Source of the DNA: a virus
Virus record (IMG/VR): IMGVR_UViG_3300022939_000017
Coordinates: 7,416-71,415 of that record
Reading direction: 5' to 3' (one strand)
Length of the DNA stretch: 64,000 nucleotides
Under the pieces are notes generated by a model. That model did no database searches. It had not been told where the DNA came from and worked only from the letters and a program-made list of their open reading frames with translations. Both the position numbers and the translations under genes were made by a program. Shown here piece by piece: positions 1-64,000 of this stretch. How positions within the stretch are numbered: position 1 is the first letter of the stretch; each line of letters begins with the position of its first letter.

Positions 1-597
1 ATTTGCCTGTTTCTCACCCAATAATCGTTTGATTCTGTTGTACAACATTGGTGTATCGAAATAATCAATATTCCAGCCAGTTACAATAGATGGATTAATC
101 ATCTCATATAACTCTAAATATTTCATCAACATATCTCTTTCATCTCTGAAAGGTATAACAATACACTTATCAGTAGTTTTTTCTTCAAGTATCCCTTCTT
201 TATCCATAACCAAAACCCAATATTGATTGGTTGCAGAATCATGGAGTGCGATAGAAGTAAGTTCATTCTTCGCTTCTTGGGGGTCTGGTAATCCACTTTC
301 CATTTCACACTCAATATCGTATGTGAGAATTACATGACCAGTAGATGGTTCATCAGAATCAGAATACAAATCAACTAAAGCTCTTGTAGTTTCTGGTACA
401 TCTGATTCAAACAGATTGGGGTCATCTTTTTTAAACTTGTAAATCTTTGTTAACTTATCACCATAAATTGAAGTGTACTCCCCTCGTTCTGCTGGTTCAT
501 ATGCATATCGTGTATAAGGAAAACTCATATAACCTCGTTGGTCGTCCCAAACATGCATTAAATTTCTTTCTCGTTGATAATAAGCGTTTTGATACAT
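1..597 (-). CDS. Family B DNA polymerase, N-terminal/3'-5' exonuclease part (truncated by window edge)
   Basis: Not in the ORF track. Hand translation from ATG at 597 gives MYQNAYYQRERNLMHVWDD...TYDIECEM (ExoI)...VTGWNIDYFDTP (ExoII), open to position 1. Preceded by a Bacteroidota-type promoter. Confidence 0.85.
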   Translation of the reverse strand, partial: MYQNAYYQRERNLMHVWDDQRGYMSFPYTRYAYEPAERGEYTSIYGDKLTKIYKFKKDDPNLFESDVPETTRALVDLYSDSDEPSTGHVILTYDIECEMESGLPDPQEAKNELTSIALHDSATNQYWVLVMDKEGILEEKTTDKCIVIPFRDERDMLMKYLELYEMINPSIVTGWNIDYFDTPMLYNRIKRLLGEKQAN

Positions 598-600
598 AGT

Positions 601-635
601 TACAAATATACGAATTATTTTTCAAATATCCAAAT
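601..635 (-). promoter_or_regulatory. Bacteroidota housekeeping-sigma type promoter
   Basis: Coding strand TTTG-gatatttgaaaaataattcg(20 nt)-TATATTTG, matching the TTTG-N19-21-TAnnTTTG consensus. Confidence 0.75.
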
Positions 636-1865
636 TGGTTCACAAAATCTTTTATCTTTTGTTTCTTCTGCCAACTTTAATGTTTCTTCTTTATATTGTG
701 ATTCATCTTTTGCAGTTCCTGCTCCACCACTATTTGGCCTTTTGGCCATTTCCATACCAATACAACCTTTATAAGTTAGACCTTGAGAGGTTATAAAATC
801 TCCCATAGGATTAGTAATTTCTAACCATTGTCTATCTGTACTCCAAGATGAGTTAGTATAAACATCTGCAATGTTCACTGCAATCTTACCACCTTTCTTA
901 ACAGTTGGTATAATCTTACCAAGTGCTTTGTGTAAGAAGTGTTCATTCCATACATCAATGTTTTTATATCTTACCCAACTCTGAGTATCATCGTGTGAAT
1001 ATCGTTCTACTGAGAAATATGGTGGTGAAGTAAAAACTAAATCAAAATAGTTTTGATATTCACTATAATCGAAATCTTCAGCAGGTGAACAATAGAAATC
1101 AGTTTTAGTTGGTGATTCAAAGAACGAAGTGTGTTTAGTATAAAAATCTCTTTGTTGTTCATAGTAAGGATGATTTTCTTTTCGTGGGTCTAATCCTACA
1201 TAATGTTCAACAGTTTCACTTGAAAACGCACCAGCTAATCTATCACCCCAACCCATTGAGAAATCAAGAACTGTTTTAGCTTCATTCATATCGTAGAACA
1301 TCTTAGCTACATTTGGTTTGAATTGAGCACATATGTATTTTCTCAATCCAATCATAGTTCTTAATTCTTTTTTACCAACTTGTGGCAGTTTTAAAGAATA
1401 TGCAGCTCCCATCAAAGATGTCATAAACTTCTTTGATTCCCAAGTTCTTTTTGGACCAGGTGAAACCGCTCCATCTACTGACCACCTATTTTTTTGTTGA
1501 AAGTAATTTGATGCATTATTACCTGTATTTACTCGTGAGAAGTAAACTTGTTTTCCTTCGTATGTCAATGGGTAACGAGTTTGAGCAGCCTTTCGTGGAA
1601 ACCACTCACCTTCCTTTAGATACTCATTCCATCTAAATCCTTTTAGTTTTAGATAATCACTATAAGCATCTTCTTCAGTAATATCCGCATAAGGAATCGG
1701 ATATCTCATAAAAATTTCAGCTAATTTTTCTTTTACCTCATCCTTTGGATAAGTTTCTTTGATTAGTTCCCAATCTTCAGGCAGTATAGTAGGGTACTCA
1801 CCATCATAAGTACCCTTTTCATATTTTGCAAATAAATCTTCTCCGCTTGTCATAAGTGTGTCCAA
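615..1865 (-). CDS. DNA amino-methyltransferase (probably N4-cytosine, alpha motif order)
   Basis: Motif I LDFSMGWGDR precedes motif IV FTSPPYF. Confidence 0.8.
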   Translation of the reverse strand: MDTLMTSGEDLFAKYEKGTYDGEYPTILPEDWELIKETYPKDEVKEKLAEIFMRYPIPYADITEEDAYSDYLKLKGFRWNEYLKEGEWFPRKAAQTRYPLTYEGKQVYFSRVNTGNNASNYFQQKNRWSVDGAVSPGPKRTWESKKFMTSLMGAAYSLKLPQVGKKELRTMIGLRKYICAQFKPNVAKMFYDMNEAKTVLDFSMGWGDRLAGAFSSETVEHYVGLDPRKENHPYYEQQRDFYTKHTSFFESPTKTDFYCSPAEDFDYSEYQNYFDLVFTSPPYFSVERYSHDDTQSWVRYKNIDVWNEHFLHKALGKIIPTVKKGGKIAVNIADVYTNSSWSTDRQWLEITNPMGDFITSQGLTYKGCIGMEMAKRPNSGGAGTAKDESQYKEETLKLAEETKDKRFCEPIWIFEK

Positions 1866-2050
1866 GTTTTTCTCTTAACAATTTCTTCCACATTCCAAGT
1901 GGATACTTTAAAATTACGAGCTATAACATTAGTAGAGAACCCCTTTGAATAGAGTTCTCTAATTTGTAATACTTGTTCTGTTGTTAGCTTAGCCTTTGGA
2001 TGAGATTCTCCTCGTAACCTATTACTAAAAAACCATAAGGTTTTTGACAT
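1850..2050 (-). CDS. Small HTH DNA-binding protein resembling the C-terminal domain of phage HNH endonucleases
   Basis: RGESHPKAKLTTEQVLQIR...IARNFKVS...IVKRKTWTHL; no HNH catalytic part. Confidence 0.65.
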   Translation of the reverse strand: MSKTLWFFSNRLRGESHPKAKLTTEQVLQIRELYSKGFSTNVIARNFKVSTWNVEEIVKRKTWTHL

Positions 2051-2060
2051 AAATTTTGTT

Positions 2061-2297
2061 TTATATTCTATCGATTGGTATTGTAATTAAATGATAGTTT
2101 TCATATTGTGGATGTTTTTGAGTAAAATCCACTTTAGAATCTATCTTTAATTTAAAAGCAGTTTCTGTTTCTACATAGTATAAAACGGTAGAACCATCCA
2201 TACTACTTAGTTTTTTACTTTTGTTAAATGGAACTTTTGGAGTTCCTTTTATTACTTGTTCTTTTTCTTCTTTGAATGTAACTTTTATTGATGCCAT
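2061..2297 (-). CDS. Hypothetical protein
   Basis: 78-aa ORF in the gene-dense orientation with its own promoter motif. Confidence 0.6.
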   Translation of the reverse strand: MASIKVTFKEEKEQVIKGTPKVPFNKSKKLSSMDGSTVLYYVETETAFKLKIDSKVDFTQKHPQYENYHLITIPIDRI

Positions 2298-2317
2298 ATA
2301 TTAAGATTTATATTTGA

Positions 2318-2352
2318 TACAAATATACGAAAAATATTTGATAAATCCAAAT
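2318..2352 (-). promoter_or_regulatory. Bacteroidota-type promoter
   Basis: TTTGG...TTCGTATATTTGTA on the coding strand. Confidence 0.7.
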
Positions 2353-2358
2353 ATTTTT

Positions 2359-2622
2359 TTAATTTTTTAATTCATTGAGTGCATTTGAGTATGCCATCTC
2401 TGATTGTAATCCTGCAAATCTTTGAACTTCTTTACCATCTTTTTCAATAATAACCGTAGGAACTGAACGAACATAGTACTTTTGTGCTACTTCAAATTGT
2501 TCATCAATGTTAATATCTTGGAATGATACATCATTAAACTTACCTTTAACCTGTTCCATAATTGGTGTTAACATTTTACATGGACCACACCAAGTTGCAT
2601 AAAATTTCTTTACTTCTAACAT
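2359..2622 (-). CDS. trxA: Thioredoxin
   Basis: WCGPC active site, VRSVPT cis-Pro motif, adjacent to RNR. Confidence 0.95.
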   Translation of the reverse strand: MLEVKKFYATWCGPCKMLTPIMEQVKGKFNDVSFQDINIDEQFEVAQKYYVRSVPTVIIEKDGKEVQRFAGLQSEMAYSNALNELKN

Positions 2623-2641
2623 AATTTCTCCTATTTAATTA

Positions 2642-4426
2642 TTATCCATCGCAAGCTACACAATCAGGGTCAACTGCTCGTGTTGCGATATCACCTCTGA
2701 GTACTGACTCAGTTCTCATATAATATAACGTTTTGATTCCTTGTTTCCATGCTTCCAAAGTAACTTGATTAATCCACTTTGGAGATGCAATCGAAGGGAA
2801 TGCAAGATTTAATGAAACAGCTTGGTCAATATATTGTTGTCTTACACCAGCTTGTTTAACTAAATCCATTTGATTTATTTCTTTAAATGTTCTAAATACA
2901 TCCTTGACAGGGTAGATTTTTTCTCTATCACCATTTTCTATTTCACCACATAGAACCATCTTACCATCTAAGTAACACCACTTATCGAGTTCGGTTAATC
3001 CTTGAATAGAACCACCATCTTCTAAGATTTGGTCCCAAGTATCTTTATTATTAATACCTGCTTTTCTTAAAACTTTTTCCAATTCTTTATTTCTACGAAT
3101 AAAAGTTCCTTTTGCAGTTTGTTCTGTGAATATATTTGCTGCCCATGGTTCAATACCTGGTGATACATTCCCACTCAACTTTGAGTTGGATACTGTTGGT
3201 GCAACTGCTCTAAGGTGTGTGTTTCTAAATCCACTTTCTTTACACCATAGTGGTTCACCATATTCTGTTGCTAAATCACGAGATGCTCTTTCTGATTCAA
3301 TCTTCATTTGGGAGAAGATTTTACGAGTTTCAAACTGTGCCTCCATACCTTCAAATGGAATACCTCTTTGTTGTAAGTAAGTATGCCATCCTAAAACTCC
3401 CAATCCTAATGCTCTACCTTTTTCTGCAGATGCAACTGAGTTTTCGAATCCTCTCATGTTCTTAGCCTTTTGGATAAACTCTGAAAGTACTCCATCTAAG
3501 AACCAAGTTGCGGTATAAATTAAATCAGTATCCTTCCACTCATCATACTTTGCTAAGTTGATTGAAGATAAACAACAAACGAATGAGTGATTCTCATCTG
3601 TATGTAGAGTAATTTCCGAACAGATATTAGTCATGAATACTTTTAATCCATTCTTTTTGTACATCTCTGGATTATTCTTATTCACATTTCCTTTAAACAT
3701 GATATAAGGTTCACCAGTTGCTTTTCTTTTTTGTAGTAATTTTCCCCACTTTCTTCTTGCAACCTCATCACCATCTTGAAGTTTTCTCATAAACTTATCA
3801 CCTACAACTGCACATTGGTGTAGGTTGAGTGATTGTCTATTTACATCACCTTTTGGTTCTCTGATTTCTAACCACTCTTCAAAATCTTTGTGTTCAATGT
3901 TAAGGTTAACCGATGCGGCACCTCTTCTTACTGAACCTTGATTGGTTGCAAGGATTGTAGAATCATATATTTTTGTAAATGGTACAACACCATCAGATGT
4001 TCCATTACCTGTAATTGGTGCACCTGCTGGTCTAATCTGATTAATACCTATACCAACCCCACCACCATGTTTAGCAAGTAACATGAGTTCTAAGTTCTTT
4101 TTTCCAATATCATAAATAGAATCGGCTACATCGATACCAAAACAAGAGATAGGTAATCCTCTATCAGTGCCTGTATTTGAAAGGACTGGGGTTGCTAAGT
4201 TCAACCAACCTTTCCAAATATAATCAAAGAACTTAGTTGCTAAATGTGGTTTGTTTAATCTCTGAGCTACTCGTGTTGCAACTCTCCAATAAGCATCTTT
4301 AGGTTTTTCACCAGCAAGTAAGTAACCTTTAGAGATTGTTTTTACATAAATCTCTGTATTACCCCATGATGGAAAATCTACATCAAGTTCCCAACCTAAT
4401 TCTTCTCCGTAATTTATCTTAGCCAT
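2642..4426 (-). CDS. nrdA: Class Ia ribonucleotide reductase alpha subunit (short, no ATP cone)
   Basis: ISCF, TNICSEI, AVAPTVS, KTLYYMR and C-terminal CVAC motifs. Confidence 0.95.
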   Translation of the reverse strand: MAKINYGEELGWELDVDFPSWGNTEIYVKTISKGYLLAGEKPKDAYWRVATRVAQRLNKPHLATKFFDYIWKGWLNLATPVLSNTGTDRGLPISCFGIDVADSIYDIGKKNLELMLLAKHGGGVGIGINQIRPAGAPITGNGTSDGVVPFTKIYDSTILATNQGSVRRGAASVNLNIEHKDFEEWLEIREPKGDVNRQSLNLHQCAVVGDKFMRKLQDGDEVARRKWGKLLQKRKATGEPYIMFKGNVNKNNPEMYKKNGLKVFMTNICSEITLHTDENHSFVCCLSSINLAKYDEWKDTDLIYTATWFLDGVLSEFIQKAKNMRGFENSVASAEKGRALGLGVLGWHTYLQQRGIPFEGMEAQFETRKIFSQMKIESERASRDLATEYGEPLWCKESGFRNTHLRAVAPTVSNSKLSGNVSPGIEPWAANIFTEQTAKGTFIRRNKELEKVLRKAGINNKDTWDQILEDGGSIQGLTELDKWCYLDGKMVLCGEIENGDREKIYPVKDVFRTFKEINQMDLVKQAGVRQQYIDQAVSLNLAFPSIASPKWINQVTLEAWKQGIKTLYYMRTESVLRGDIATRAVDPDCVACDG

Positions 4427-4551
4427 TTCTTTTTAATTTTATAATATTATACTTTATTGCTCTCCACAACATATTCATAGCAATACCAGAAGTATTTGGA
4501 TAATATTTAATACTTCTACCTCCCATGACTGGGTGTTTTCTAATGTGATAA

Positions 4552-4857
4552 TCAGTTTTCATTCTTTACAAAAACACCATCAACAGTTTTACCTGTTCTA
4601 TCTTTTATTTCATTCCATGCTGCCTCTAAACATTCTGTTGGTGATAAACCCAATTGTTTAGATAAAATAATAAGTGTAACGAAAGAGTCTCCAATACCAT
4701 CTTTAATCTCTGTTTCGTTTCCTTTTAAAAGTGCTCCTGCAGTTTCTCCAACTTCTTCTAACACTTTTAACATTTGTTTGGGAGCATTATCTTTTACAAG
4801 GATTCCTTTCTCCTGTGCCCAAACTAATACGTTATCTGATAATTCATCAAATGTCAT
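4552..4857 (-). CDS. MazG-like nucleotide pyrophosphohydrolase
   Basis: KVLEEVGE...IKDGIGD...EIKDRTG motifs. Confidence 0.85.
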   Translation of the reverse strand: MTFDELSDNVLVWAQEKGILVKDNAPKQMLKVLEEVGETAGALLKGNETEIKDGIGDSFVTLIILSKQLGLSPTECLEAAWNEIKDRTGKTVDGVFVKNEN

Positions 4858-4873
4858 AATTGTAACCTTTTAT

Positions 4874-5869
4874 TTAAAATAAATCATCCCAATCCTCACC
4901 CTCGTTTGCCTTACTATAATCAGTAGGTCTTATTGCGAAGAAATCGGTGTGAGTATGTCCACCAGTCAAGTGGTAGAACCAATCGAGATTATCTGCTTTT
5001 TTATTGTTATATTCAAAGATACCTTCGTATCCTAATTCTTCCAACTTAGAGTTGGTTCTTGCTTTTATAAATTCTTTTAAATCAGATGCTGATAGGTTTT
5101 CTAAATCACCCATCTCAAACATCTTATCAATAAAATTAGATTCGAGTTCTACGATTAATTTTGAAGCCTCTTGAATTGAATCTTTACATTGTTCTAACAA
5201 TTCAGGATATTCATCACACATATGTCTGAACAACTGACAACCCATACGAGAATGAAGAGATTCATCTCTTACACTCCATTTCATTTGTTGTCCAATACCT
5301 TTTAACTTGTTTCTCATTTGGAATGAGTAGAGTACCGCAAATGAAGAATATAGTGATACTCCTTCAGCGAATGCTGAAAAGATTGCTAAACTTCTACCAA
5401 CTTCTTGTCTTGCCTTTTCGTTGGTTTGTAAATCTTCATGTGTCCAATCAGCAGTTGTTGAAGTTAGGAGTTCGAACTTCTCGGCAGTTGCAGGTTCGTG
5501 CAAAAATGCCTCGAAGTCCTCTAACCCTAATGTTTCATTTAGGTAAGAATATGCAGTAGCATGGATAGTTTCTTGTGAACCAAACATCATTGCCATCTGA
5601 CGGATTTCGTGTTTAGGAAACCATTTGGTTACCATCGTTGTCCAATAATCAGAAACTGCACATTCGGTTTGAGCAAATCCAAGTAAGATATTTCCTACCA
5701 AGTTTTTTTCTTCAGATGTAAGTGTTTCGTTCCAATCTTTAACATCCATTTGCATGGGTATCTCAGTATGAAGCCAAAATGCTTGTGCCTGTTTCAACCA
5801 ACCTTCATTATAGTAGATTGGATATTCGAATGGTTTGAAAGGAATTCTTTCTTGGAATAGTTTGCTCAT
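4874..5869 (-). CDS. nrdB: Class Ia ribonucleotide reductase beta subunit
   Basis: QETIHATAYS, AEGVSLYSSF, RDESLH, DFFA and DWDDLF terminus. Confidence 0.95.
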   Translation of the reverse strand: MSKLFQERIPFKPFEYPIYYNEGWLKQAQAFWLHTEIPMQMDVKDWNETLTSEEKNLVGNILLGFAQTECAVSDYWTTMVTKWFPKHEIRQMAMMFGSQETIHATAYSYLNETLGLEDFEAFLHEPATAEKFELLTSTTADWTHEDLQTNEKARQEVGRSLAIFSAFAEGVSLYSSFAVLYSFQMRNKLKGIGQQMKWSVRDESLHSRMGCQLFRHMCDEYPELLEQCKDSIQEASKLIVELESNFIDKMFEMGDLENLSASDLKEFIKARTNSKLEELGYEGIFEYNNKKADNLDWFYHLTGGHTHTDFFAIRPTDYSKANEGEDWDDLF

Positions 5870-5888
5870 GTTTTTATAACCTATGTGT

Positions 5889-6059
5889 TTATTTGTTTTC
5901 TTCTACTGATGCTTTTCTGTAATCTGTTACAAGTTTTTTAATTTCACCGATGTGTTTTCTAGCTCTCGATTTAGCTGCTTTTGATGAACCATTGTGTTCT
6001 TCTTCGAATTGAACAAACAAATCTTTAATTTGTTCAAAAAGTTCTTGTGAATTTGCCAT
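5889..6059 (-). CDS. Histone H1-like (Hc1-type) small nucleoid protein, 56 aa
   Basis: Below the ORF-track cutoff. Hand translation MANSQELFEQIKDLFVQFEEEHNGSSKAAKSRARKHIGEIKKLVTDYRKASVEENK has the KAA..RARK...YRK.S pattern of Bacteroidota Hc1-like proteins; AGGA RBS upstream. Confidence 0.75.
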   Translation of the reverse strand: MANSQELFEQIKDLFVQFEEEHNGSSKAAKSRARKHIGEIKKLVTDYRKASVEENK

Positions 6060-6232
6060 AAAATATTCCTTTTTTTAAAATTGATTAGAACCACTCTACT
6101 TCGAGTGGGTGTTTATAATTATCATATATATCCAAAAACAAAATTGTTTTTGTGTTATTTTTTTTAACTTTTTAATTTTGTTATACTAACTTAATTTTTT
6201 AATGAGGGGTGTGATAATTTTTTGATACACTA

Positions 6233-7762
6233 TCACCAAAATTTTTTTGATGATTTGTTAATTTTAACCCTTTTATTTTTTTGTTTATCATATGGATTAT
6301 CTTTCTCATATTGAATACGAGCAGTTGCAATCTCCATATATTCTTTTTCTCGTTCTATACCAACAAAGTCAAACCCACCTCTAACTGCAGCCTTACCTGT
6401 TGAACCACTACCCATAAACGGGTCAAGAGTTGTTCCACCTTTTGGAGTTACTAATCTGATTAAGTATAACATCAAATCAGTTGGTTTTACAGTTGGGTGG
6501 TTATTTTTACTATAAGGATTACGAGTATTTCCTCCTCCCGTTAATGCATTTTCAAAGTTCTGCGATGTTATATGAGATTTTCTCTTTTCTTCAAACCCAT
6601 CCAACCCTTCGTTTCTATCAGTTTTAGAAGTTTTTGGACAATAGAAGAAACGAGATGCTCCACCTTCATCACCACCATAGTTTCTGTCTATTATACCACC
6701 ACCACCGCCGTTGGCATAACTATTTCCCGTTCCAACACCTCTTTTATGACCTGCATTTAGATTACCACTTTTCAATATACCAGTTTGTTCATCCAAGATT
6801 TTACCAGCTTCTTCATCAAAGATTATGTTTGCAGGAAATCTGCCTTGTTGATACTCCCATTCAAGATTTTCATAACTTTTTACATCAGGTGTGTCTTTAT
6901 TGTTTTCTTTATATACCTGTGAAAATGTATTACCAATATGTCTTTTTTGTGGGATAATTTCAGTTCCTATCCTACTTTCATCTATGTTTATTCCACCTGT
7001 TCCCCACTCTAATACATTATCAACTACTGTTTTTTCTGAAAGTGGTTTTCTTGCCATTACTATTGGTTCATGTGCGGGTTTAAGAGCAGTTCCCCAACCT
7101 TCCCATTCAGTATTTCCTTTGGTTACTTCGATTTCACCTGGTGTATAATCTCCACCAATGTTTTGCATTACACCAAGATTTGTTTTTAGTTTTCCTAAAA
7201 CTTCTCTTTTAGTTTCAATAATTGGATTATTTTCTAAATTTAATATTTCTATAAGTTTATTAAATTGTTCTGGTGTTATACTACCCCTACCTGTTTCCCA
7301 ATTAGATACAGTACCTCCATGATTTGTTTTTCCATAAAATTTACCAAGTTCAGCAAGTTGTATAGTAGATAATCCCATTTCTAATCGTTTCTTCTTTACG
7401 AGTTCAGCAACTTCTTTACCAAGTGAATTTCCACCTTGTTTATCAACTGCTTTACCAATGTTATGTGATTTAGGAAAGCCACTTCCATATATCCACATGA
7501 TTTGGTCTCTAATCTCAAATCCCGCATCTTCTATTCTAATCGCCATTCGGTGATAAGTTCTACTACCAGCAAATGATAAAAGATGACCACCTGGTTTTAG
7601 AACTCTATAACATTGTTCCCAAATCTCTTGTGAAGGAACATCGTAATCCCATTTCTTTCCCATAAAGGATAAACCATATGGAGGGTCTGTAACTATTGAG
7701 TCAATACTATTATCATCTAACTCTTTGAGTTTGTCTATACAATCTCCTAATAATAATTTCAT
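6233..7762 (-). CDS. Beta-class N6A/N4C DNA methyltransferase with inserted XRE-type HTH
   Basis: TDPPYG at the N-terminus, HPTVKP and DPFMGSGSTG at the C-terminus; internal VKKKRLEMGLSTIQLAE...TVSNWETG. Confidence 0.9.
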   Translation of the reverse strand: MKLLLGDCIDKLKELDDNSIDSIVTDPPYGLSFMGKKWDYDVPSQEIWEQCYRVLKPGGHLLSFAGSRTYHRMAIRIEDAGFEIRDQIMWIYGSGFPKSHNIGKAVDKQGGNSLGKEVAELVKKKRLEMGLSTIQLAELGKFYGKTNHGGTVSNWETGRGSITPEQFNKLIEILNLENNPIIETKREVLGKLKTNLGVMQNIGGDYTPGEIEVTKGNTEWEGWGTALKPAHEPIVMARKPLSEKTVVDNVLEWGTGGINIDESRIGTEIIPQKRHIGNTFSQVYKENNKDTPDVKSYENLEWEYQQGRFPANIIFDEEAGKILDEQTGILKSGNLNAGHKRGVGTGNSYANGGGGGIIDRNYGGDEGGASRFFYCPKTSKTDRNEGLDGFEEKRKSHITSQNFENALTGGGNTRNPYSKNNHPTVKPTDLMLYLIRLVTPKGGTTLDPFMGSGSTGKAAVRGGFDFVGIEREKEYMEIATARIQYEKDNPYDKQKNKRVKINKSSKKFW

Positions 7763-7763
7763 A

Positions 7764-9134
7764 TTACCAAAATTTATTTGAGTTTTTATTTATTTCTATT
7801 CTTTCTCCTTTTTCTTCGTTGTAAGGATTATCTTGTTCATATTGGATTCTTGCTTTAGCAATCTCCATATATTCTTTATCCATTTCTATACCAACGAAAT
7901 CAAACCCACCTCTAACTGCAGCCTTACCTGTTGAACCACTACCCATAAAAGGGTCAAGTGTTGTTCCACTTTTTGGAGTAACCATTCTAATAAGATATAA
8001 CATCAAATCAGTTGGTTTTACTGTTGGGTGATTGTTTTTCTTCGGTTGAACAGGTTTTCGTTCTGAGCCATCTGGTCTGAACTTATTAGTATTCATACCA
8101 TAGGGTTGTCCATCATCCCTCTTTGGTGCCTCCTTATCCTCAAAATCATCTAATCCTTCATTCCTATCAGTTTTAGAAGTTTTTGGACAATAAAAGAAAC
8201 GAGATGCTCCACCACTATCACCATAATATGTTTGTTCTAACTCATTATCAGCAGAACCATATATTCCATTCTTACCCCAACCTTTATACTTTCCTGGCAT
8301 ATCACCACTTTTTAGTTCACCAGTTTGTTCATCAAGGATTTTACCAGCTTCTTCATCAAAGATTATGTTTGCAGGAAATCTACCTTGTGGGTTTATTTGA
8401 CTTTCTTGATTTGGTATTTTATCAGGTCTTGGATTTCCATTATTGGCAAAGTTAGTTGTATGAACATTTTTATTATCAATACTTCTATGGTTTGGGTCAT
8501 TCTCATCAACTCCTATTCTACTTGCATCTATATTTATTCCACCAGTTCCCCATTCTAATACATTATCAACTACTGTTTTTTCACTCAAAGGTTTTCTGGC
8601 CATTACGATTGGTTCGTGTGCAGGTTTTAATGCAGTTCCCCAACCTTCCCATTCACTATTACCTTTTGTTATAGTTTGTGTTCCATATCCAAATTGTTTG
8701 GTATTATTTCTATTTGCAGGGTCAGCTAAGTAACCAGCACCATTTTCCTTTGCCTTTTGAACATCACCCCTTACTTTTTCACCAACTACTTCTCTTTGAT
8801 TACCAAGTTTTTTATCAACTTGTATTCCTATATTGAGTGATTTTGGAAAACCTGAACCATATATCCACATGATTTGGTCTCTTATTTCAAAACCTGCATC
8901 CTCAATCCTAACTGCCATTCTATGGTAAGTTCTACTACCAGCAAATGATAAAAGATGACCACCTGGTTTTAGAACCCTATAACATTCTTCCCATATTTCT
9001 TGTGAGGGAACATCGTAATCCCATTTTTTTCCCATAAAAGATAAACCATAGGGTGGGTCTGTAACAATACTATCTACACTATTGTCATCAAGTTCTTTCA
9101 GTTTATCTATACAATCTCCTAATAATAACTTCAT
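7764..9134 (-). CDS. Beta-class N6A/N4C DNA methyltransferase (tandem paralogue)
   Basis: Same motifs as the neighbour. Start reassigned to ATG at 9134 (MKLLLGDC), matching the paralogue and following the dnaB stop. Confidence 0.9.
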   Translation of the reverse strand: MKLLLGDCIDKLKELDDNSVDSIVTDPPYGLSFMGKKWDYDVPSQEIWEECYRVLKPGGHLLSFAGSRTYHRMAVRIEDAGFEIRDQIMWIYGSGFPKSLNIGIQVDKKLGNQREVVGEKVRGDVQKAKENGAGYLADPANRNNTKQFGYGTQTITKGNSEWEGWGTALKPAHEPIVMARKPLSEKTVVDNVLEWGTGGINIDASRIGVDENDPNHRSIDNKNVHTTNFANNGNPRPDKIPNQESQINPQGRFPANIIFDEEAGKILDEQTGELKSGDMPGKYKGWGKNGIYGSADNELEQTYYGDSGGASRFFYCPKTSKTDRNEGLDDFEDKEAPKRDDGQPYGMNTNKFRPDGSERKPVQPKKNNHPTVKPTDLMLYLIRMVTPKSGTTLDPFMGSGSTGKAAVRGGFDFVGIEMDKEYMEIAKARIQYEQDNPYNEEKGERIEINKNSNKFW

Positions 9135-9135
9135 A

Positions 9136-10497
9136 TTACCCCATATTTTCCACATATTTCTTGTGTAAAAGTTTCTTTGTTTCTAATTGACCACTTGCCG
9201 CTTCTTTCTGAGCAATTACACCATCAGGTGATGTTCCATCATAAACTTCAATGTATCCTGTATTGGTATTCATTTTACAAGGGAATGTAATTCCATCAGG
9301 CCCAAATCTGTTTTTCATTATGTGAGCTCGAGCAGTATCATTTAGTTTATCTTTTGATTTTCTACTCCAACTCATAATGAAATCAGCATTCATTACTTTT
9401 GCATAAGAATCAGCAATTTTATCAGCCTCAATAACTTCTGAATCAATAGCCGAGCGGTTGGTTTGAGATGCAGTCCATACTGGTATTTCCAATTCTCCAC
9501 TCATTCCTCGAAGGTCGATATATACTCCCCCTTGCTCTGCATAAGTAGAGTCTGACTTATTTGAGTGGGAGAGTAAAAGGTCAGCGTAATCAACTATGAT
9601 AACATCGGGCTTGTTATCTAACGTAACCATTTTCTCAATATGTTGCTGTAACTTCTTTACCGTAACACCTTTTGGTGGGAAATATTTAATTAAGAGTTTC
9701 CCTTTGAGATTGGTGATTTTCGCTTTAACCTCATCTTTTTTATCCTTCAATTCTGCCGAGGGAGTACCAGTAAACACAGTATCATATCGAGCACCTACAT
9801 AGTGTTCTGATAATTCCATTGTGTAATGTACTACACTCAAACCTTGCCGAACGGCTTCTGCACCAATTGCGGTGAGAATCCATGTTTTACCAACACCCGA
9901 AGGTGCTACAACTACTCCCAATTCACCTGGTCCTAATCCACCATCCATTAAATCGTTGATAGGTTGCCATTTTGTTGGAACAGTTGTTCTTTTTAAATCT
10001 TGTACTCTTTCATCATAATCTTCAATATAATCCATACCCAAGTTGTTTTCTTGACCAACCTTCATAGCTCTATCTACTAAATCTTTGATTCTATCATAAG
10101 AACCAGCCTTTAGTAAATCAACTGATTGTAGGATTACTCCTTTAAGATTTTGATTAATACAGAAGTTTGTGAATTCGTTTTTTATATAATCCAAATCTAC
10201 ATTACCAACTTGAGTGAAAACATGACGGAGTTGTTCAACTACCGTTTTCTTTAACACTTCATTATCTACTTTTGATAATTGCGATTTGAATACATCCAAT
10301 GTAGGAGGTTTTCTGTACACTTCATGATATTCAAGTATCTCAGATACAATCCACTTGTTAGCATCGTTCTCAAAGAACTTAGGAGTGGTTATTTCACTAA
10401 TTGTATCAAGAAACTTGGTATCAGTAATAAGTGCAGAAACTACTTTACTTTGAAATGATTGCCCGTATTTCGATAAAGTATCTATTTGTTCTTGCAT
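9136..10497 (-). CDS. dnaB: DnaB-like replicative helicase (T4 gp41-like)
   Basis: Walker A APSGVGKT, TMEL, IIVDYADL, WTASQTNR, KNRFG. Confidence 0.92.
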   Translation of the reverse strand: MQEQIDTLSKYGQSFQSKVVSALITDTKFLDTISEITTPKFFENDANKWIVSEILEYHEVYRKPPTLDVFKSQLSKVDNEVLKKTVVEQLRHVFTQVGNVDLDYIKNEFTNFCINQNLKGVILQSVDLLKAGSYDRIKDLVDRAMKVGQENNLGMDYIEDYDERVQDLKRTTVPTKWQPINDLMDGGLGPGELGVVVAPSGVGKTWILTAIGAEAVRQGLSVVHYTMELSEHYVGARYDTVFTGTPSAELKDKKDEVKAKITNLKGKLLIKYFPPKGVTVKKLQQHIEKMVTLDNKPDVIIVDYADLLLSHSNKSDSTYAEQGGVYIDLRGMSGELEIPVWTASQTNRSAIDSEVIEADKIADSYAKVMNADFIMSWSRKSKDKLNDTARAHIMKNRFGPDGITFPCKMNTNTGYIEVYDGTSPDGVIAQKEAASGQLETKKLLHKKYVENMG

Positions 10498-10517
10498 TGA
10501 CTCTTTTTTAAAACTGA

Positions 10518-10552
10518 TACAAATATACGAAAATTATTTGAGAATACCAAAT
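10518..10552 (-). promoter_or_regulatory. Bacteroidota-type promoter
   Basis: TTTGG...TTCGTATATTTGTA upstream of the helicase. Confidence 0.7.
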
Positions 10553-11607
10553 TAATCTGTAATTAAATTTCCAAATGTTGTTTTTAACCAATCATTGATA
10601 TCCCCAAAGTTTCCGATTACTTTGTATTTTAAGAGGATTTTCATAAAATCCATTTTGTTTAGTGGTTGGATTTCTTCGTTGAATCTATCTAAAGTTTTCA
10701 TTTTGATTTGACCCGATATATCAACATCATCCAATTGCATCAAATCTTTATTTAATAAGATTTGTCTTTTTGATTGAAGAATATCTTTGTAGATTTTTAT
10801 CTTACCTTTTGTTTCTTCTATTTTAGTTTCACATAAATCAAATAAATCATCTACTGATAATTTATCTTCACCTGTTATTTCAGGAAATCTCTTTACCAAT
10901 GTTTTGATTCCACATCCATAAACACCAGGTATATTATCTGATTTATCACCATCTAAAACTCTGTAAAGTAAAAGGTTTTTAGATTCTATTCCATATTCTT
11001 CTTTTACCAAAGATTTATTATACATCTTCTTTTTGGTGGGTGACCAGACGATGGTAGTATCATTAACCAATTGAAGGAAATCCTTATCAGTTGACATTAT
11101 CACCGCCTGCTCATCTTCTTTTAAGATTTGGGTTGTTATATAAGCCATTATATCATCAGCTTCTACTCCATCATAAATCATGGTAGTAAGAGGTAATCCA
11201 TGCAACATTTCATTTAACCAAACGAATTGTCTTTTCATAGATTCCCTCTCATCTTCATCATTCATCAAGTCAGCATAAGCTCTATTAACTCTAAGTTTAT
11301 TCTTATCTCTTTGAGCTTTATAATTACCAAATACCTTTTTTCTTCTTTGGGAGCCACCTTTCCCATCAAATACTACAACAACACGAGTTGGTTGAGTTTG
11401 TCTAATGGCATATCCAATAGATTTGAGAGCACCGGTTACACCACCAACATGGTCGCCATCATCATTCATTGTAGGAATGGATGACCAGCATCTGATAAAT
11501 GTATTTAGACCATCAATAATTAATACACGAGAATTCTTGTGTCTATTGATATTCTGGTCTCGGTCTTTCTCAACCGAATCTAAAATGTTTTTGTAGAGTT
11601 CTTTCAT
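10552..11607 (-). CDS. 5'-3' exonuclease / flap endonuclease (T4 RNase H-like)
   Basis: IIDGLN, VFDG, YKAQR, EADD, STDKDF, GDKSDNIPGV.GCG.KT. Confidence 0.92.
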   Translation of the reverse strand: MKELYKNILDSVEKDRDQNINRHKNSRVLIIDGLNTFIRCWSSIPTMNDDGDHVGGVTGALKSIGYAIRQTQPTRVVVVFDGKGGSQRRKKVFGNYKAQRDKNKLRVNRAYADLMNDEDERESMKRQFVWLNEMLHGLPLTTMIYDGVEADDIMAYITTQILKEDEQAVIMSTDKDFLQLVNDTTIVWSPTKKKMYNKSLVKEEYGIESKNLLLYRVLDGDKSDNIPGVYGCGIKTLVKRFPEITGEDKLSVDDLFDLCETKIEETKGKIKIYKDILQSKRQILLNKDLMQLDDVDISGQIKMKTLDRFNEEIQPLNKMDFMKILLKYKVIGNFGDINDWLKTTFGNLITD

Positions 11608-11834
11608 GTAAGAAGTTCTTTGTTATCTGATGTACTCTCATACACATTAAGTGCTTCTAATCTATCTAAAGAATCAGCAAGTAAAGCAAGTGCTTCCTCG
11701 GCATTCTTGTAGAAATCTTCAGTAGAGTGGTCACCAATACCAACTGCCTTCTTGTCTAATAAATCAAGAGATAAAAGTGCCTTGGCTTTATCAGCCTCAG
11801 CACTTTTTCTCAACATTGTAACTAATTTACTCAT
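11604..11834 (-). CDS. Hypothetical helical protein
   Basis: 76 aa with a VGIGDHS motif; translationally coupled to neighbours. Confidence 0.7.
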   Translation of the reverse strand: MSKLVTMLRKSAEADKAKALLSLDLLDKKAVGIGDHSTEDFYKNAEEALALLADSLDRLEALNVYESTSDNKELLT

Positions 11835-11843
11835 ATTGAACTT

Positions 11844-12965
11844 TTAATCATTTTCACCAGCACCTTCGGTATCAACTTCCATTGCATCAATATCAAGTGT
11901 ATCTGATTTATATTGTAAGATTGTTTCTTCACATATCTTTTTATAGATTTGTTCCTTAACATCTTCTCTTTCATCCATCAAAGGAATAAAATCCTTAGAT
12001 TGGAATTTCAGTTCTTCACCTGTTTGTGTATCAATGTAAGTGTACCAAGCACCAGCCTGTTTAACTAATTTGTTTTCTTTCATGACTCCTAACCATGAAC
12101 CATAATTATCGATTCCTCTATCAAAGTAAATTTCAAAATCTGCCGCTCTTAGAGGTGGCCCCATTCTGTTTTTAATTACTTGACAACGAACCTTCATTCC
12201 AACAACCTTATCTTGGCCGTTTACCTTTTGTTTGATTTGTCCCATATTCTTCAATCTCAATCTTACAGAGGCATGGAAAGCAAGAGCTTTACCACCTGAA
12301 GTTGTCCATGGGTCACCAAACATTGCATTCATCTTTTGTCTTAACTGATTTGTAAATATCAAAGAGATTTTCTGTCTACCAATCATATTGGTAATCTTTC
12401 TCATCGCCTTTGATATGATAATCGCTTTATCAGTAGCATATCCATCTTTACCATAATCGGCAGCCAATTCATTTTTGGTTGATGCTGCGGCAACAGAATC
12501 TACTACGATAGTAACTAATTTATCTTTTTCAGTTTCTCTAACTTTTTCAATGATTGTTTCAGTAAAATCAAAGATTTGTTCAACCGAATCTGCTGATACA
12601 TAAAGAAGTTTAGATACATCCACACCGATAGCTTCTAAAAATTCTCTACTTACTGCAGTTTCTGTGTCAATCAATACCGCAACTCCACCTTGTTTCTGTG
12701 TTTCAGCTAAAAGGTGTGCTGATAGTAGTGATTTACCACTTTGTTCCAAACCAGTAACTTCTGTGATTCTACCAACAGGCAAACCACCATAAGGGCGATT
12801 GGAAATGGCAACATCTAACATAGCACATCCAGTCGATATCCACCCATCTACATTTGTAGGTGCAGTATCATCATCTAAGAAAAATGCTACCTTAGAATCT
12901 TTTGATTGTTTGTTTAGCTCACCCGCAAGGATGTCCGCTAAATCCATTTCTTTTTTCTTCGCCAT
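11844..12965 (-). CDS. recA: RecA/UvsX recombinase
   Basis: GLEQSGKS, IDTE, VVDSVAA, FTNQLR, TTSGGKALAFHAS, KNR. Confidence 0.93.
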   Translation of the reverse strand: MAKKKEMDLADILAGELNKQSKDSKVAFFLDDDTAPTNVDGWISTGCAMLDVAISNRPYGGLPVGRITEVTGLEQSGKSLLSAHLLAETQKQGGVAVLIDTETAVSREFLEAIGVDVSKLLYVSADSVEQIFDFTETIIEKVRETEKDKLVTIVVDSVAAASTKNELAADYGKDGYATDKAIIISKAMRKITNMIGRQKISLIFTNQLRQKMNAMFGDPWTTSGGKALAFHASVRLRLKNMGQIKQKVNGQDKVVGMKVRCQVIKNRMGPPLRAADFEIYFDRGIDNYGSWLGVMKENKLVKQAGAWYTYIDTQTGEELKFQSKDFIPLMDEREDVKEQIYKKICEETILQYKSDTLDIDAMEVDTEGAGEND

Positions 12966-12976
12966 TTAGTTTGGAA

Positions 12977-13789
12977 TTAATTGTTAAACAAATCATCAAA
13001 TGCTGCTGCTACATCATCAGTTTTCTTTGAATCTGAAGTTGTAGTTTCTACTGAACCACCCATATCATATGAGGGAGTAGTTTTAGTTGAAAGTGTTTCT
13101 TGAGATGCTGATGTTTCATCAGATTCATTCTCACCACTTGGATTCAACCAACCTTCTAATACTGATTTTAATTCATCATAAGATAATTCAGAATATAAAT
13201 CTGTAATTTCAGTTTGTGATTCAATAAATGCAGTTGCTCTTTCAGCATCTTCACTTACTGGTGATGTTGATGGTTTAACTCTAATAGTTGTAGTTGGATA
13301 AGTAGTACCAGCTTCTTCTGCTGATTTGTATTCGATTGTTAAATCTCTACCAGCAGTTGGGTCAGTAATATCACCATAATCAGGGTCAGCAATGTAACCA
13401 AGAATTTCTTGATATACTGTTTTACCGAATCCCCAAAATCTAACTCCTTCACCTTCTTCACCTCTTACAACAACAGGTACGAAAGTTCTTAACTTAGGCT
13501 CCATAGCCTTCGCCGCTTTCCAATCATCTTTATCACCCATTCTTTTTAATTTATCTGCAAACTCTACAATAGGGTCTGGTCTACCAAAAGATTGTGGTGA
13601 AAGATAAGTTTTGTTGTTAATGTTGTAGTGAAAGTAAAGTTCAATGAACGGATTATCTTTGTTGAACTTATAGGGAACGATTCTTACTTGATGTTTCCCT
13701 GGTGTTGGTTTCCACAAAGCATCTGTTTTTCTTTGTGTGTTTTGTAGTTTGTTCAGTCTACTTCTGATTGCATTAATGTCTAAAGCCAT
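12977..13789 (-). CDS. Single-stranded DNA-binding protein (gp32-like)
   Basis: WKP...VRIVP, FWGFGKTVY, DPTAGRD and an acidic tail ending FDDLFNN; next to recA. Confidence 0.85.
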   Translation of the reverse strand: MALDINAIRSRLNKLQNTQRKTDALWKPTPGKHQVRIVPYKFNKDNPFIELYFHYNINNKTYLSPQSFGRPDPIVEFADKLKRMGDKDDWKAAKAMEPKLRTFVPVVVRGEEGEGVRFWGFGKTVYQEILGYIADPDYGDITDPTAGRDLTIEYKSAEEAGTTYPTTTIRVKPSTSPVSEDAERATAFIESQTEITDLYSELSYDELKSVLEGWLNPSGENESDETSASQETLSTKTTPSYDMGGSVETTTSDSKKTDDVAAAFDDLFNN

Positions 13790-13844
13790 AATTACTCCTT
13801 TTAAATGTTATTAATTAAATTTTATCGGTGTGTGTTTTACTATA

Positions 13845-13892
13845 TATAAATATACGAAAATCGAAAAAACCACCGAAAAATTCCTTCGAAAA
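13845..13892 (-). promoter_or_regulatory. Composite promoter upstream of ssb with four TTTTCG repeats
   Basis: TTCGTATATTTATA merges the early TTCGTATATTT and late TATTTATA motifs; CGAAAA at 13855, 13862, 13874 and 13887. Confidence 0.55.
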
Positions 13893-13902
13893 TCGTATTA
13901 TT

Positions 13903-14346
13903 TTATTTTGCCCATTTACCATTTGAAACCAATTGTGCAATGATACCATAAACTGATAAATCTTGGAAAGTATCTTCACATGATTCACCAATATTATCTT
14001 GTTTACCAAGTACAACTAATTGTTTTAATCTTTGAATTTTATCATTCATTCTAAACCAAAGACCTGTAAGTGAAACTTTTACTTCATCATCTGTTTCTAA
14101 CTTCGAACCAACAGAAATGTTGTCAGGGCCATAGTTAGATTGTTTCAAACAAAATAGCTCATATTGCGTGAACATTATTCGTTTAAATTCAGCAGTCATT
14201 TCTGGCCACTCCTTTTCCATCTGTGCCACCACTTGGGGATTATCATATTTAATAACCTCGTCATATTGTTCTTCTTGAGGGGGAGCTTCTACAATCTGTG
14301 GTTTGAAATTATGTTGTCTTTTACTTGTAGTAGTTTTCTTTGCCAT
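13903..14346 (-). CDS. DUF1599 / nucleotide-modification-associated domain 1 protein
   Basis: KQSNYG, RMNDKIQRL, EDTFQDLSVYGII. Confidence 0.75.
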   Translation of the reverse strand: MAKKTTTSKRQHNFKPQIVEAPPQEEQYDEVIKYDNPQVVAQMEKEWPEMTAEFKRIMFTQYELFCLKQSNYGPDNISVGSKLETDDEVKVSLTGLWFRMNDKIQRLKQLVVLGKQDNIGESCEDTFQDLSVYGIIAQLVSNGKWAK

Positions 14347-14365
14347 AACTTTTAATTATATTTTA

Positions 14366-14400
14366 TACAAATATACGAAATTATTTTTAAACTTCCAAAC
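14366..14400 (-). promoter_or_regulatory. Bacteroidota-type promoter
   Basis: TTTGG...TTCGTATATTTGTA. Confidence 0.7.
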
Positions 14401-14416
14401 AATTTCGTATTTTTTT

Positions 14417-14599
14417 TTAATCTTGATACCAAAATTCTTCTCTGGCTATCACTTCCAATCGTTTCCACTCATCTTTGAGTTCTTGTAAACTCCAAGATTG
14501 ATAATCTATACCACGAGGTCTTATACCATATGCCTCTTTGTACAAATCACTCATACATTGTAGAAATTCTTTTTTACTCCATGTTTCAATAACACTCAT
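14417..14599 (-). CDS. Small early hypothetical protein
   Basis: SDLYKEAYGIRPRG motif typical of small phage proteins. Confidence 0.7.
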   Translation of the reverse strand: MSVIETWSKKEFLQCMSDLYKEAYGIRPRGIDYQSWSLQELKDEWKRLEVIAREEFWYQD

Positions 14600-14610
14600 A
14601 GTTTTAAATT

Positions 14611-14811
14611 TTAGTAAAACAAACTCATTGCATTTTTCAAACCTTGTTCTGTTGCTAAATGAACAGAATCCACTCGTGGGTTTAAGGTTGGATAATCTTT
14701 GTATTGTTGAACGGCTAGTTTTTTAGCTCCTCGTAGAGTTTTCGCCCATACGGTATTCCAACCCCCCTCTTCGAAGGTGAACATATACTGTTTTAGTTGT
14801 ATTGATTTCAT
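14611..14811 (-). CDS. Small hypothetical protein
   Basis: 66-aa ORF packed in the early cluster. Confidence 0.65.
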   Translation of the reverse strand: MKSIQLKQYMFTFEEGGWNTVWAKTLRGAKKLAVQQYKDYPTLNPRVDSVHLATEQGLKNAMSLFY

Positions 14812-14821
14812 ATTTTAAGTT

Positions 14822-15208
14822 TTAAATAAATAATTTATAATCTTTTTCGTAACTTATTGCTTCTAATTCATATGGATGGTCATTGTAGTTATAACCCATA
14901 TTGTAATATCGTTTGAACCAACTTGGTGATTGTAAGTAGTGAATGTATTCGTGGATAAGAGTTTGAATCACCATCTTTCTACTTTTCATCTGTGGCCAGT
15001 AGATTGTAATTTCATTCATCATCGAACAGTACTCAGCGTGACATTTATCTTCTTCACCTTCAGCACCTTCTTCACCACTATACTTTTCGTAAATGTTTTT
15101 GTGAAGTTCTACATAAGGAGTACATTCTTGGAATTTTGAGAACCCATAATACTTTTCAATCTTTGGGTAAACTTCATTAACAATATTTTTTATGGTTTCA
15201 AGTTTCAT
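14822..15208 (-). CDS. Zincin-like metallopeptidase
   Basis: TLIHEYIHYLQ (HExxH) and a downstream PYELEA. Confidence 0.75.
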   Translation of the reverse strand: MKLETIKNIVNEVYPKIEKYYGFSKFQECTPYVELHKNIYEKYSGEEGAEGEEDKCHAEYCSMMNEITIYWPQMKSRKMVIQTLIHEYIHYLQSPSWFKRYYNMGYNYNDHPYELEAISYEKDYKLFI

Positions 15209-15450
15209 TATAATAATATTTCAAAATTTACATCGTTATTAATATCAACTCTTCTAAAATCAGGTATCATCTTACCATCATGTGTTTTCCATGTATCATT
15301 CATAGAGTTTAATCCAATAAATCTACCTGTTTTTGCTAACATAGTGATTTCCCAATCTGAACCATGTTGTTTGATTCTGTTTTTTGCATGGTTGGTTTTA
15401 GGTTTAAGAGTAATCACTTGTCCAACTTTAAAATCATCTATTTTTTTCAT
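15208..15450 (-). CDS. Small hypothetical protein
   Basis: 80-aa ORF directly after the repeated early promoter. Confidence 0.65.
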   Translation of the reverse strand: MKKIDDFKVGQVITLKPKTNHAKNRIKQHGSDWEITMLAKTGRFIGLNSMNDTWKTHDGKMIPDFRRVDINNDVNFEILL

Positions 15451-15457
15451 ATCTTAT

Positions 15458-15524
15458 CAATCATTTACATAGTAAATATACGAAAAAAATATGAAATATC
15501 CAAGCAAAAAGTGAATTATTTTTG
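15458..15524 (-). promoter_or_regulatory. Repeated early-promoter element, copy 1
   Basis: CAAAAATAATTCACTTTTTGCTTGG...TTTCGTATATTTACTATGTAAATGA, nearly the same as 28251-28317. Confidence 0.75.
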
Positions 15525-15917
15525 ATTAAATTCTATTACCTCGAAGATTCTTGTAGAAATTTTCTTTGTTCCTTCTACATTGGTAACAATGATTGAGTTT
15601 TTGAATTTATCCCAATCGATAGAAAATGATTTATCTAACACACCACCATTTTCTTCTTTAACTAATTCGTTAAGTGCATTGATTGTATAAAGAGTATTGG
15701 ATTGTTTTTTTCTATGCACTAATATAGTATCACTCAGAGGTTTCTCCGGTCTGTATTGTGTATCTATGTTGTATGTAACAAAAAGTTCATCCAAATTCCC
15801 CTTATTTTGCAGAACATAAATGTAGTTATAAACTATATGATATGTTTCTCTAATAAGTTGTAGGGTATTTTGAAGTTCCTCTTTAGTTGTAAAAGTACAG
15901 AGTAACTGTGTTTGCAT
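15516..15917 (-). CDS. Hypothetical protein
   Basis: 133 aa (LLCTF...VHRKKQSNTLYTINALN) with RBS and late-type motif upstream. Confidence 0.75.
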   Translation of the reverse strand: MQTQLLCTFTTKEELQNTLQLIRETYHIVYNYIYVLQNKGNLDELFVTYNIDTQYRPEKPLSDTILVHRKKQSNTLYTINALNELVKEENGGVLDKSFSIDWDKFKNSIIVTNVEGTKKISTRIFEVIEFNQK

Positions 15918-16030
15918 ATTAATCCTATCTCACTATTATTTATACTACTATAAATATAAAATTATCAAACCAAAGGATTAAATAATATACTTAATCGTAT
16001 TTACCTTGAAATATAGGTGTTTATTGGTTG

Positions 16031-18205
16031 TTAGATGATTTCACCATTAGTACTATCAGGATGAGTAACACCAACTAACAAACCACCATTTCTTGAAGTT
16101 TCGTGTTCTCTATAAGTTGTAAAATCAAGTTTTTTACAATCATTTGGAAATTCTTTTGTTGCCATATCAACTGTTCCATCTTTATCAATTCTCTCTGAAT
16201 GTGATGTAATACCTTGAATACCTCCACTTGTATTTGATGCCGCAGAGTAATTTATATATTGTAGTAATTTACCAGGACTTTTACTAACTAATGATTTTGC
16301 GTTTTTTTCACCACACTTTTCAATTAGTTTATCCATATCAAGAAGTTTTTGAATTTTTTCAACTAATTCTTTTTTCTTATTCTTTAATTTATCTTCTGAT
16401 TCTTTACTCATTGCACCTTTACCATAATAATCTTCATTATCTTGAAGGTCTTTCATAAATTGTTTATACTCTCTAAGTAATTTATAGTATTCTTTTTTAT
16501 CTTTGATGATTTCATCCATACCACTCTCAGATAAAAGTGCATCCATTTCAAGGTCAGAATCAACAACTTCATCTTTTAATCCAATGGCATATCCTTTTTC
16601 TCCTGGTCTGCTACTTGAATTTTCTCTATATTTTTTATTTTTATGATATCTCAACATTTGTTGATTTTCTGTTGGGAATCCCATTACCTTTACACTACCA
16701 TCCTCACCAACTTTTACACTTACACCAGTAACTCGTTCTCCATTTACTTTATCTTGTGTTTTCACTAATTTATCAGATGCAGGATAAGAACCATGAGCAG
16801 GAAGGTAAACTTCCTCACCTCTAGCAAGTTCATAACTATAAATAAAAATTTCTGCTTGATTTTTTATCATAGATTTTGCCATCTTTGGATTCACTGCAAT
16901 AATTCTTTGAGTATATTTACCCCATGCGTTTTGAAGTTCTTTTGCAGCTTCTTCATTAGGTAAGTTACCTTTATATTTTTCTAATATAGCCTTTTGTTCA
17001 TTTTGATAATCAACTAAAGCATCACCAATTTCAGGACTTATCTTCATTGTTTTTTCAAGTTCTCTTGCTCTTTCAATTGCCTCATCAAGTGAACCAGCAA
17101 GAGCCTGTTCTAAATACTTTTCAGTATGTTTATTACTTGGAACTAAAAGTTTACCGTTCTCATCAGTTGGACCATAAAGTTGAAGGAAGGCCTTTTCCAT
17201 ACCATCAAACGAAACATTATTTTCTGGTTTCATGATATCTCTAACACCTTCATCATCTTCTGCTTTTATTCCTTTACCAAATTGTGATGCCTTTGGTTTA
17301 GTTGCCTCACCCATAGGTTTTGATGGGTCAGTTAAATCTTTTTTAGAAGCAGTTGGTACACTTTCACTTGCGTATTGATTAATTAAATCAACGATTCTTC
17401 TGTTTTTTGCACTACCTGCACCATTAGCAGAAGTTCCATTAAAAATATGTCTATGTGCATTAGCAACTACACCAGGATATATTTTAGGCTTAGGTGCATC
17501 ATTTGTTCTTAATTGATATTTTTCAATTAATTTATCAGCCTTTTCTTGTGTAGGATTTTTTTCGAAATCATCATAATCTCGTTGGAAATTTTTAACTATT
17601 TTTAAATCTTCGGTTGAAAGATAGTTTTCTAAACTTTTGTTTAATTTAATAGCAGTGTTTGAATAATCAAATTTACCATCATCTTCTTCATACTCAGGTT
17701 CACTATCATCACTACTCTTTGTTGATGCAGGGTCTCCTTTTGGTAAATTGGCTTTATAAGAATCACCACCTTTTCCTTTTAATGCAGTTGCTTGTGGTGG
17801 TTCTTCTTGAGTGGCCCCATCACCACCTTGTTGGTTTTGTGGTGAATCTTTAGCGGCTTCTTCTCCTTCTTCACCTTGTTTTGATTTTTCGGTTTCGTAT
17901 TCTTTATCTGATACAGGTTTTATATTACCACCATCATCCTTTTTATATTTCTGAGCACCATCTTTTTCTTCATCACCCTTCTTAACATAAAATCCTTTAC
18001 CAATATGAGAATAATCTCTATCTTCACCTTCGGTATCATCATCTTCGTTCAAATGATTAAAGATAACTTCTTTAATATCATACTCACCCCACTCTGAAAG
18101 AATTTCAGACATAATAGATTGGTGTTCCTTATTATGTACATTAGGAATACCTACTCTATATGAGAGTTCTCTTACTAACTTATCTATGATTTGTTTATAA
18201 TCCAT
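16031..18205 (-). CDS. Large hypothetical protein, possibly a head-internal protein with a PD-(D/E)xK-like C-terminal domain
   Basis: N-terminal L-x-E motifs (ILSE, HLNE), acidic linker, then EVYLP...PASD...VSVK. Confidence 0.55.
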   Translation of the reverse strand: MDYKQIIDKLVRELSYRVGIPNVHNKEHQSIMSEILSEWGEYDIKEVIFNHLNEDDDTEGEDRDYSHIGKGFYVKKGDEEKDGAQKYKKDDGGNIKPVSDKEYETEKSKQGEEGEEAAKDSPQNQQGGDGATQEEPPQATALKGKGGDSYKANLPKGDPASTKSSDDSEPEYEEDDGKFDYSNTAIKLNKSLENYLSTEDLKIVKNFQRDYDDFEKNPTQEKADKLIEKYQLRTNDAPKPKIYPGVVANAHRHIFNGTSANGAGSAKNRRIVDLINQYASESVPTASKKDLTDPSKPMGEATKPKASQFGKGIKAEDDEGVRDIMKPENNVSFDGMEKAFLQLYGPTDENGKLLVPSNKHTEKYLEQALAGSLDEAIERARELEKTMKISPEIGDALVDYQNEQKAILEKYKGNLPNEEAAKELQNAWGKYTQRIIAVNPKMAKSMIKNQAEIFIYSYELARGEEVYLPAHGSYPASDKLVKTQDKVNGERVTGVSVKVGEDGSVKVMGFPTENQQMLRYHKNKKYRENSSSRPGEKGYAIGLKDEVVDSDLEMDALLSESGMDEIIKDKKEYYKLLREYKQFMKDLQDNEDYYGKGAMSKESEDKLKNKKKELVEKIQKLLDMDKLIEKCGEKNAKSLVSKSPGKLLQYINYSAASNTSGGIQGITSHSERIDKDGTVDMATKEFPNDCKKLDFTTYREHETSRNGGLLVGVTHPDSTNGEII

Positions 18206-18226
18206 ACTATACTATAAATATATCTC

Positions 18227-18748
18227 TTATGCTTTTGTCTGAATTCTTATCCAATTCGAACCATCAGACCAAACCATAATTCCTTCATATGATTTATCTA
18301 ATGTATATCCACCAGTACCACCATCGAGTGTTTGAGATAAAGAAGTATCTGGTAAAAGTTTTGCTTTTGTATTTGAACTAAAACTACCACCCATTGTAAA
18401 ACGAATTGCTCTGTATTGATTGGTATCTGTTGTTGCATCTGGTAAGATGATATGTGCCTCACCATTACCACCACTCCAAGAAACTTTTATCATTGAAGTG
18501 TTCTCATAAGTTGAACCTGTTGTATAATATTCAGGGTAAGGTGAAGATGAAGAACCACTTATTGTTAAGAATTCTGGTACGAGATAAGTATTACCACTTA
18601 AAGTAGTAGATGAACCTGGTAAGTTTTCTTTGAGATTATCAAGTGTTACCTTTTTAGTTTCACCTGCAGATACATCAACTACTGCAAATAAATCATTATC
18701 TGCAATCGTTGTTAATTCATTTAATTGTGTTATCCTCTTATCTGCCAT
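18227..18748 (-). CDS. Putative virion structural protein
   Basis: Fibre-type N-terminus MADKRITQLNEL...FAVVD; S/T/G-rich. Confidence 0.6.
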   Translation of the reverse strand: MADKRITQLNELTTIADNDLFAVVDVSAGETKKVTLDNLKENLPGSSTTLSGNTYLVPEFLTISGSSSSPYPEYYTTGSTYENTSMIKVSWSGGNGEAHIILPDATTDTNQYRAIRFTMGGSFSSNTKAKLLPDTSLSQTLDGGTGGYTLDKSYEGIMVWSDGSNWIRIQTKA

Positions 18749-18951
18749 ATAAGTTTATCTCCATTTTCTTGTAGTAAGAATTCATCATTTTCTTGTAAAA
18801 TGAAATAAGTATCACCACTCCCTTGTAACCAAAGACATTTCCAATAATCTTCGTAATGTTGGCAATATAAGTTGTAATCACAAGTGATTTCGTTCAAGGG
18901 TTTTTTATCCTTGTACATACGATACCACTCTTGCCAACTTATCTCTTTCAT
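18730..18951 (-). CDS. Small putative virion protein
   Basis: Tandem ILQEND/LLQENG motif; late-type motif upstream. Confidence 0.55.
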   Translation of the reverse strand: MKEISWQEWYRMYKDKKPLNEITCDYNLYCQHYEDYWKCLWLQGSGDTYFILQENDEFLLQENGDKLIWQIRG

Positions 18952-18965
18952 CTATACTATAAATA

Positions 18966-19859
18966 TTAAGGTGCCGAGTTCTTATATACGTGTCCACTTG
19001 GTAGAGAACTTTCTAATCCCCATTTGTGTGCAAGGTAACCTTCTGCTTTTATTAAATGTGTTAAATCAGTTCCACTCGTACCAGGTATATCTGCTACTGC
19101 AAAGAATTCACCTAATTTACCATCTAATTCTTGTGATGACCTGTTTCTCATCAATCTTAATTCTTGGTTTGTTTGTAATGAGTTATCATAATCATTAACT
19201 GGTGTAAATGCGTTTGTACCATCTACTCTAACACCAATTTGGTTTCCACTCTTATTGAACCAACAAGCAACGATGTGATATTGGTTTTGTGTTAAACTTT
19301 TATCATCCCATAATTCTAAATTACCAATTGTAGTACTAATTCTATTTGAAGATAGACCATCTAAATCTAATTCACCTGGCCAAGAGTTTGATGAGTTACC
19401 ACTACTGATTGCATAATCTCTTTTTGGTGAACCATTTGTTTCATAACTCCAAAGGGAATCTTGGGTACTATCTGTTCCATCAAATCTAAATACACCGATT
19501 GCCCAATGATTACCTGATGATACCTGTGTAGAGTAAGTTGTACTTTGTAGATAATCCCCATTACCATCAAAATCAAATACATTTAATCCATTTTGTGTAC
19601 TGTTATTAGTTAATGGATTACCACCTACATTCATTGTATATGTTCCTGCTTTATCAGTTACAGAAACTAATGAAGTTCCACTTCTTGTATAATTTGAAGA
19701 ATCAGATGCATCAATCCAAGCAACGGTTGTTATATCTGTACTTGGTGACCAAGGAGTATTACTACCTGTTGGCCAGATGTGTTCATTATTATAATAAACA
19801 TCATCCACCTCAACATTATTTAAATAAATGTTTTGTGCGGTGTTAATTCTTCTATCCAT
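18966..19859 (-). CDS. LamG/concanavalin-like lectin-fold virion protein
   Basis: WIDASD, FDGNGDYL, YHIVA, EGYLAHKWG. Confidence 0.7.
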   Translation of the reverse strand: MDRRINTAQNIYLNNVEVDDVYYNNEHIWPTGSNTPWSPSTDITTVAWIDASDSSNYTRSGTSLVSVTDKAGTYTMNVGGNPLTNNSTQNGLNVFDFDGNGDYLQSTTYSTQVSSGNHWAIGVFRFDGTDSTQDSLWSYETNGSPKRDYAISSGNSSNSWPGELDLDGLSSNRISTTIGNLELWDDKSLTQNQYHIVACWFNKSGNQIGVRVDGTNAFTPVNDYDNSLQTNQELRLMRNRSSQELDGKLGEFFAVADIPGTSGTDLTHLIKAEGYLAHKWGLESSLPSGHVYKNSAP

Positions 19860-19861
19860 TT

Positions 19862-20149
19862 TTATCCTTGTACGATATATAATGTACCACTAACTGGTGT
19901 AATTGCTGCATAAGATGCAGATGTTATTACTTCTATAATATTAGCAGAAGATGAACTTACAAATCCATCTAATTGAGATGAACCACTTACGATTCCATCA
20001 CCATTTGTGTTAAGATACTTTGAATCAAAAGTTGTCGTAGTAGCTGCAGAATCAACTACCCATGTTGTTCCATTATAACGATAAACCGTACCATTACTCG
20101 CAGTATGGGTTTGTCCATTTGATGCTCCATCAGGAAAGTTGAAAGCCAT
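19862..20149 (-). CDS. Small putative virion protein
   Basis: MAFNFP...YRYNGTTW N-terminus, VSGSSQ, C-terminal GTLYIV. Confidence 0.6.
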   Translation of the reverse strand: MAFNFPDGASNGQTHTASNGTVYRYNGTTWVVDSAATTTTFDSKYLNTNGDGIVSGSSQLDGFVSSSSANIIEVITSASYAAITPVSGTLYIVQG

Positions 20150-20176
20150 AATTAAATCTCCTCTTTACTATAAATA

Positions 20177-20797
20177 TTAATGAGAATGTGTTACTTCGTG
20201 TTCTTCCCAACCTTTAGTTGGTTTTTCATTCTCAAATTCAAAGCATCTATATGAACCTGTTTTTTCAAAGTAGATATGTTTAATCATATCAGTTGGAATA
20301 TGTCCACCTGTCGGAAGTACTTCGTGTCCTTCATCAAATACTAACTCCACAGTTACAGTTAAGTTTGATTCATCATCCCACTCTCTTTCTTGTTCTTCCA
20401 ACAATCTCCACTCACCACGATTTAAATATTGGTCTTGTAGAGCACAGTTTAGAAAAGAAAAAGTTTGTCTTAGATTTTCGTAAGAATCAGAATATGTTGC
20501 CGCTGGTGCAAGATGTCCTTTATCCCAAACATTTCTATAATAATCTGCATTATCAGATGTGTGAACATCTTTTTCTGTATAAAAGTTCATTGAACCTCTA
20601 TCTACATTCTTAACTCTATTAGTTGATGTATAAACCAACTTCATAGGTTGTTCGTAGATTTCATTGTACCAAACTTTAAAGACTGGATTTTCAACAATTA
20701 CTTCCGCTCTTAATTCTTTTTGGGGTTCTTGAGCAAAACCCTCTTTCTCACATCCATATAATGCTAAAGATATGATTAAAATTTTCCATAGTTTCAT
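20177..20797 (-). CDS. DNA/RNA non-specific endonuclease, predicted lipoprotein
   Basis: Lipobox LALYG-C, WDKGHLAPAA catalytic motif, LNRGEWRLLE, IPT. Confidence 0.88.
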   Translation of the reverse strand: MKLWKILIISLALYGCEKEGFAQEPQKELRAEVIVENPVFKVWYNEIYEQPMKLVYTSTNRVKNVDRGSMNFYTEKDVHTSDNADYYRNVWDKGHLAPAATYSDSYENLRQTFSFLNCALQDQYLNRGEWRLLEEQEREWDDESNLTVTVELVFDEGHEVLPTGGHIPTDMIKHIYFEKTGSYRCFEFENEKPTKGWEEHEVTHSH

Positions 20798-20856
20798 AAA
20801 AACTCCTTTTGTTAATATATAAATATTAGATTTTTGAGGATATCAAATAAGTAAAG

Positions 20857-21411
20857 TTATAACATATTTTTTTCTTCTTTCTGTATGAAAGATAGTGATA
20901 GTATCACTCTTGATTTATTGCCTATTATTTTATCTGTTTGATGTACAGTATGATATGGAGCAAAAACTACCATATCACCTTCATCCATAGGAAATTCTAC
21001 ACCATTGAATTTATAAACACCACCTTGTTCTGGTTTTTCAAGTAATACATTAAATCTAAATTCTTTTGGATTGTGTGCATCTATGTGTTTTATTAAGTAA
21101 TGGCCTTCTTTGAATTGTAGTAAAAAATCTCCCCAATATAATCCTTTTAAGTTTTCAAAACCTTCATTTAACTTATTTTCAATACCAAATTCGTCTTTCC
21201 ATTTTTCAAAAGCATATTTTCTCCATCTTTCTCCTAACTCGGTATTATAAATTTTTGGCCCTTCATATAAGATACCATACTGGTTATTATTAGGCAATCG
21301 AATCCAATCTTCATTTGGATAATTTAACAACTCCATAAATTCTTCTTTCCACTCCATAGGGAAAGCGTTTTTTATAAGAGTTATATCCCTTATGTATTTA
21401 AATTTCTCCAT
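20857..21411 (-). CDS. 2OG-Fe(II) oxygenase
   Basis: HID...GG...H...R pattern. Start reassigned to MEKFK (21411) inside the polA-end repeat. Confidence 0.8.
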   Translation of the reverse strand: MEKFKYIRDITLIKNAFPMEWKEEFMELLNYPNEDWIRLPNNNQYGILYEGPKIYNTELGERWRKYAFEKWKDEFGIENKLNEGFENLKGLYWGDFLLQFKEGHYLIKHIDAHNPKEFRFNVLLEKPEQGGVYKFNGVEFPMDEGDMVVFAPYHTVHQTDKIIGNKSRVILSLSFIQKEEKNML

Positions 21412-21485
21412 AAGTTTTACCCCAATCGGCTTTGACAGGAAATCCAAAATTTTCGAGAACGCATTTAATCTTTTTAATTGTTTCT
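21397..21485 (-). repeat. Orphan second copy of the polA 3' end (89 bp)
   Basis: 77/89 nt identical to 24008-24096 by hand alignment; reads ETIKKIKCVLENFGFPVKADWGKTYGEI* in the pol frame. Confidence 0.92.
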
Positions 21486-21512
21486 CCTTTGTTTGTTAGT
21501 ATATAAATATAG

Positions 21513-22715
21513 TTAAATTAATTCTTTCGAAGAATTTAAAACTATATCCAGATACGAGTTATTTGAGTAACAAATATCAATTAAATTTACTCGTGTTGTT
21601 TCAACCCAAGCTTTTAATTCTTCCTTCAATGATTCCCATTTGGTTTCATTAGAAACTGATTTTTTTATTAACTCCATTAGTTCTTCAAATGATTCATAGG
21701 TAAAAGAAAGTGGATATGGGGTTTTATTATATTTTCTCTGAATTTCATTATAAAAATCAAATACCTTAAATGAAGCTGGTAAAAATAATTTACCACTTAA
21801 AATTCTAATTACTGATTTTTCACTAATATAATCCATCTCCATCCATTCATCAATTATCTCTACTTCCGCAAGAGGAAGTATTTTATAATACATTTCATGA
21901 ATATTGTTTTTATTTGCTTCATTACCCCAATCGTGAATTCCATATCCTCTTTTATTGATATAGTTTTCTTTTATAGAACTTTGAATATATTTTCTAAAAT
22001 CATCTATTTCTTTATCAATTCCACTATCAACACTATCTTTAGTAAAACAATATGATGAGTATGTTATATAAACTTCTGGTATTTCTAAAAGAGAGTTTAT
22101 TTGTTTAATCTTTTCTCCAATAATTCTTCTAACCGAATAACTTAATTTGTGTCGTGGTTTTATTTCTTTTAAATAATCATATAAAAAGTAAGAATGTTTT
22201 ATATCTAAATTCGAATCGTGAATATATGATAAAAAATTATTTGTAAAAACATAGTGTCTATTTTTAAATTTTTTGTTTTTTAAAATTTCATCAACAAATA
22301 TGTTTGAATTTTTAATTTCGTATAAATCATGTGAATGACTTATACCTTCCCAATCTATATAAAAAATATTTAACTTTTCACCAAGTAAATTTCCTTTTTC
22401 AATTAAATCTTTTTTTAAGGTGTATTTAAAATAATTTACTGTTTTATAGCTATATCCCCTATCTGTAATAATTCCGTTTTGCATAAGATAAGTATGTACA
22501 TCAAATATATGATTCCCATCTATCTTATCCCAATCACCATCACCACAGAAATTTATTTCTAATGGAGTTTCTTTATAATTTGTATGTAAAGTTATTTTTT
22601 TATGTTGTTCTTTAAAGAAAAAAGCAGGTACATCTTTTACATCTAAATCAGTACCATGGAAAAAGTACCAAAATAAATCATTGGTGTAATTATGATGTAC
22701 ATAAAATTTTTTCAT
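21513..22715 (-). CDS. Putative glycosyltransferase-like protein (paralogue B)
   Basis: DYISEKSVIRILSGKLFLP resembles the GT10-like YITEK motif; shares FYIDWEG and ENYINKRGYGIHDWG with the neighbour. Confidence 0.55.
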   Translation of the reverse strand: MKKFYVHHNYTNDLFWYFFHGTDLDVKDVPAFFFKEQHKKITLHTNYKETPLEINFCGDGDWDKIDGNHIFDVHTYLMQNGIITDRGYSYKTVNYFKYTLKKDLIEKGNLLGEKLNIFYIDWEGISHSHDLYEIKNSNIFVDEILKNKKFKNRHYVFTNNFLSYIHDSNLDIKHSYFLYDYLKEIKPRHKLSYSVRRIIGEKIKQINSLLEIPEVYITYSSYCFTKDSVDSGIDKEIDDFRKYIQSSIKENYINKRGYGIHDWGNEANKNNIHEMYYKILPLAEVEIIDEWMEMDYISEKSVIRILSGKLFLPASFKVFDFYNEIQRKYNKTPYPLSFTYESFEELMELIKKSVSNETKWESLKEELKAWVETTRVNLIDICYSNNSYLDIVLNSSKELI

Positions 22716-24022
22716 AATAAACTTGGAGTTTTAATTTCATTTTTTGTAATAATGTAATCAAAATATGAATTATTTTCGTGAATTATTTCAACAAGTTGTT
22801 TTCTTAGATTTTGTACATATAATGTAAGCTTATCTAAAAACTCTTTCCATTTTACTTCATCTTTTGTAATTTCATCTATATAATCAAGTTTATCTAATAC
22901 AAAATCATATTCTAATGGAAATTCTAAAGTAGGTTTATTATAATTTTTTAACCACTTATCATAAAAATCAATAGTAGCTCTATAAAATGGAATGAAAGGT
23001 TTTCCTACCAAAATATGTGATATTGATTTTTCAGTTATGTAATTATCTCCACTATTAGCTTTATTATTAGTTTTTTCAGAATGATGCTTTGGTGAGTGTT
23101 CGAATAAAATACATACATCTGAAATACCAAACATTTTCCACATATTTTCATTCATATTATTTGAATTCCACTCACCACCCCAATCATGAATACCATATCC
23201 TCTTTTATTGATATAGTTTTCACTTGGCATAGAATCTAATAATTTTTTTCTAACATCAACTTCTTTTTGTGTTTTAAATTTATCGATTTGTAACGATGAT
23301 TGAAATGAAGAATTTGTTATAGATATGTGTGGGTTATTTAGTTCTAAAACTTTATCTGTTAATAATTCTTTATCACCATACAATCTTCTAATTGGAATAT
23401 TAATTTTATATTTGTAATCATTTTTATATTTTAGATAATCACCAAAAAAATAATAATCTCTAATACCTAATGTATTTGGATATATAAATGACCAAATTAA
23501 GTTGGTAAATACAAAATGATGGTTTTTTACATTTTCTGCATTTGGACTAACTTCATCAACAAAAAATTGTATATTTGGATTTAGATTTTTATACCATCCT
23601 TCCATTATATAAGGGTCATGTCCTTCCCAATCTATATAAAAGTAATGAATATTATCAGAAAGTATTGAAGCTTTTGAATTTAAAAATTTTAAATTTTTTT
23701 GATTTATTTCAACCATTATGTTTGAATTAAATCCTCTATCGGAAACTCTATTATCTTCTAATAAATTTATACTATAATCAAACAAATGAAAACCATCTGT
23801 TTTATCCCAATGCTTTTCATTACAAAAAATTACCTCGATTTTTTTTCCTTTATACTTTCCATTTAAAATTACATCATCGTTTACTTTTATATTCTTATTA
23901 TGTTGATTCCATTCTTTAAACCAAGTTGGAACGGATTCAGGTTCTATTTCTAACCCATGACAAAATAACCAAAATAATTCATAGGTATAATAATGATGTA
24001 TGTAAACTTTAAACTTCTCCAT
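22712..24022 (-). CDS. Putative glycosyltransferase-like protein (paralogue A)
   Basis: LFEH...DNYITEKSISHILVGKPFIP. Start reassigned to MEKFK (24022), overlapping the polA end. Confidence 0.55.
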   Translation of the reverse strand: MEKFKVYIHHYYTYELFWLFCHGLEIEPESVPTWFKEWNQHNKNIKVNDDVILNGKYKGKKIEVIFCNEKHWDKTDGFHLFDYSINLLEDNRVSDRGFNSNIMVEINQKNLKFLNSKASILSDNIHYFYIDWEGHDPYIMEGWYKNLNPNIQFFVDEVSPNAENVKNHHFVFTNLIWSFIYPNTLGIRDYYFFGDYLKYKNDYKYKINIPIRRLYGDKELLTDKVLELNNPHISITNSSFQSSLQIDKFKTQKEVDVRKKLLDSMPSENYINKRGYGIHDWGGEWNSNNMNENMWKMFGISDVCILFEHSPKHHSEKTNNKANSGDNYITEKSISHILVGKPFIPFYRATIDFYDKWLKNYNKPTLEFPLEYDFVLDKLDYIDEITKDEVKWKEFLDKLTLYVQNLRKQLVEIIHENNSYFDYIITKNEIKTPSLL

Positions 24023-25304
24023 AATTTTTACCCCAATCTGCTTTGACGGGAAATCCATAACTTTCGAGAACGGATTTAACTAATTTAATCGTTTCTACCT
24101 CAGATTCATCAAACTCGAAAAGGAATGAATCATAGGTATATAATATAGGTAGAGGCAATTGTAATTTTCTTAACTTTTCCATCACTTCAATATTAAACTC
24201 AGTTTCAGTCGCTTGAAGAAGATAATTAAAGAATTTTTGTGATGTTGGTTTTTCAATCCAACCTAAAGGAATTTTTCTTCCTTTTGGAGTTTGTAAATAA
24301 CCATTTTTCACACCATCTTCTTGTATCTTTCTAATAAACTTATCAACCTTATCAAAGAATGGAATCTTTCTATCTTCATCACTCACACCACCATAAAGGA
24401 TTCTAAAGGTTCTTCCTTTGGATTCATCGTAATCACAACCATATTGGTCTGCTAACCATTGGTGTACCGATGTATCGGGTAGTTTGTGTTTAATCAACTT
24501 ACCAATAATTCGAACATGATAAGCATCGTAATCAAATTGTAAGAACAACTTACCATCTCTTGGAATAAACGATTCTCTCGAACCATCTTTCTTGTTAAGA
24601 GCAGAAAAGTTAACACCACCATGTCTATTGGATGGTCTTGAAGTTATCGTATAAGGATTATATTCGGTGAATATATTCCCTAAAAGTAATGAGTTTTGGT
24701 GATTAGGCCATCTATCAAGAAATTTTTCCGTATCGACCCGAATACCCTTTCGTTCAATCTGAGAAAGGATAGGAATCATCGTATTATCAATCCAAGTTGT
24801 ATTGTCTTTAAGAAATTCTCTAAGATAATTTGGATGTGAAGGAGAAATATCTCCCCATTCACCAACAATCTCTCGTAGAACCTCACCCCACTTCATTATA
24901 GGGATACTCTTACCTAAGTCATCTCTTATACCCAATCGGTAATAAAAGTTCGTTAGAACCTCTAATTTATCACCAAAGGGGTATATTTGGTTTTGTTCAA
25001 AGAATAATGCAGTTTGAACATCTTTTAGCTTTTCAATATTGATATCGGTTTGTAAAAAACCTTTTTTATTCCAAATCCACTTGTTTTGAGTGGAAAGAGA
25101 TAAATCAATAGTTAGAGGTTCACAATCATTATGATTAAAAGGTAAGATAAAATCTATATTTGAAAATCGGACATACAAAAATGACAACCTATTATTCATA
25201 GGATGTTTTTCTAAATCTTCCCAAATTGGAATAATCGTTGATTGTTCGTTATTCCAATATTCAAGAAATTGTTCTTTCTCTTTATTGGTTTCTACTATAA
25301 CCAC
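24009..25304 (-). CDS. Compact family A DNA polymerase-like protein
   Basis: TITSRPS, motif A FDYDAYHVRI, motif B SKGRTFRILYG, NYLLQ, motif C variant YTYDSFLF. Confidence 0.85.
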   Translation of the reverse strand: MVIVETNKEKEQFLEYWNNEQSTIIPIWEDLEKHPMNNRLSFLYVRFSNIDFILPFNHNDCEPLTIDLSLSTQNKWIWNKKGFLQTDINIEKLKDVQTALFFEQNQIYPFGDKLEVLTNFYYRLGIRDDLGKSIPIMKWGEVLREIVGEWGDISPSHPNYLREFLKDNTTWIDNTMIPILSQIERKGIRVDTEKFLDRWPNHQNSLLLGNIFTEYNPYTITSRPSNRHGGVNFSALNKKDGSRESFIPRDGKLFLQFDYDAYHVRIIGKLIKHKLPDTSVHQWLADQYGCDYDESKGRTFRILYGGVSDEDRKIPFFDKVDKFIRKIQEDGVKNGYLQTPKGRKIPLGWIEKPTSQKFFNYLLQATETEFNIEVMEKLRKLQLPLPILYTYDSFLFEFDESEVETIKLVKSVLESYGFPVKADWGKNYGEV

Positions 25305-25326
25305 TTATTGGTCTATGTTTAAGTTA

Positions 25327-25572
25327 CTATCGTGTATTTCTTTTTACGATTTCTATGAATTGAGATAAATCTAAATATCTATCAAACATAATACTCGTAT
25401 CTTGAAATATTTCCACATACCACTCATCGTTTTCTATTTCATCCGAAGTTGGTGAAATGAATGATACGACTCCGTTATTTCCAAGGTCTAATGTATAGTA
25501 GTAGAAATTATCTCCTTCATCGTTTTCATCAAATCGTTGAAATCCTAATGATATTAAATCTTGTTCTCTCAT
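25327..25572 (-). CDS. Hypothetical protein
   Basis: 81-aa acidic ORF, coupled to the upstream ORF. Confidence 0.65.
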   Translation of the reverse strand: MREQDLISLGFQRFDENDEGDNFYYYTLDLGNNGVVSFISPTSDEIENDEWYVEIFQDTSIMFDRYLDLSQFIEIVKRNTR

Positions 25573-25703
25573 ACTACACCTGCATTGTATTCCATAAGTA
25601 TTAGTTCTGCAGTTTCTTCATCTACATACCCACTCCCATCCATATCGATGAGGTGTCCTACATAATACATTCCATCTAATTGTGTTAAATCTGTTTTTTT
25701 CAT
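25569..25703 (-). CDS. Small hypothetical protein, 44 aa
   Basis: Hand translation MKKTDLTQLDGMYYVGHLIDMDGSGYVDEETAELILMEYNAGVV; ATGA overlaps at both ends fill the gap exactly. Confidence 0.65.
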   Translation of the reverse strand: MKKTDLTQLDGMYYVGHLIDMDGSGYVDEETAELILMEYNAGVV

Positions 25704-26158
25704 TTTATAAATCCAAGTTTTCTTTTTATATCTAACCAAGTCTCTTCATCACAATCATTTTTCATTCTATTAAAACAAGTTAGAGTTAATTGACAGTTAC
25801 CTGGTATATATCCTTTCGAACTATCTATTCTATCTACTGATATTTGTAATGAGTGATTTGGAATTAAGTTAAATCTTTCATCCATATCCCAACCACTAAT
25901 TGCACACTTACCTCCTTGTAGTAACCAAAGTTTTTGAATGTATTGTTTGTCAATGGTTAATTCATGACCAAATAATTTTTGGTATTCGGCTGACGAGTAA
26001 GCTTCAAGACCTTCTTCTATTCTTTGTTTGTTTTTCTTAGTAAAGGTTTTACCACCTCCTGCTCCAAATCTAGCAGAGGTTCGTACTTTATCCCAAAGTT
26101 TATCTTCTACTATTTTGGAAATTTTTGTAATTGTTTCTGTGAAAAATGTGTTTGTCAT
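25700..26158 (-). CDS. His-Me finger (HNH-like) endonuclease
   Basis: QGGKCAISG, SVDRIDSSKGYIPGNCQL, FNRMK. Confidence 0.75.
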   Translation of the reverse strand: MTNTFFTETITKISKIVEDKLWDKVRTSARFGAGGGKTFTKKNKQRIEEGLEAYSSAEYQKLFGHELTIDKQYIQKLWLLQGGKCAISGWDMDERFNLIPNHSLQISVDRIDSSKGYIPGNCQLTLTCFNRMKNDCDEETWLDIKRKLGFIK

Positions 26159-26171
26159 AATTTTAATTTTT

Positions 26172-26206
26172 TACAAATATACGAAAAATATTTTAAATTA
26201 CCAAAT
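26172..26206 (-). promoter_or_regulatory. Bacteroidota-type promoter
   Basis: TTTGG...TTCGTATATTTGTA. Confidence 0.7.
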
Positions 26207-26770
26207 TTCAAACCCACCACATTCTCTGAGGAATGAAATAAATCTTTGTAAGTGTGCTTTATCAACTGAATGTGATGATTTTACTACCATACCATCTTTA
26301 GTTACGATTGGTGTTGTGATAAGTTTACCATAGTATTCTTCATTCAAATCTTCTTCGACTTTTGATGTAGCAAATTTACCATCTAAGGTTGTCCAACTAC
26401 CCATACAAAGTTGTAGTTCATCTACATCTTCCACATCGAAGAACTCTTTACCGATTTCTTCTAATGCATCAGCAAGTTTGTTACACTCTTCTTGAGTTTC
26501 CAAACCTCTACCATCATTTGAACCCCAATAAGATAAATCAAGACCTAAATCTCTCATATCATTTACCATTTCTGATAACATGACGATTGGTCTCCATCCC
26601 CACCAATTGGAACGAAAGTAATCACCAGGATTATTTTCTCTAAATTCTCTATCTAATTGCCAAAACTCATCTTTGGCAGTTTCACTCATTTCTTTCCATA
26701 CTTCATTTGATGGAAATTTAGGTTTTTCTGAACGAATGATTGGGTTTTTACCCGAAATATCTACTCCCAT
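26198..26770 (-). CDS. Hypothetical protein
   Basis: MGVD...GDYFRSNWWGWRP...FLRECGGFEIW, a recognisable phage hypothetical pattern. Confidence 0.75.
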   Translation of the reverse strand: MGVDISGKNPIIRSEKPKFPSNEVWKEMSETAKDEFWQLDREFRENNPGDYFRSNWWGWRPIVMLSEMVNDMRDLGLDLSYWGSNDGRGLETQEECNKLADALEEIGKEFFDVEDVDELQLCMGSWTTLDGKFATSKVEEDLNEEYYGKLITTPIVTKDGMVVKSSHSVDKAHLQRFISFLRECGGFEIW

Positions 26771-26788
26771 AATTTTATAATTTAAATT

Positions 26789-26980
26789 TTATATTGTTAA
26801 GTGTGTTAATTTTTCATTTAATCGTTTCATATGTTTACAAGGTGAATGTCTACGAAATTCTCTTGCCTTACAATCACAATCATCGATTTTATAATCTGTT
26901 ACTCTTACTCGATAGTAAGATAACTTACCTGTCTTTTTGTTACGAGAACCCATTTCTCGATAATACCAACTATTTGTCAT
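26789..26980 (-). CDS. SWIM zinc-finger small protein
   Basis: CDC...PCKH; start reassigned to MTNSW. Confidence 0.7.
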   Translation of the reverse strand: MTNSWYYREMGSRNKKTGKLSYYRVRVTDYKIDDCDCKAREFRRHSPCKHMKRLNEKLTHLTI

Positions 26981-27296
26981 AACCAACAAAATTGTAAGGA
27001 ATTGGTTTAACCAATCCTTGTTTAACTGCATATGGATATTCTTCGTTCAACCAATAGTTTTGAACATTATCCACTTCATCATGTATATCTTGGTAAAGGT
27101 CATTGATATCATACCCACTACCATACTTAATACCACCACAAAGAACCATTAGTTCATTGAGTTTATTGAAATCGTTTTGGTATTTAACTATTGATTCGAT
27201 GATATTTTCTTTCATCATATCAGCAACCTTGTCATTGTAATCATACATTTCTTTTGACCAAGGTTTTGTTACTTTAGGTTTTATTAGTACTTTCAT
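26970..27296 (-). CDS. Hypothetical protein
   Basis: 108-aa ORF in the early cluster. Confidence 0.65.
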   Translation of the reverse strand: MKVLIKPKVTKPWSKEMYDYNDKVADMMKENIIESIVKYQNDFNKLNELMVLCGGIKYGSGYDINDLYQDIHDEVDNVQNYWLNEEYPYAVKQGLVKPIPYNFVGYDK

Positions 27297-27298
27297 AA

Positions 27299-27571
27299 CT
27301 ATGAATTTAAAGTTAACATTGAAAGAGGAACATTATAAGAACCAAATCCATTTAGAACTTCGATTACAGCCTTAGTTCGGTTAATTTTCTTAACTCTACA
27401 TTGTTTACCATTCAACTTAGGATGGTTAACATTTACATTAGCTCCAATATAAAGTTCATTCTTTATATCCCAAGCTAATTCGGATTTTTTAATTTTGATT
27501 ACTTCAACTACTTTAGAGTTCAACTCTCGTAGTTCTTCAAGGGAAAGGTTTTTTAATTCTGAATAATTCAT
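27299..27571 (-). CDS. Hypothetical protein (N-terminal helix plus SH3-like barrel)
   Basis: LSLEELRELN...IGANV...VKKINRTKAVIE...YNVPLSML. Confidence 0.65.
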   Translation of the reverse strand: MNYSELKNLSLEELRELNSKVVEVIKIKKSELAWDIKNELYIGANVNVNHPKLNGKQCRVKKINRTKAVIEVLNGFGSYNVPLSMLTLNS

Positions 27572-27598
27572 ATCTTTTATCTTTTAATGGTTTAACTT

Positions 27599-27643
27599 AT
27601 TTACATAGTAAATATACGAAAAATATTTCATATATCCAAGCAT
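27599..27643 (-). promoter_or_regulatory. Repeated early-promoter element, copy 2
   Basis: TGCTTGGATAT...TTTCGTATATTTACTATGTAAAT. Confidence 0.7.
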
Positions 27644-27657
27644 TTTTTTACTTTTTT

Positions 27658-27888
27658 TTAAAGAAATTGATAATTGTATTGATATCCACAATCATCATCA
27701 TACCACTCATCTTCTTTAACCTGATTTAAAGGATTTAGGATTTCGTTTAACTTATCAACATCAACTTGTTTCCAATATCCAAATCGAAGATAGATTGGAT
27801 TTCCACCGCCAAAGGTTTGACCTACTTCGAACTCACCAATTTCATTGTTGATTTTTTCAAGGGTTTTAAAATCAATTTTATTTCTCAT
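27658..27888 (-). CDS. Hypothetical protein
   Basis: 76-aa ORF in the early cluster. Confidence 0.65.
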   Translation of the reverse strand: MRNKIDFKTLEKINNEIGEFEVGQTFGGGNPIYLRFGYWKQVDVDKLNEILNPLNQVKEDEWYDDDCGYQYNYQFL

Positions 27889-27900
27889 ATCTTTTAGGGT

Positions 27901-28257
27901 TTAAATTCCACTTTCCATTCGTTGAACCTTATTGTGATGTTCAGCCTCTGAATACTCCACTATCGAAAGTACAGGATTGAACTTAGTCATCAACTTACCA
28001 CTAGCGAATCGCCAGATTACATTATCAATGAAATCTTTTATCATAAATGTTCCATCAGAAGAACCAAATCCTTGGTCCTCATCCCAATCGTTTGTCCATT
28101 CAGTAGCAACTTCAGTTGCAATATCCAATAAATCCCATTGGTGGATTTTTAAATCACCAATCATTTTGGTGAAACCATTAACTCGATGAGAGTTGAAAAG
28201 AAGGGTTGTGGGGTCAATCAAATAATTCATACTTTTAAGGTTTATATTATCACTCAT
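27901..28257 (-). CDS. Hypothetical protein
   Basis: Contains QGFGSSD; the true start may be the second Met given the promoter position. Confidence 0.65.
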   Translation of the reverse strand: MSDNINLKSMNYLIDPTTLLFNSHRVNGFTKMIGDLKIHQWDLLDIATEVATEWTNDWDEDQGFGSSDGTFMIKDFIDNVIWRFASGKLMTKFNPVLSIVEYSEAEHHNKVQRMESGI

Positions 28258-28317
28258 TTACATAGTAAATATACGAAAAAAAGTTGAAATGACCAAGCAA
28301 AAAGTGAATTATTTTTG
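28251..28317 (-). promoter_or_regulatory. Repeated early-promoter element, copy 3
   Basis: Near-duplicate of 15458-15524. Confidence 0.75.
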
Positions 28318-28995
28318 CAAAAAATTAAATATTTTTTTAGCTAATTTTTCATGACCTTCTTGTGATAAATGAAAATCACCATTATCGTGAATATTATTTT
28401 CTGTAAGTTTGTTTTCTAAAGACCAATTCATAATATTTGATAGTTCATTTGGTATGTACTTATCAAATGGTGATTTAATTTCTGGCCATGCTAACATTTG
28501 AAAATCAACATTTTTAATCGATGAAGAAATAAGTTTTAAAATTGAATAAGTTGAAAATATATCATCAAACATTATATAGTGTTCACCAGATAATCGTGCT
28601 CCATATGTATCCGAAAATTGTGTAAACTCATCATCTCTATTATCATCATCTCTATTAAACATACCAGGTAGAATATGTATAATATTATCAACCTTACCCC
28701 AATTACCTTCTAAATAAAATTCAGAATCACTTCTTTTATCTAAAAGTTCAAAAGATTTTCTATGATAATCTGTAAGTTGGAATAGTATTAATGAGTTTTT
28801 TCGTATTTCTTCATTTAAAAAAGCAGTAATTAAAGATTTTCTTAAAAATTCATTTCCTGCACTATTTCTTGAATAATCAAATATTTCAGATATATTCAAC
28901 TCATGGGCCACTATGCGAGAAAATGGGATGTTTTGTCCTTTATGAGAAGTACCAGATGAATGAGAACATCCAAATATATAAATGTTTGAGTACAT
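28309..28995 (-). CDS. SGNH/GDSL-like hydrolase or acyltransferase
   Basis: IFGCSHS (block I), SAGNE, C-terminal DFHLSQEGH. Confidence 0.65.
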   Translation of the reverse strand: MYSNIYIFGCSHSSGTSHKGQNIPFSRIVAHELNISEIFDYSRNSAGNEFLRKSLITAFLNEEIRKNSLILFQLTDYHRKSFELLDKRSDSEFYLEGNWGKVDNIIHILPGMFNRDDDNRDDEFTQFSDTYGARLSGEHYIMFDDIFSTYSILKLISSSIKNVDFQMLAWPEIKSPFDKYIPNELSNIMNWSLENKLTENNIHDNGDFHLSQEGHEKLAKKIFNFLQK

Positions 28996-29747
28996 TATAT
29001 TTTTGCTGAACCAACATCAATTGGTTCTCTTTTCATATGATTACCTGTTGAGAAATCTGAACCTTCTTTTACATATCCTGTTAAGAATGCTTTTCTAAAT
29101 CTTGTAGAATTGTTAGCTTCAGACCCATGCACTACATTAGAATGCAATAATGCTACTTGACCTTTTCGTAGATACCCATCTATTTTTTTAAAACCATGGT
29201 CTGGTGGTAATACACAAGGTTTTCCTCTTTCGTTTTTCCAATTCTTTGGATTTGATTTTGTTCTTTCATCATCAATTTCAATAGGCAATCTTCCTAATAA
29301 GTGAGAACCTTCTAAATACCAAACAGAACCATTGTTAGGGTCATGGTTATCAAAAGCAAGAGAAATATTTACAATTTCATTTCTATTACATTGGGTATAA
29401 AATATATTTTGGTGTTGGTCTCTACCTAATTGTCCTGGTGGTTTAAAATAAGCCCATGTTTGTACAGCAAATATTTTACCTTGCATTAAAAATTCACAAG
29501 CTTCTATAATTTTAGGATGTTTCATTAATTCAGAAAGTTTATCTGAATCTTTATGTGGATACATATATGGGTCATATTCTCCCCACTGTCCATCTGTATC
29601 ATTTTCTTGTCTTTGGACTCTGATTCGTTCTAATTCCTCAGCATAAAAATCTACTTCTTCCTCTGTTAATAGATTTAAAATAGATACTCCTTTGTATCTC
29701 CAATCAAAAAGTAGTTGTTGTTTTTCTTCGTGTGATAAATAACCCAT
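28995..29747 (-). CDS. Phytanoyl-CoA dioxygenase family (PhyH) 2OG-Fe(II) enzyme
   Basis: YFKPPG, HQN, NGSVWYLEGSH, VVHGSEANNSTRFR. Confidence 0.85.
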   Translation of the reverse strand: MGYLSHEEKQQLLFDWRYKGVSILNLLTEEEVDFYAEELERIRVQRQENDTDGQWGEYDPYMYPHKDSDKLSELMKHPKIIEACEFLMQGKIFAVQTWAYFKPPGQLGRDQHQNIFYTQCNRNEIVNISLAFDNHDPNNGSVWYLEGSHLLGRLPIEIDDERTKSNPKNWKNERGKPCVLPPDHGFKKIDGYLRKGQVALLHSNVVHGSEANNSTRFRKAFLTGYVKEGSDFSTGNHMKREPIDVGSAKI

Positions 29748-29779
29748 GTAACCTAATTTTTAGTTTATATCTATATATA

Positions 29780-30175
29780 TTACGATTTGTAAAATTGTAA
29801 TAAATTTGGTAAGTATAATTTTAAATTTGGAATTTCTTTTGATAAAAGTTGTATTGCTATTCTATTTGATTCTGATACTGATTTATCAAGAATATTTCCC
29901 TTATCATCATATTGTGTTTCTTTAGGTCCTTTTATTCTCCAATCTAAACTTACTACTCTATAAAATGGATTTGTTAGATAGTTACTAAATTGAATTGAAT
30001 TTATCTCATAAATAGGAGAACCTTTATCATTTGATTTTTGACAAAAAAACCGCGTTATATATCCTCTTGTATAATCAATTTCATTTGGAGTAGGTATATG
30101 AGTTTTTACTCTTATCCTATTAAAAGAGTGTTTTTGATTTGTCAACTCATTATATTTATCTACTATATTTTTCAT
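29780..30175 (-). CDS. Hypothetical baseplate-region protein
   Basis: PTPNEIDYTRGYITRFF; coupled to the upstream baseplate gene. Confidence 0.65.
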   Translation of the reverse strand: MKNIVDKYNELTNQKHSFNRIRVKTHIPTPNEIDYTRGYITRFFCQKSNDKGSPIYEINSIQFSNYLTNPFYRVVSLDWRIKGPKETQYDDKGNILDKSVSESNRIAIQLLSKEIPNLKLYLPNLLQFYKS

Positions 30176-32580
30176 TATGAGAAATTTCTTAACTTTCCTT
30201 TAACTTTAGTTTTCCATAAACCACCCCCAAGTTCGTGTCCTACTTCTACCACTTGAAAGGCACTTTGTTTAAATTTCGCAGGTAAATCTTTTATCTTAAA
30301 TATTTGACCTGTTACAATTCCTGTTATTCCAAATGTTTCAAATTCAAAACTTATTGGAATAAGTACATTTGTAGATGATTCAGTTGTTGCTTTTGATAAT
30401 AATTTAAATAAAGCTCTATCAGTCCAACCAGCTACCAGTAAAACGGATTCCGCTTCTGCATTCGCAGTATTAAAATTTATCCAAGTACTTCCTTCGGTAA
30501 TATCATAATCACCATTTCTATCTTTTACTCCAGTAATTACTTTTCCATATTGTAAAAATAATTCAAAATTAGCTTTTCTTATTTCATCCTCATCTGGTGT
30601 TTCTTCTTCATCACCTGTTTCATCAGCTGGTTCTTTTTCAGGTTTAAATGAATTTAAAATTGATAAGACAGGGTCTTGTTCTACATTGAAAATATTTGAT
30701 AACTTTACATTAGTTGCACCATCACTATTCGTATTAACACTCGTTGAATTTCTTTGACCTATTATTGAATTTTTCATCGCAGCTGGTAAATCCATATCAA
30801 AGTTTGAAGTTAAAAATGGTGTGTCTACTCCACTTGACACAAATTTAGGACATTCATCAAATAAACTTCTATCAGGTGAACAAAGTGTATTATCATAAAC
30901 TTCAAGTTGATTATCTGCATCTTGTTTATTAGGAGTTTGAGCTATTTCAAAATACCAATAATTATCAACTGCGGATGCAATACCATTTAAAAGTTCTAAA
31001 TATATATCTTTTATAACAACATTATTTCTTCCCAATACTTCACAGAAAAATTCAAAATTAACAAACAAGTCTTTTAAATATCCGTAAGTATGTGCTTCAA
31101 AATCTTGAGTTATTGTACCATCTGGCCATTTATATTCATTTAAGGGTTTGACCTGTGGAAAACACATATCATCCTCTATGTCAAATTGGTCTAAATCCGC
31201 AGTTTCTTCAGGTACTCCATTTTTTATCGAAAGAAATGGTGAATTTCCTTCAACCTCCGATGTTGATGATAATGCCTTTATCAAATCAAATGCAGGTGTA
31301 TTTCTATTTGGTATAAATACTTTAGAAACATCAGTAGAAAACATATGTTTAAATCCTCTACACAATGTGTAATTGGTTTCTATTTTAAAATTCATAGGTT
31401 TTACACCAGAACAAGGTGGTGCGTTATCTGTACGCTCTGTTAAATCTACTGCATAAGAATTTAAAATTTCAAAAGCAAGTTCTAATCTTATAAAACTCGA
31501 AGTATCAAAAATTTGGATACCTGATGGAATTTTAGCATTATAATCATTTTTTTTAGAATTTATACTTTGTCCTTCTAATTTTTCTGTTAAAGTTTCTCGG
31601 ATTTTTTCATCCATATTAATAAAATTACCTTTATGGGCCCAACCCTTTCCCCTACTATCTTTACCCACAGTCAATAAATTTTTAACTTTTTGTGTTTGTT
31701 TTTCTTGAGGTAATCTATTAAACATTTGCATAAAAAGAGAACGGCCAATAAAATAATCAATTCCTTTAGCATAAAACCGTTGTTGTGCTTTAATTTTTGA
31801 TTTTGAAAATTTTAATCCTCCTTTTGGTTTGTTATCCGCATCAACATCACCACCTTTATGTTGTTGTAAAAATGCTGGTATTTCTCCTATTGTTGTAAGT
31901 TCAACATCTAATATATAAGTTTCACCCTCTGAATTTTTTAAACCACTCTTGGTTATAAAACCAAGATATCCACTATATTTGTAATCTGAGTTTTGTTCCT
32001 TTTCTTTAACATGAATAAAATTATTATACTTTGCCATTTCACATGCACCATTACTAAGAGTTAAAGATGCCTTTTGTTGAAGTGATTTTGGGTGATTCCA
32101 ACCATATTCAACTAATACTGTATATCCTGGTTCTGCAAAGTATTTCTGAAGTGTTTCAGCTTGTTTTAATGTAAAGGCCTTGATAGAAAAATTAGTTTTT
32201 CTTGATAATCCACCTGCACCAAATGTTAAACTTAAAGCATCAATTGTAGGTGATGGTCTAAATATTCTATCTGTTTCAGGTGTTCTTTGAACTGAATATG
32301 ATTCTTTTTTACCAGCCTTTGTTGTTGTAACTGATTCTGAAAATGCATAAACATTGTTTCCTCCAAAATCTACACCAACTCTACCAGATTTACCACTATC
32401 ACCGTAAGTATCCACAAAGGCATTTGATGAATTAATAGATTCAAGTATCAATCCATTATTATAAGCAGATGCAATTCTTAACCACGGCATATATTCACTT
32501 ACTTCTCTATTATTACCGCTTCGGTCGTTTAATAGTTTAGTAACACCTGGTTCGAAATTTGATAAGTTTGGAAATAACAT
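30175..32580 (-). CDS. Putative baseplate hub protein
   Basis: PGYTVLVEYGW; C-terminal GITGI..GQIF...FQVVEVGHEL...WKTKV typical of the hub fold; follows the LysM-like gene. Confidence 0.6.
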   Translation of the reverse strand: MLFPNLSNFEPGVTKLLNDRSGNNREVSEYMPWLRIASAYNNGLILESINSSNAFVDTYGDSGKSGRVGVDFGGNNVYAFSESVTTTKAGKKESYSVQRTPETDRIFRPSPTIDALSLTFGAGGLSRKTNFSIKAFTLKQAETLQKYFAEPGYTVLVEYGWNHPKSLQQKASLTLSNGACEMAKYNNFIHVKEKEQNSDYKYSGYLGFITKSGLKNSEGETYILDVELTTIGEIPAFLQQHKGGDVDADNKPKGGLKFSKSKIKAQQRFYAKGIDYFIGRSLFMQMFNRLPQEKQTQKVKNLLTVGKDSRGKGWAHKGNFINMDEKIRETLTEKLEGQSINSKKNDYNAKIPSGIQIFDTSSFIRLELAFEILNSYAVDLTERTDNAPPCSGVKPMNFKIETNYTLCRGFKHMFSTDVSKVFIPNRNTPAFDLIKALSSTSEVEGNSPFLSIKNGVPEETADLDQFDIEDDMCFPQVKPLNEYKWPDGTITQDFEAHTYGYLKDLFVNFEFFCEVLGRNNVVIKDIYLELLNGIASAVDNYWYFEIAQTPNKQDADNQLEVYDNTLCSPDRSLFDECPKFVSSGVDTPFLTSNFDMDLPAAMKNSIIGQRNSTSVNTNSDGATNVKLSNIFNVEQDPVLSILNSFKPEKEPADETGDEEETPDEDEIRKANFELFLQYGKVITGVKDRNGDYDITEGSTWINFNTANAEAESVLLVAGWTDRALFKLLSKATTESSTNVLIPISFEFETFGITGIVTGQIFKIKDLPAKFKQSAFQVVEVGHELGGGLWKTKVKGKLRNFS

Positions 32581-32582
32581 AA

Positions 32583-32873
32583 TTATTTATTAAAATTATT
32601 TATAATTTCTAAATAGTCTTTAGGTATTCTAAGAATAGTACCATCTTCAAATGCAAATGGAGCATCGTGTATATTGTTTGCCGCTAATATAATCCAATGT
32701 AATGAAGAATCTCCATAGAACTGATTTGCAAGAGTATCTAATCTATCTCCTGTTTGAGTAACGATATAGATATCATTATCCTTTAATGGAATATTTGGAT
32801 ATATCTTTGATTTATATACCTCTCTACCATCTTTGAGTTTTTGAGTTTTGTTATTTGAATATCTACTTGCCAT
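32583..32873 (-). CDS. LysM-like baseplate wedge / tail X protein
   Basis: GDRLDTLANQFYGDSSLHWIILAAN...GTILRIP. Confidence 0.85.
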   Translation of the reverse strand: MASRYSNNKTQKLKDGREVYKSKIYPNIPLKDNDIYIVTQTGDRLDTLANQFYGDSSLHWIILAANNIHDAPFAFEDGTILRIPKDYLEIINNFNK

Positions 32874-32881
32874 AATTTATA

Positions 32882-35683
32882 TTATCCTACTTTATATACT
32901 CCACCGTTAGCCTTTCTATTAGCTTCTCTTTCTTCTCTTTTCTGTTTGAGCTCTTGTGCCTTTATTTTATCTCTTTCTTCTTTTTTCTTTAAGTTTTCTT
33001 CTCTTTGTTTTTTTAGTTTTTCTTCTCTTTCTTTTGCTCTTCGTTCTTTTTCTAATCTAATGTTTTCTTCTTTTTCTAATCTTGCATCTTCTGCATCTCT
33101 TGCTAATTGTAAAGCATCAGGTTGAGTACCAATTGGGTCATCTATATTCTGTTTTACCCAATCAAGATATTTTTTATTTCCGATTATTTCACCAGTAGCT
33201 GCATTATATAATCCTGTTTGATAACAAACATATTCATATTCAGTCCCTCTAACTTCATTTACTTTTTTATAATAATATCCAACATTACCATCTATATCTG
33301 TTACTTTTCTAACATCTTTTGGATTTCTATATTTTATTTCTCCAATGGCCCAATCTTCAACTCCTTGAGATTTCAATTCTTCTGCCTTTTTATCAGCATC
33401 ACTTAAAACTTTAGATTCTGTTGTTTCTTTTGTTTGTTCTTTTCCTGTATCCTTTGGTGTATCAGTTGATTCTTTACCAGTATTTAAAGATTTAGGAGTA
33501 GAATTAGTACCTGAATTGTTATTTTCTTTAGAATTTTGTTCATCTTGTACAATTCCTCTATTATCTACTTTAGGTGGTGATTTGGAGAAACTATCAGAAT
33601 TAGCAGATGAACCACCTCCTATATTAGAAGTACCTCCACCTGTTTGTGAATCTCCACTAAATGAACCTCCTTGAGCCCCTCTTTTTTCATTTACAAGTTT
33701 AATAGCCTCATCACTTCTCTTATATGAATATAAAGTTTGTTCATCTCCAACTTGTTCAATAAATTTAAAAGTAATTGAAACATCCACTAACTTTGGTAAT
33801 TGCAATCCATCTATATCAATTTCCCAATTACTATTATCTGGAACTGTGTATGAAAGTGATTCTATAAATGATGTTTTATTATTATACATATCTCCTAACC
33901 TAAATTCGATAATTGGTGGATTTGCATATTTTATATCATTATGAGTTGATATTTTTGGATATGCTTGTTTTGATAAAAATTCAATTTTTTGCCACATAGT
34001 AGCCAACTCAGTAGGATTGTAACAAAACATTTGAAGTGTAAGTGCTAAGTTACGCTCTACCCCATCGTATGTATAAAAACTAAAAGGATTTCCAAAAAAT
34101 TTAGATGTACTCCATTGTGGTGAAACTGTTTCTGTTATACCAGTTACACTTGTTCTGAAATGTACAGATTTTCCTCCTTTTGGTTGTATCCAAAACGGAA
34201 TTAAATCTAATCTTTCTAATTCTTCAGTATTACCAGTTAATCCTTCAGAGTTTATCCTATCTCCACCATTTGTAATCCCATATAAGGATTCCATATTTTC
34301 AGAAGTACCACTTTCACCACTATTCTTTGGATATTTATTTTCAGAAGTATATGGATTTTTTGAATACCCCTTTAATCTAAAAAACTTACTTTCTCTTGAA
34401 CTTGCATTTTGTGGTAATACACTTAAATCTATTCTTGTGAAATTACCACTTTGGTCATCATCTGTTGCTTCTTCTCTAACAATATCAGAATATTTTAATT
34501 CATTTGAATAGTTAGTGTTGGTAGATTTACCTTCTCCTAATTTTTTATTGTTTTCTTGTGATAAATCTGTTTTTCTTTGTAATTCATTTTCAGTTTCTGC
34601 AGTTGGAGTTTGTATATCTGTATCTACACTCTCTTCTGTAATGTAAGTATCTGTATATGATGTATATGTAGAATTAGGTGAATAATTTCTTTGATTATTT
34701 GAACTTATACTATCACCAAGAGTTTTTTTCTTATTTAATTTTTCAGCAACATCCTTTTTTAAATCTACCTCTTTTTCTGAATCAGGAAGTGATAGTTGTG
34801 TTTCTCTACTATCATTTTCTGTAAATGGTAAATTAACAGTTGAATATTTTTCTGTATCTGTATATTCAATAGAAGGAGTTACTTTTCCTACTTGTTTATT
34901 TTTATTGAGTAAATTTTTTGTTTTACTTTTTAACTCATCAATTTTATCTGTTGCTTGAGATTCTAAAAGTTGAAGTTTATCGTTCTCAGGTTCATTATAT
35001 TGATTATTTCTAATTGTAGTTGAATATGGATTTACAGAAGAATATTCATACGAACCATTTGTTGGTTCATTTTCTCCTAATCCAGCAGGTGAACCAAATA
35101 GTTTATCTCTTAACTTATCTTTAACAAGTGAAATACCCTGTCCTAAGATATTTCTACCGATAGTTCTAAAATTACCACCACCAGTTTGTTTTAAGAATTT
35201 TCCAAATTCAGTTCCATTAGCATCATTTCTTATTTTACCAAGAGTAATCATTGTATCAGGTTCAATTCCGGCCTGTAAACCTCCATGACCATCAACATAA
35301 GTTGGAATCATTGCATTGGGAATACCTAATCGAGAATTAATACCATCTCTTGCTTGATTTAAAGAAGTTACTTTGCCACCAAATACAAATTTACCAAACT
35401 TACCTTCTGTGATTTTCCCTAAACCTTGTCCAATTAACCCACCATCACCGGCAGAACCACCAGTTGCCTGTTTCATCTTCTCAACTGATGATGTACTTCT
35501 ATTAGCAATTCTTACAGATTCATTACCATATATTAAAGGATTATTTAATTCTACTGCAGACTTAATTCTAATACCTGTTGCTTCTTGTTCAATAACAGTA
35601 TCCTTATCAGGCTTTACTGAGGTATAATTAGTACCAAAAACCCAATTTGATTGTCCTTCGTATATTTCCTTTAATGTTGGCAT
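32882..35683 (-). CDS. Putative tail tube initiator/baseplate protein with long low-complexity extensions
   Basis: Central FRTSVTGITETVSPQW...YTYDGVER...RLGDMY...WEI domain; directly after the tape measure. Confidence 0.6.
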   Translation of the reverse strand: MPTLKEIYEGQSNWVFGTNYTSVKPDKDTVIEQEATGIRIKSAVELNNPLIYGNESVRIANRSTSSVEKMKQATGGSAGDGGLIGQGLGKITEGKFGKFVFGGKVTSLNQARDGINSRLGIPNAMIPTYVDGHGGLQAGIEPDTMITLGKIRNDANGTEFGKFLKQTGGGNFRTIGRNILGQGISLVKDKLRDKLFGSPAGLGENEPTNGSYEYSSVNPYSTTIRNNQYNEPENDKLQLLESQATDKIDELKSKTKNLLNKNKQVGKVTPSIEYTDTEKYSTVNLPFTENDSRETQLSLPDSEKEVDLKKDVAEKLNKKKTLGDSISSNNQRNYSPNSTYTSYTDTYITEESVDTDIQTPTAETENELQRKTDLSQENNKKLGEGKSTNTNYSNELKYSDIVREEATDDDQSGNFTRIDLSVLPQNASSRESKFFRLKGYSKNPYTSENKYPKNSGESGTSENMESLYGITNGGDRINSEGLTGNTEELERLDLIPFWIQPKGGKSVHFRTSVTGITETVSPQWSTSKFFGNPFSFYTYDGVERNLALTLQMFCYNPTELATMWQKIEFLSKQAYPKISTHNDIKYANPPIIEFRLGDMYNNKTSFIESLSYTVPDNSNWEIDIDGLQLPKLVDVSITFKFIEQVGDEQTLYSYKRSDEAIKLVNEKRGAQGGSFSGDSQTGGGTSNIGGGSSANSDSFSKSPPKVDNRGIVQDEQNSKENNNSGTNSTPKSLNTGKESTDTPKDTGKEQTKETTESKVLSDADKKAEELKSQGVEDWAIGEIKYRNPKDVRKVTDIDGNVGYYYKKVNEVRGTEYEYVCYQTGLYNAATGEIIGNKKYLDWVKQNIDDPIGTQPDALQLARDAEDARLEKEENIRLEKERRAKEREEKLKKQREENLKKKEERDKIKAQELKQKREEREANRKANGGVYKVG

Positions 35684-35686
35684 ATA

Positions 35687-38569
35687 TTATTTCTTCGCAG
35701 TTAATAATGTTGCACCTTGATTACCACCTCCATCTGAATTTGCTCGTACAAAATCAGTTAGAAGTTGACCATCTAAGTAAACATTCATATTTTTATTATT
35801 AATAGCATCTCTAACTTCTGTTAATCCTGTTAAAACCATCATTTGATATTCTGAAATGGATTCTTCATCTTTCTCTTCGGATTCTTTACTTGAACCTCCA
35901 CCAAATAATCCAGCAATCGCACCTAAACCAATTCCTACTGCACTAAGTGCAATTAATGTTGGTAGTGCTGCTATTCCAGCAATACTTAATAATCCAAGTG
36001 AACCAGCTAATAGTGTAAAAGCACCTGCAAGTGATAATATACCACCTACTAATGGAACTAAGTTAGTTACCATGTTAGTTAAAGAATCTAAAACATCGAC
36101 TGGTATTAAACTTAAACCAGCCCCAAATACTCCTAACCCAGCTCCAGCTATTCCAAGAGCAATACCGGCAAGTGTTAGTGAGAAGATATATTTACCAAGA
36201 GATGAAAGAGATATAGCAAAACCCACTATATCCTTCCCAAGTTGTGCAAAATCAATACCAGTTGGAAATGTACTTACACCTTTACCAAATACTGCCATAC
36301 CAGCACCTAATATACCCAATGATAATGCTGCCAGACTCAATGGTATGAATAATAAACCTAAAGGTGAAATTAAAGCTCCAAATGCCAATAGTTGTTTTCC
36401 AAGAGAAACAAAATCAAAATCTGGTACTTTTGCAATTTCTTGTAATGCTTTACCAAGAATGTACATAGCTCCTGCTATTAAAATCATAGCACCTGCTCCT
36501 GCTAAAATCCAAGGTCCTGCAAAATTCATAATCGCACCAACAGCCGCTAGTGATAAAGTTAACCCTAAAAGAGCTAAACCTGCAATACCTAATGTATCCA
36601 ATCCTATTCCTTGAAATTCTTTTAATGCTTTACCAAGAACATACATTGCTCCAGCTATGATAACTAAAGCAGCTGCCCCTTTTAAAACATCATTCATTTT
36701 TATTTTACCAATAGATTTACTTAATTTAGATGCACCATCTCCTGCTTTAGGGTCTATTGTTGATGAAGCGGAAGGTTTATTTCCACCACCTACACCGGCC
36801 ATCAATCTATCTTTAAGTTTACCAGCCCCTCGTCCTACTTTTGAGGTTTTAATCCATTTACCTGCTTTGCCCATCATACCTCCAGCAGCACTCATAGTGC
36901 CAGAACCAAAAAGTTTTTTAGCGGCCAACGCAGCACCTTCTTTAACCAACCCCATCATGTTTTTAAGAATTTGACCTGTTGATTTTACAGCTCCTCCTAA
37001 ATTTATTCCCATATCTTTTAAGAATGGTGTTGCTTGACCAGCTGCAACTGCAATACTACCCAATCCTTTAAGTGTTTTACCCATTGGACCACTTGCAAAT
37101 GCGGTTAGTGATTGACTCCATGTATCAAATGTTGAAAGTTGCATTGAACCATCATCATTTAACTTATCCATGTTCTTAGCCATCTTATCTAACTCATCAA
37201 CTGATAAACCTAATGCTTCAGCTGCTTGTCTCCTTTGGATAACATTCATCTTTTCAAATGCAGCTGCACCACCAAGTTGTTTTATGGTTTCTTTAACCGC
37301 TGCTCCAGTCTTACCTTCAAACGCCAATCCTCTTGCTCTGTTAAGATTAATGTTTCTACCTAACATTGCGGATAATTCTAATTCTTTTGTAATTGATGAT
37401 TCAAAATCAAGTAATCCATCGGTTACTTTACCAAGTGTACTCATAGATACACCAAGTTTTGCGGCTTGAACTGCTGATTTAGCTAATTCTTCTGTTGCTG
37501 ATGCTCCATATGATGCGAATAATTCTGAGTTTTGAGCAATATCTTCCATCGCTTGAGATGGTATTACTCCTTGTTGTTTCGCAAATTGTTTTGTTTGTTC
37601 GGCCAAATCCATTGCTTGTTGAGCAGTCATTCCACCAGTTCTTGCAAGTGTACCAACAAGTTTCGCAGCTGATTCACCACTAATACCCATATTAACAGCC
37701 ATCAAGTTGGTGTTTAATCGAGTTCTAAAAGTACTACCTTCAACTCCACCAAATTGATTTGCTAATTCTTTAGTAACTGCAGATGCATCCTTGAATGCTA
37801 AACTTAATAATGTTGTTTGACCAGTTGCTCCTGTCAATCCTCCAACAAATCCACCAAATTCTCTTGTAGTTTTACCAACTTCAGTAGCAACAGCTCCTAT
37901 TCCAATTAATAAAGAACCCGCAATACCACCAACAGTAGATGTAAGTAATGATGCCGTTTCAAGAACACCAGCTATACTATCTTTTATACCTTCATATACT
38001 GCAAGTTGTTTATTGAGAAACTTTTGTTGTTTCTCTGTCATATTTGCAATACCTTGTGCTTTATCTCTTTGTTCTCTTAAATTTTTTGCTATCTGTCCAT
38101 GAATTCCCAAAGTAGGCCCTAAAGACTCATAATGGTCATCTAACTTTTTATTTATTGCAGCTTGAGTTACTACATCTTCTGATGATGTATTTAATAAATC
38201 GTTTTGTAAAGAAGCTATAGATTCAAATGTTTTTCTTTTTTCAGCATCAAGATTTTGGGCATTAGCCATTATCTGAATTCTTGCCCTATCTTTATCTACT
38301 AAACTTGCTTGTAATCCCGTTAATCCTTTTAATTTAGCTTCTTGTTGAATGTAATTATCTATTAATTCTTTATTTTGTTCTTTGGCTTCTTTTATTTCTG
38401 AATTTACATTTTTTATTTTTTCAACAATAGCCTTATATTCTTTATTGGTTTTTTTATAGCTGGCAACCGCTTCCGCACTCTTTAGATTTTGCTGATTAAG
38501 CAAATTAAGAGCTTCTTTTTTTAAAGCATTAGCCTCTTTAAGTGCAGCGTTTATTTCTTTTTGATTCAT
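35687..38569 (-). CDS. Tail tape measure protein
   Basis: 960 aa, helical Ala/Gly/Leu-rich with a hydrophobic C-terminal half and VYLDG end; downstream of tube and chaperones. Confidence 0.85.
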   Translation of the reverse strand: MNQKEINAALKEANALKKEALNLLNQQNLKSAEAVASYKKTNKEYKAIVEKIKNVNSEIKEAKEQNKELIDNYIQQEAKLKGLTGLQASLVDKDRARIQIMANAQNLDAEKRKTFESIASLQNDLLNTSSEDVVTQAAINKKLDDHYESLGPTLGIHGQIAKNLREQRDKAQGIANMTEKQQKFLNKQLAVYEGIKDSIAGVLETASLLTSTVGGIAGSLLIGIGAVATEVGKTTREFGGFVGGLTGATGQTTLLSLAFKDASAVTKELANQFGGVEGSTFRTRLNTNLMAVNMGISGESAAKLVGTLARTGGMTAQQAMDLAEQTKQFAKQQGVIPSQAMEDIAQNSELFASYGASATEELAKSAVQAAKLGVSMSTLGKVTDGLLDFESSITKELELSAMLGRNINLNRARGLAFEGKTGAAVKETIKQLGGAAAFEKMNVIQRRQAAEALGLSVDELDKMAKNMDKLNDDGSMQLSTFDTWSQSLTAFASGPMGKTLKGLGSIAVAAGQATPFLKDMGINLGGAVKSTGQILKNMMGLVKEGAALAAKKLFGSGTMSAAGGMMGKAGKWIKTSKVGRGAGKLKDRLMAGVGGGNKPSASSTIDPKAGDGASKLSKSIGKIKMNDVLKGAAALVIIAGAMYVLGKALKEFQGIGLDTLGIAGLALLGLTLSLAAVGAIMNFAGPWILAGAGAMILIAGAMYILGKALQEIAKVPDFDFVSLGKQLLAFGALISPLGLLFIPLSLAALSLGILGAGMAVFGKGVSTFPTGIDFAQLGKDIVGFAISLSSLGKYIFSLTLAGIALGIAGAGLGVFGAGLSLIPVDVLDSLTNMVTNLVPLVGGILSLAGAFTLLAGSLGLLSIAGIAALPTLIALSAVGIGLGAIAGLFGGGSSKESEEKDEESISEYQMMVLTGLTEVRDAINNKNMNVYLDGQLLTDFVRANSDGGGNQGATLLTAKK

Positions 38570-38592
38570 TTAGCCAACTCCGTAGTAATATA

Positions 38593-38802
38593 CTATTCTA
38601 AATCTTTTAACATCTTTTCTAATTCTTTAGATGCCTTTTCAATTTGTGTCATTTTATTAACAATAGCAACAGGTACTTTTTTGTTTTTCTTTGCTGCCTG
38701 TAACGCTCTATTTGTTGCATTTGTTTTTAATCCATCGAAAAATGAATTTGAAAACTTTTTTGCAGCTCCAAATAGGCCTTCGTTTATTTTTTCTTTTGAC
38801 AT
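38593..38802 (-). CDS. Small hypothetical late protein
   Basis: AGGAG RBS, late-type motif, N-terminal INEG. Confidence 0.65.
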   Translation of the reverse strand: MSKEKINEGLFGAAKKFSNSFFDGLKTNATNRALQAAKKNKKVPVAIVNKMTQIEKASKELEKMLKDLE

Positions 38803-38845
38803 TAGATTTCTCCTTTATACTTTTATACTACTATAAATATAGGGT

Positions 38846-38875
38846 AAAAAAAAAGTGAGGAATTATTTCCTCACT
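38846..38875 (-). terminator. Rho-independent terminator
   Basis: AGTGAGGAA/TTCCTCACT stem followed by a T-run on the minus strand. Confidence 0.75.
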
Positions 38876-39102
38876 CTTACTGATGGTCCTTTTGGTGAAC
38901 CTTTTTTGTTTGCCTTTTTATATTCTTCAGCTTCTTTTTTCTTAGCCTCTAATAATTTTTTGAAATAGAAGTTTCTCCAATGAATTGGCATGGAATAAAC
39001 TTCTGACCAAGTGAATCCATTACCATAGTTAACCATTTCCCAAATTTGGTTATGAAGTTGGATTGAGTACTCACTCGGAAGGGTAAAAAAACCCAACCCC
39101 AA
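38863..39102 (-). CDS. Tail assembly chaperone C-terminal extension (gp51/GT-like), probably reached by frameshift
   Basis: Overlaps the upstream gene across GGGTTTTTTTAC; lacks a convincing start; WSEVYSMPIHWRNFY motif. Confidence 0.7.
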   Translation of the reverse strand: MGLGFFTLPSEYSIQLHNQIWEMVNYGNGFTWSEVYSMPIHWRNFYFKKLLEAKKKEAEEYKKANKKGSPKGPSVRVRK

Positions 39103-39841
39103 AGGGGATATCGAGAGCCTCCGTTTCTCCCGTAATATCAGATGTAAACTGATATTTTAAATCTAAATCTGGTGAGATTTCTCTGATATAATCTCTAATA
39201 AACTTAGATTCTCTTGCTAAAAGGTTATTTTTTACATAATTGTTGATAAATCCTCTATCAGTATTACCATCTATTTCTTGAATGATATATCTTAATCTTG
39301 TAGACATTTCTTGTGAAACAGCATCTTGACCTTTTTTCTGTAATCTTTGTAGTGCTTGAATTTCAGAATTAATATCTTGTTCATCTTTGTGTGTTAGTAA
39401 TTTTAACACCACCTCTTTCTTAGATACAGGTAAAGTAATTGAATATCTATTATCAGATGATAATAAGTTTTCATTTACTTCTTTAATCTGAATTTGTGAT
39501 AAATCGATTACTTCTTTTTGGGTTTCTCCTGTAAATGGGTCGGTAACTTCTACTTGATAATCTTTTCCATATCCTAAGATACGAGTTGCAAGTAAAATAG
39601 CGTTTTTATCACCGATGAAAATATCACCAATATCTAAACCTTCTTCTACTACAACAGATTCGAACAACTTATCAAGCACCACCCCCTTTCTTATCAAATT
39701 TTGGGAAGCAAGTATATCCTCTTCACGAGCTGTCATATACTTAATCTCCACCGTACCCTTTGATAACGGGTGTCCTTCTGGATATAGTTTACCTTTTGAT
39801 GGTAAATCTACGATTTCGGTTGGAAAATCAAATTTTGCCAT
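39071..39841 (-). CDS. Tail/baseplate assembly chaperone (T4 gp26-like)
   Basis: VDLPSKGKLYP, YMTAREEDIL, GDKNAILLATRILGYG; ends GFFYPSE; lies between tube and tape measure. Confidence 0.8.
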   Translation of the reverse strand: MAKFDFPTEIVDLPSKGKLYPEGHPLSKGTVEIKYMTAREEDILASQNLIRKGVVLDKLFESVVVEEGLDIGDIFIGDKNAILLATRILGYGKDYQVEVTDPFTGETQKEVIDLSQIQIKEVNENLLSSDNRYSITLPVSKKEVVLKLLTHKDEQDINSEIQALQRLQKKGQDAVSQEMSTRLRYIIQEIDGNTDRGFINNYVKNNLLARESKFIRDYIREISPDLDLKYQFTSDITGETEALDIPFGVGFFYPSE

Positions 39842-39904
39842 ATAACTTTAATTTAAATTGTTTTATATAAATATATACTTTTTAAAAAGTTGGAATATAG
39901 ACAC

Positions 39905-39934
39905 AAAAAAAGTTCTCACTAAGAGAACTTTTTT
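39905..39934 (-). terminator. Rho-independent (possibly bidirectional) terminator
   Basis: AAAAAAGTTCTC-actaa-GAGAACTTTTTT. Confidence 0.8.
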
Positions 39935-39960
39935 CTTTATAAAAATATTGTGGAGTTGTA

Positions 39961-40452
39961 TTAGAATTCTAAAATTGCGTAATCATAAGAAAGTGTTAGA
40001 GTGATTTCTGCTGGGTCTGTGGCATTAGCCCAATCTAAATCGTTGAACACTGCATTGTTGATGAAAGCACCTTTTAGAGTCCATTGTTCAATTTTATCAC
40101 CAACAGGTCCTAACATATAACATTGAATATCTTTTTTATAGAAATCTGCATATCCATCTCTACCAGTTAGAGATTCGTGAGATAATCTAACCCATTCCAT
40201 CACTGCTTGAGCACCACTTGGAACGATTGGGTCATAAAGACTGATTTCAACATCTTGCCATTCACCCTTACCTTTAAGTTTTCTCTTAACGTTGATATGG
40301 TCAAGTGTTACAGTTTCAAACTGAATTGAAGGTCTGTTAGCTGTTTTAATAAGATATGAAGGAATACCATCGATTTCCATGATGAATCTATTCTTCATCT
40401 TTGGTTCGAAATTGGTATAGAACATATCGTTAAATTCTAATACTTCTGCCAT
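39961..40452 (-). CDS. Tail tube protein (gp19-like)
   Basis: FEPKMKNRF, W..V.ISLYDP, YKKDI, EQWTLKGAF, LSYDYA; downstream of the sheath. Confidence 0.88.
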   Translation of the reverse strand: MAEVLEFNDMFYTNFEPKMKNRFIMEIDGIPSYLIKTANRPSIQFETVTLDHINVKRKLKGKGEWQDVEISLYDPIVPSGAQAVMEWVRLSHESLTGRDGYADFYKKDIQCYMLGPVGDKIEQWTLKGAFINNAVFNDLDWANATDPAEITLTLSYDYAILEF

Positions 40453-40510
40453 TTTTTATTTCTCCTATTTTGTACTATTATAAATATAGTTCTTTTTTAT
40501 TTTTATTTAA

Positions 40511-42883
40511 TTATGCCGAGAACGAAGCTCCTGTTGGTAGAATGTTGAAATCTAACACGATGAATTCAGCAGTTTTCGTTGGTTGTAAGAAAATCTGTCC
40601 AGCCAAGATGTTTCTATCGATTACATCAGGTGTGTTATTAGTTTCATCCATTACTACTCTAAAAGCATAAAGTCCTTGTCTTTGTTGTATTCCTTCTAAA
40701 TAAGGGTTAACAGTATTCAAGAATCTACTTCTTGTTTGAGAAGTATTTTGTTCGAATACTAAGTATCTTGAAGTTGAAGCAATATACTTCTTAACTTTAA
40801 TCATTAATCTTCTAACATTGATTCTATCAAGTGCGGATGCCTTATCTTGTAAAGTTTTTTGTCCAAAAGCAACGATACCTTCTCCAGGGAACGAAGCGAT
40901 TGGGTTAACTTTTCCTTCATATAGTGTATCTCTTTCAGCATGTGTTAATCTGTTTAATACAGATACCGCACCTACGATACCACCTCTATTTAAACCAGCG
41001 GGTGCGAACCATTCAGCAGCAACAGCATCGTTAGCAGCATATATTCCAGGCATCAATACTGATGGTGGAACTGCAGTTAATCTGTTAGTTCTTGAATCGA
41101 TTGTTTTAACCCATGGGTAGTAAGTTCCAACATAGTTAGAATCTAAGTTACCAGCCTGTTCAACAGCCTGTGAAATAGTATCTGTTGAAACTTGTCCATT
41201 TGCAGAGTTGTAAGTTACACCAACTACATCACCGATGAAGAAAGCATCTTCTCTAGCCTCTACCATATCAACAATCTTATCAAATACATAAGAGTGGTGT
41301 CTACGAACAATACCAGGTGCAGTTACTAAGTTGATATCGAAATCATCTGGGTTAGATACTGCGTTGATTGCTCTTACATAAGCAACTGAACCAACTGCTG
41401 TTGAAGTTGATAAATCAAATCCTTGTGAGTTACCACTACCAAAGTTAGCAGATGAACCAGCAAGTGCCTTTTCAGTAGTTGGTGATTCACCATCAAATCC
41501 TTCTTGGAATCCAACTACGAATTGTCTTTTATTAACATCAGTTGCATTTGAACCTGTTAATTCAAATCCGAATGAGTATGTTCCATTATTGATAGATACT
41601 GTTCCATCAAATGCAAACACATCATTTGAACCATATCCTGCAGATACAGGTATTGGTGATAAGAAATGTCCATTATCAACTTTTACTAATGTTGATTCTA
41701 AATCAATACCACTATACTTAACACCACTTGATGAAGTGTTATCAGCAGAACCAGTTGAGAATACAACCGATGGAGTTATTGAATCTGAACCTGAGATTGG
41801 TGATAGATACTTAGCATGTCCAAATGGTCCTGCCACGATTGGGAACGAACCTTCTGGTTTACATTCTACTCTAATGTGTTTAGAACGATTTGTATAATCA
41901 CCATTTTCTGTTTGTTTTCCATTTGCATCGATAACAAGATTTCTATCACCGATTACTTTTTTAATGTAGTTTGGAGATGCAGGGTCTAAGTTCAAGTTAT
42001 TGAATGTTTCTAAGATTACTGGTCTCTTATCTGTATCAGAGTATCCTCTAACTGCGATTGAGAAAGTTGAGTAATCAGTAGAATTATTTGAACCTGCCGC
42101 CTTTACATTAAATAATGAAATTTTATATTCTTTATTATAGTTTGAACCATCACCTAAAGTATGGAATCTAAATAAATCATGTCTTTCACCTGAAATCAAC
42201 TGAGATTTAATCCAAGGAGTTGATGCGTGTTGAATATCGTTTGTGAAAACTTGGTTTCCTAAATCCACTAATACTACTTGTGAACCACTTGAAGTGATGT
42301 TACCAGATTCGTTAGTTGCTGCATTTTCAAAGTACTTGTATGCATATGCACCTTTAGAACCTCTTGGAGATTCTCCAAATACATCTGATAAATCATTTCC
42401 TGCAGTTGGAAGTACAGATGCTGATACTGATGTATTGTAAGCTGAATCTGAACCACTTAGTTCAATTGAAAAAGCTGATTGAGATATTTGTGAATCAATA
42501 GATGCTGTTACACCGGTTGCACTATCCCATAAGTGAGTGGTATTTAAAACTCCTACTAACTTCTCTCCTCCATTAGAACCACTAACAACAATTGCTGCCG
42601 GTCCAACTTCAGTATATCCACCAGTATTACCAACTCTTACGATAGTAACAGTTCCTGCTTCTCTTAAATAATTTTGTACGGTATATCCTGTATAGTAAGT
42701 TCCATCAGGTGTACCGAATATTTCTTCAAATTCTGATTGTGTATTGACAACGGTTGGTACGAATGCAGGTCCTTTATGGAAAGGTCCAATTACGGCTGCT
42801 CCGATTTCTCCAATCCCTTGTGCTAAGAAAGAAAGGTCATTTTCTCTCGTAAATACACCAGGTGATACAATTTTTTCTGCCAT
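40511..42883 (-). CDS. Tail sheath protein (gp18-like)
   Basis: VSPGVFTREND, YYPWV, WFAPAGLNRG, GQKTLQ...DRINVRRL, FLQPTKTAEFI. Confidence 0.95.
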   Translation of the reverse strand: MAEKIVSPGVFTRENDLSFLAQGIGEIGAAVIGPFHKGPAFVPTVVNTQSEFEEIFGTPDGTYYTGYTVQNYLREAGTVTIVRVGNTGGYTEVGPAAIVVSGSNGGEKLVGVLNTTHLWDSATGVTASIDSQISQSAFSIELSGSDSAYNTSVSASVLPTAGNDLSDVFGESPRGSKGAYAYKYFENAATNESGNITSSGSQVVLVDLGNQVFTNDIQHASTPWIKSQLISGERHDLFRFHTLGDGSNYNKEYKISLFNVKAAGSNNSTDYSTFSIAVRGYSDTDKRPVILETFNNLNLDPASPNYIKKVIGDRNLVIDANGKQTENGDYTNRSKHIRVECKPEGSFPIVAGPFGHAKYLSPISGSDSITPSVVFSTGSADNTSSSGVKYSGIDLESTLVKVDNGHFLSPIPVSAGYGSNDVFAFDGTVSINNGTYSFGFELTGSNATDVNKRQFVVGFQEGFDGESPTTEKALAGSSANFGSGNSQGFDLSTSTAVGSVAYVRAINAVSNPDDFDINLVTAPGIVRRHHSYVFDKIVDMVEAREDAFFIGDVVGVTYNSANGQVSTDTISQAVEQAGNLDSNYVGTYYPWVKTIDSRTNRLTAVPPSVLMPGIYAANDAVAAEWFAPAGLNRGGIVGAVSVLNRLTHAERDTLYEGKVNPIASFPGEGIVAFGQKTLQDKASALDRINVRRLMIKVKKYIASTSRYLVFEQNTSQTRSRFLNTVNPYLEGIQQRQGLYAFRVVMDETNNTPDVIDRNILAGQIFLQPTKTAEFIVLDFNILPTGASFSA

Positions 42884-42963
42884 TTTATATTACTCCTTGT
42901 TAATTATCTTGTGTAAATGTACACATATAAATATAAAATACTTTTTCTAAAGTATTATTTTAT

Positions 42964-43275
42964 TTAATTAGTAACCGATTCTTCTACCGATTCTTCAGAT
43001 TTTTCAGATTTTTCAGTAGGAGTGAATGTATTTGTAGCTGGGTCATAATTTCCATCACCATATTTTTCATTCAATCCTTTGAATAATTCTTCTTCTGTTT
43101 GTTGTAACTCTTTGTGTTTGTTTAGAAGTTGTTCTTTAAACCCATCAAGTTCACTAATTCTTCTTTCTTTTTCAATTTGAAGTTGTCCTAATTGTGTAAA
43201 CACATTTGAAACATCTTGTCTTAATTGATTAATCTGTGAAACTTCTTCTTCTGTAAACTGAATTGTGTTTGCCAT
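42964..43275 (-). CDS. Coiled-coil hypothetical protein (possible fibre chaperone)
   Basis: Heptad-rich sequence ending LNEKYGDGNYDP. Confidence 0.65.
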   Translation of the reverse strand: MANTIQFTEEEVSQINQLRQDVSNVFTQLGQLQIEKERRISELDGFKEQLLNKHKELQQTEEELFKGLNEKYGDGNYDPATNTFTPTEKSEKSEESVEESVTN

Positions 43276-43345
43276 TTTGATATATTTTATTTAATGTTTT
43301 GTTTATATATATAAATATATGATTTTTTCTCAAACATAAAAAATA

Positions 43346-44647
43346 TTATGCCGTAAATGAGAATGATGCCCATGAAGATTTTAATCCATGGTCAATCGCT
43401 CTTACTCTAAAATAATATGTAGTACCTGGTGATAATGAATATCCAACTAATACTTCAACCGAAGTTGAACTCCACTCTGAAACATCTGCAATAAGTGAAC
43501 CAAAGTTAGAATCGTTATCAATTTGGAAATCATAACCTGTAATACCAGTATCACCTGTTGATGATGGAGCTGTCCATGATACAGATGGTGATGAATATGA
43601 TAATCCAGTAGGTGCTGATGATGCTCCTAAATCAGTATGAGAACCACTTGTACCTTTATTATGTGAAATATATCCATTAACTAAATAAGTATCTTGTTCT
43701 TCAACATCAATTGATACAATCTCTGTTGTTTCATTTACAGCAACTTTAGATATTACCTCTACTTCTTCGATACCACTTGTTCCTTGTTTAATAAGTTTAT
43801 CACCTTCTTCTATTGTAATAATTTCTTTAAATTTATAATCACCACTTATAACATCTTTTACTAAAAATGGATGTTCACCAGTTGCAGTGATTTCACCATC
43901 ATTAATATTATAGTATCTTTGAGCAAAAGAATAAATAACACTAACTACTGTAACTTCTTTTGGTGTTGCATCAAGCGTTTCAGCATTCCATTCTAAGAAA
44001 TCTCCATCAGAATCAGATGATAATCCTGCTAATGCATATCCATCTAAAATATCTCCTTCTTCTAATTCACCCGCCTCTACAATTGTTCCATCTGCTTTTA
44101 ATATTGGTGAATCTGAAGTTAAACATAATGCAGTGTTTCCATCATATGTATCAATTGAATATACTGCCTTTGTTCTTGGAACATTATATCCATTACCACT
44201 TCCAATATGGTCGTTATATCCATCAGCAAAAGTAGCAGATATGGTATGTGATTGTGCAGATAATAATGATGTTTGAGAACTTGGAGATTGTGGGTTCATA
44301 GCTCCTGCTGATAATGTAGCTCTAAATGTAGGTGTTCCACTTACAGAAATGTAACTACCACCAGTTACTCCCCATGTAAAATTACCCGAAGAGCCGGATA
44401 TTATTCCAAAGTTTGTTCCAGGACTTGTAAAAGTCATATCATATGTATCTGAAGTAGATTCTACTAAATAGGTATATCCAGTTACTGAATCTACTGAATC
44501 TACTGCGAATGTTGATAATCCAATATCATCACCAGCAGATGGTGAACCTTTAATTGTTCCCAATGATACATTAGCTCCTTGAGTATTTCCAGTTGCTCCT
44601 GCTAAATTATTTAAACTAAGTGTATCTCCAGATGTAAGTGTTGGCAT
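43346..44647 (-). CDS. Virion protein with Hint (intein-like) autoprocessing domain and C-terminal FN3
   Basis: CLTSDSPI...ATGEHPF...YLVNGYISHN/K, then WTAPS...GY...LSPGTTYYFRVRA. Confidence 0.85.
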   Translation of the reverse strand: MPTLTSGDTLSLNNLAGATGNTQGANVSLGTIKGSPSAGDDIGLSTFAVDSVDSVTGYTYLVESTSDTYDMTFTSPGTNFGIISGSSGNFTWGVTGGSYISVSGTPTFRATLSAGAMNPQSPSSQTSLLSAQSHTISATFADGYNDHIGSGNGYNVPRTKAVYSIDTYDGNTALCLTSDSPILKADGTIVEAGELEEGDILDGYALAGLSSDSDGDFLEWNAETLDATPKEVTVVSVIYSFAQRYYNINDGEITATGEHPFLVKDVISGDYKFKEIITIEEGDKLIKQGTSGIEEVEVISKVAVNETTEIVSIDVEEQDTYLVNGYISHNKGTSGSHTDLGASSAPTGLSYSSPSVSWTAPSSTGDTGITGYDFQIDNDSNFGSLIADVSEWSSTSVEVLVGYSLSPGTTYYFRVRAIDHGLKSSWASFSFTA

Positions 44648-44648
44648 A

Positions 44649-45653
44649 TTATTCTCCTAAACTATTATAAATATGTAATAATGAATCAATCCAATAATCT
44701 TTATCAGAAAATTCATCAATCATATATTCTTTTATGTGTAAAAACCATTTATTTTTTTCTTCATAAGAAGAGTTTACTATCTTAATATAAATATCATCAA
44801 ATTCTTTTTTAGTCGAAGCTCTATAAGGATACTTCAATTCTCTACACCATTCTTTATGAATAATAGGTAATTTACCCCTATCAACTGCTTCAAATATACC
44901 ATATCCAAAAGGTTCTACCGAAAAACATGAATGAGATATTCCCCAATCCATATTATAAAATATATCTTTAAATTCAGAATCATAATGATATATTTTTGAT
45001 TTACTAACATCTACCTTTACTCCATTTTTCCAAATAATTTTAAATTCAGATGAATTTGTAAAAATAAAAGATTCTTTTCTGTCTAAATAATGTGGATTTT
45101 TTCTACCTTCGCATCTTGAAGCAAATCCTAATTTAGTTGATTTACTTAAAAGTTTGTTGTGTTTAAACTCATAGAAATTTTTAATGTTTATATTATCATA
45201 TGGTATTTTATATAATCCAATCCATATATTTGTTTTGGCCCAATCTGATACTTGTTGTTCCCAACTTGAATCAATAAAAGGATGCCAACCTAATGAAGCA
45301 TCTGTAAATGTTTGTGATTTTAAAACATGGTCTACCGAATTATGTAATACATTTGAATGAATTTTATCTTTATTATCTTCTATACATCTCATTGGAGTAT
45401 AATGTCCATGTAATATATTGATTCTTCTTGCACCCCTACATAGTTCTTCAAACTTTTCTATATTTTCACCATGCCAATATGTTTCAATTGGAAATTGATA
45501 ATCTTCATGACCTTTGGGTTTGTTTCTATGAATTAAAAGAATTGGTTTTACATCTAATTTAGGTGCAACTAACTTCATCCATAGATTTACCCAAGTATCA
45601 GTTCCGGCGTTTACCCATGGGCCTCCACCAGTTGTGTAATAAACATCGTACAT
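44649..45653 (-). CDS. GT-B fold glycosyltransferase (GT4-like)
   Basis: GGG...AG loop, SRCEGRKN, EPFGYGIFEAVDRGKLPI (ExFGxxxxEA). Confidence 0.8.
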   Translation of the reverse strand: MYDVYYTTGGGPWVNAGTDTWVNLWMKLVAPKLDVKPILLIHRNKPKGHEDYQFPIETYWHGENIEKFEELCRGARRINILHGHYTPMRCIEDNKDKIHSNVLHNSVDHVLKSQTFTDASLGWHPFIDSSWEQQVSDWAKTNIWIGLYKIPYDNINIKNFYEFKHNKLLSKSTKLGFASRCEGRKNPHYLDRKESFIFTNSSEFKIIWKNGVKVDVSKSKIYHYDSEFKDIFYNMDWGISHSCFSVEPFGYGIFEAVDRGKLPIIHKEWCRELKYPYRASTKKEFDDIYIKIVNSSYEEKNKWFLHIKEYMIDEFSDKDYWIDSLLHIYNSLGE

Positions 45654-46426
45654 TAACCTCTATTAAATTTTAATTGAAATACTTTATGATTTTGGTCTAA
45701 TTCTGCAGTTGATAGTGCTTTGTTATAAAGTAATAAACCACCAAATCTCCAAGTTCCACCTCTATCTCCACCACCACTACCTGTTGAAGTAGAACCTATC
45801 GTATTATATGAGAATACTGAATTAGTTGCCATTGCATAAGATGAACCTACATTTGAACCATTTATATAATTTTGTGCATTACCACCACTCCATACAACAG
45901 TCCAATTGTTCCAACCACCAAATATTAAACTTTCACCATTTGCAAAGTAATCATGGTTTCCATCAACTCCACCATTAGTTTCTGCTTCAGTAATGTAAGA
46001 AGTAGCTGAATTGTTTTTTACTGCCCAATAGTTTGTGTATTTTCCACCAAAAAGTGCATGAGATGATGAATATTGACCAGTTGAATCGTAATCTGACCAA
46101 AACCAAACTGACATTGTACTGTTGTTACTATCTGTATCTAATGAAATTGTAGAACTTAATGCTATTCTTTTAAGATTTGCACCATCATCTGTTTCAATTT
46201 GAATATATGGATGTTTATTTGCTGGTGTTTGTACCATTGATGAGTTATCCAAAGTACCATTAACTCCATTAGATGAAATACTTGGAGCCATATTAGTAAG
46301 TGTTGTACCACTTACATATGAATTTCGATTACCAACATCATAATATAATTGTAAAGAATCAAGTGTGATTGATGGATTTATTTTTGTACTATGGTGTATT
46401 GTACTACCTTTTACTGTTACTGACAT
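45653..46426 (-). CDS. LamG/concanavalin-like virion protein
   Basis: LQLYYDVGN..SY, TMSVW, WNNWTVVW, YING, YNKALSTAE. Confidence 0.75.
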   Translation of the reverse strand: MSVTVKGSTIHHSTKINPSITLDSLQLYYDVGNRNSYVSGTTLTNMAPSISSNGVNGTLDNSSMVQTPANKHPYIQIETDDGANLKRIALSSTISLDTDSNNSTMSVWFWSDYDSTGQYSSSHALFGGKYTNYWAVKNNSATSYITEAETNGGVDGNHDYFANGESLIFGGWNNWTVVWSGGNAQNYINGSNVGSSYAMATNSVFSYNTIGSTSTGSGGGDRGGTWRFGGLLLYNKALSTAELDQNHKVFQLKFNRG

Positions 46427-46428
46427 TT

Positions 46429-47922
46429 CTATACCTTTATAACGATAACACCAGAAAAATTAGATGTAAATTCTAATTCAACAACATTTGAATTTACCGA
46501 AGTTATGTTTTCTGGTATTACCTGCTCTTTACTTGAGTTATATACCTGAACTATTGGGTACTCTTCGTTCAAACTATGAGTAATTATGTGTTTTGATGCA
46601 GATGAAACTGTTTCTTTATAAAAAGTTGATTCTGATTTTGCATCACCTGATGTTGAATCTTCAAACTTTACTTTATTATTATCATCAAGTTTTAGTTTTA
46701 CTTTATTATCACCTTCTCCTATTTCAAGTTCTTTAATTTTAAGTGTTTTAAGTGCATCGGTTTGGGAATCTTTAAATTCTACATTTCCATCGGTATCTCT
46801 CTGTAATAATGTTCCACCTAAATCAATAGTAGAACCACTTAAATATAAATCCCTCCATCTAAATGTAGATGAACCTAAATCATAGGTTACATTTTGTGAT
46901 GGAACAAGGTGAGTTGATGCAGTAATAGCATTGTTAACTTGAAATATTGGTACACCAGATATATCGTTAACAGTAAATACATTACCAGTATTATCGTCAT
47001 CTACTGATAGTAATTCACCATTTGAACCTGATACTGTAAATACAGTATTTCCGTTATTATTATGAGTAATTACTGTTTCTGATGTAACAGATGTGATGGG
47101 TGAATTTACAATTGTATGTGTGTCACTAAATACAGATAAACTTCCACTTGTACCACTACCACTTACAGTTACTGCAGAAGCAGTGAATGTATTTAATGAT
47201 TCATTTGATACTGATGTATTTGCTAATTGTAATGAACTACTTATAATTCCACTTGGAATGTTTTGTAGGTCATTATAATCAGTAGATAGTCCAGCAAAAT
47301 CAGAAGCAACAGATTGAGAAAATTCAGTAAATGTTTCGTTTGATGATGAAAGTATTCCACTTGGAATGTTTGTAAAATTATCATAATCTAAATAATATGA
47401 AGCAGGTTGTCCATTTAAGTTTGAGGCATCATCCGCAGAACCACTAACAACATGACCACCTTTTGCAACCACAACAAATCCACTTTGAGCAGATGATAAA
47501 ACTACTTGTACGGTATCTTGGTCTGTTAAAGATACAGTTTGTGGTATAATTTGGTTATCATTGTTATCATATACAGATACAATTACATTTTTAGAATTGA
47601 AGTTGTGTCCAACATTTATTGTAGATGAATTATCAAAAGAAGATGTTACAGTTGCAACTTCTCCGATATCTGTACTAATGTTTGTTAATCCACTACCATC
47701 ACCAAAGAAATATGATGCAGTTACATTACCATTAACATTTATTGAACCTGTGGTTTGGGAATTTGTAGTAACAACTTGTTCTATGGAAGGTGTACCGGAA
47801 TCCTTTTCGAAGAATATTCGACCATCATAGGTATTAATAGCTAATTCTCCGAGTTCTAAATTACTCGTAGAAGGAACTTTACCAGATACTGCTGTTCTTT
47901 TTAGTTTTACTACTTGTGCCAT
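46429..47922 (-). CDS. Tail fibre-like protein with Mtd_N-like anchor
   Basis: KLKRTAVSGKVP...GELAINTYDG; two H.L/FN...VQVY beta modules; YDLGSSTFRWRDLY. Confidence 0.7.
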   Translation of the reverse strand: MAQVVKLKRTAVSGKVPSTSNLELGELAINTYDGRIFFEKDSGTPSIEQVVTTNSQTTGSINVNGNVTASYFFGDGSGLTNISTDIGEVATVTSSFDNSSTINVGHNFNSKNVIVSVYDNNDNQIIPQTVSLTDQDTVQVVLSSAQSGFVVVAKGGHVVSGSADDASNLNGQPASYYLDYDNFTNIPSGILSSSNETFTEFSQSVASDFAGLSTDYNDLQNIPSGIISSSLQLANTSVSNESLNTFTASAVTVSGSGTSGSLSVFSDTHTIVNSPITSVTSETVITHNNNGNTVFTVSGSNGELLSVDDDNTGNVFTVNDISGVPIFQVNNAITASTHLVPSQNVTYDLGSSTFRWRDLYLSGSTIDLGGTLLQRDTDGNVEFKDSQTDALKTLKIKELEIGEGDNKVKLKLDDNNKVKFEDSTSGDAKSESTFYKETVSSASKHIITHSLNEEYPIVQVYNSSKEQVIPENITSVNSNVVELEFTSNFSGVIVIKV

Positions 47923-47967
47923 ATGTATGACTTACCGTTTTCAAATTATATAATTATTAAAAATAAG

Positions 47968-47990
47968 AAAATCCCTTATATAAGGGAATT
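47968..47990 (-). terminator. Probable terminator hairpin
   Basis: TCCCTTA-ta-TAAGGGA followed by a T-rich run on the minus strand. Confidence 0.6.
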
Positions 47991-47997
47991 AACTTTC

Positions 47998-50826
47998 TTA
48001 TTGTATTTTTGACTTTAATTCGTCAATTTGTTTTTGTTGTTCCTTAATAGCTTCTATCAAGAGACCGGTAAGTTTGGCATAATCTACACCTTTAAAACCA
48101 TTATCTCTATCAGTTACTAATTGTGGAAGAACTTTCTCAACATCTTGTGCAATAACCCCTACATTTGGTAAAGATTGTTGTAATTCATCTGCATTTTCGT
48201 TCCAATTCCAAGTTACACCTTTTAGAGATTGAACTTTTTCTATTGGGTTAGAGATAAGTTCTATATTATCTTTTAATCTTTCATCTGATGATGCGTATGC
48301 TACAACATCACCACCTACATTCAATGCCCCACTAATACCAACACCACCAGTTACTATAAGAGCTCCTGTTGTTTTAGTTGTTGAAGCGGTTGAGTCAGAA
48401 ATATTAACTGCTGCTGAGAATGTTTTAGCTCCACTAAATGTTTGTGTTCCACTTAGGTGTGCTGTATTTGATGATAAGTAAGCATCTGCAATTGCCGTAC
48501 CTTGCCAAGTACCTGTTGAGATTGTTCCTAACGTAGTTAAGTTTGTTGAACCAGCCCAAGTTGATACCGCAGTGTTTTCAACATTTCCTAATCCAATATC
48601 TGATTTTGTAAGGTTTCTTGTAGATACACTTGCATTAGCATCTGTAACGTGTCCTAAAGTATCAGTTGTAATATTGAAATCTAAATCAGAAATTACAGTT
48701 GCTCCTGTCAACGGAGTTGTATCAATATCTATATCATCACCGGCATGAGTAGGGTGAGTATAATTTGAAGTACCCGCGACATCTACTCCAATTAAACTTC
48801 TAACTTCAGCCGCTGTAATTCCAGTATTTAATGAAGGGGTTGAACCATTTGAAGTAATTGCTGGAACTGAGGTATCAATAGCGTTCCAAGTAGCGGCTGA
48901 TGCAATATATGAATCTGCAATTGCCGTACCATTCCATGTACCAGTTGTAATTGTACCTAATGTAGTGATTGAAGTATTACCAGCACCTATTACGATTCTT
49001 TCTTCAGAACCCGCTAAACCAGCAACCCAATAATCATTTGATTCATCCCAAAGTAAAGCTGAGTTGGTAGAACTTCCTCTTTCGATTTCGATACCACCAT
49101 TTTGTGAAGGAGTTCCTGCCTCATCTGAGTTAAGTACAAGAACATTATCACCAATATTTACGGTATTTGAATTTACAGTTGTTGTAGTACCATTTACGGT
49201 TAAGTTACCTGTAATTGTTACGTTGTTTGAGAATGTTCTATCACCTGCAATTGAATCTGCTAAACCGATAGTTACAGTTCCACCACTACCAAGAGTAATT
49301 GAATCACCACCATCGATTGAAATTTCATTTGAAGTTCCTGCAAAAGATAATGTAGTGTTACCTTGAACTGCTGTATTTGCAGATGAACCATAATTAACTG
49401 CAATAGTTGGAGTTGAACCTTCTCCTGTGTTTGAACCAATAGTTACACCTGTTCCACTTCCAAGAGTTGCAACATAATTACCACTTGTTTGTGTTCCTAA
49501 TGCGATATCACCTGTAATTGAACCAGCCTGAACTTGACTTGAACCTGAAATAGTACCTGATGGTAAGATTGCCTGAACATCACCATTTGTTACAGTACCT
49601 AAAGTTGTTATATTAGATGAACCTGCCCAAGTAGAAAGAGCAGTATTTTCAACATTTCCTAAACCAACTTGTGATTTTGTTACTGAGTGTGGGTTGGAGG
49701 TTGATGCAATGTGAGAATCAACTGAAGAAGTATAAGTTTCTAATGTATCAAATTTATCATCAGAGGTAGCCCAAACCAAATCATTAGAACCAGTATAAGT
49801 TTCTAAATATGTTAATCTACTATCTTGAATAGATTGTTCTGTTGTTATAGAACCTGTTTCAGTTGAAAGTTGGTCTAATCTACTATTTTGAGTTGTATTA
49901 GTTGTATCGTTTGATGCAGTATAAGAGTTTAATGAACTTAAAACATCAGTAATCTGAGCCGAACCAGAAACTACACCACCTTTTAAATTTGCTGATAGTG
50001 TATTTGAACTTAAAATTAAATCAACTTGTGATGTATCAGTAATAGATAATGTTGGTTGATATGAAGAAGTTGCTGCTTCAATATTTGATAATCTCGAATC
50101 TTGATTAGTATTTGTTGTATCATTAGATGATGTATAAGAGTTAAATGTATTTTTAAATCCACTAACGTCTATACCATCAACAGTACCCGTTACCGCAATT
50201 GAACCAGTAACTCCTAAACCATTACCAAATTGTATTGCGTTTCCATCAGATGATAAAATTTTCTTATGTGCTGCTACTTGAACAGGTGCATCTAACTCAA
50301 TATTACCATTTCCATTTGAACTAAGAGTGATATCTCCATTTGCAGTTTCTAATGTAATAGTATCATTTCCAGTTTCTAATACTTTAAACGACTCACCCGC
50401 ATCAGTTTGAATAGTAAGGTCTGTACCATCTGTTGAAATTACTTGAGTTCCATTTATATAAAGAGAAGCGGAAGAAATATAAACATCTCTAAATGGATTT
50501 TCTGCTGTTCCAAGGTCAATGTTAGTTGCCGATGGCACCATACTTTTACTTAGTGTTACAGAACTATCACTTTGTGATAATGGGTTATTGTTGATATCAT
50601 TAAATTCAACTTGTGATGAAGCACTAAATACTCCATCAAGATTAAATAAATCATCAATTTGTGCAGAGGATGAAACAATACCTGTTCCACCAAAGGTTAG
50701 ATTTGAACCTTCACCCTGAAATGACCCACTAAATGAACCACTATAAACACCACCTTCTGGGTATGTTACAGAAGCTCCATCTGCGAATGTCATTGAACCT
50801 GAAATTATGGGACTGTGTATAATCAT
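47998..50826 (-). CDS. Tail fibre with C-terminal intramolecular chaperone (peptidase S74)
   Basis: SSDERLKDNI...GVIAQDVE...VDYAKL...EAIKE; NPHSVTKSQVGLGNVEN fibre repeats. Confidence 0.85.
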   Translation of the reverse strand: MIIHSPIISGSMTFADGASVTYPEGGVYSGSFSGSFQGEGSNLTFGGTGIVSSSAQIDDLFNLDGVFSASSQVEFNDINNNPLSQSDSSVTLSKSMVPSATNIDLGTAENPFRDVYISSASLYINGTQVISTDGTDLTIQTDAGESFKVLETGNDTITLETANGDITLSSNGNGNIELDAPVQVAAHKKILSSDGNAIQFGNGLGVTGSIAVTGTVDGIDVSGFKNTFNSYTSSNDTTNTNQDSRLSNIEAATSSYQPTLSITDTSQVDLILSSNTLSANLKGGVVSGSAQITDVLSSLNSYTASNDTTNTTQNSRLDQLSTETGSITTEQSIQDSRLTYLETYTGSNDLVWATSDDKFDTLETYTSSVDSHIASTSNPHSVTKSQVGLGNVENTALSTWAGSSNITTLGTVTNGDVQAILPSGTISGSSQVQAGSITGDIALGTQTSGNYVATLGSGTGVTIGSNTGEGSTPTIAVNYGSSANTAVQGNTTLSFAGTSNEISIDGGDSITLGSGGTVTIGLADSIAGDRTFSNNVTITGNLTVNGTTTTVNSNTVNIGDNVLVLNSDEAGTPSQNGGIEIERGSSTNSALLWDESNDYWVAGLAGSEERIVIGAGNTSITTLGTITTGTWNGTAIADSYIASAATWNAIDTSVPAITSNGSTPSLNTGITAAEVRSLIGVDVAGTSNYTHPTHAGDDIDIDTTPLTGATVISDLDFNITTDTLGHVTDANASVSTRNLTKSDIGLGNVENTAVSTWAGSTNLTTLGTISTGTWQGTAIADAYLSSNTAHLSGTQTFSGAKTFSAAVNISDSTASTTKTTGALIVTGGVGISGALNVGGDVVAYASSDERLKDNIELISNPIEKVQSLKGVTWNWNENADELQQSLPNVGVIAQDVEKVLPQLVTDRDNGFKGVDYAKLTGLLIEAIKEQQKQIDELKSKIQ

Positions 50827-50866
50827 TTTTTATTCTCTTCCTTTTATATTATAAATATATATTTTT

Positions 50867-51502
50867 TTAAATAGAACCACCATCAACTGAACTTATCACG
50901 GTTGCATCAGCAGTACCAGTAACATCACCTGCCATTGTGATTTGATTAGAACTACTAAATACTCCTAAATTATTAATTTCTGTTGTAACTGCCGTATCCA
51001 AACCATCAATGTTATCTGATGAGATAGAACCACTAACTATATGACCACCTTTTGCAACTACAACATATCCGCTTTCAGCACTTGAGAATGTTACTGTGAT
51101 TGTATTGTTATCAGTAACTCTTAAAGTCTGTGGAATAATTTGATAGTTTGCATTATCATATACTTGAGCAATTGGATTTGGTGTATTTAAGTTGTGATTT
51201 ACAACCCATGTTGATGAATTTGTAAATGAACGTTGGACGGTTGCAGATTGGTCAACGGTAATATTCGTTAGTTGAGAACCATCTCCTACAAAGTAAGATG
51301 CAGTTACAGAACCACTAATTTCAACTGAGCCGGTATAAACATTTCCAACTAATTCTTGTACAGTATCACCCTGTGAACCACTTCTTCTTAGAAATACTTT
51401 ACCATCATCAACGTTTATTGCTAATTCGCCAATCGATAAATCACTTGTGGTTGGTTTGGAACCAGGAGTGGTGCTTCTTTTAAGTTTGATAATTTGAGCC
51501 AT
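50867..51502 (-). CDS. Short fibre-like protein with Mtd_N-like anchor
   Basis: Paralogous to the N-terminal part of 46429-47922 (GELAIN.DDG, VVAKGGH.VSGS); ends DGGSI. Confidence 0.7.
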   Translation of the reverse strand: MAQIIKLKRSTTPGSKPTTSDLSIGELAINVDDGKVFLRRSGSQGDTVQELVGNVYTGSVEISGSVTASYFVGDGSQLTNITVDQSATVQRSFTNSSTWVVNHNLNTPNPIAQVYDNANYQIIPQTLRVTDNNTITVTFSSAESGYVVVAKGGHIVSGSISSDNIDGLDTAVTTEINNLGVFSSSNQITMAGDVTGTADATVISSVDGGSI

Positions 51503-51508
51503 ATTTAT

Positions 51509-54500
51509 CTATTCCAATCTATTTTTTAAAGATGTAACTTCTTTTGATAATTCTTTAATTCCTTCTATAAGTAATGATACTATCTTATCATATTTTACGG
51601 CTTTATACCCATTTTCTCTCGTTTGTACCAATTCTGGTAAAATTTCTTCGATTTCTTGAGCAATTACTCCATAATCCTTACCTTTATAAATATTTTGTTT
51701 TTCTTCATTCCATACAAAACTGTTACCAGAAATTTGGTTTATTTTTTCTAATGGGTTAGAAATTGGTTGAATATTATCTTTTAATTCTCTATCTGATGAT
51801 GCATATGCAACAATATCATCACTTGATTTTATTGAACCACTAAAGAAAGTATCTTGATTTATAAATAATCTACTATTTGAATTATCCCAAGTGAATGAAG
51901 CATTTGCTCCAGCAATTTCAATACCACCACCATCGGCAGCTGCTGAATTTGATGAACCACTTGCAACGGTTATTAACTTATCTTCAATTCTTAATTCACT
52001 TACTTGGATTTCAGCAGATGTTCCTAATACTTCTAAATTTCCAGTTACAGTTAAGTTACCTGTAAATGAACCTGTTTTAAATGTTACATCAGATGTAGTT
52101 GAAAGGTTTTGATTTATAGTATCAAGATTTGCTTTATTTGAATGAGTATGAGAATCAGTTTCTAATGAATCTAAACGAGTATCTACTGATTCGGAATATT
52201 GTGTACCTACAATTAAAGTATTGATTTGGGTTGAACCAGAAACTACACCACCAGAAAGGTTTGCAGAAATACTACCACCATTGATAATCATATCAACATT
52301 AGAAGTATCACTTGATGCTGAAATTATATTATTTGATATTCCACTTAATTCTGTAAAGTTTACTTGTGAAGAACCTGATACTACACCACTTGGTAGTAAA
52401 GAAGTTAAATCACCAAAACTTAAAACACCACTACCATTTGTAACAAGTGCTTGTCCATTTGTTCCATCCGATGTTGGGAATTTATATGCGTTGTTGAAAG
52501 TAATAGCTCCACCATCATTACCATCAATCTTAAACTGTCCGTTATTACTTGAAGGGTCTGCACCTGTTCCATCGGTATCAACAGCAACTGAAAACTGTGT
52601 TCTAGCAGCATTATTTGTATTATCAAAAGCAAACGCACCACCTACAAGTAGTGATGTACCATTATAGTATTCGTGGTTACTTCTAAATAGATAATCACCT
52701 GATTGTACTGCAGAAGGTGAACCACTTGAACCTCTGTATCTTCTTGTTCTAACATCAGGTGCATCTGAAGTATCGTTATACTGCTCCATTCTAATTTGAG
52801 CAGTTTGTGCACCCTCACCTGTCATGTGAAGTGTAACTTCTGGGTTGGATTGATTGATACCTAAGTATTTATTTACGGTATCTAATGCAAGAATATTTGA
52901 AGAAGTTACTGAATTTGTTCCTGTTGCAATGATTGTTTCATTAGCGGTAAATCCACCACTTGCTGATACAAATCCTTCTAATTGAGTTGAACCACTAATA
53001 ACACCTTCTACATCTAATTTGGTTTTTATTGTCGTATCAATAGATGAAGTAAATGATTCAATTGAATCAATTCTACTATCAAATGAAGAAGTTGTAGAAT
53101 GAATATTTGTAATGTTTATATCATTAGATGCAGTATATGCATTAATTGAAGTTAAAACATCAACAATTTGTTCCGAACCACTAACTACACTATCTCCATT
53201 GATTTCTAAGTATCTTAAATCTAAAGATGAAGTTACTTGGTCTGAACCCGATACTATACCATCAATATTAAATAAATCATCAAATTGTGCTGAAGATGAA
53301 AGTACTCCATCTGCATCTAATTTTGCTTTAATACCTCCTAAGAAGTGTGTTGAACCTGTTGCCAGTGTAAGTACAACATCTCCCACATTACCATAATATC
53401 CACTTCCATCTGTTGTACCACTACCATTGTGTGATATACCAGTAATATTTTCCGAATACAGATTGGATGAGTTTATAGATGTGATATCACCCGCACCAGC
53501 ATCAATCAACGCTTGGTTTACTGCGTAGTTTGTTGGAATTACATTTTGGTCATTATCAATTGAGTTAGATACATTTAAGAATGCTGCTGTACCTAAAACT
53601 CTATATCCTACTGAACCAGCCGAACCACTAACAAGTGCATTTAATTCACCACTTCCTAATTCGGAAAGAGATGAAAGTGATAAACCACTAAATGTTGGTG
53701 AATCTGATTCTTTTAATCCTAAATCTACGTTTGTATCTGTATCGTTTATACTCGCGGTTAATACACCTTGATGATTTGATACAAATGATGAACCTGAAAT
53801 TACATCATCTCCGTTGATTTCTAAGTATCTTAAATCCAATGATGAGGTTACTTGAGATGAACCACTTACAATTCCATTTCCAACTACCTCATACCTTAAA
53901 TCTAATGATGAGGTTACTTGAGATGAACCGGAAACAGTTCCTTCTGGTAGAAAATCAACTACTTGTTGTGAACTACTTACTAATGTATGGGTTGAACTTG
54001 CTATCTCTTCATATCTTAAATCTAAAGAAGATGTTACCTGGTCTGAACCCGAAATTACATCATCTCCATTGATTTCTAAATATCTTAAATCAAGTGATTG
54101 TGTTACTTGAGATGAACCAGAAATTACCCCACCATATAAATTAGCAGTTATATTGCCATTTGTAATTGTAAAATCAATATTGTTTGAATCTGTTGAAGAT
54201 GATACTATATTCGAAGGTATAGATGAGATATCTCCATAAACTATTTGTTCTGAACTACTAACTACGCTATCTCCATTGATTTCTAAGTATCTTAAATCTA
54301 ATGATTGTGTTACTTGAGATGAACCGCTAACAATATTACTACCACCAAAATTTATATTTCCATGTTGAATATCTGTTAATTCAGAACCATCTCCCTTAAA
54401 TCCTACCGATGAAGTTACTTTGGCATCTAAAACAAATGAAGTTGTATTATGGTCCCAAGTTATTGATTTATTAGCACCATCAATATAAATACCAGCACCA

Positions 54501-55825
54501 TCAGCGGTTGTTGAATCTGTTGAACCACTTGCTAAAGTAATTAATTTATCTTCGATACTTAATTCTGTTGTAGAAATTTCGGTTGCAGAACCTAAAACAG
54601 TTAAGTTTCCATTTACAATTACATTCCCAGTAAACGAACCTGTATTAAATGTTACAGTTGAAGTTGTTGCTAAATCTTGGTCAATTGTATCAAGATTTGC
54701 TTTATTTGAGTGTGAGTGTGAAACATCACTTAATAAATCTAATCTACTTTCATGTGATGCAGAAGTTAATTCTAAGTTATCTAATCTTCCATCTTGTGAA
54801 CCACTATCCGATTCTAACTGATTTAATCTATCTTCATATGATGCAGTTAAATTGGTAAGTGTTGTACTTTTTTCTTCTTCTACATCTAATCTACTACTTA
54901 AAGAACCTGTTTCAGTTTCTATTTGAGATAATCTATCATCATGTGATGCAGAAGTTAGTTCTAAACTTGTTAATCTTCCATCTTGTGAACCGCTATCAAC
55001 TTCTAACTGGCCCAATCTATCATCATGTGATTGAGAAGTTAGTTCTAAGTTATCTAAACGATTATCTTGTGAACCAGTATCAGTTTCAAGTTGTGTTATT
55101 CTATCATCGTGTGATTGGGAAGTTAATTCTAAGTTATCTAAACGATTATCTTGTGATGCAGAATCTAATTCTAAGTTTGTTAATCTTCCATCTTGTACAC
55201 CTTGTTCATCTTCAATAGAACCTGTTTCAGTTTCTAATTGTGATAATCTATCATCATAAGATGCTGTTAGTGTTTGTAAAACAACACTTTTTGCTTCTTC
55301 ATCATCCAATCTCAAATCCAATGATGATGTTTCAGATTCTATATTTGTTAATCTATTTTCAACAGATGATGTATAATCGGAAAAATCTGTATTTGATGAT
55401 GATAAAATTCCACTACCTGGTAATTTAATATCTTCAATTGAAGCAGATACAACAAAAAGATTATTGTATCTTTTTGATAATGAACCTAAATCATACTCAG
55501 CATCGTTATCAGGTATAAGAGAACCACTAAGAGATGAATTTACAATAATTTCATCACTTGCATCTCCTGTTCCTAAAAATATACTACCACCAAGAACAAT
55601 ATTACCATCAATTGTTGCATCACCACTTAACTTTAAGTTAGATGCAGTTATATTACCATTTAAAACAATATTACCATCGATTAATCTATCTAATGGTAGT
55701 AAAGAATAAACAGAAGAACCACTTGCATATTGAATTGAACCTGTTGTGTAATTAAGAAATATTTCACCATCTGTCAATGCTGGTGATGCTGAAGTACCTC
55801 TTCTTAGTTTTAATATTGCTGCCAT
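51509..55825 (-). CDS. Long tail fibre with coiled-coil repeats and S74 chaperone
   Basis: LKLRRG...GEI anchor, 14-aa repeats, SSDRELKDNI...GVIAQEIE. Confidence 0.85.
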   Translation of the reverse strand: MAAILKLRRGTSASPALTDGEIFLNYTTGSIQYASGSSVYSLLPLDRLIDGNIVLNGNITASNLKLSGDATIDGNIVLGGSIFLGTGDASDEIIVNSSLSGSLIPDNDAEYDLGSLSKRYNNLFVVSASIEDIKLPGSGILSSSNTDFSDYTSSVENRLTNIESETSSLDLRLDDEEAKSVVLQTLTASYDDRLSQLETETGSIEDEQGVQDGRLTNLELDSASQDNRLDNLELTSQSHDDRITQLETDTGSQDNRLDNLELTSQSHDDRLGQLEVDSGSQDGRLTSLELTSASHDDRLSQIETETGSLSSRLDVEEEKSTTLTNLTASYEDRLNQLESDSGSQDGRLDNLELTSASHESRLDLLSDVSHSHSNKANLDTIDQDLATTSTVTFNTGSFTGNVIVNGNLTVLGSATEISTTELSIEDKLITLASGSTDSTTADGAGIYIDGANKSITWDHNTTSFVLDAKVTSSVGFKGDGSELTDIQHGNINFGGSNIVSGSSQVTQSLDLRYLEINGDSVVSSSEQIVYGDISSIPSNIVSSSTDSNNIDFTITNGNITANLYGGVISGSSQVTQSLDLRYLEINGDDVISGSDQVTSSLDLRYEEIASSTHTLVSSSQQVVDFLPEGTVSGSSQVTSSLDLRYEVVGNGIVSGSSQVTSSLDLRYLEINGDDVISGSSFVSNHQGVLTASINDTDTNVDLGLKESDSPTFSGLSLSSLSELGSGELNALVSGSAGSVGYRVLGTAAFLNVSNSIDNDQNVIPTNYAVNQALIDAGAGDITSINSSNLYSENITGISHNGSGTTDGSGYYGNVGDVVLTLATGSTHFLGGIKAKLDADGVLSSSAQFDDLFNIDGIVSGSDQVTSSLDLRYLEINGDSVVSGSEQIVDVLTSINAYTASNDINITNIHSTTSSFDSRIDSIESFTSSIDTTIKTKLDVEGVISGSTQLEGFVSASGGFTANETIIATGTNSVTSSNILALDTVNKYLGINQSNPEVTLHMTGEGAQTAQIRMEQYNDTSDAPDVRTRRYRGSSGSPSAVQSGDYLFRSNHEYYNGTSLLVGGAFAFDNTNNAARTQFSVAVDTDGTGADPSSNNGQFKIDGNDGGAITFNNAYKFPTSDGTNGQALVTNGSGVLSFGDLTSLLPSGVVSGSSQVNFTELSGISNNIISASSDTSNVDMIINGGSISANLSGGVVSGSTQINTLIVGTQYSESVDTRLDSLETDSHTHSNKANLDTINQNLSTTSDVTFKTGSFTGNLTVTGNLEVLGTSAEIQVSELRIEDKLITVASGSSNSAAADGGGIEIAGANASFTWDNSNSRLFINQDTFFSGSIKSSDDIVAYASSDRELKDNIQPISNPLEKINQISGNSFVWNEEKQNIYKGKDYGVIAQEIEEILPELVQTRENGYKAVKYDKIVSLLIEGIKELSKEVTSLKNRLE
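53110..54330 (-). repeat. Intragenic ~23-aa repeats SGSSQVTSSLDLRYLEINGDxV
   Basis: Several near-identical DNA copies of gatttctaagtatcttaaatc...gttacttgagatgaacc. Confidence 0.85.
54740..55330 (-). repeat. Intragenic 42-bp (14-aa) tandem repeat, e.g. QDNRLDNLELTSQS / HDDRITQLETDTGS
   Basis: Directly visible in both protein and DNA. Confidence 0.9.
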
Positions 55826-55928
55826 TTAATTCTGCTTCCTAATTTATTACATATAAATATAAAATATGAGAATTTGTTGTTCACTAAACACTCTATCACT
55901 TATATAAGTATAAGAAAGTTAAAAGTAT

Positions 55929-55961
55929 AAAAAAAATCCCCAACCTTTCGGAAGGGGATTT
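55929..55961 (-). terminator. Rho-independent terminator
   Basis: AAATCCCC...GGGGATTT stem followed by a T-run on the minus strand. Confidence 0.75.
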
Positions 55962-55984
55962 CTTAATTTATAAGTAAATTCTTA

Positions 55985-58900
55985 TTAGAATGTACCTCCA
56001 TCAATTTCGTTACTTGCAACGAATGATGAACCATTCCATTGAATTACATCTCCAGCGTTTGAAGGAGTAACTGCCTCAAGTGATTTATTTGAATCGAAAT
56101 AAACGAATGAGTTAGCAGATGCCGCATTGATTCTCAACTCAGCAGTTCCACTAATTGTTACATTTGTTCCATCATCAGTAATCAATGAGTCAACTAATAA
56201 TCCATTAGAATCAGCCTTAAGTACTGTATTAGAAGTTGGAGAAGAATCTAATCTCGCAAATTCTTTTTCAGAACCAAGAGGTCCACCTTTCCAATAGTCA
56301 TTAGTACCATCCCATAGTAATGAACCACTAACTGTGTTTCCACCAGTAGAATCAGTAACTTGTAAACCAGCAGTAGATTGAGCACCACCGATGTTAAGTT
56401 CTAAGATGTTATCACCAATTTGAACAGTAGTTGAGTCGATTGTAGTAGTTGTTCCTAATACTGAAAGGTTTCCAGTAACAGTTACATTACCAGTAACACC
56501 TAAATCATTAGTAACTGTCAAATCATTTCCGATTGTTACATCATTTGGTAAACCAACAGTTACAGTTCCACCACTACCTAAAGTTACTGAACCACCACTA
56601 ACTTCAATTTCGTTAGAAGTACCTTGAACTGTTAATGAAGTGTTACCTTCAACAGAAGTTCCTGCAGTTGAACCATAATCAACTTCTACTGAGTTATCAA
56701 CACCATTAAGTGAGATACCTGTACCAGCAACATCAGCATTAAGTGCGGAAGCGGGAACTCCACCTGATTTGATTGATACATTTCCACTTGTTACACCAAA
56801 GTTAGTTGATGAGAATGAAGCGATACCTTTTTGTGAAGTTGAACCATCTTGTACTGAAACAGTTACAGTATCAGTAGCAACAGTTGCGGATACTCCAGTA
56901 CCACCAGCGAATGAAAGTGCCCCATCTAATAAAGATACGGTATCATTTGAACCATCAGAACCACTAACAGTAAGTGTAGTTGATAATCCTGTAATTCCAC
57001 TACCATCTCCAAAGAATGAACCACTAAATGAACCAGTAACACTAACATCAGCAGAGTTACCAATTGTAGTTCCATCTAATTGAGATGAACCAGAAATTAC
57101 ACCATTAGTTGCGTTGATTTGACCAGTTACATTTCCTGTTACATTTCCTGTTAAATCACCATACAAGTTAGTTGCGTGTACTTCAGCAAATTTATCAGTA
57201 GATGAACCTAAATCGTAAGTGTTAGTTGCAGATGGAATAATATCTGAAGAAACTTCACCACCGAAAGAGATTGTATCAGAAGATGCATCTCCAATTGTGA
57301 TGTTACCTCCAAGAGTAATATTACCATCAATCTTAGCATTTCCAGTTAAATCAAGTGTAGAACCTGAAATACCTCCTAAGTTTACATCTTGTCCATCTAA
57401 TAAATCAACGATTTGAGTTGAACCAGAAACTAATGTATGAGAAGCAGATGCCTTTTCTTCAAAAGTTGCCGATAATGAAGCTGTATAAGTTTCAATATTA
57501 CTTAATCTTCCATCTTGAACACCTTGTTCAGTTGCAATAGAACCAGTTTCAGTTGCAAATTGGTCTAATCTTGTATCTTGTGCAGATTGTTCAGTTGCAA
57601 TTGAACCAGTTTCAGTTTCAAGTGAACTTAATCTTGCATCTTGTGCAGATTGTTCAGTTGCGATAGAACCTGTTTCAGTTGCAAATTGGTCTAATCTTGT
57701 ATCATGAGCTGAATCAGCTGATTGTAAGTTTGAAATATCAGTATCATTAGATGAAGTATAAGAGTTTAATGAATCTAAGATTCCAACTACTTGAGCTGAA
57801 CCAGAAACAACATCATCACCACCAGCTAAAAGAATTTTAATTTCTGAATCTTTAACACCAGCTTTCCAATAGTCATTTGTTGAATCCCAAACTAATGAAC
57901 CAGTATCAGTAGTAGGTGCAGTAGCATCTTTTACATAGATACCACCATTAGTAGCTCCTGTTCCATTTAATTCGATGATATTATCACCAATTTGAACAGT
58001 TGTAGAATCAACAGTTGTAGTTGTTCCTTGTACATCTAAGTTACCAACAACAGTTAAGTTGTTTCCAATTGTTACATCATTTGGTAATCCAATTTGAATT
58101 TGGTTGTCAGTTACTGCAGTTTCAATTTCGTTTGCAGTTCCAATAACAGAAAGTGAATCTGTTAATAAATCAACTTCATCATTACCAGTTGAACCACTAA
58201 TTTTTAAGTTAGTTGCTAAACCAGTTAATCCACTACCATCACCTTCGAATGAACCAGTGAAAGTTGAACCACCATCTGCATCACCAAAATTATCACCACT
58301 TACTCGGCCTGAACCGAAATCAGTAGCAACATTTAATAATTGTCCTGAACCACTAAATACATTAGTTCCACCAAATAAAGTTTCATCAGTAATTGAACTA
58401 CCTAATGATACTGAAGTACCACTAATAGTGATTGAAGAATTACTTAATGATGAATTACCAATATTTGATAGAGTGTTGTTTCCACCATCAATAGTTTTAT
58501 TAGTAAGAGTTTCAGTTGCTGAAGCATGAGAACCAGTATATGATTCTAAATTAGATAATCTGTTATCTTGTGCAGATTGTTCTGAAGCAATTGAACCAGT
58601 TTCAGTTGCAAATTGGTCTAATCTTACATCTTGTGCAGAATCTTTAGTTTCTAAAGCTCCTGTTGCAGCTGCTAATTCAGATTCAGATACGAAATCATCA
58701 TCTAAAGATGATGTAAATGATTCAATACTTGATAATCTAAGATTTTGTGCTACATCAGTAGATGCTAAAGATGAACTGAATGTAGAATATCCATCAGTAT
58801 CAGAAATTGTAATTTGTCCTGAACCACTAACTACTGTTTCAGCATCTAATTTTAATTTTACTCTTGCATCTGTATAATATAAGTTTGAACCTTCACCAAC

Positions 58901-59296
58901 ATTATCTGTGGTAAAAGAACCACTATCTGTGAAAGCTAATTGAATTTGTGAAGAACCAGATACGATTCCTGTTCCACCTGTCTGTGCCGATGCTTTTACT
59001 TCAACATTACCTGCCTTATTAAGGATGTAAAGTTTTTCTTCTGCGGTATCATAAAATGGAATACCGTCAACCGAAGTATCATAATCACCACCAGTTAAAT
59101 TAGGAACAGAAGTACCTTGAAGTACTTTGTTTGCTGGAGTTACCGTAGAACCATCTACCCCAAGAAACAATAATGAATCTCCGTTAGCAGCAGTAATGCC
59201 TGATGAACCTGTTACAACGAGTAATTCACCTGCTCTTTTGGTAGCACTAGCAACAGATTCTAACGAACCCCGTCTATGTTTTATAATTTGTGCCAT
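55985..59296 (-). CDS. Tail fibre-like protein
   Basis: IKHRRG...GEL anchor, duplicated V.GTTTT.DSTTVQIGDNI.ELN modules, 21-aa repeats, ends IDGGTF. Confidence 0.8.
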   Translation of the reverse strand: MAQIIKHRRGSLESVASATKRAGELLVVTGSSGITAANGDSLLFLGVDGSTVTPANKVLQGTSVPNLTGGDYDTSVDGIPFYDTAEEKLYILNKAGNVEVKASAQTGGTGIVSGSSQIQLAFTDSGSFTTDNVGEGSNLYYTDARVKLKLDAETVVSGSGQITISDTDGYSTFSSSLASTDVAQNLRLSSIESFTSSLDDDFVSESELAAATGALETKDSAQDVRLDQFATETGSIASEQSAQDNRLSNLESYTGSHASATETLTNKTIDGGNNTLSNIGNSSLSNSSITISGTSVSLGSSITDETLFGGTNVFSGSGQLLNVATDFGSGRVSGDNFGDADGGSTFTGSFEGDGSGLTGLATNLKISGSTGNDEVDLLTDSLSVIGTANEIETAVTDNQIQIGLPNDVTIGNNLTVVGNLDVQGTTTTVDSTTVQIGDNIIELNGTGATNGGIYVKDATAPTTDTGSLVWDSTNDYWKAGVKDSEIKILLAGGDDVVSGSAQVVGILDSLNSYTSSNDTDISNLQSADSAHDTRLDQFATETGSIATEQSAQDARLSSLETETGSIATEQSAQDTRLDQFATETGSIATEQGVQDGRLSNIETYTASLSATFEEKASASHTLVSGSTQIVDLLDGQDVNLGGISGSTLDLTGNAKIDGNITLGGNITIGDASSDTISFGGEVSSDIIPSATNTYDLGSSTDKFAEVHATNLYGDLTGNVTGNVTGQINATNGVISGSSQLDGTTIGNSADVSVTGSFSGSFFGDGSGITGLSTTLTVSGSDGSNDTVSLLDGALSFAGGTGVSATVATDTVTVSVQDGSTSQKGIASFSSTNFGVTSGNVSIKSGGVPASALNADVAGTGISLNGVDNSVEVDYGSTAGTSVEGNTSLTVQGTSNEIEVSGGSVTLGSGGTVTVGLPNDVTIGNDLTVTNDLGVTGNVTVTGNLSVLGTTTTIDSTTVQIGDNILELNIGGAQSTAGLQVTDSTGGNTVSGSLLWDGTNDYWKGGPLGSEKEFARLDSSPTSNTVLKADSNGLLVDSLITDDGTNVTISGTAELRINAASANSFVYFDSNKSLEAVTPSNAGDVIQWNGSSFVASNEIDGGTF
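57490..57720 (-). repeat. Intragenic 63-bp (21-aa) repeat QDxRLxxxxTETGSIATEQSA
   Basis: Three to four tandem copies, plus another near 58540-58640. Confidence 0.85.
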
Positions 59297-59426
59297 TATT
59301 TTTTTTTCCTTTGTTAAATATGTTTAACCGAAAACCTTTATTTTGTTCAACAGGACATTTGCCTAAATATTTTTAATAAGCACTATATAGTACTTCCAAT
59401 ATAAATATAAAAAAGTTTTAGTTTAT

Positions 59427-59945
59427 TTAAATTCCACCACCATCAATGGTAGATTTACCCACACCTTCGGTAAAATGTACCGAACCCGTATCGAGAGATA
59501 CTCCATTTGAGTTAACAATGATTCCACTTGATGCTCTTACTGAAATAGAATTAGAACCAGTAATGATACCATCACCTTGTCCTATATCTAATTGAGCTGT
59601 TCCACTAAATGCACCACCTAATAAACCACTACCAGCAATTACTGCAGTGATATCACCAGTACCAGAACCACCACTTCCTCCAAATCCACTAAATTCAGAC
59701 CACGATACTGTTGGAGTAAATGTAGAAATAAAATCTGGTTGAGTTACTGTTGCTTGATAAGTAGATTCAGCATCTTCAACCCATACAACTTGTTTATCAG
59801 AAATACGAGCAATAGGAATGTTAGCTAAATCTGTGTATTCAGCTACAGTATAAAAGGCACCTTTGATAAATTCAATATCTGCGAGGGCCGTTCCCGAACC
59901 GGATGCTGCCGAGGTTAATTCAACCTTACTACTAAATGATGGCAT
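59427..59945 (-). CDS. Small virion protein
   Basis: GDITAVIAGSGL.GG fibre motif; ends IDGGGI. Confidence 0.65.
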   Translation of the reverse strand: MPSFSSKVELTSAASGSGTALADIEFIKGAFYTVAEYTDLANIPIARISDKQVVWVEDAESTYQATVTQPDFISTFTPTVSWSEFSGFGGSGGSGTGDITAVIAGSGLLGGAFSGTAQLDIGQGDGIITGSNSISVRASSGIIVNSNGVSLDTGSVHFTEGVGKSTIDGGGI

Positions 59946-59979
59946 TTACTTTTCTCCTTTATTCTTTATTATATAAATA

Positions 59980-62900
59980 TTATGGTGCAGAACCACTCGA
60001 AGGAATTAACCTTACTTCATAAGAAGCCGCGGTGTTTACACTATTTCTACCTATTATATTCCATCTTGTATAACCATCCACTGCCGAATCTACATCGAAC
60101 ATATGGATTTGTGTTCCAGCGGCGGTGAATGATGATTCACCAGCTGCTTTTAGATATAGTACATATTCTCCATTTGTACTACCACCCAAACTATCTGTCA
60201 TAGATGTTGGAATACCATCCATATCAGACCCACTTGGGAATATTATCATAATTTGTTCAGCAGTTGAACCATTACCATTAAATGAACTTGAAATAATAGT
60301 ATCTAAGTTCGAACCACTAACTGTGTTTCTTAAAGTCATTGTTCCACCACCAACTGTGATTGATGAACTACCTAATTCACCAGTTTTAAGTTCATAAATT
60401 GGAGAAGGTCCAACACTTTGATATCCTGTAATTAAATCTGGTTCAAAAGATGTATCTTCTGATGTGATACCCATTAAACCATCATAGTTACCATCAGATA
60501 ATGTACCAGCACCAGTTCTTGTGTTTGTGTAGATATAAACTTTTCCATAATCTGCTGCTGCCGATACCACTATTGATTCATTTGTTAAGGTTACACTTTC
60601 TCCATAACTATCAGTTACAGTTATATTAATTGAATACGAACCTGCTGATAATGAACCTGTTGGTTCTATTGTGAATGGAGATGAACTACCACTAACATCA
60701 AACTTACCACCATCCGTTCCCGCGAGCGTGATTGTAAATGGTGAGTTGTTTTCTGTATCTGTTACAGTTAATGTACCAATATCAGAACCACTAATTGCCT
60801 CATCTGAATTTAATCCATTATCAGTAAAGTTTGCAGATGGAGATGAGTTACCAAATACAGTTGCAGTTACTGAACCACTACCAATATTTCCATATTGGTC
60901 ATCAAATGTTATAGTTGATGTAAATGTATCGCCACTTTGAGTTACTGAACCACTTATATCTACACCAAGAGTTAAATTACCACTTGAATCAACAACGATT
61001 GCCTCGTTTGATGAGGTAAATGATTGAACTACTGCTGTACCATAATTTGGTGAACCATATGAAACGGTTAATTGAGCAGGACTTCCTTGATTAAATCCTG
61101 TTTGGTCTCTAAATACAGAACCATTTTCTGCAGATTCTATAATATAAATTGCAGTATCTCCACTAAGTGTACCATTACCTGCTTGTATGATTGTTACAGA
61201 ACCACTATGTACTCTTGTTTCGAATCCATGTTCATCTTCGATTGAAGCTGTATAAGGATAACTACCTGCTGGTATTGAAGTTGAGTTTACTAACAACTTC
61301 ATTTGTGGTGTTGAGATACTTGGGGTAAAATAAGTTGAATTATAGTTTGTAAAACTTAAAGAACTATTTGGAATAGTATCACCTTCAGTATCAGATAAAT
61401 TTAATCTTACTATTTCCGAAGAACCAGTTGCCTGATTTGTATTTGTATTAAATGTTTGAGTAGATGAAACACTTGGTGCGTTGTTTTTAGCAACATTTAC
61501 TGTAATTGTATCACTACCCACATTTCCATATTGGTCTGTCCAACCAATTGTTGATGTAATTGTATCACCATTTACATTTCCACTACCACTAATATCAGTA
61601 CCAACTGATAATACACCCGTTGATGAGTTTATTGAAATCAATCCATTAGATGAAGTGAATGAACCAGCTGATTGTGAACCATAGTTTGGTGAGTAGGATA
61701 CAGAAACACTTCCTTGTGTACCAGTTCTACCATTCGAATTTATAACTATATTATCACCATTTGTTGCCGATTCGATTACATATAAAGTACCATTTGTTGA
61801 AAGAGTACCCGTACCTGCAGATGCTATTGTAAAACTTCTACCACTATAAGTTGTTGATTCAGAATAAGAATCAGTTACTACTACATCATAATTGTAAGTA
61901 CCAGCGGATAAATTACCATTTGCTTGAATACCAACAGATGATGATGCAACATTCGTATAAACTAATTGCAAATCACTTGCATTAGTTCCACTCAATGAAA
62001 CAGAATAAGGTGTATCTCCTTCAGTATCAGTAATACTCATACTTACCATTGTTGTACCATCTGTTGCTAAGTTTGTGTTAAAGTTAGAACTTTGATTTGT
62101 AAATGTAGCAGTTGGTGCAGAGTTTGCAACAATAGTTACACTCAAGTTATCAGTAGTTGTTGTACCAAATGAGTTTGTAAATGTAATTGTTGAATCTAAA
62201 GTATCACCACTTTGAGTTACAGAACCACTTAAATCAACATCTAATGATAAATTACCATTTGAGTTAATTGATATTGCAGAATTAGATGAACCCCAAGTAC
62301 CACTTTGGTTTGAATTATAATCTGCTTGAGTAGAACCATAGTTTGTTGTTTTTATAGTTGTACCAGTAACTTCAGATTCTTTGATATAAGGTCCTGCTGA
62401 CCAGTTATCTGAAAGAGTTGCTGGTGTATCATCTGTAATTGGTATGGTTACAATCGCAGGTGATGATTTTTCGTTATATGAATCTTTAACCGAAACAGTA
62501 TATTGATATTCGTTTATTAAATCAGAATTTAAGTAAACTCCTGTCTTACGAGTCACTTGACCAGATGAATCCATTTGGAATGGATTTTCGTGTGGGTCTG
62601 TTAATTGTGAAGTTCCACCATAAGAACCACTTGGAACATCTACATTATCTAATTCTAACTTGTATAAAGTAAAATCTACAAAAGTTATTGTATCACCTTC
62701 ACTATCAGAGGCTGCAATTGTATCAACTGTTGCTCCATTTGATGAATTTTCATTTATTGAACTTAGTGTTTGATTATTTACAACAGGTACAACATTATCA
62801 GTTACATTTATTGTAATTGGTAATGTAGTTATTGAATCACTATCCTGTCCTGCTTCATAATGTTCATCTGATGCAGATATACTAAATGTATATTGTGTTT

Positions 62901-63999
62901 GGTTTTCATAATTTAGAGAACCTGTATTTTGTATAATCTGAACATTTGTTGAATTTTTAACAATAGTAAATTCATCCCTATCAATTGAAGATGAATAAAT
63001 TGTAATTGTATCAGATTCTGCATCTGTAAAGTAAATTGTACCAACAACAGTAGAATTTGGTGAACTTTCATTTAAATTTGCAGTAAATGAAGTAATTACA
63101 CTACCACCAACTGAAGTTTGTCTAAATTTAGGTGCTTCGTTTGGTGTAACGATTACATAAATATCTTTTTCAGTTACAGTACCAAAAGTATCTGTTGCTG
63201 TTACAGTAACTTGGTGTCCATGTGAACCACCAACCGAATCTGTATTGAATGATGATGATTCCGCAAGTGCATTTAATTTTAACACTCCACTTTCTACTCT
63301 AACTAAATCATCTGTATATGATGATGCAGTTCCAAATGTAATTGCTTGTCCTTCAGGGTCAGTTCCACTTAAAGTTACAATACTTGAACCACTTGAAACA
63401 TACTCTGAAATCGTTTGGTTACCAGTTGAAATACTTGGACCTGTATTTGGATAGAATACTGCGTTTAAGAAATCTTGTATTGAACCACTTGTACCAGGAT
63501 TTACTGAGTTGGTGAACAAATCTCCTAAATCTTCATTTGATATTACTCTATTTCCATCATATGTTGTATCTGCAGAACCACCACTACCACTTAAAGCATA
63601 TCTTGTATCAAAAGAGGAAGTTAATTGAGATGAACCACTTATAGTTCCACTTGGTACAACTCCACTTGAACCACTTAAAGCATATCTTGTATCATATGAA
63701 GAAGTTAATTGAGAACTTCCACTTACTAAATCACTTGGTAATGATGTTAAATAAGATGAGGTCTGTGCAGATAAGCCATCTACTTCAGTTTGTATAGATG
63801 AACTAAACTCATTAAGTGATGTTAATACAGTATGAGAATCATACGAACCTGTATTTGATTCAATTTGTCCAACTCGTTGTTCTAATGAAGAAGTTGTTGA
63901 TTCTAAATTAGAAATCTTAATATCATTTGATGCAGTATAAGCATTTAATGAATCAATTACAGTATGTGATGAACTGATAAATCCTAAATCGGTAATTTG
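59980..63999 (-). CDS. Giant adhesin-like virion protein with cadherin-like repeats (5' end outside window)
   Basis: The frame stays open upstream of the track start (63519) to the window edge. Repeated N.AP...E...D.EGD Ca-binding motifs and LNYE. Confidence 0.8.
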   Translation of the reverse strand, partial: QITDLGFISSSHTVIDSLNAYTASNDIKISNLESTTSSLEQRVGQIESNTGSYDSHTVLTSLNEFSSSIQTEVDGLSAQTSSYLTSLPSDLVSGSSQLTSSYDTRYALSGSSGVVPSGTISGSSQLTSSFDTRYALSGSGGSADTTYDGNRVISNEDLGDLFTNSVNPGTSGSIQDFLNAVFYPNTGPSISTGNQTISEYVSSGSSIVTLSGTDPEGQAITFGTASSYTDDLVRVESGVLKLNALAESSSFNTDSVGGSHGHQVTVTATDTFGTVTEKDIYVIVTPNEAPKFRQTSVGGSVITSFTANLNESSPNSTVVGTIYFTDAESDTITIYSSSIDRDEFTIVKNSTNVQIIQNTGSLNYENQTQYTFSISASDEHYEAGQDSDSITTLPITINVTDNVVPVVNNQTLSSINENSSNGATVDTIAASDSEGDTITFVDFTLYKLELDNVDVPSGSYGGTSQLTDPHENPFQMDSSGQVTRKTGVYLNSDLINEYQYTVSVKDSYNEKSSPAIVTIPITDDTPATLSDNWSAGPYIKESEVTGTTIKTTNYGSTQADYNSNQSGTWGSSNSAISINSNGNLSLDVDLSGSVTQSGDTLDSTITFTNSFGTTTTDNLSVTIVANSAPTATFTNQSSNFNTNLATDGTTMVSMSITDTEGDTPYSVSLSGTNASDLQLVYTNVASSSVGIQANGNLSAGTYNYDVVVTDSYSESTTYSGRSFTIASAGTGTLSTNGTLYVIESATNGDNIVINSNGRTGTQGSVSVSYSPNYGSQSAGSFTSSNGLISINSSTGVLSVGTDISGSGNVNGDTITSTIGWTDQYGNVGSDTITVNVAKNNAPSVSSTQTFNTNTNQATGSSEIVRLNLSDTEGDTIPNSSLSFTNYNSTYFTPSISTPQMKLLVNSTSIPAGSYPYTASIEDEHGFETRVHSGSVTIIQAGNGTLSGDTAIYIIESAENGSVFRDQTGFNQGSPAQLTVSYGSPNYGTAVVQSFTSSNEAIVVDSSGNLTLGVDISGSVTQSGDTFTSTITFDDQYGNIGSGSVTATVFGNSSPSANFTDNGLNSDEAISGSDIGTLTVTDTENNSPFTITLAGTDGGKFDVSGSSSPFTIEPTGSLSAGSYSINITVTDSYGESVTLTNESIVVSAAADYGKVYIYTNTRTGAGTLSDGNYDGLMGITSEDTSFEPDLITGYQSVGPSPIYELKTGELGSSSITVGGGTMTLRNTVSGSNLDTIISSSFNGNGSTAEQIMIIFPSGSDMDGIPTSMTDSLGGSTNGEYVLYLKAAGESSFTAAGTQIHMFDVDSAVDGYTRWNIIGRNSVNTAASYEVRLIPSSGSAP

Positions 64000-64000
64000 T

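Follow-up and report, generated by a model that had tools for sequence, protein, structure and literature searches.

Our results showed that two real features lie side by side in the window, the 64,000-nucleotide stretch of viral DNA analysed here: a previously unrecognised sugar-transferase gene among the tail genes of this uncultured aquatic phage, and an excess of the tripeptide [ST]GS in the fibres and the tail sheath. The glycosyltransferase (GT) would be made late and would act on a virion protein, a reading to which we assign a probability of about 0.4, and its coupling to the motif appears weak. The genes concerned are the following, with counts of the motif [ST][GAS]S given as observed against expected.

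18227..20149, minus strand: variable fibre-like cassette of three ORFs inside the replication region
39961..40452, minus strand: tail tube (gp19-like); no motif, only 0.12 expected
40511..42883, minus strand: 790-aa tail sheath; 11 against 3.9, p=0.002
42964..43275, minus strand: 103-aa conserved small ORF between the HINT-fn3 and sheath genes; motif not enriched
43346..44647, minus strand: 433-aa virion protein with an N-domain, a HINT autoprocessing-type domain and fn3
44649..45653, minus strand: 334-aa orphan GT-B (GT4-like) glycosyltransferase, assigned by predicted structure and structural matches
45653..46426, minus strand: 257-aa Laminin_G_3 (ConA-like) protein; 2 against 2.6, not enriched
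46429..47922, minus strand: 497-aa fibre-like protein; 13 against 4.7
47998..50826, minus strand: 942-aa tail fibre with an S74 chaperone domain
50867..51502, minus strand: 211-aa fibre-like protein; 6 against 1.9, p=0.017
51509..55825, minus strand: 1438-aa tail fibre with a C-terminal S74 intramolecular chaperone domain
55985..59296, minus strand: 1103-aa fibre protein with coiled-coil 'RLxxLE-x-TGS' repeats
59427..59945, minus strand: 172-aa Gly/Ser-rich protein; 3 against 2.3, not enriched
59980..63999, minus strand: giant fibre/adhesin-like protein, its 5' end beyond the window, with cadherin-like modules (Cadherin PF00028, E 9e-12)

The first-pass annotation had described [ST][GAS]S as pervasive in virion proteins, and with 1000 composition-preserving shuffles per protein the motif indeed exceeded expectation in six of the twelve ORFs of 40511-63999. 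The enrichment was strongest in the tail fibre 51509-55825 (54 against 16.7), which carries many G-x-[VI][VI]-SGS-x-Q-[VI] modules, and was also found in 55985-59296 (26 against 14.0, p=0.002) and 59980-63999 (39 against 22.2); it was marginal in 47998-50826 (16 against 10.7, p=0.076) and absent from 43346-44647, 45653-46426, 59427-59945, 42964-43275 and the GT gene itself. The cadherin-like, coiled-coil and S74-fibre annotations of the structural proteins were borne out. The signal takes the form hydrophobic-[ST]-G-S, with 99 sites in the proteins of 40511-63999 against 27.9 expected, and the residue before [ST]GS is hydrophobic at 59 of the 99 sites against a background of 28%. Residue order matters, since SGS occurs 71 times against 13 for SSG and 34 for GSS, and TGS 32 times against 9-21 for its permutations; SAS is not distinctive because it occurs 14 times and its permutations 10 and 10. 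Of the motif set first proposed (SGS/TGS/TAS/SAS/SSS), [ST]-G-S is therefore in excess, but SAS and SSS are not enriched. When shuffling was confined to blocks of 20 or 40 residues, the fibre signal survived (z about 10 for 51509-55825) and the sheath signal dropped to p=0.03-0.05. Avoidance of GATC throughout the genome, together with general codon-pair usage, accounted for the codon bias at the motif sites, and the [ST]GS excess acts at the protein level. The supposed scarcity of the motif in replication enzymes and in the tail tube proved to be a matter of composition only, as the pooled non-structural ORFs hold 14 motifs against 17.3 expected and the tube is expected to hold hardly any. 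The cassette at 18227-20149, described as motif-rich, is so in two of its ORFs, 18227-18748 (4 against 1.3) and 19862-20149 (5 against 1.3), but not in 18966-19859 (1 against 1.9); at the syntenic spot, the complete relative G001 encodes a fibre-like protein of 342 aa that shares the N-terminus of the window's cassette and contains 12 [ST]GS sites.

The motif had been said to occur in unrelated folds, and this holds in part. Many sites concentrate in a few modules common to several fibre genes, but after merging of similar flanks and duplicated fibre modules 65 independent [ST]GS clusters remained (random positions give 97 from 99), still above the 27.9 expected; part of the motif is thus carried by duplicated or shuffled fibre modules and the remainder by independent sites. 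In the sheath, the claim that the motif lies in the variable middle was upheld, with all 11 sites falling within residues 101-445, a stretch flanked on one side by the conserved N-terminal piece and on the other by the C-terminal sheath domains. Motif density is kept across orthologues (77 sheaths average 9.2 against 3.6). Individual sites are lost in GT-bearing orthologues, and extra conservation of the sheath motif residues was not found (identity 0.63, against 0.68 for neighbours and 0.66 for other S/T/G). Hydrophobic-[ST]-G-S is a lineage-specific signature of the fibre modules and variable sheath middle of one aquatic myovirus clade; 15 structural proteins of T4 showed no excess ([ST]GS 6 against 10.2 expected). 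It is quite unlikely that the motif is purely structural and that the GT acts on something other than the virion, for instance a lipid, a small molecule or a glycan of the host envelope. The motif would in that case be a strand end or tight turn in this clade's fibre, beta-solenoid and Ig-like modules, which duplication and exchange would have spread. The preceding hydrophobic residue, the recurrence of sites in few modules and periodic solenoid-like arrays, the same modules in the Flavobacterium phage immuto, where the GT family is absent, and the several sheath sites that keep their position in the phage Mel-JY01 point that way, as do the highest-scoring structural neighbours of the GT, which make sugars, glycolipids and small-molecule glycosides (Z 20-24). 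Against it stand the number of independent clusters, the spread of the excess over unrelated architectures, coiled-coil linkers and the sheath insertion among them, the sheaths of T4 and seven other phages, which fold without motif excess, and the physical ties of both GT paralogues and a multi-GT island to fibre genes.

The gene at 44649-45653 was called GT4-like, which stands at the level of the fold but not of sequence, where no match was found in Pfam, PHROG, NCBIfam or PDB. The predicted model is of high confidence (pLDDT 92.4, pTM 0.90), Foldseek matched it to GT4 enzymes with probability 1.00 (TM 0.63-0.67), and its structural neighbour VIA aligned over 318 residues (Z 23.9, rmsd 3.7). 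The residues G17, E182, R184, K185, H241, E247 and PFGY are invariant in the family; the Gly-rich N-terminal loop and the R-x4-K pair are kept, as is the first Glu in the E-x7-E helix, and most homologues have Gln in place of the second. The homologue P0175 carries a fused GT2 domain. By these models the family is an orphan, phage-only one with a confidently predicted GT4-like GT-B fold. Its placement inside a structural operon was confirmed: the junctions of the GT with neighbouring genes overlap or measure 1 nt, and no terminator was found; the gene is tightly packed into the late fibre-to-sheath operon and presumably co-transcribed with the tail genes. The LamG gene 45653-46426, the stop of which overlaps the GT start (TAATG), is an insertion particular to the window (next to the GT on its upstream side at 1 of 80 related loci); the usual upstream neighbour is a gene of the 46429-47922 type (64 of 80). 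Directly downstream lies the HINT-fn3 gene, in 79 of 80 loci and in 15 of 15. Its product in the window keeps the HINT residues Cys175, TxxH and HN330 followed by K and is Ser/Thr/Gly-rich yet motif-depleted (2 against 5.0), with a motif ratio of 0.19 across 79 orthologues.

It had been proposed that this very GT coats the virion with glycans, reading [S/T]-[G/A/S]-S in exposed virion proteins as its O-glycosylation sequon. The real motif excess in fibres and sheath, the predicted GT-B fold in the same operon as structural genes and the position of both G001 paralogues next to motif-rich proteins are consistent with this, and so are two structural neighbours, pneumococcal GtfA (PDB 4pqg, Z 18.8) and S. 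aureus SdgB (PDB 7ec1, Z 17.2), GT-B enzymes of the GT4 type that O-glycosylate serine repeats. GtfA and SdgB are cytoplasmic and modify numerous serines within short motifs that occur repeatedly. Their identity to the window GT is about 10%, however, the sugar, glycolipid and small-molecule enzymes score higher, and their substrates are disordered serine-rich repeats, whereas here the motif lies in folded fibre modules. Nor was the proposed coupling supported when co-occurrence was examined across phages. The sheaths of Mel-JY01 (11 against about 3.0-3.1) and immuto (10 against about 3.9-4.0) are motif-enriched, but the GT family was absent from both by tblastn and profile search; LR756508 shows the opposite, with a family gene and an unenriched sheath (1 against 1.5), and GT family and sheath motif were discordant in 3 of 12 phages (Fisher p 0.24). 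With SAS and SSS at background, no extra conservation of motif sites and a motif-depleted constant neighbour, this proposal is very unlikely. Glycosylation as such is not refuted, because Mel-JY01 and immuto both have other GTs; given the discordance among relatives, a sugar-coated tail stays an attractive but hypothetical reading.

That [ST]GS serves as a sugar attachment site at all is rather doubtful, and if it does, the enzyme that tracks it would be a conserved GT4 pair outside the window (219.1-222.0 kb in G001) and not the GT 44649-45653. It could then be that the motif is the sequon of this pair, and that the sugar chain is lengthened or varied by the GT-B genes next to fibres and by the multi-GT island, which we consider unlikely. 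The sheath motif is enriched in all 4 carriers of the pair and in none of the 8 non-carriers (Fisher p 0.002). Pair member 2 occurs in G001 (12 against 3.6), G003 (13 against 3.3), Mel-JY01 and immuto; the phages that lack it, LR756508, T4, Atu_ph07, SP-15, Melnitz-3, Mosig, MED4-213 and S-H38, all have unenriched sheaths. The protein-level excess across several fold types agrees with such a role. The correlation is confounded by kinship, however, since the positives are close kin of one clade and all have the homologous sheath insertion domain, and a single evolutionary event is possible. The Pfam family GT4-conflict is named for conflict systems; the 463-aa member matches it with 26.2 bits (cut-off 26) and the 420-aa member with 17.3 bits, below the cut-off, and the neighbourhood is one of DNA metabolism, with a PD-(D/E)XK nuclease and an adjacent radical-SAM/SPASM gene. 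The pair was not found on the contig of the window, whose completeness is only 35%, and the absence of site-specific conservation in the sheath also counts against this role.

Another explanation is that the GT-B family glycosylates DNA, at a hydroxymethyl-pyrimidine or similar base, and that the motif is an unrelated structural signature. By language-model features, the named Atlas clusters closest to the family are those of AGT (PF11440), T4-type DNA alpha-glucosyltransferases (5 of 30 hits, score 0.97), and T4 AGT (Z 19.1, Foldseek E 2e-6) and BGT (Z 16.5) share the GT-B fold. In the work of Pyle et al. on GT clusters from metaviromes (bioRxiv 10.1101/2023.12.21.572611), a GT-B enzyme with a cytidylyltransferase adds heptose to 5hmC, and such clusters lie near structural genes; CTP_transf_like occurs in the island here, and in some relatives the companions include cytidylyltransferase and ParB-like genes, as in LR756508, where the GT gene lies among primase, SbcC and a ParB-like/cytidylyltransferase fusion. 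In G001 there is also a divergent ThyS-like gene beside an amidotransferase. On the other hand, none of 22 family members matched the Pfam AGT family (PF11440) at E<=1, the window's contig yielded no hydroxymethylase, ThyS or 5mYOX, and its methylases are of the N6/N4 type. The strong ThyS of G001 is an ordinary thymidylate synthase, and the divergent gene is missing at the window's syntenic site. Furthermore, the GT gene lies in a late tail operon, paired with a HINT virion protein; GATC is wholly avoided (0 against 271), which suggests DNA exposed to restriction rather than globally shielded; and the GT7-LamG fusions and BACON protein of the island suggest that proteins or glycans are the acceptors. 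Action on DNA is unlikely but still a serious alternative.

As compared to known systems, the reading we prefer, a late GT acting on a virion protein, resembles that of the mycobacteriophages Che8 and Rita, whose own GTs are proposed to decorate their virion proteins with a glycan shield (Freeman et al. 2023, Cell Host Microbe, as related in PMC11256854 and PMC12582341). Those phages, according to the same accounts, are siphoviruses with glycans on major capsid proteins shown chemically, whereas the system here is a predicted one, in an aquatic myovirus, with tail fibres and sheath as candidate acceptors and a short internal motif as the proposed site, and the GT family is unrelated by sequence to the enzymes described there. 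The bacterial autotransporter heptosyltransferase TibC/AAH (Yao et al. 2014, eLife, PMC4358343) is soluble and hyperglycosylates an adhesin that is repetitive and fibre-like, as are the candidate acceptors here, and some island loci encode a cytidylyl/adenylyltransferase matching the heptose-1-phosphate adenylyltransferase PHROG. TibC, as described there, forms a dodecamer and has both an iron-finger motif and a beta-barrel; it did not appear among the structural neighbours listed for the window GT.

Further glycosylation genes lie beside fibres in relatives. Complete relatives also have a GT paralogue at the head of a multi-GT island, in most cases next to a giant fibre; at 62 such loci it is followed by Methyltransf_24 in 59, a GT2-like gene in 58 and GT7-LamG fusions in 54. 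For 53 of these loci 6 kb or more of upstream DNA is available; a fibre of 700 aa or longer lies within three ORFs upstream in 38 of them and is missing in 15. Both GT family members of G001 are at most two genes from a motif-enriched protein (permutation p 0.004), and 9 of its 11 motif-enriched proteins are at most ten genes from a family member (permutation p 0.003). The GT of the window would be made late and transfer sugar from a nucleotide-sugar onto a virion protein of its own operon, the best candidate acceptors being the constant HINT-fn3 neighbour or the adjacent fibres, and it may belong to a more extensive set of phage glycosylation enzymes that includes the island-heading paralogue and the conserved GT4 pair. 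Glycosylation of the virion is plausible.

In this clade of aquatic myoviruses, phage glycosylation machinery is likely tied to the tail genes, and both the serine-containing motif of the tail proteins and the glycosyltransferase (GT) encoded among them are real. The window derives from one viral contig of 71.4 kb, about 35% complete by CheckV, which is AT-rich (window G+C about 32%), carries every real gene on the minus strand and encodes replication enzymes, a baseplate and tape-measure block, the tube, the sheath and a row of tail-fibre genes. The features concerned are as follows.

39961-40452, minus strand, tail tube
40511-42883, minus strand, tail sheath, 790 aa
43346-44647, minus strand, HINT-fn3 protein, 433 aa
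44649-45653, minus strand, GT, 334 aa
45653-46426, minus strand, Laminin_G_3 (LamG) gene
46429-47922, minus strand, fibre
50867-51502, minus strand, fibre
51509-55825, minus strand, fibre
55985-59296, minus strand, fibre
59980-63999, minus strand, fibre

In the nearest named phages, all of them distant, the sheath is 46% identical to that of Microcystis phage Mel-JY01, 43% to that of the uncultured 484-kb phage LR756508 and, across half of the protein, 52% to that of the Flavobacterium 'immuto' phages. Close relatives are numerous in metagenomes; one of them, G001, is a complete genome of 288.7 kb in synteny with the window. The stretch at 21513-24058 (minus strand), where G+C goes down to 23% at 22-24 kb, holds two ORFs (400 and 448 aa) with neither a family match nor a G001 homologue, and therefore would seem to be an insertion, either foreign or fast-evolving. 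The catalytic domains of a tandem pair of N6/N4-type DNA methyltransferases (6233-9155, minus strand) contain large insertions, and neither enzyme has a G001 counterpart; a PhyH-family 2-oxoglutarate/Fe(II) dioxygenase within the baseplate block (28995-29747, minus strand, E 1.5e-19) is kept in G001 at 62% identity and could be a protein hydroxylase.

Against composition-preserving shuffles of each protein, [ST][GAS]S was enriched in six ORFs of the 12 within 40511-63999, with a marginal result in a seventh; the enriched ORFs have 11 observed versus 3.9 expected in the sheath and, in the fibres, 13 versus 4.7 (46429), 6 versus 1.9 (50867), 54 versus 16.7 (51509), 26 versus 14.0 (55985) and 39 versus 22.2 (59980). 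The first-pass annotation had described an [S/T]-[G/A/S]-S motif saturating the structural proteins and had proposed this comparison; an excess was indeed found in the candidate acceptors, but other ORFs are unenriched and some Ser/Thr/Gly-rich structural proteins lack it in the shuffle test, including the HINT-fn3 neighbour of the GT, which is depleted (2 versus 5.0; ratio 0.19 across 79 orthologues). When shuffling was confined to blocks of 20 or 40 residues, which retains local composition, the fibre signals survived and that of the sheath dropped to p 0.03-0.05. Compared with permutations of the same composition, SGS occurs 71 times versus 13 for SSG and 34 for GSS, and therefore the signal is [ST]-G-S; the residue before it is hydrophobic at 59 of 99 sites (background 28%). 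SAS is ordinary (14 versus 10 and 10), and neither SAS nor SSS, both originally counted in the motif, is enriched beyond composition. The scarcity noted in the replication enzymes and the tube is a matter of composition only, the pooled non-structural ORFs having 14 versus 17.3 expected and the tube expecting 0.12. The motif is real and narrower than first described.

Many of the [ST]GS sites belong to a small set of modules found repeatedly inside single fibre genes and across them: G-x-[VI][VI]-SGS-x-Q-[VI], the coiled-coil 'RLxxLE-x-TGS', 'TGSFSGSFxGDGSxLT', 'KLITxASGS' and the turn of a cadherin module. When sites with at least 7 of 16 flanking residues in common were collapsed, the 99 sites fell into 65 clusters (55 singletons) versus 27.9 expected sites, and random positions left 97 clusters of 99; duplication therefore accounts for about one third of the excess, and internal repeats as its full explanation were ruled out. 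The occurrence of the motif in proteins of unrelated folds, as first claimed, has to be qualified accordingly: many sites are shared recurrent modules, but the flank-distinct clusters still exceed expectation. PDB sequence searches with the fibre modules matched only the S74 chaperone domain and found no solved structure of the modules, and a tblastn search of phages with the SGS-repeat portion of the 51509-55825 fibre, run with the low-complexity filter on, gave no match and is uninformative.

A signal at the DNA level was likewise rejected. Glycine at the motif is encoded by GGT in 91 of 96 sites, the serine at the position before it mostly by AGT, and AGTGGTTCA/AGTGGTTCT make up 36 of the 96 sites. 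This bias has two explanations: the absence of GATC from the window (0 versus 271 expected from trinucleotides) bars GGA-TCN (0 of 190), and serine preceding glycine is generally encoded by AGT, in 72% of Ser-Gly pairs both outside and inside the motif. The motif therefore acts at the protein level. CTAG (9 versus 115.5), ACGT (12 versus 48.7), GCGC (0 versus 9.3) and CATG (101 versus 208) are also depleted over 1-64000, and together with GATC they represent a strong restriction-site avoidance that shapes codon pairs.

Fifteen structural proteins of T4 showed no excess ([ST]GS 6 versus 10.2; [ST][GAS]S 27 versus 27.8), and the sheaths of Atu_ph07, SP-15, Melnitz-3, Mosig, MED4-213, S-H38 and LR756508 are unenriched, which rules out a generic trait of myovirus fibres and sheaths. 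The 77 orthologous sheaths are enriched (mean 9.2 versus 3.6), as are those of the related genomes G001, G002, G003 and G004, of Mel-JY01 (11 versus 3.0) and of immuto (10 versus 3.9); the excess is lineage-specific, not generic. Enriched ORFs number 11 of 325 in G001 and form two blocks plus one outlier, a variable fibre-like cassette at the position of the separate motif-bearing island noted at 18227-20149 of the window. Immuto carries the same fibre modules as the window, and a search for S74-type fibres in Mel-JY01, immuto and LR756508 found none. All 11 sites of the window sheath lie within residues 101-445, between the conserved parts defined by Pfam. Among 21 sheath orthologues, each with 6-13 motifs, the motif residues are conserved no more than their neighbours (0.63 versus 0.68; other S/T/G 0.66), and retention per site runs from 21/21 for SAS154 and 20/21 for TGS377 to 4/21 for SGS364; some sites share their position with Mel-JY01. 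The structure model built from 21 close orthologues (mean pLDDT 33.2, pTM 0.25) is unusable for placing the motifs.

The ORF at 44649-45653 had been called GT4-like, a description that fits its predicted fold and not its sequence. It has no Pfam, PHROG, NCBIfam or PDB match by sequence or profile, and none of 22 family members matches PF00534 (Glycos_transf_1) at E<=1; in P0175, a homologue fused to a GT2 domain, only the extra C-terminal domain matches GT2 models. An AlphaFold (AF2) model built from the 22 diverse members is confident (pLDDT 92.4, pTM 0.90) and predicts two Rossmann-like domains in GT-B topology, making the protein a glycosyltransferase by fold only. Foldseek returned 213 PDB matches at E<=0.001, the best being GT4 enzymes (probability 1.00, TM 0.63-0.67), and VIA Z scores were 23.9 for sucrose-phosphate synthase (318 of 334 residues), 21.4 for BshA, 20.8 for PimA, 19.1 for the T4 DNA alpha-GT, 18.8 for GtfA and 17.2 for SdgB. 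GtfA and SdgB are serine-repeat O-GlcNAc transferases, and because their scores lie close to that of the T4 enzyme, the fold does not name the acceptor. The Gly-rich N-terminal loop, R-x4-K and E-x7-E are donor-binding and catalytic motifs of GT-B enzymes; in this family G17, K185 and E247 are invariant, R180 is kept in at least 90%, and the second Glu of E-x7-E (E255 in the window GT) is Gln in most homologues. The conserved G17, R180-x4-K185 and E247-PFGY would be compatible with an active enzyme. A word-index search found at least 500 proteins at E<=0.001, which among the 120 matches listed are all unnamed or 'hypothetical protein', and an exhaustive search gave 155 representative clusters; this orphan GT-B family of at least 500 proteins is now assigned a predicted fold. 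One 2761-aa metagenomic protein, P0217, matches GT residues 71-141 in 10 separate stretches (E 1.4e-11); in this giant protein, part of the GT N-domain appears to be repeated.

The placement of the GT gene inside a structural operon was borne out. In 79 of 80 related loci the genes run from fibres through GT, HINT-fn3 protein, small ORF and sheath to tube, and since the start and stop codons of neighbouring genes overlap or abut, with no terminator-like site between genes, the GT is part of the late tail operon; promoter-like sites over 40400-51600 were at chance level (53 versus 58.8). The LamG gene is the upstream neighbour of the GT in just one of the 80 loci and has no G001 homologue, which marks it as a recent arrival in the operon. 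The constant neighbour of the GT carries, to judge from its residues, a genuine HINT (Hedgehog/intein) domain between an N-domain and an fn3 domain, its hallmarks being Cys175, the TxxH block and a terminal His-Asn with Lys as the next residue; in 18 aligned sequences the Cys is kept in 17, Thr/Ser in 18, His in 17, the terminal HN in 18 and the following Lys in 18. Its score for Pfam Intein_splicing is below the cut-off (18.5 versus 35.8 bits), and its features suggest a virion protein that cleaves itself, not an intein that splices. In LR756508, the GT homologue (37% identical) lies 77 kb from the sheath, yet once more has a HINT-terminated protein as its neighbour; next to the GT homologue come a DXD-type GT and a ParB-like/cytidylyltransferase fusion, and the surrounding genes include primase and SbcC. 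A GT/HINT-protein gene pair is thereby defined.

The family may be considered instead to glycosylate DNA. By Atlas features it lies nearest to T4-type DNA alpha-GT clusters, the fold resembles the T4 enzyme as well, and Pyle et al. (bioRxiv 10.1101/2023.12.21.572611) describe DNA-modifying clusters of GT-B and cytidylyltransferase genes which add heptose to 5hmC, some of them near structural genes. However, none of the 22 members matches AGT (PF11440) at E<=1, the methylases on the contig are of N6/N4 type only, and neither ThyS nor 5mYOX is found on this 71-kb contig (about 35% complete); a Tet_JBP search was silent in every control genome too and is uninformative. The strong ThyS match of G001 is an ordinary thymidylate synthase (ThyA), the late operon houses the GT gene, and the total avoidance of GATC suggests DNA that is exposed to restriction. 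An additional cassette occurs in G001 at 201784-206054 (locus L189), flanked by the homologues of window ORFs 615-1865 and 1-597. It comprises ABC-ATPase-like, divergent ThyS-like, asparagine-synthase-type amidotransferase and PLP-enzyme-like genes, possibly a base-hypermodification pathway, and is missing from the syntenic site of the window.

With protein as the acceptor, the window GT is an improbable reader of the [ST]GS motif. Its family is absent from Mel-JY01 and immuto by tblastn and by whole-record profile search, although their sheaths are enriched, and LR756508 shows the reverse, a family member with an unenriched sheath (1 versus 1.5); family and sheath motif are discordant in 3 of 12 phages (Fisher p 0.24, not significant), against the proposal that this GT acts on the motif as its sequon. 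Mel-JY01 and immuto both encode other GTs. In G001 (219.1-222.0 kb), two adjacent GT4-type genes (463 and 420 aa), with GT2 and GT8-like genes after them, are strongly matched in both phages; the second member was recovered in whole-record searches at E ~1e-109 and 44-46% identity, occurs in G003 at 62% identity, and was found neither in LR756508 or T4 nor, at E<=1e-10, in any other record of a collection of 50,697 phages. The pair is not on the window's partial contig (about 35% complete). Sheath enrichment was found in four of four carriers of the second member and in none of eight non-carriers (Fisher p 0.002), the positives being close kin; because the four carriers are mutual closest relatives with a common homologous sheath insertion, the association may be a single evolutionary event. 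The pair also adjoins a nuclease and matches a 'GT4-conflict' model.

A scan with distant family members revealed a second paralogue of the window GT on the same large contigs, here called island-type, at 62 loci. Downstream of it are genes for Methyltransf_24 (59 loci), GT2-like enzymes (58), GT7-LamG fusions (54; the GT7 enzymes are beta-4-galactosyltransferase-like) and radical-SAM proteins (37), and some loci add epimerase/dehydratase, UDP-glucose dehydrogenase and cytidylyltransferase genes; HINT-terminated proteins lie upstream in 6 of 62. A fibre of at least 700 aa, typically with 10-29 [ST]GS sites, lies within three ORFs in 38 of the 53 loci having at least 6 kb of upstream DNA. Both GT-family members of G001 are at most two genes from an enriched protein (permutation p 0.004), a result to be read with caution, since the enriched genes are themselves clustered. 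The LamG gene of the window has a marginal likeness to the LamG domains of the GT7 fusions (E 0.003), and a single-sequence search without a positive control found no match for the GT7-LamG and GT2-like enzymes in Mel-JY01, immuto, LR756508 or T4. Between a giant fibre and the island-type GT of locus L113 (5597-7750), and in its homologues, a 717-aa BACON-domain protein has zero [ST]GS sites despite its Ser/Thr/Gly-rich composition.

Virion glycosylation is established for a few mycobacteriophages and algal viruses, and to our knowledge has no precedent in the tail machinery of abundant aquatic myoviruses; no paper among the best-ranked literature matches dealt with an SGS sequon or with aquatic phages whose tail fibres or sheaths are glycosylated. 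It is plausible, at somewhat less than even odds, that virion proteins are the target of this machinery, and more doubtful that [ST]GS is the glycosylation site. We give about one chance in five to the joint reading that these myoviruses, an abundant aquatic clade, coat their own tails with sugar. In this reading, soluble GT4 enzymes of the phage would O-glycosylate Ser/Thr in hydrophobic-[ST]-G-S turns at strand ends of the fibres and the outer domain of the sheath, with the conserved GT4 pair as the initiating step; the fibre-adjacent orphan GT-B genes and the fast-changing island of multiple GT, methyltransferase and radical-SAM genes would diversify the glycan, and the HINT-domain virion protein, the constant companion of the orphan GT, may be a self-cleaving acceptor or carrier.

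Regardless of this reading, the fold of the GT-B family, the GT/HINT gene pair and the lineage-specific motif stand as results, and the cultured relatives Flavobacterium phage immuto and Microcystis phage Mel-JY01 open the question to direct testing. If the reading is true, hundreds of metagenomic 'hypothetical proteins' would receive a function, a compact pair of sequon and enzyme would be gained for glyco-engineering, and the adsorption, host range, particle stickiness and decay in water of these phages, as well as their recognition by grazers and immune systems, would need rethinking.
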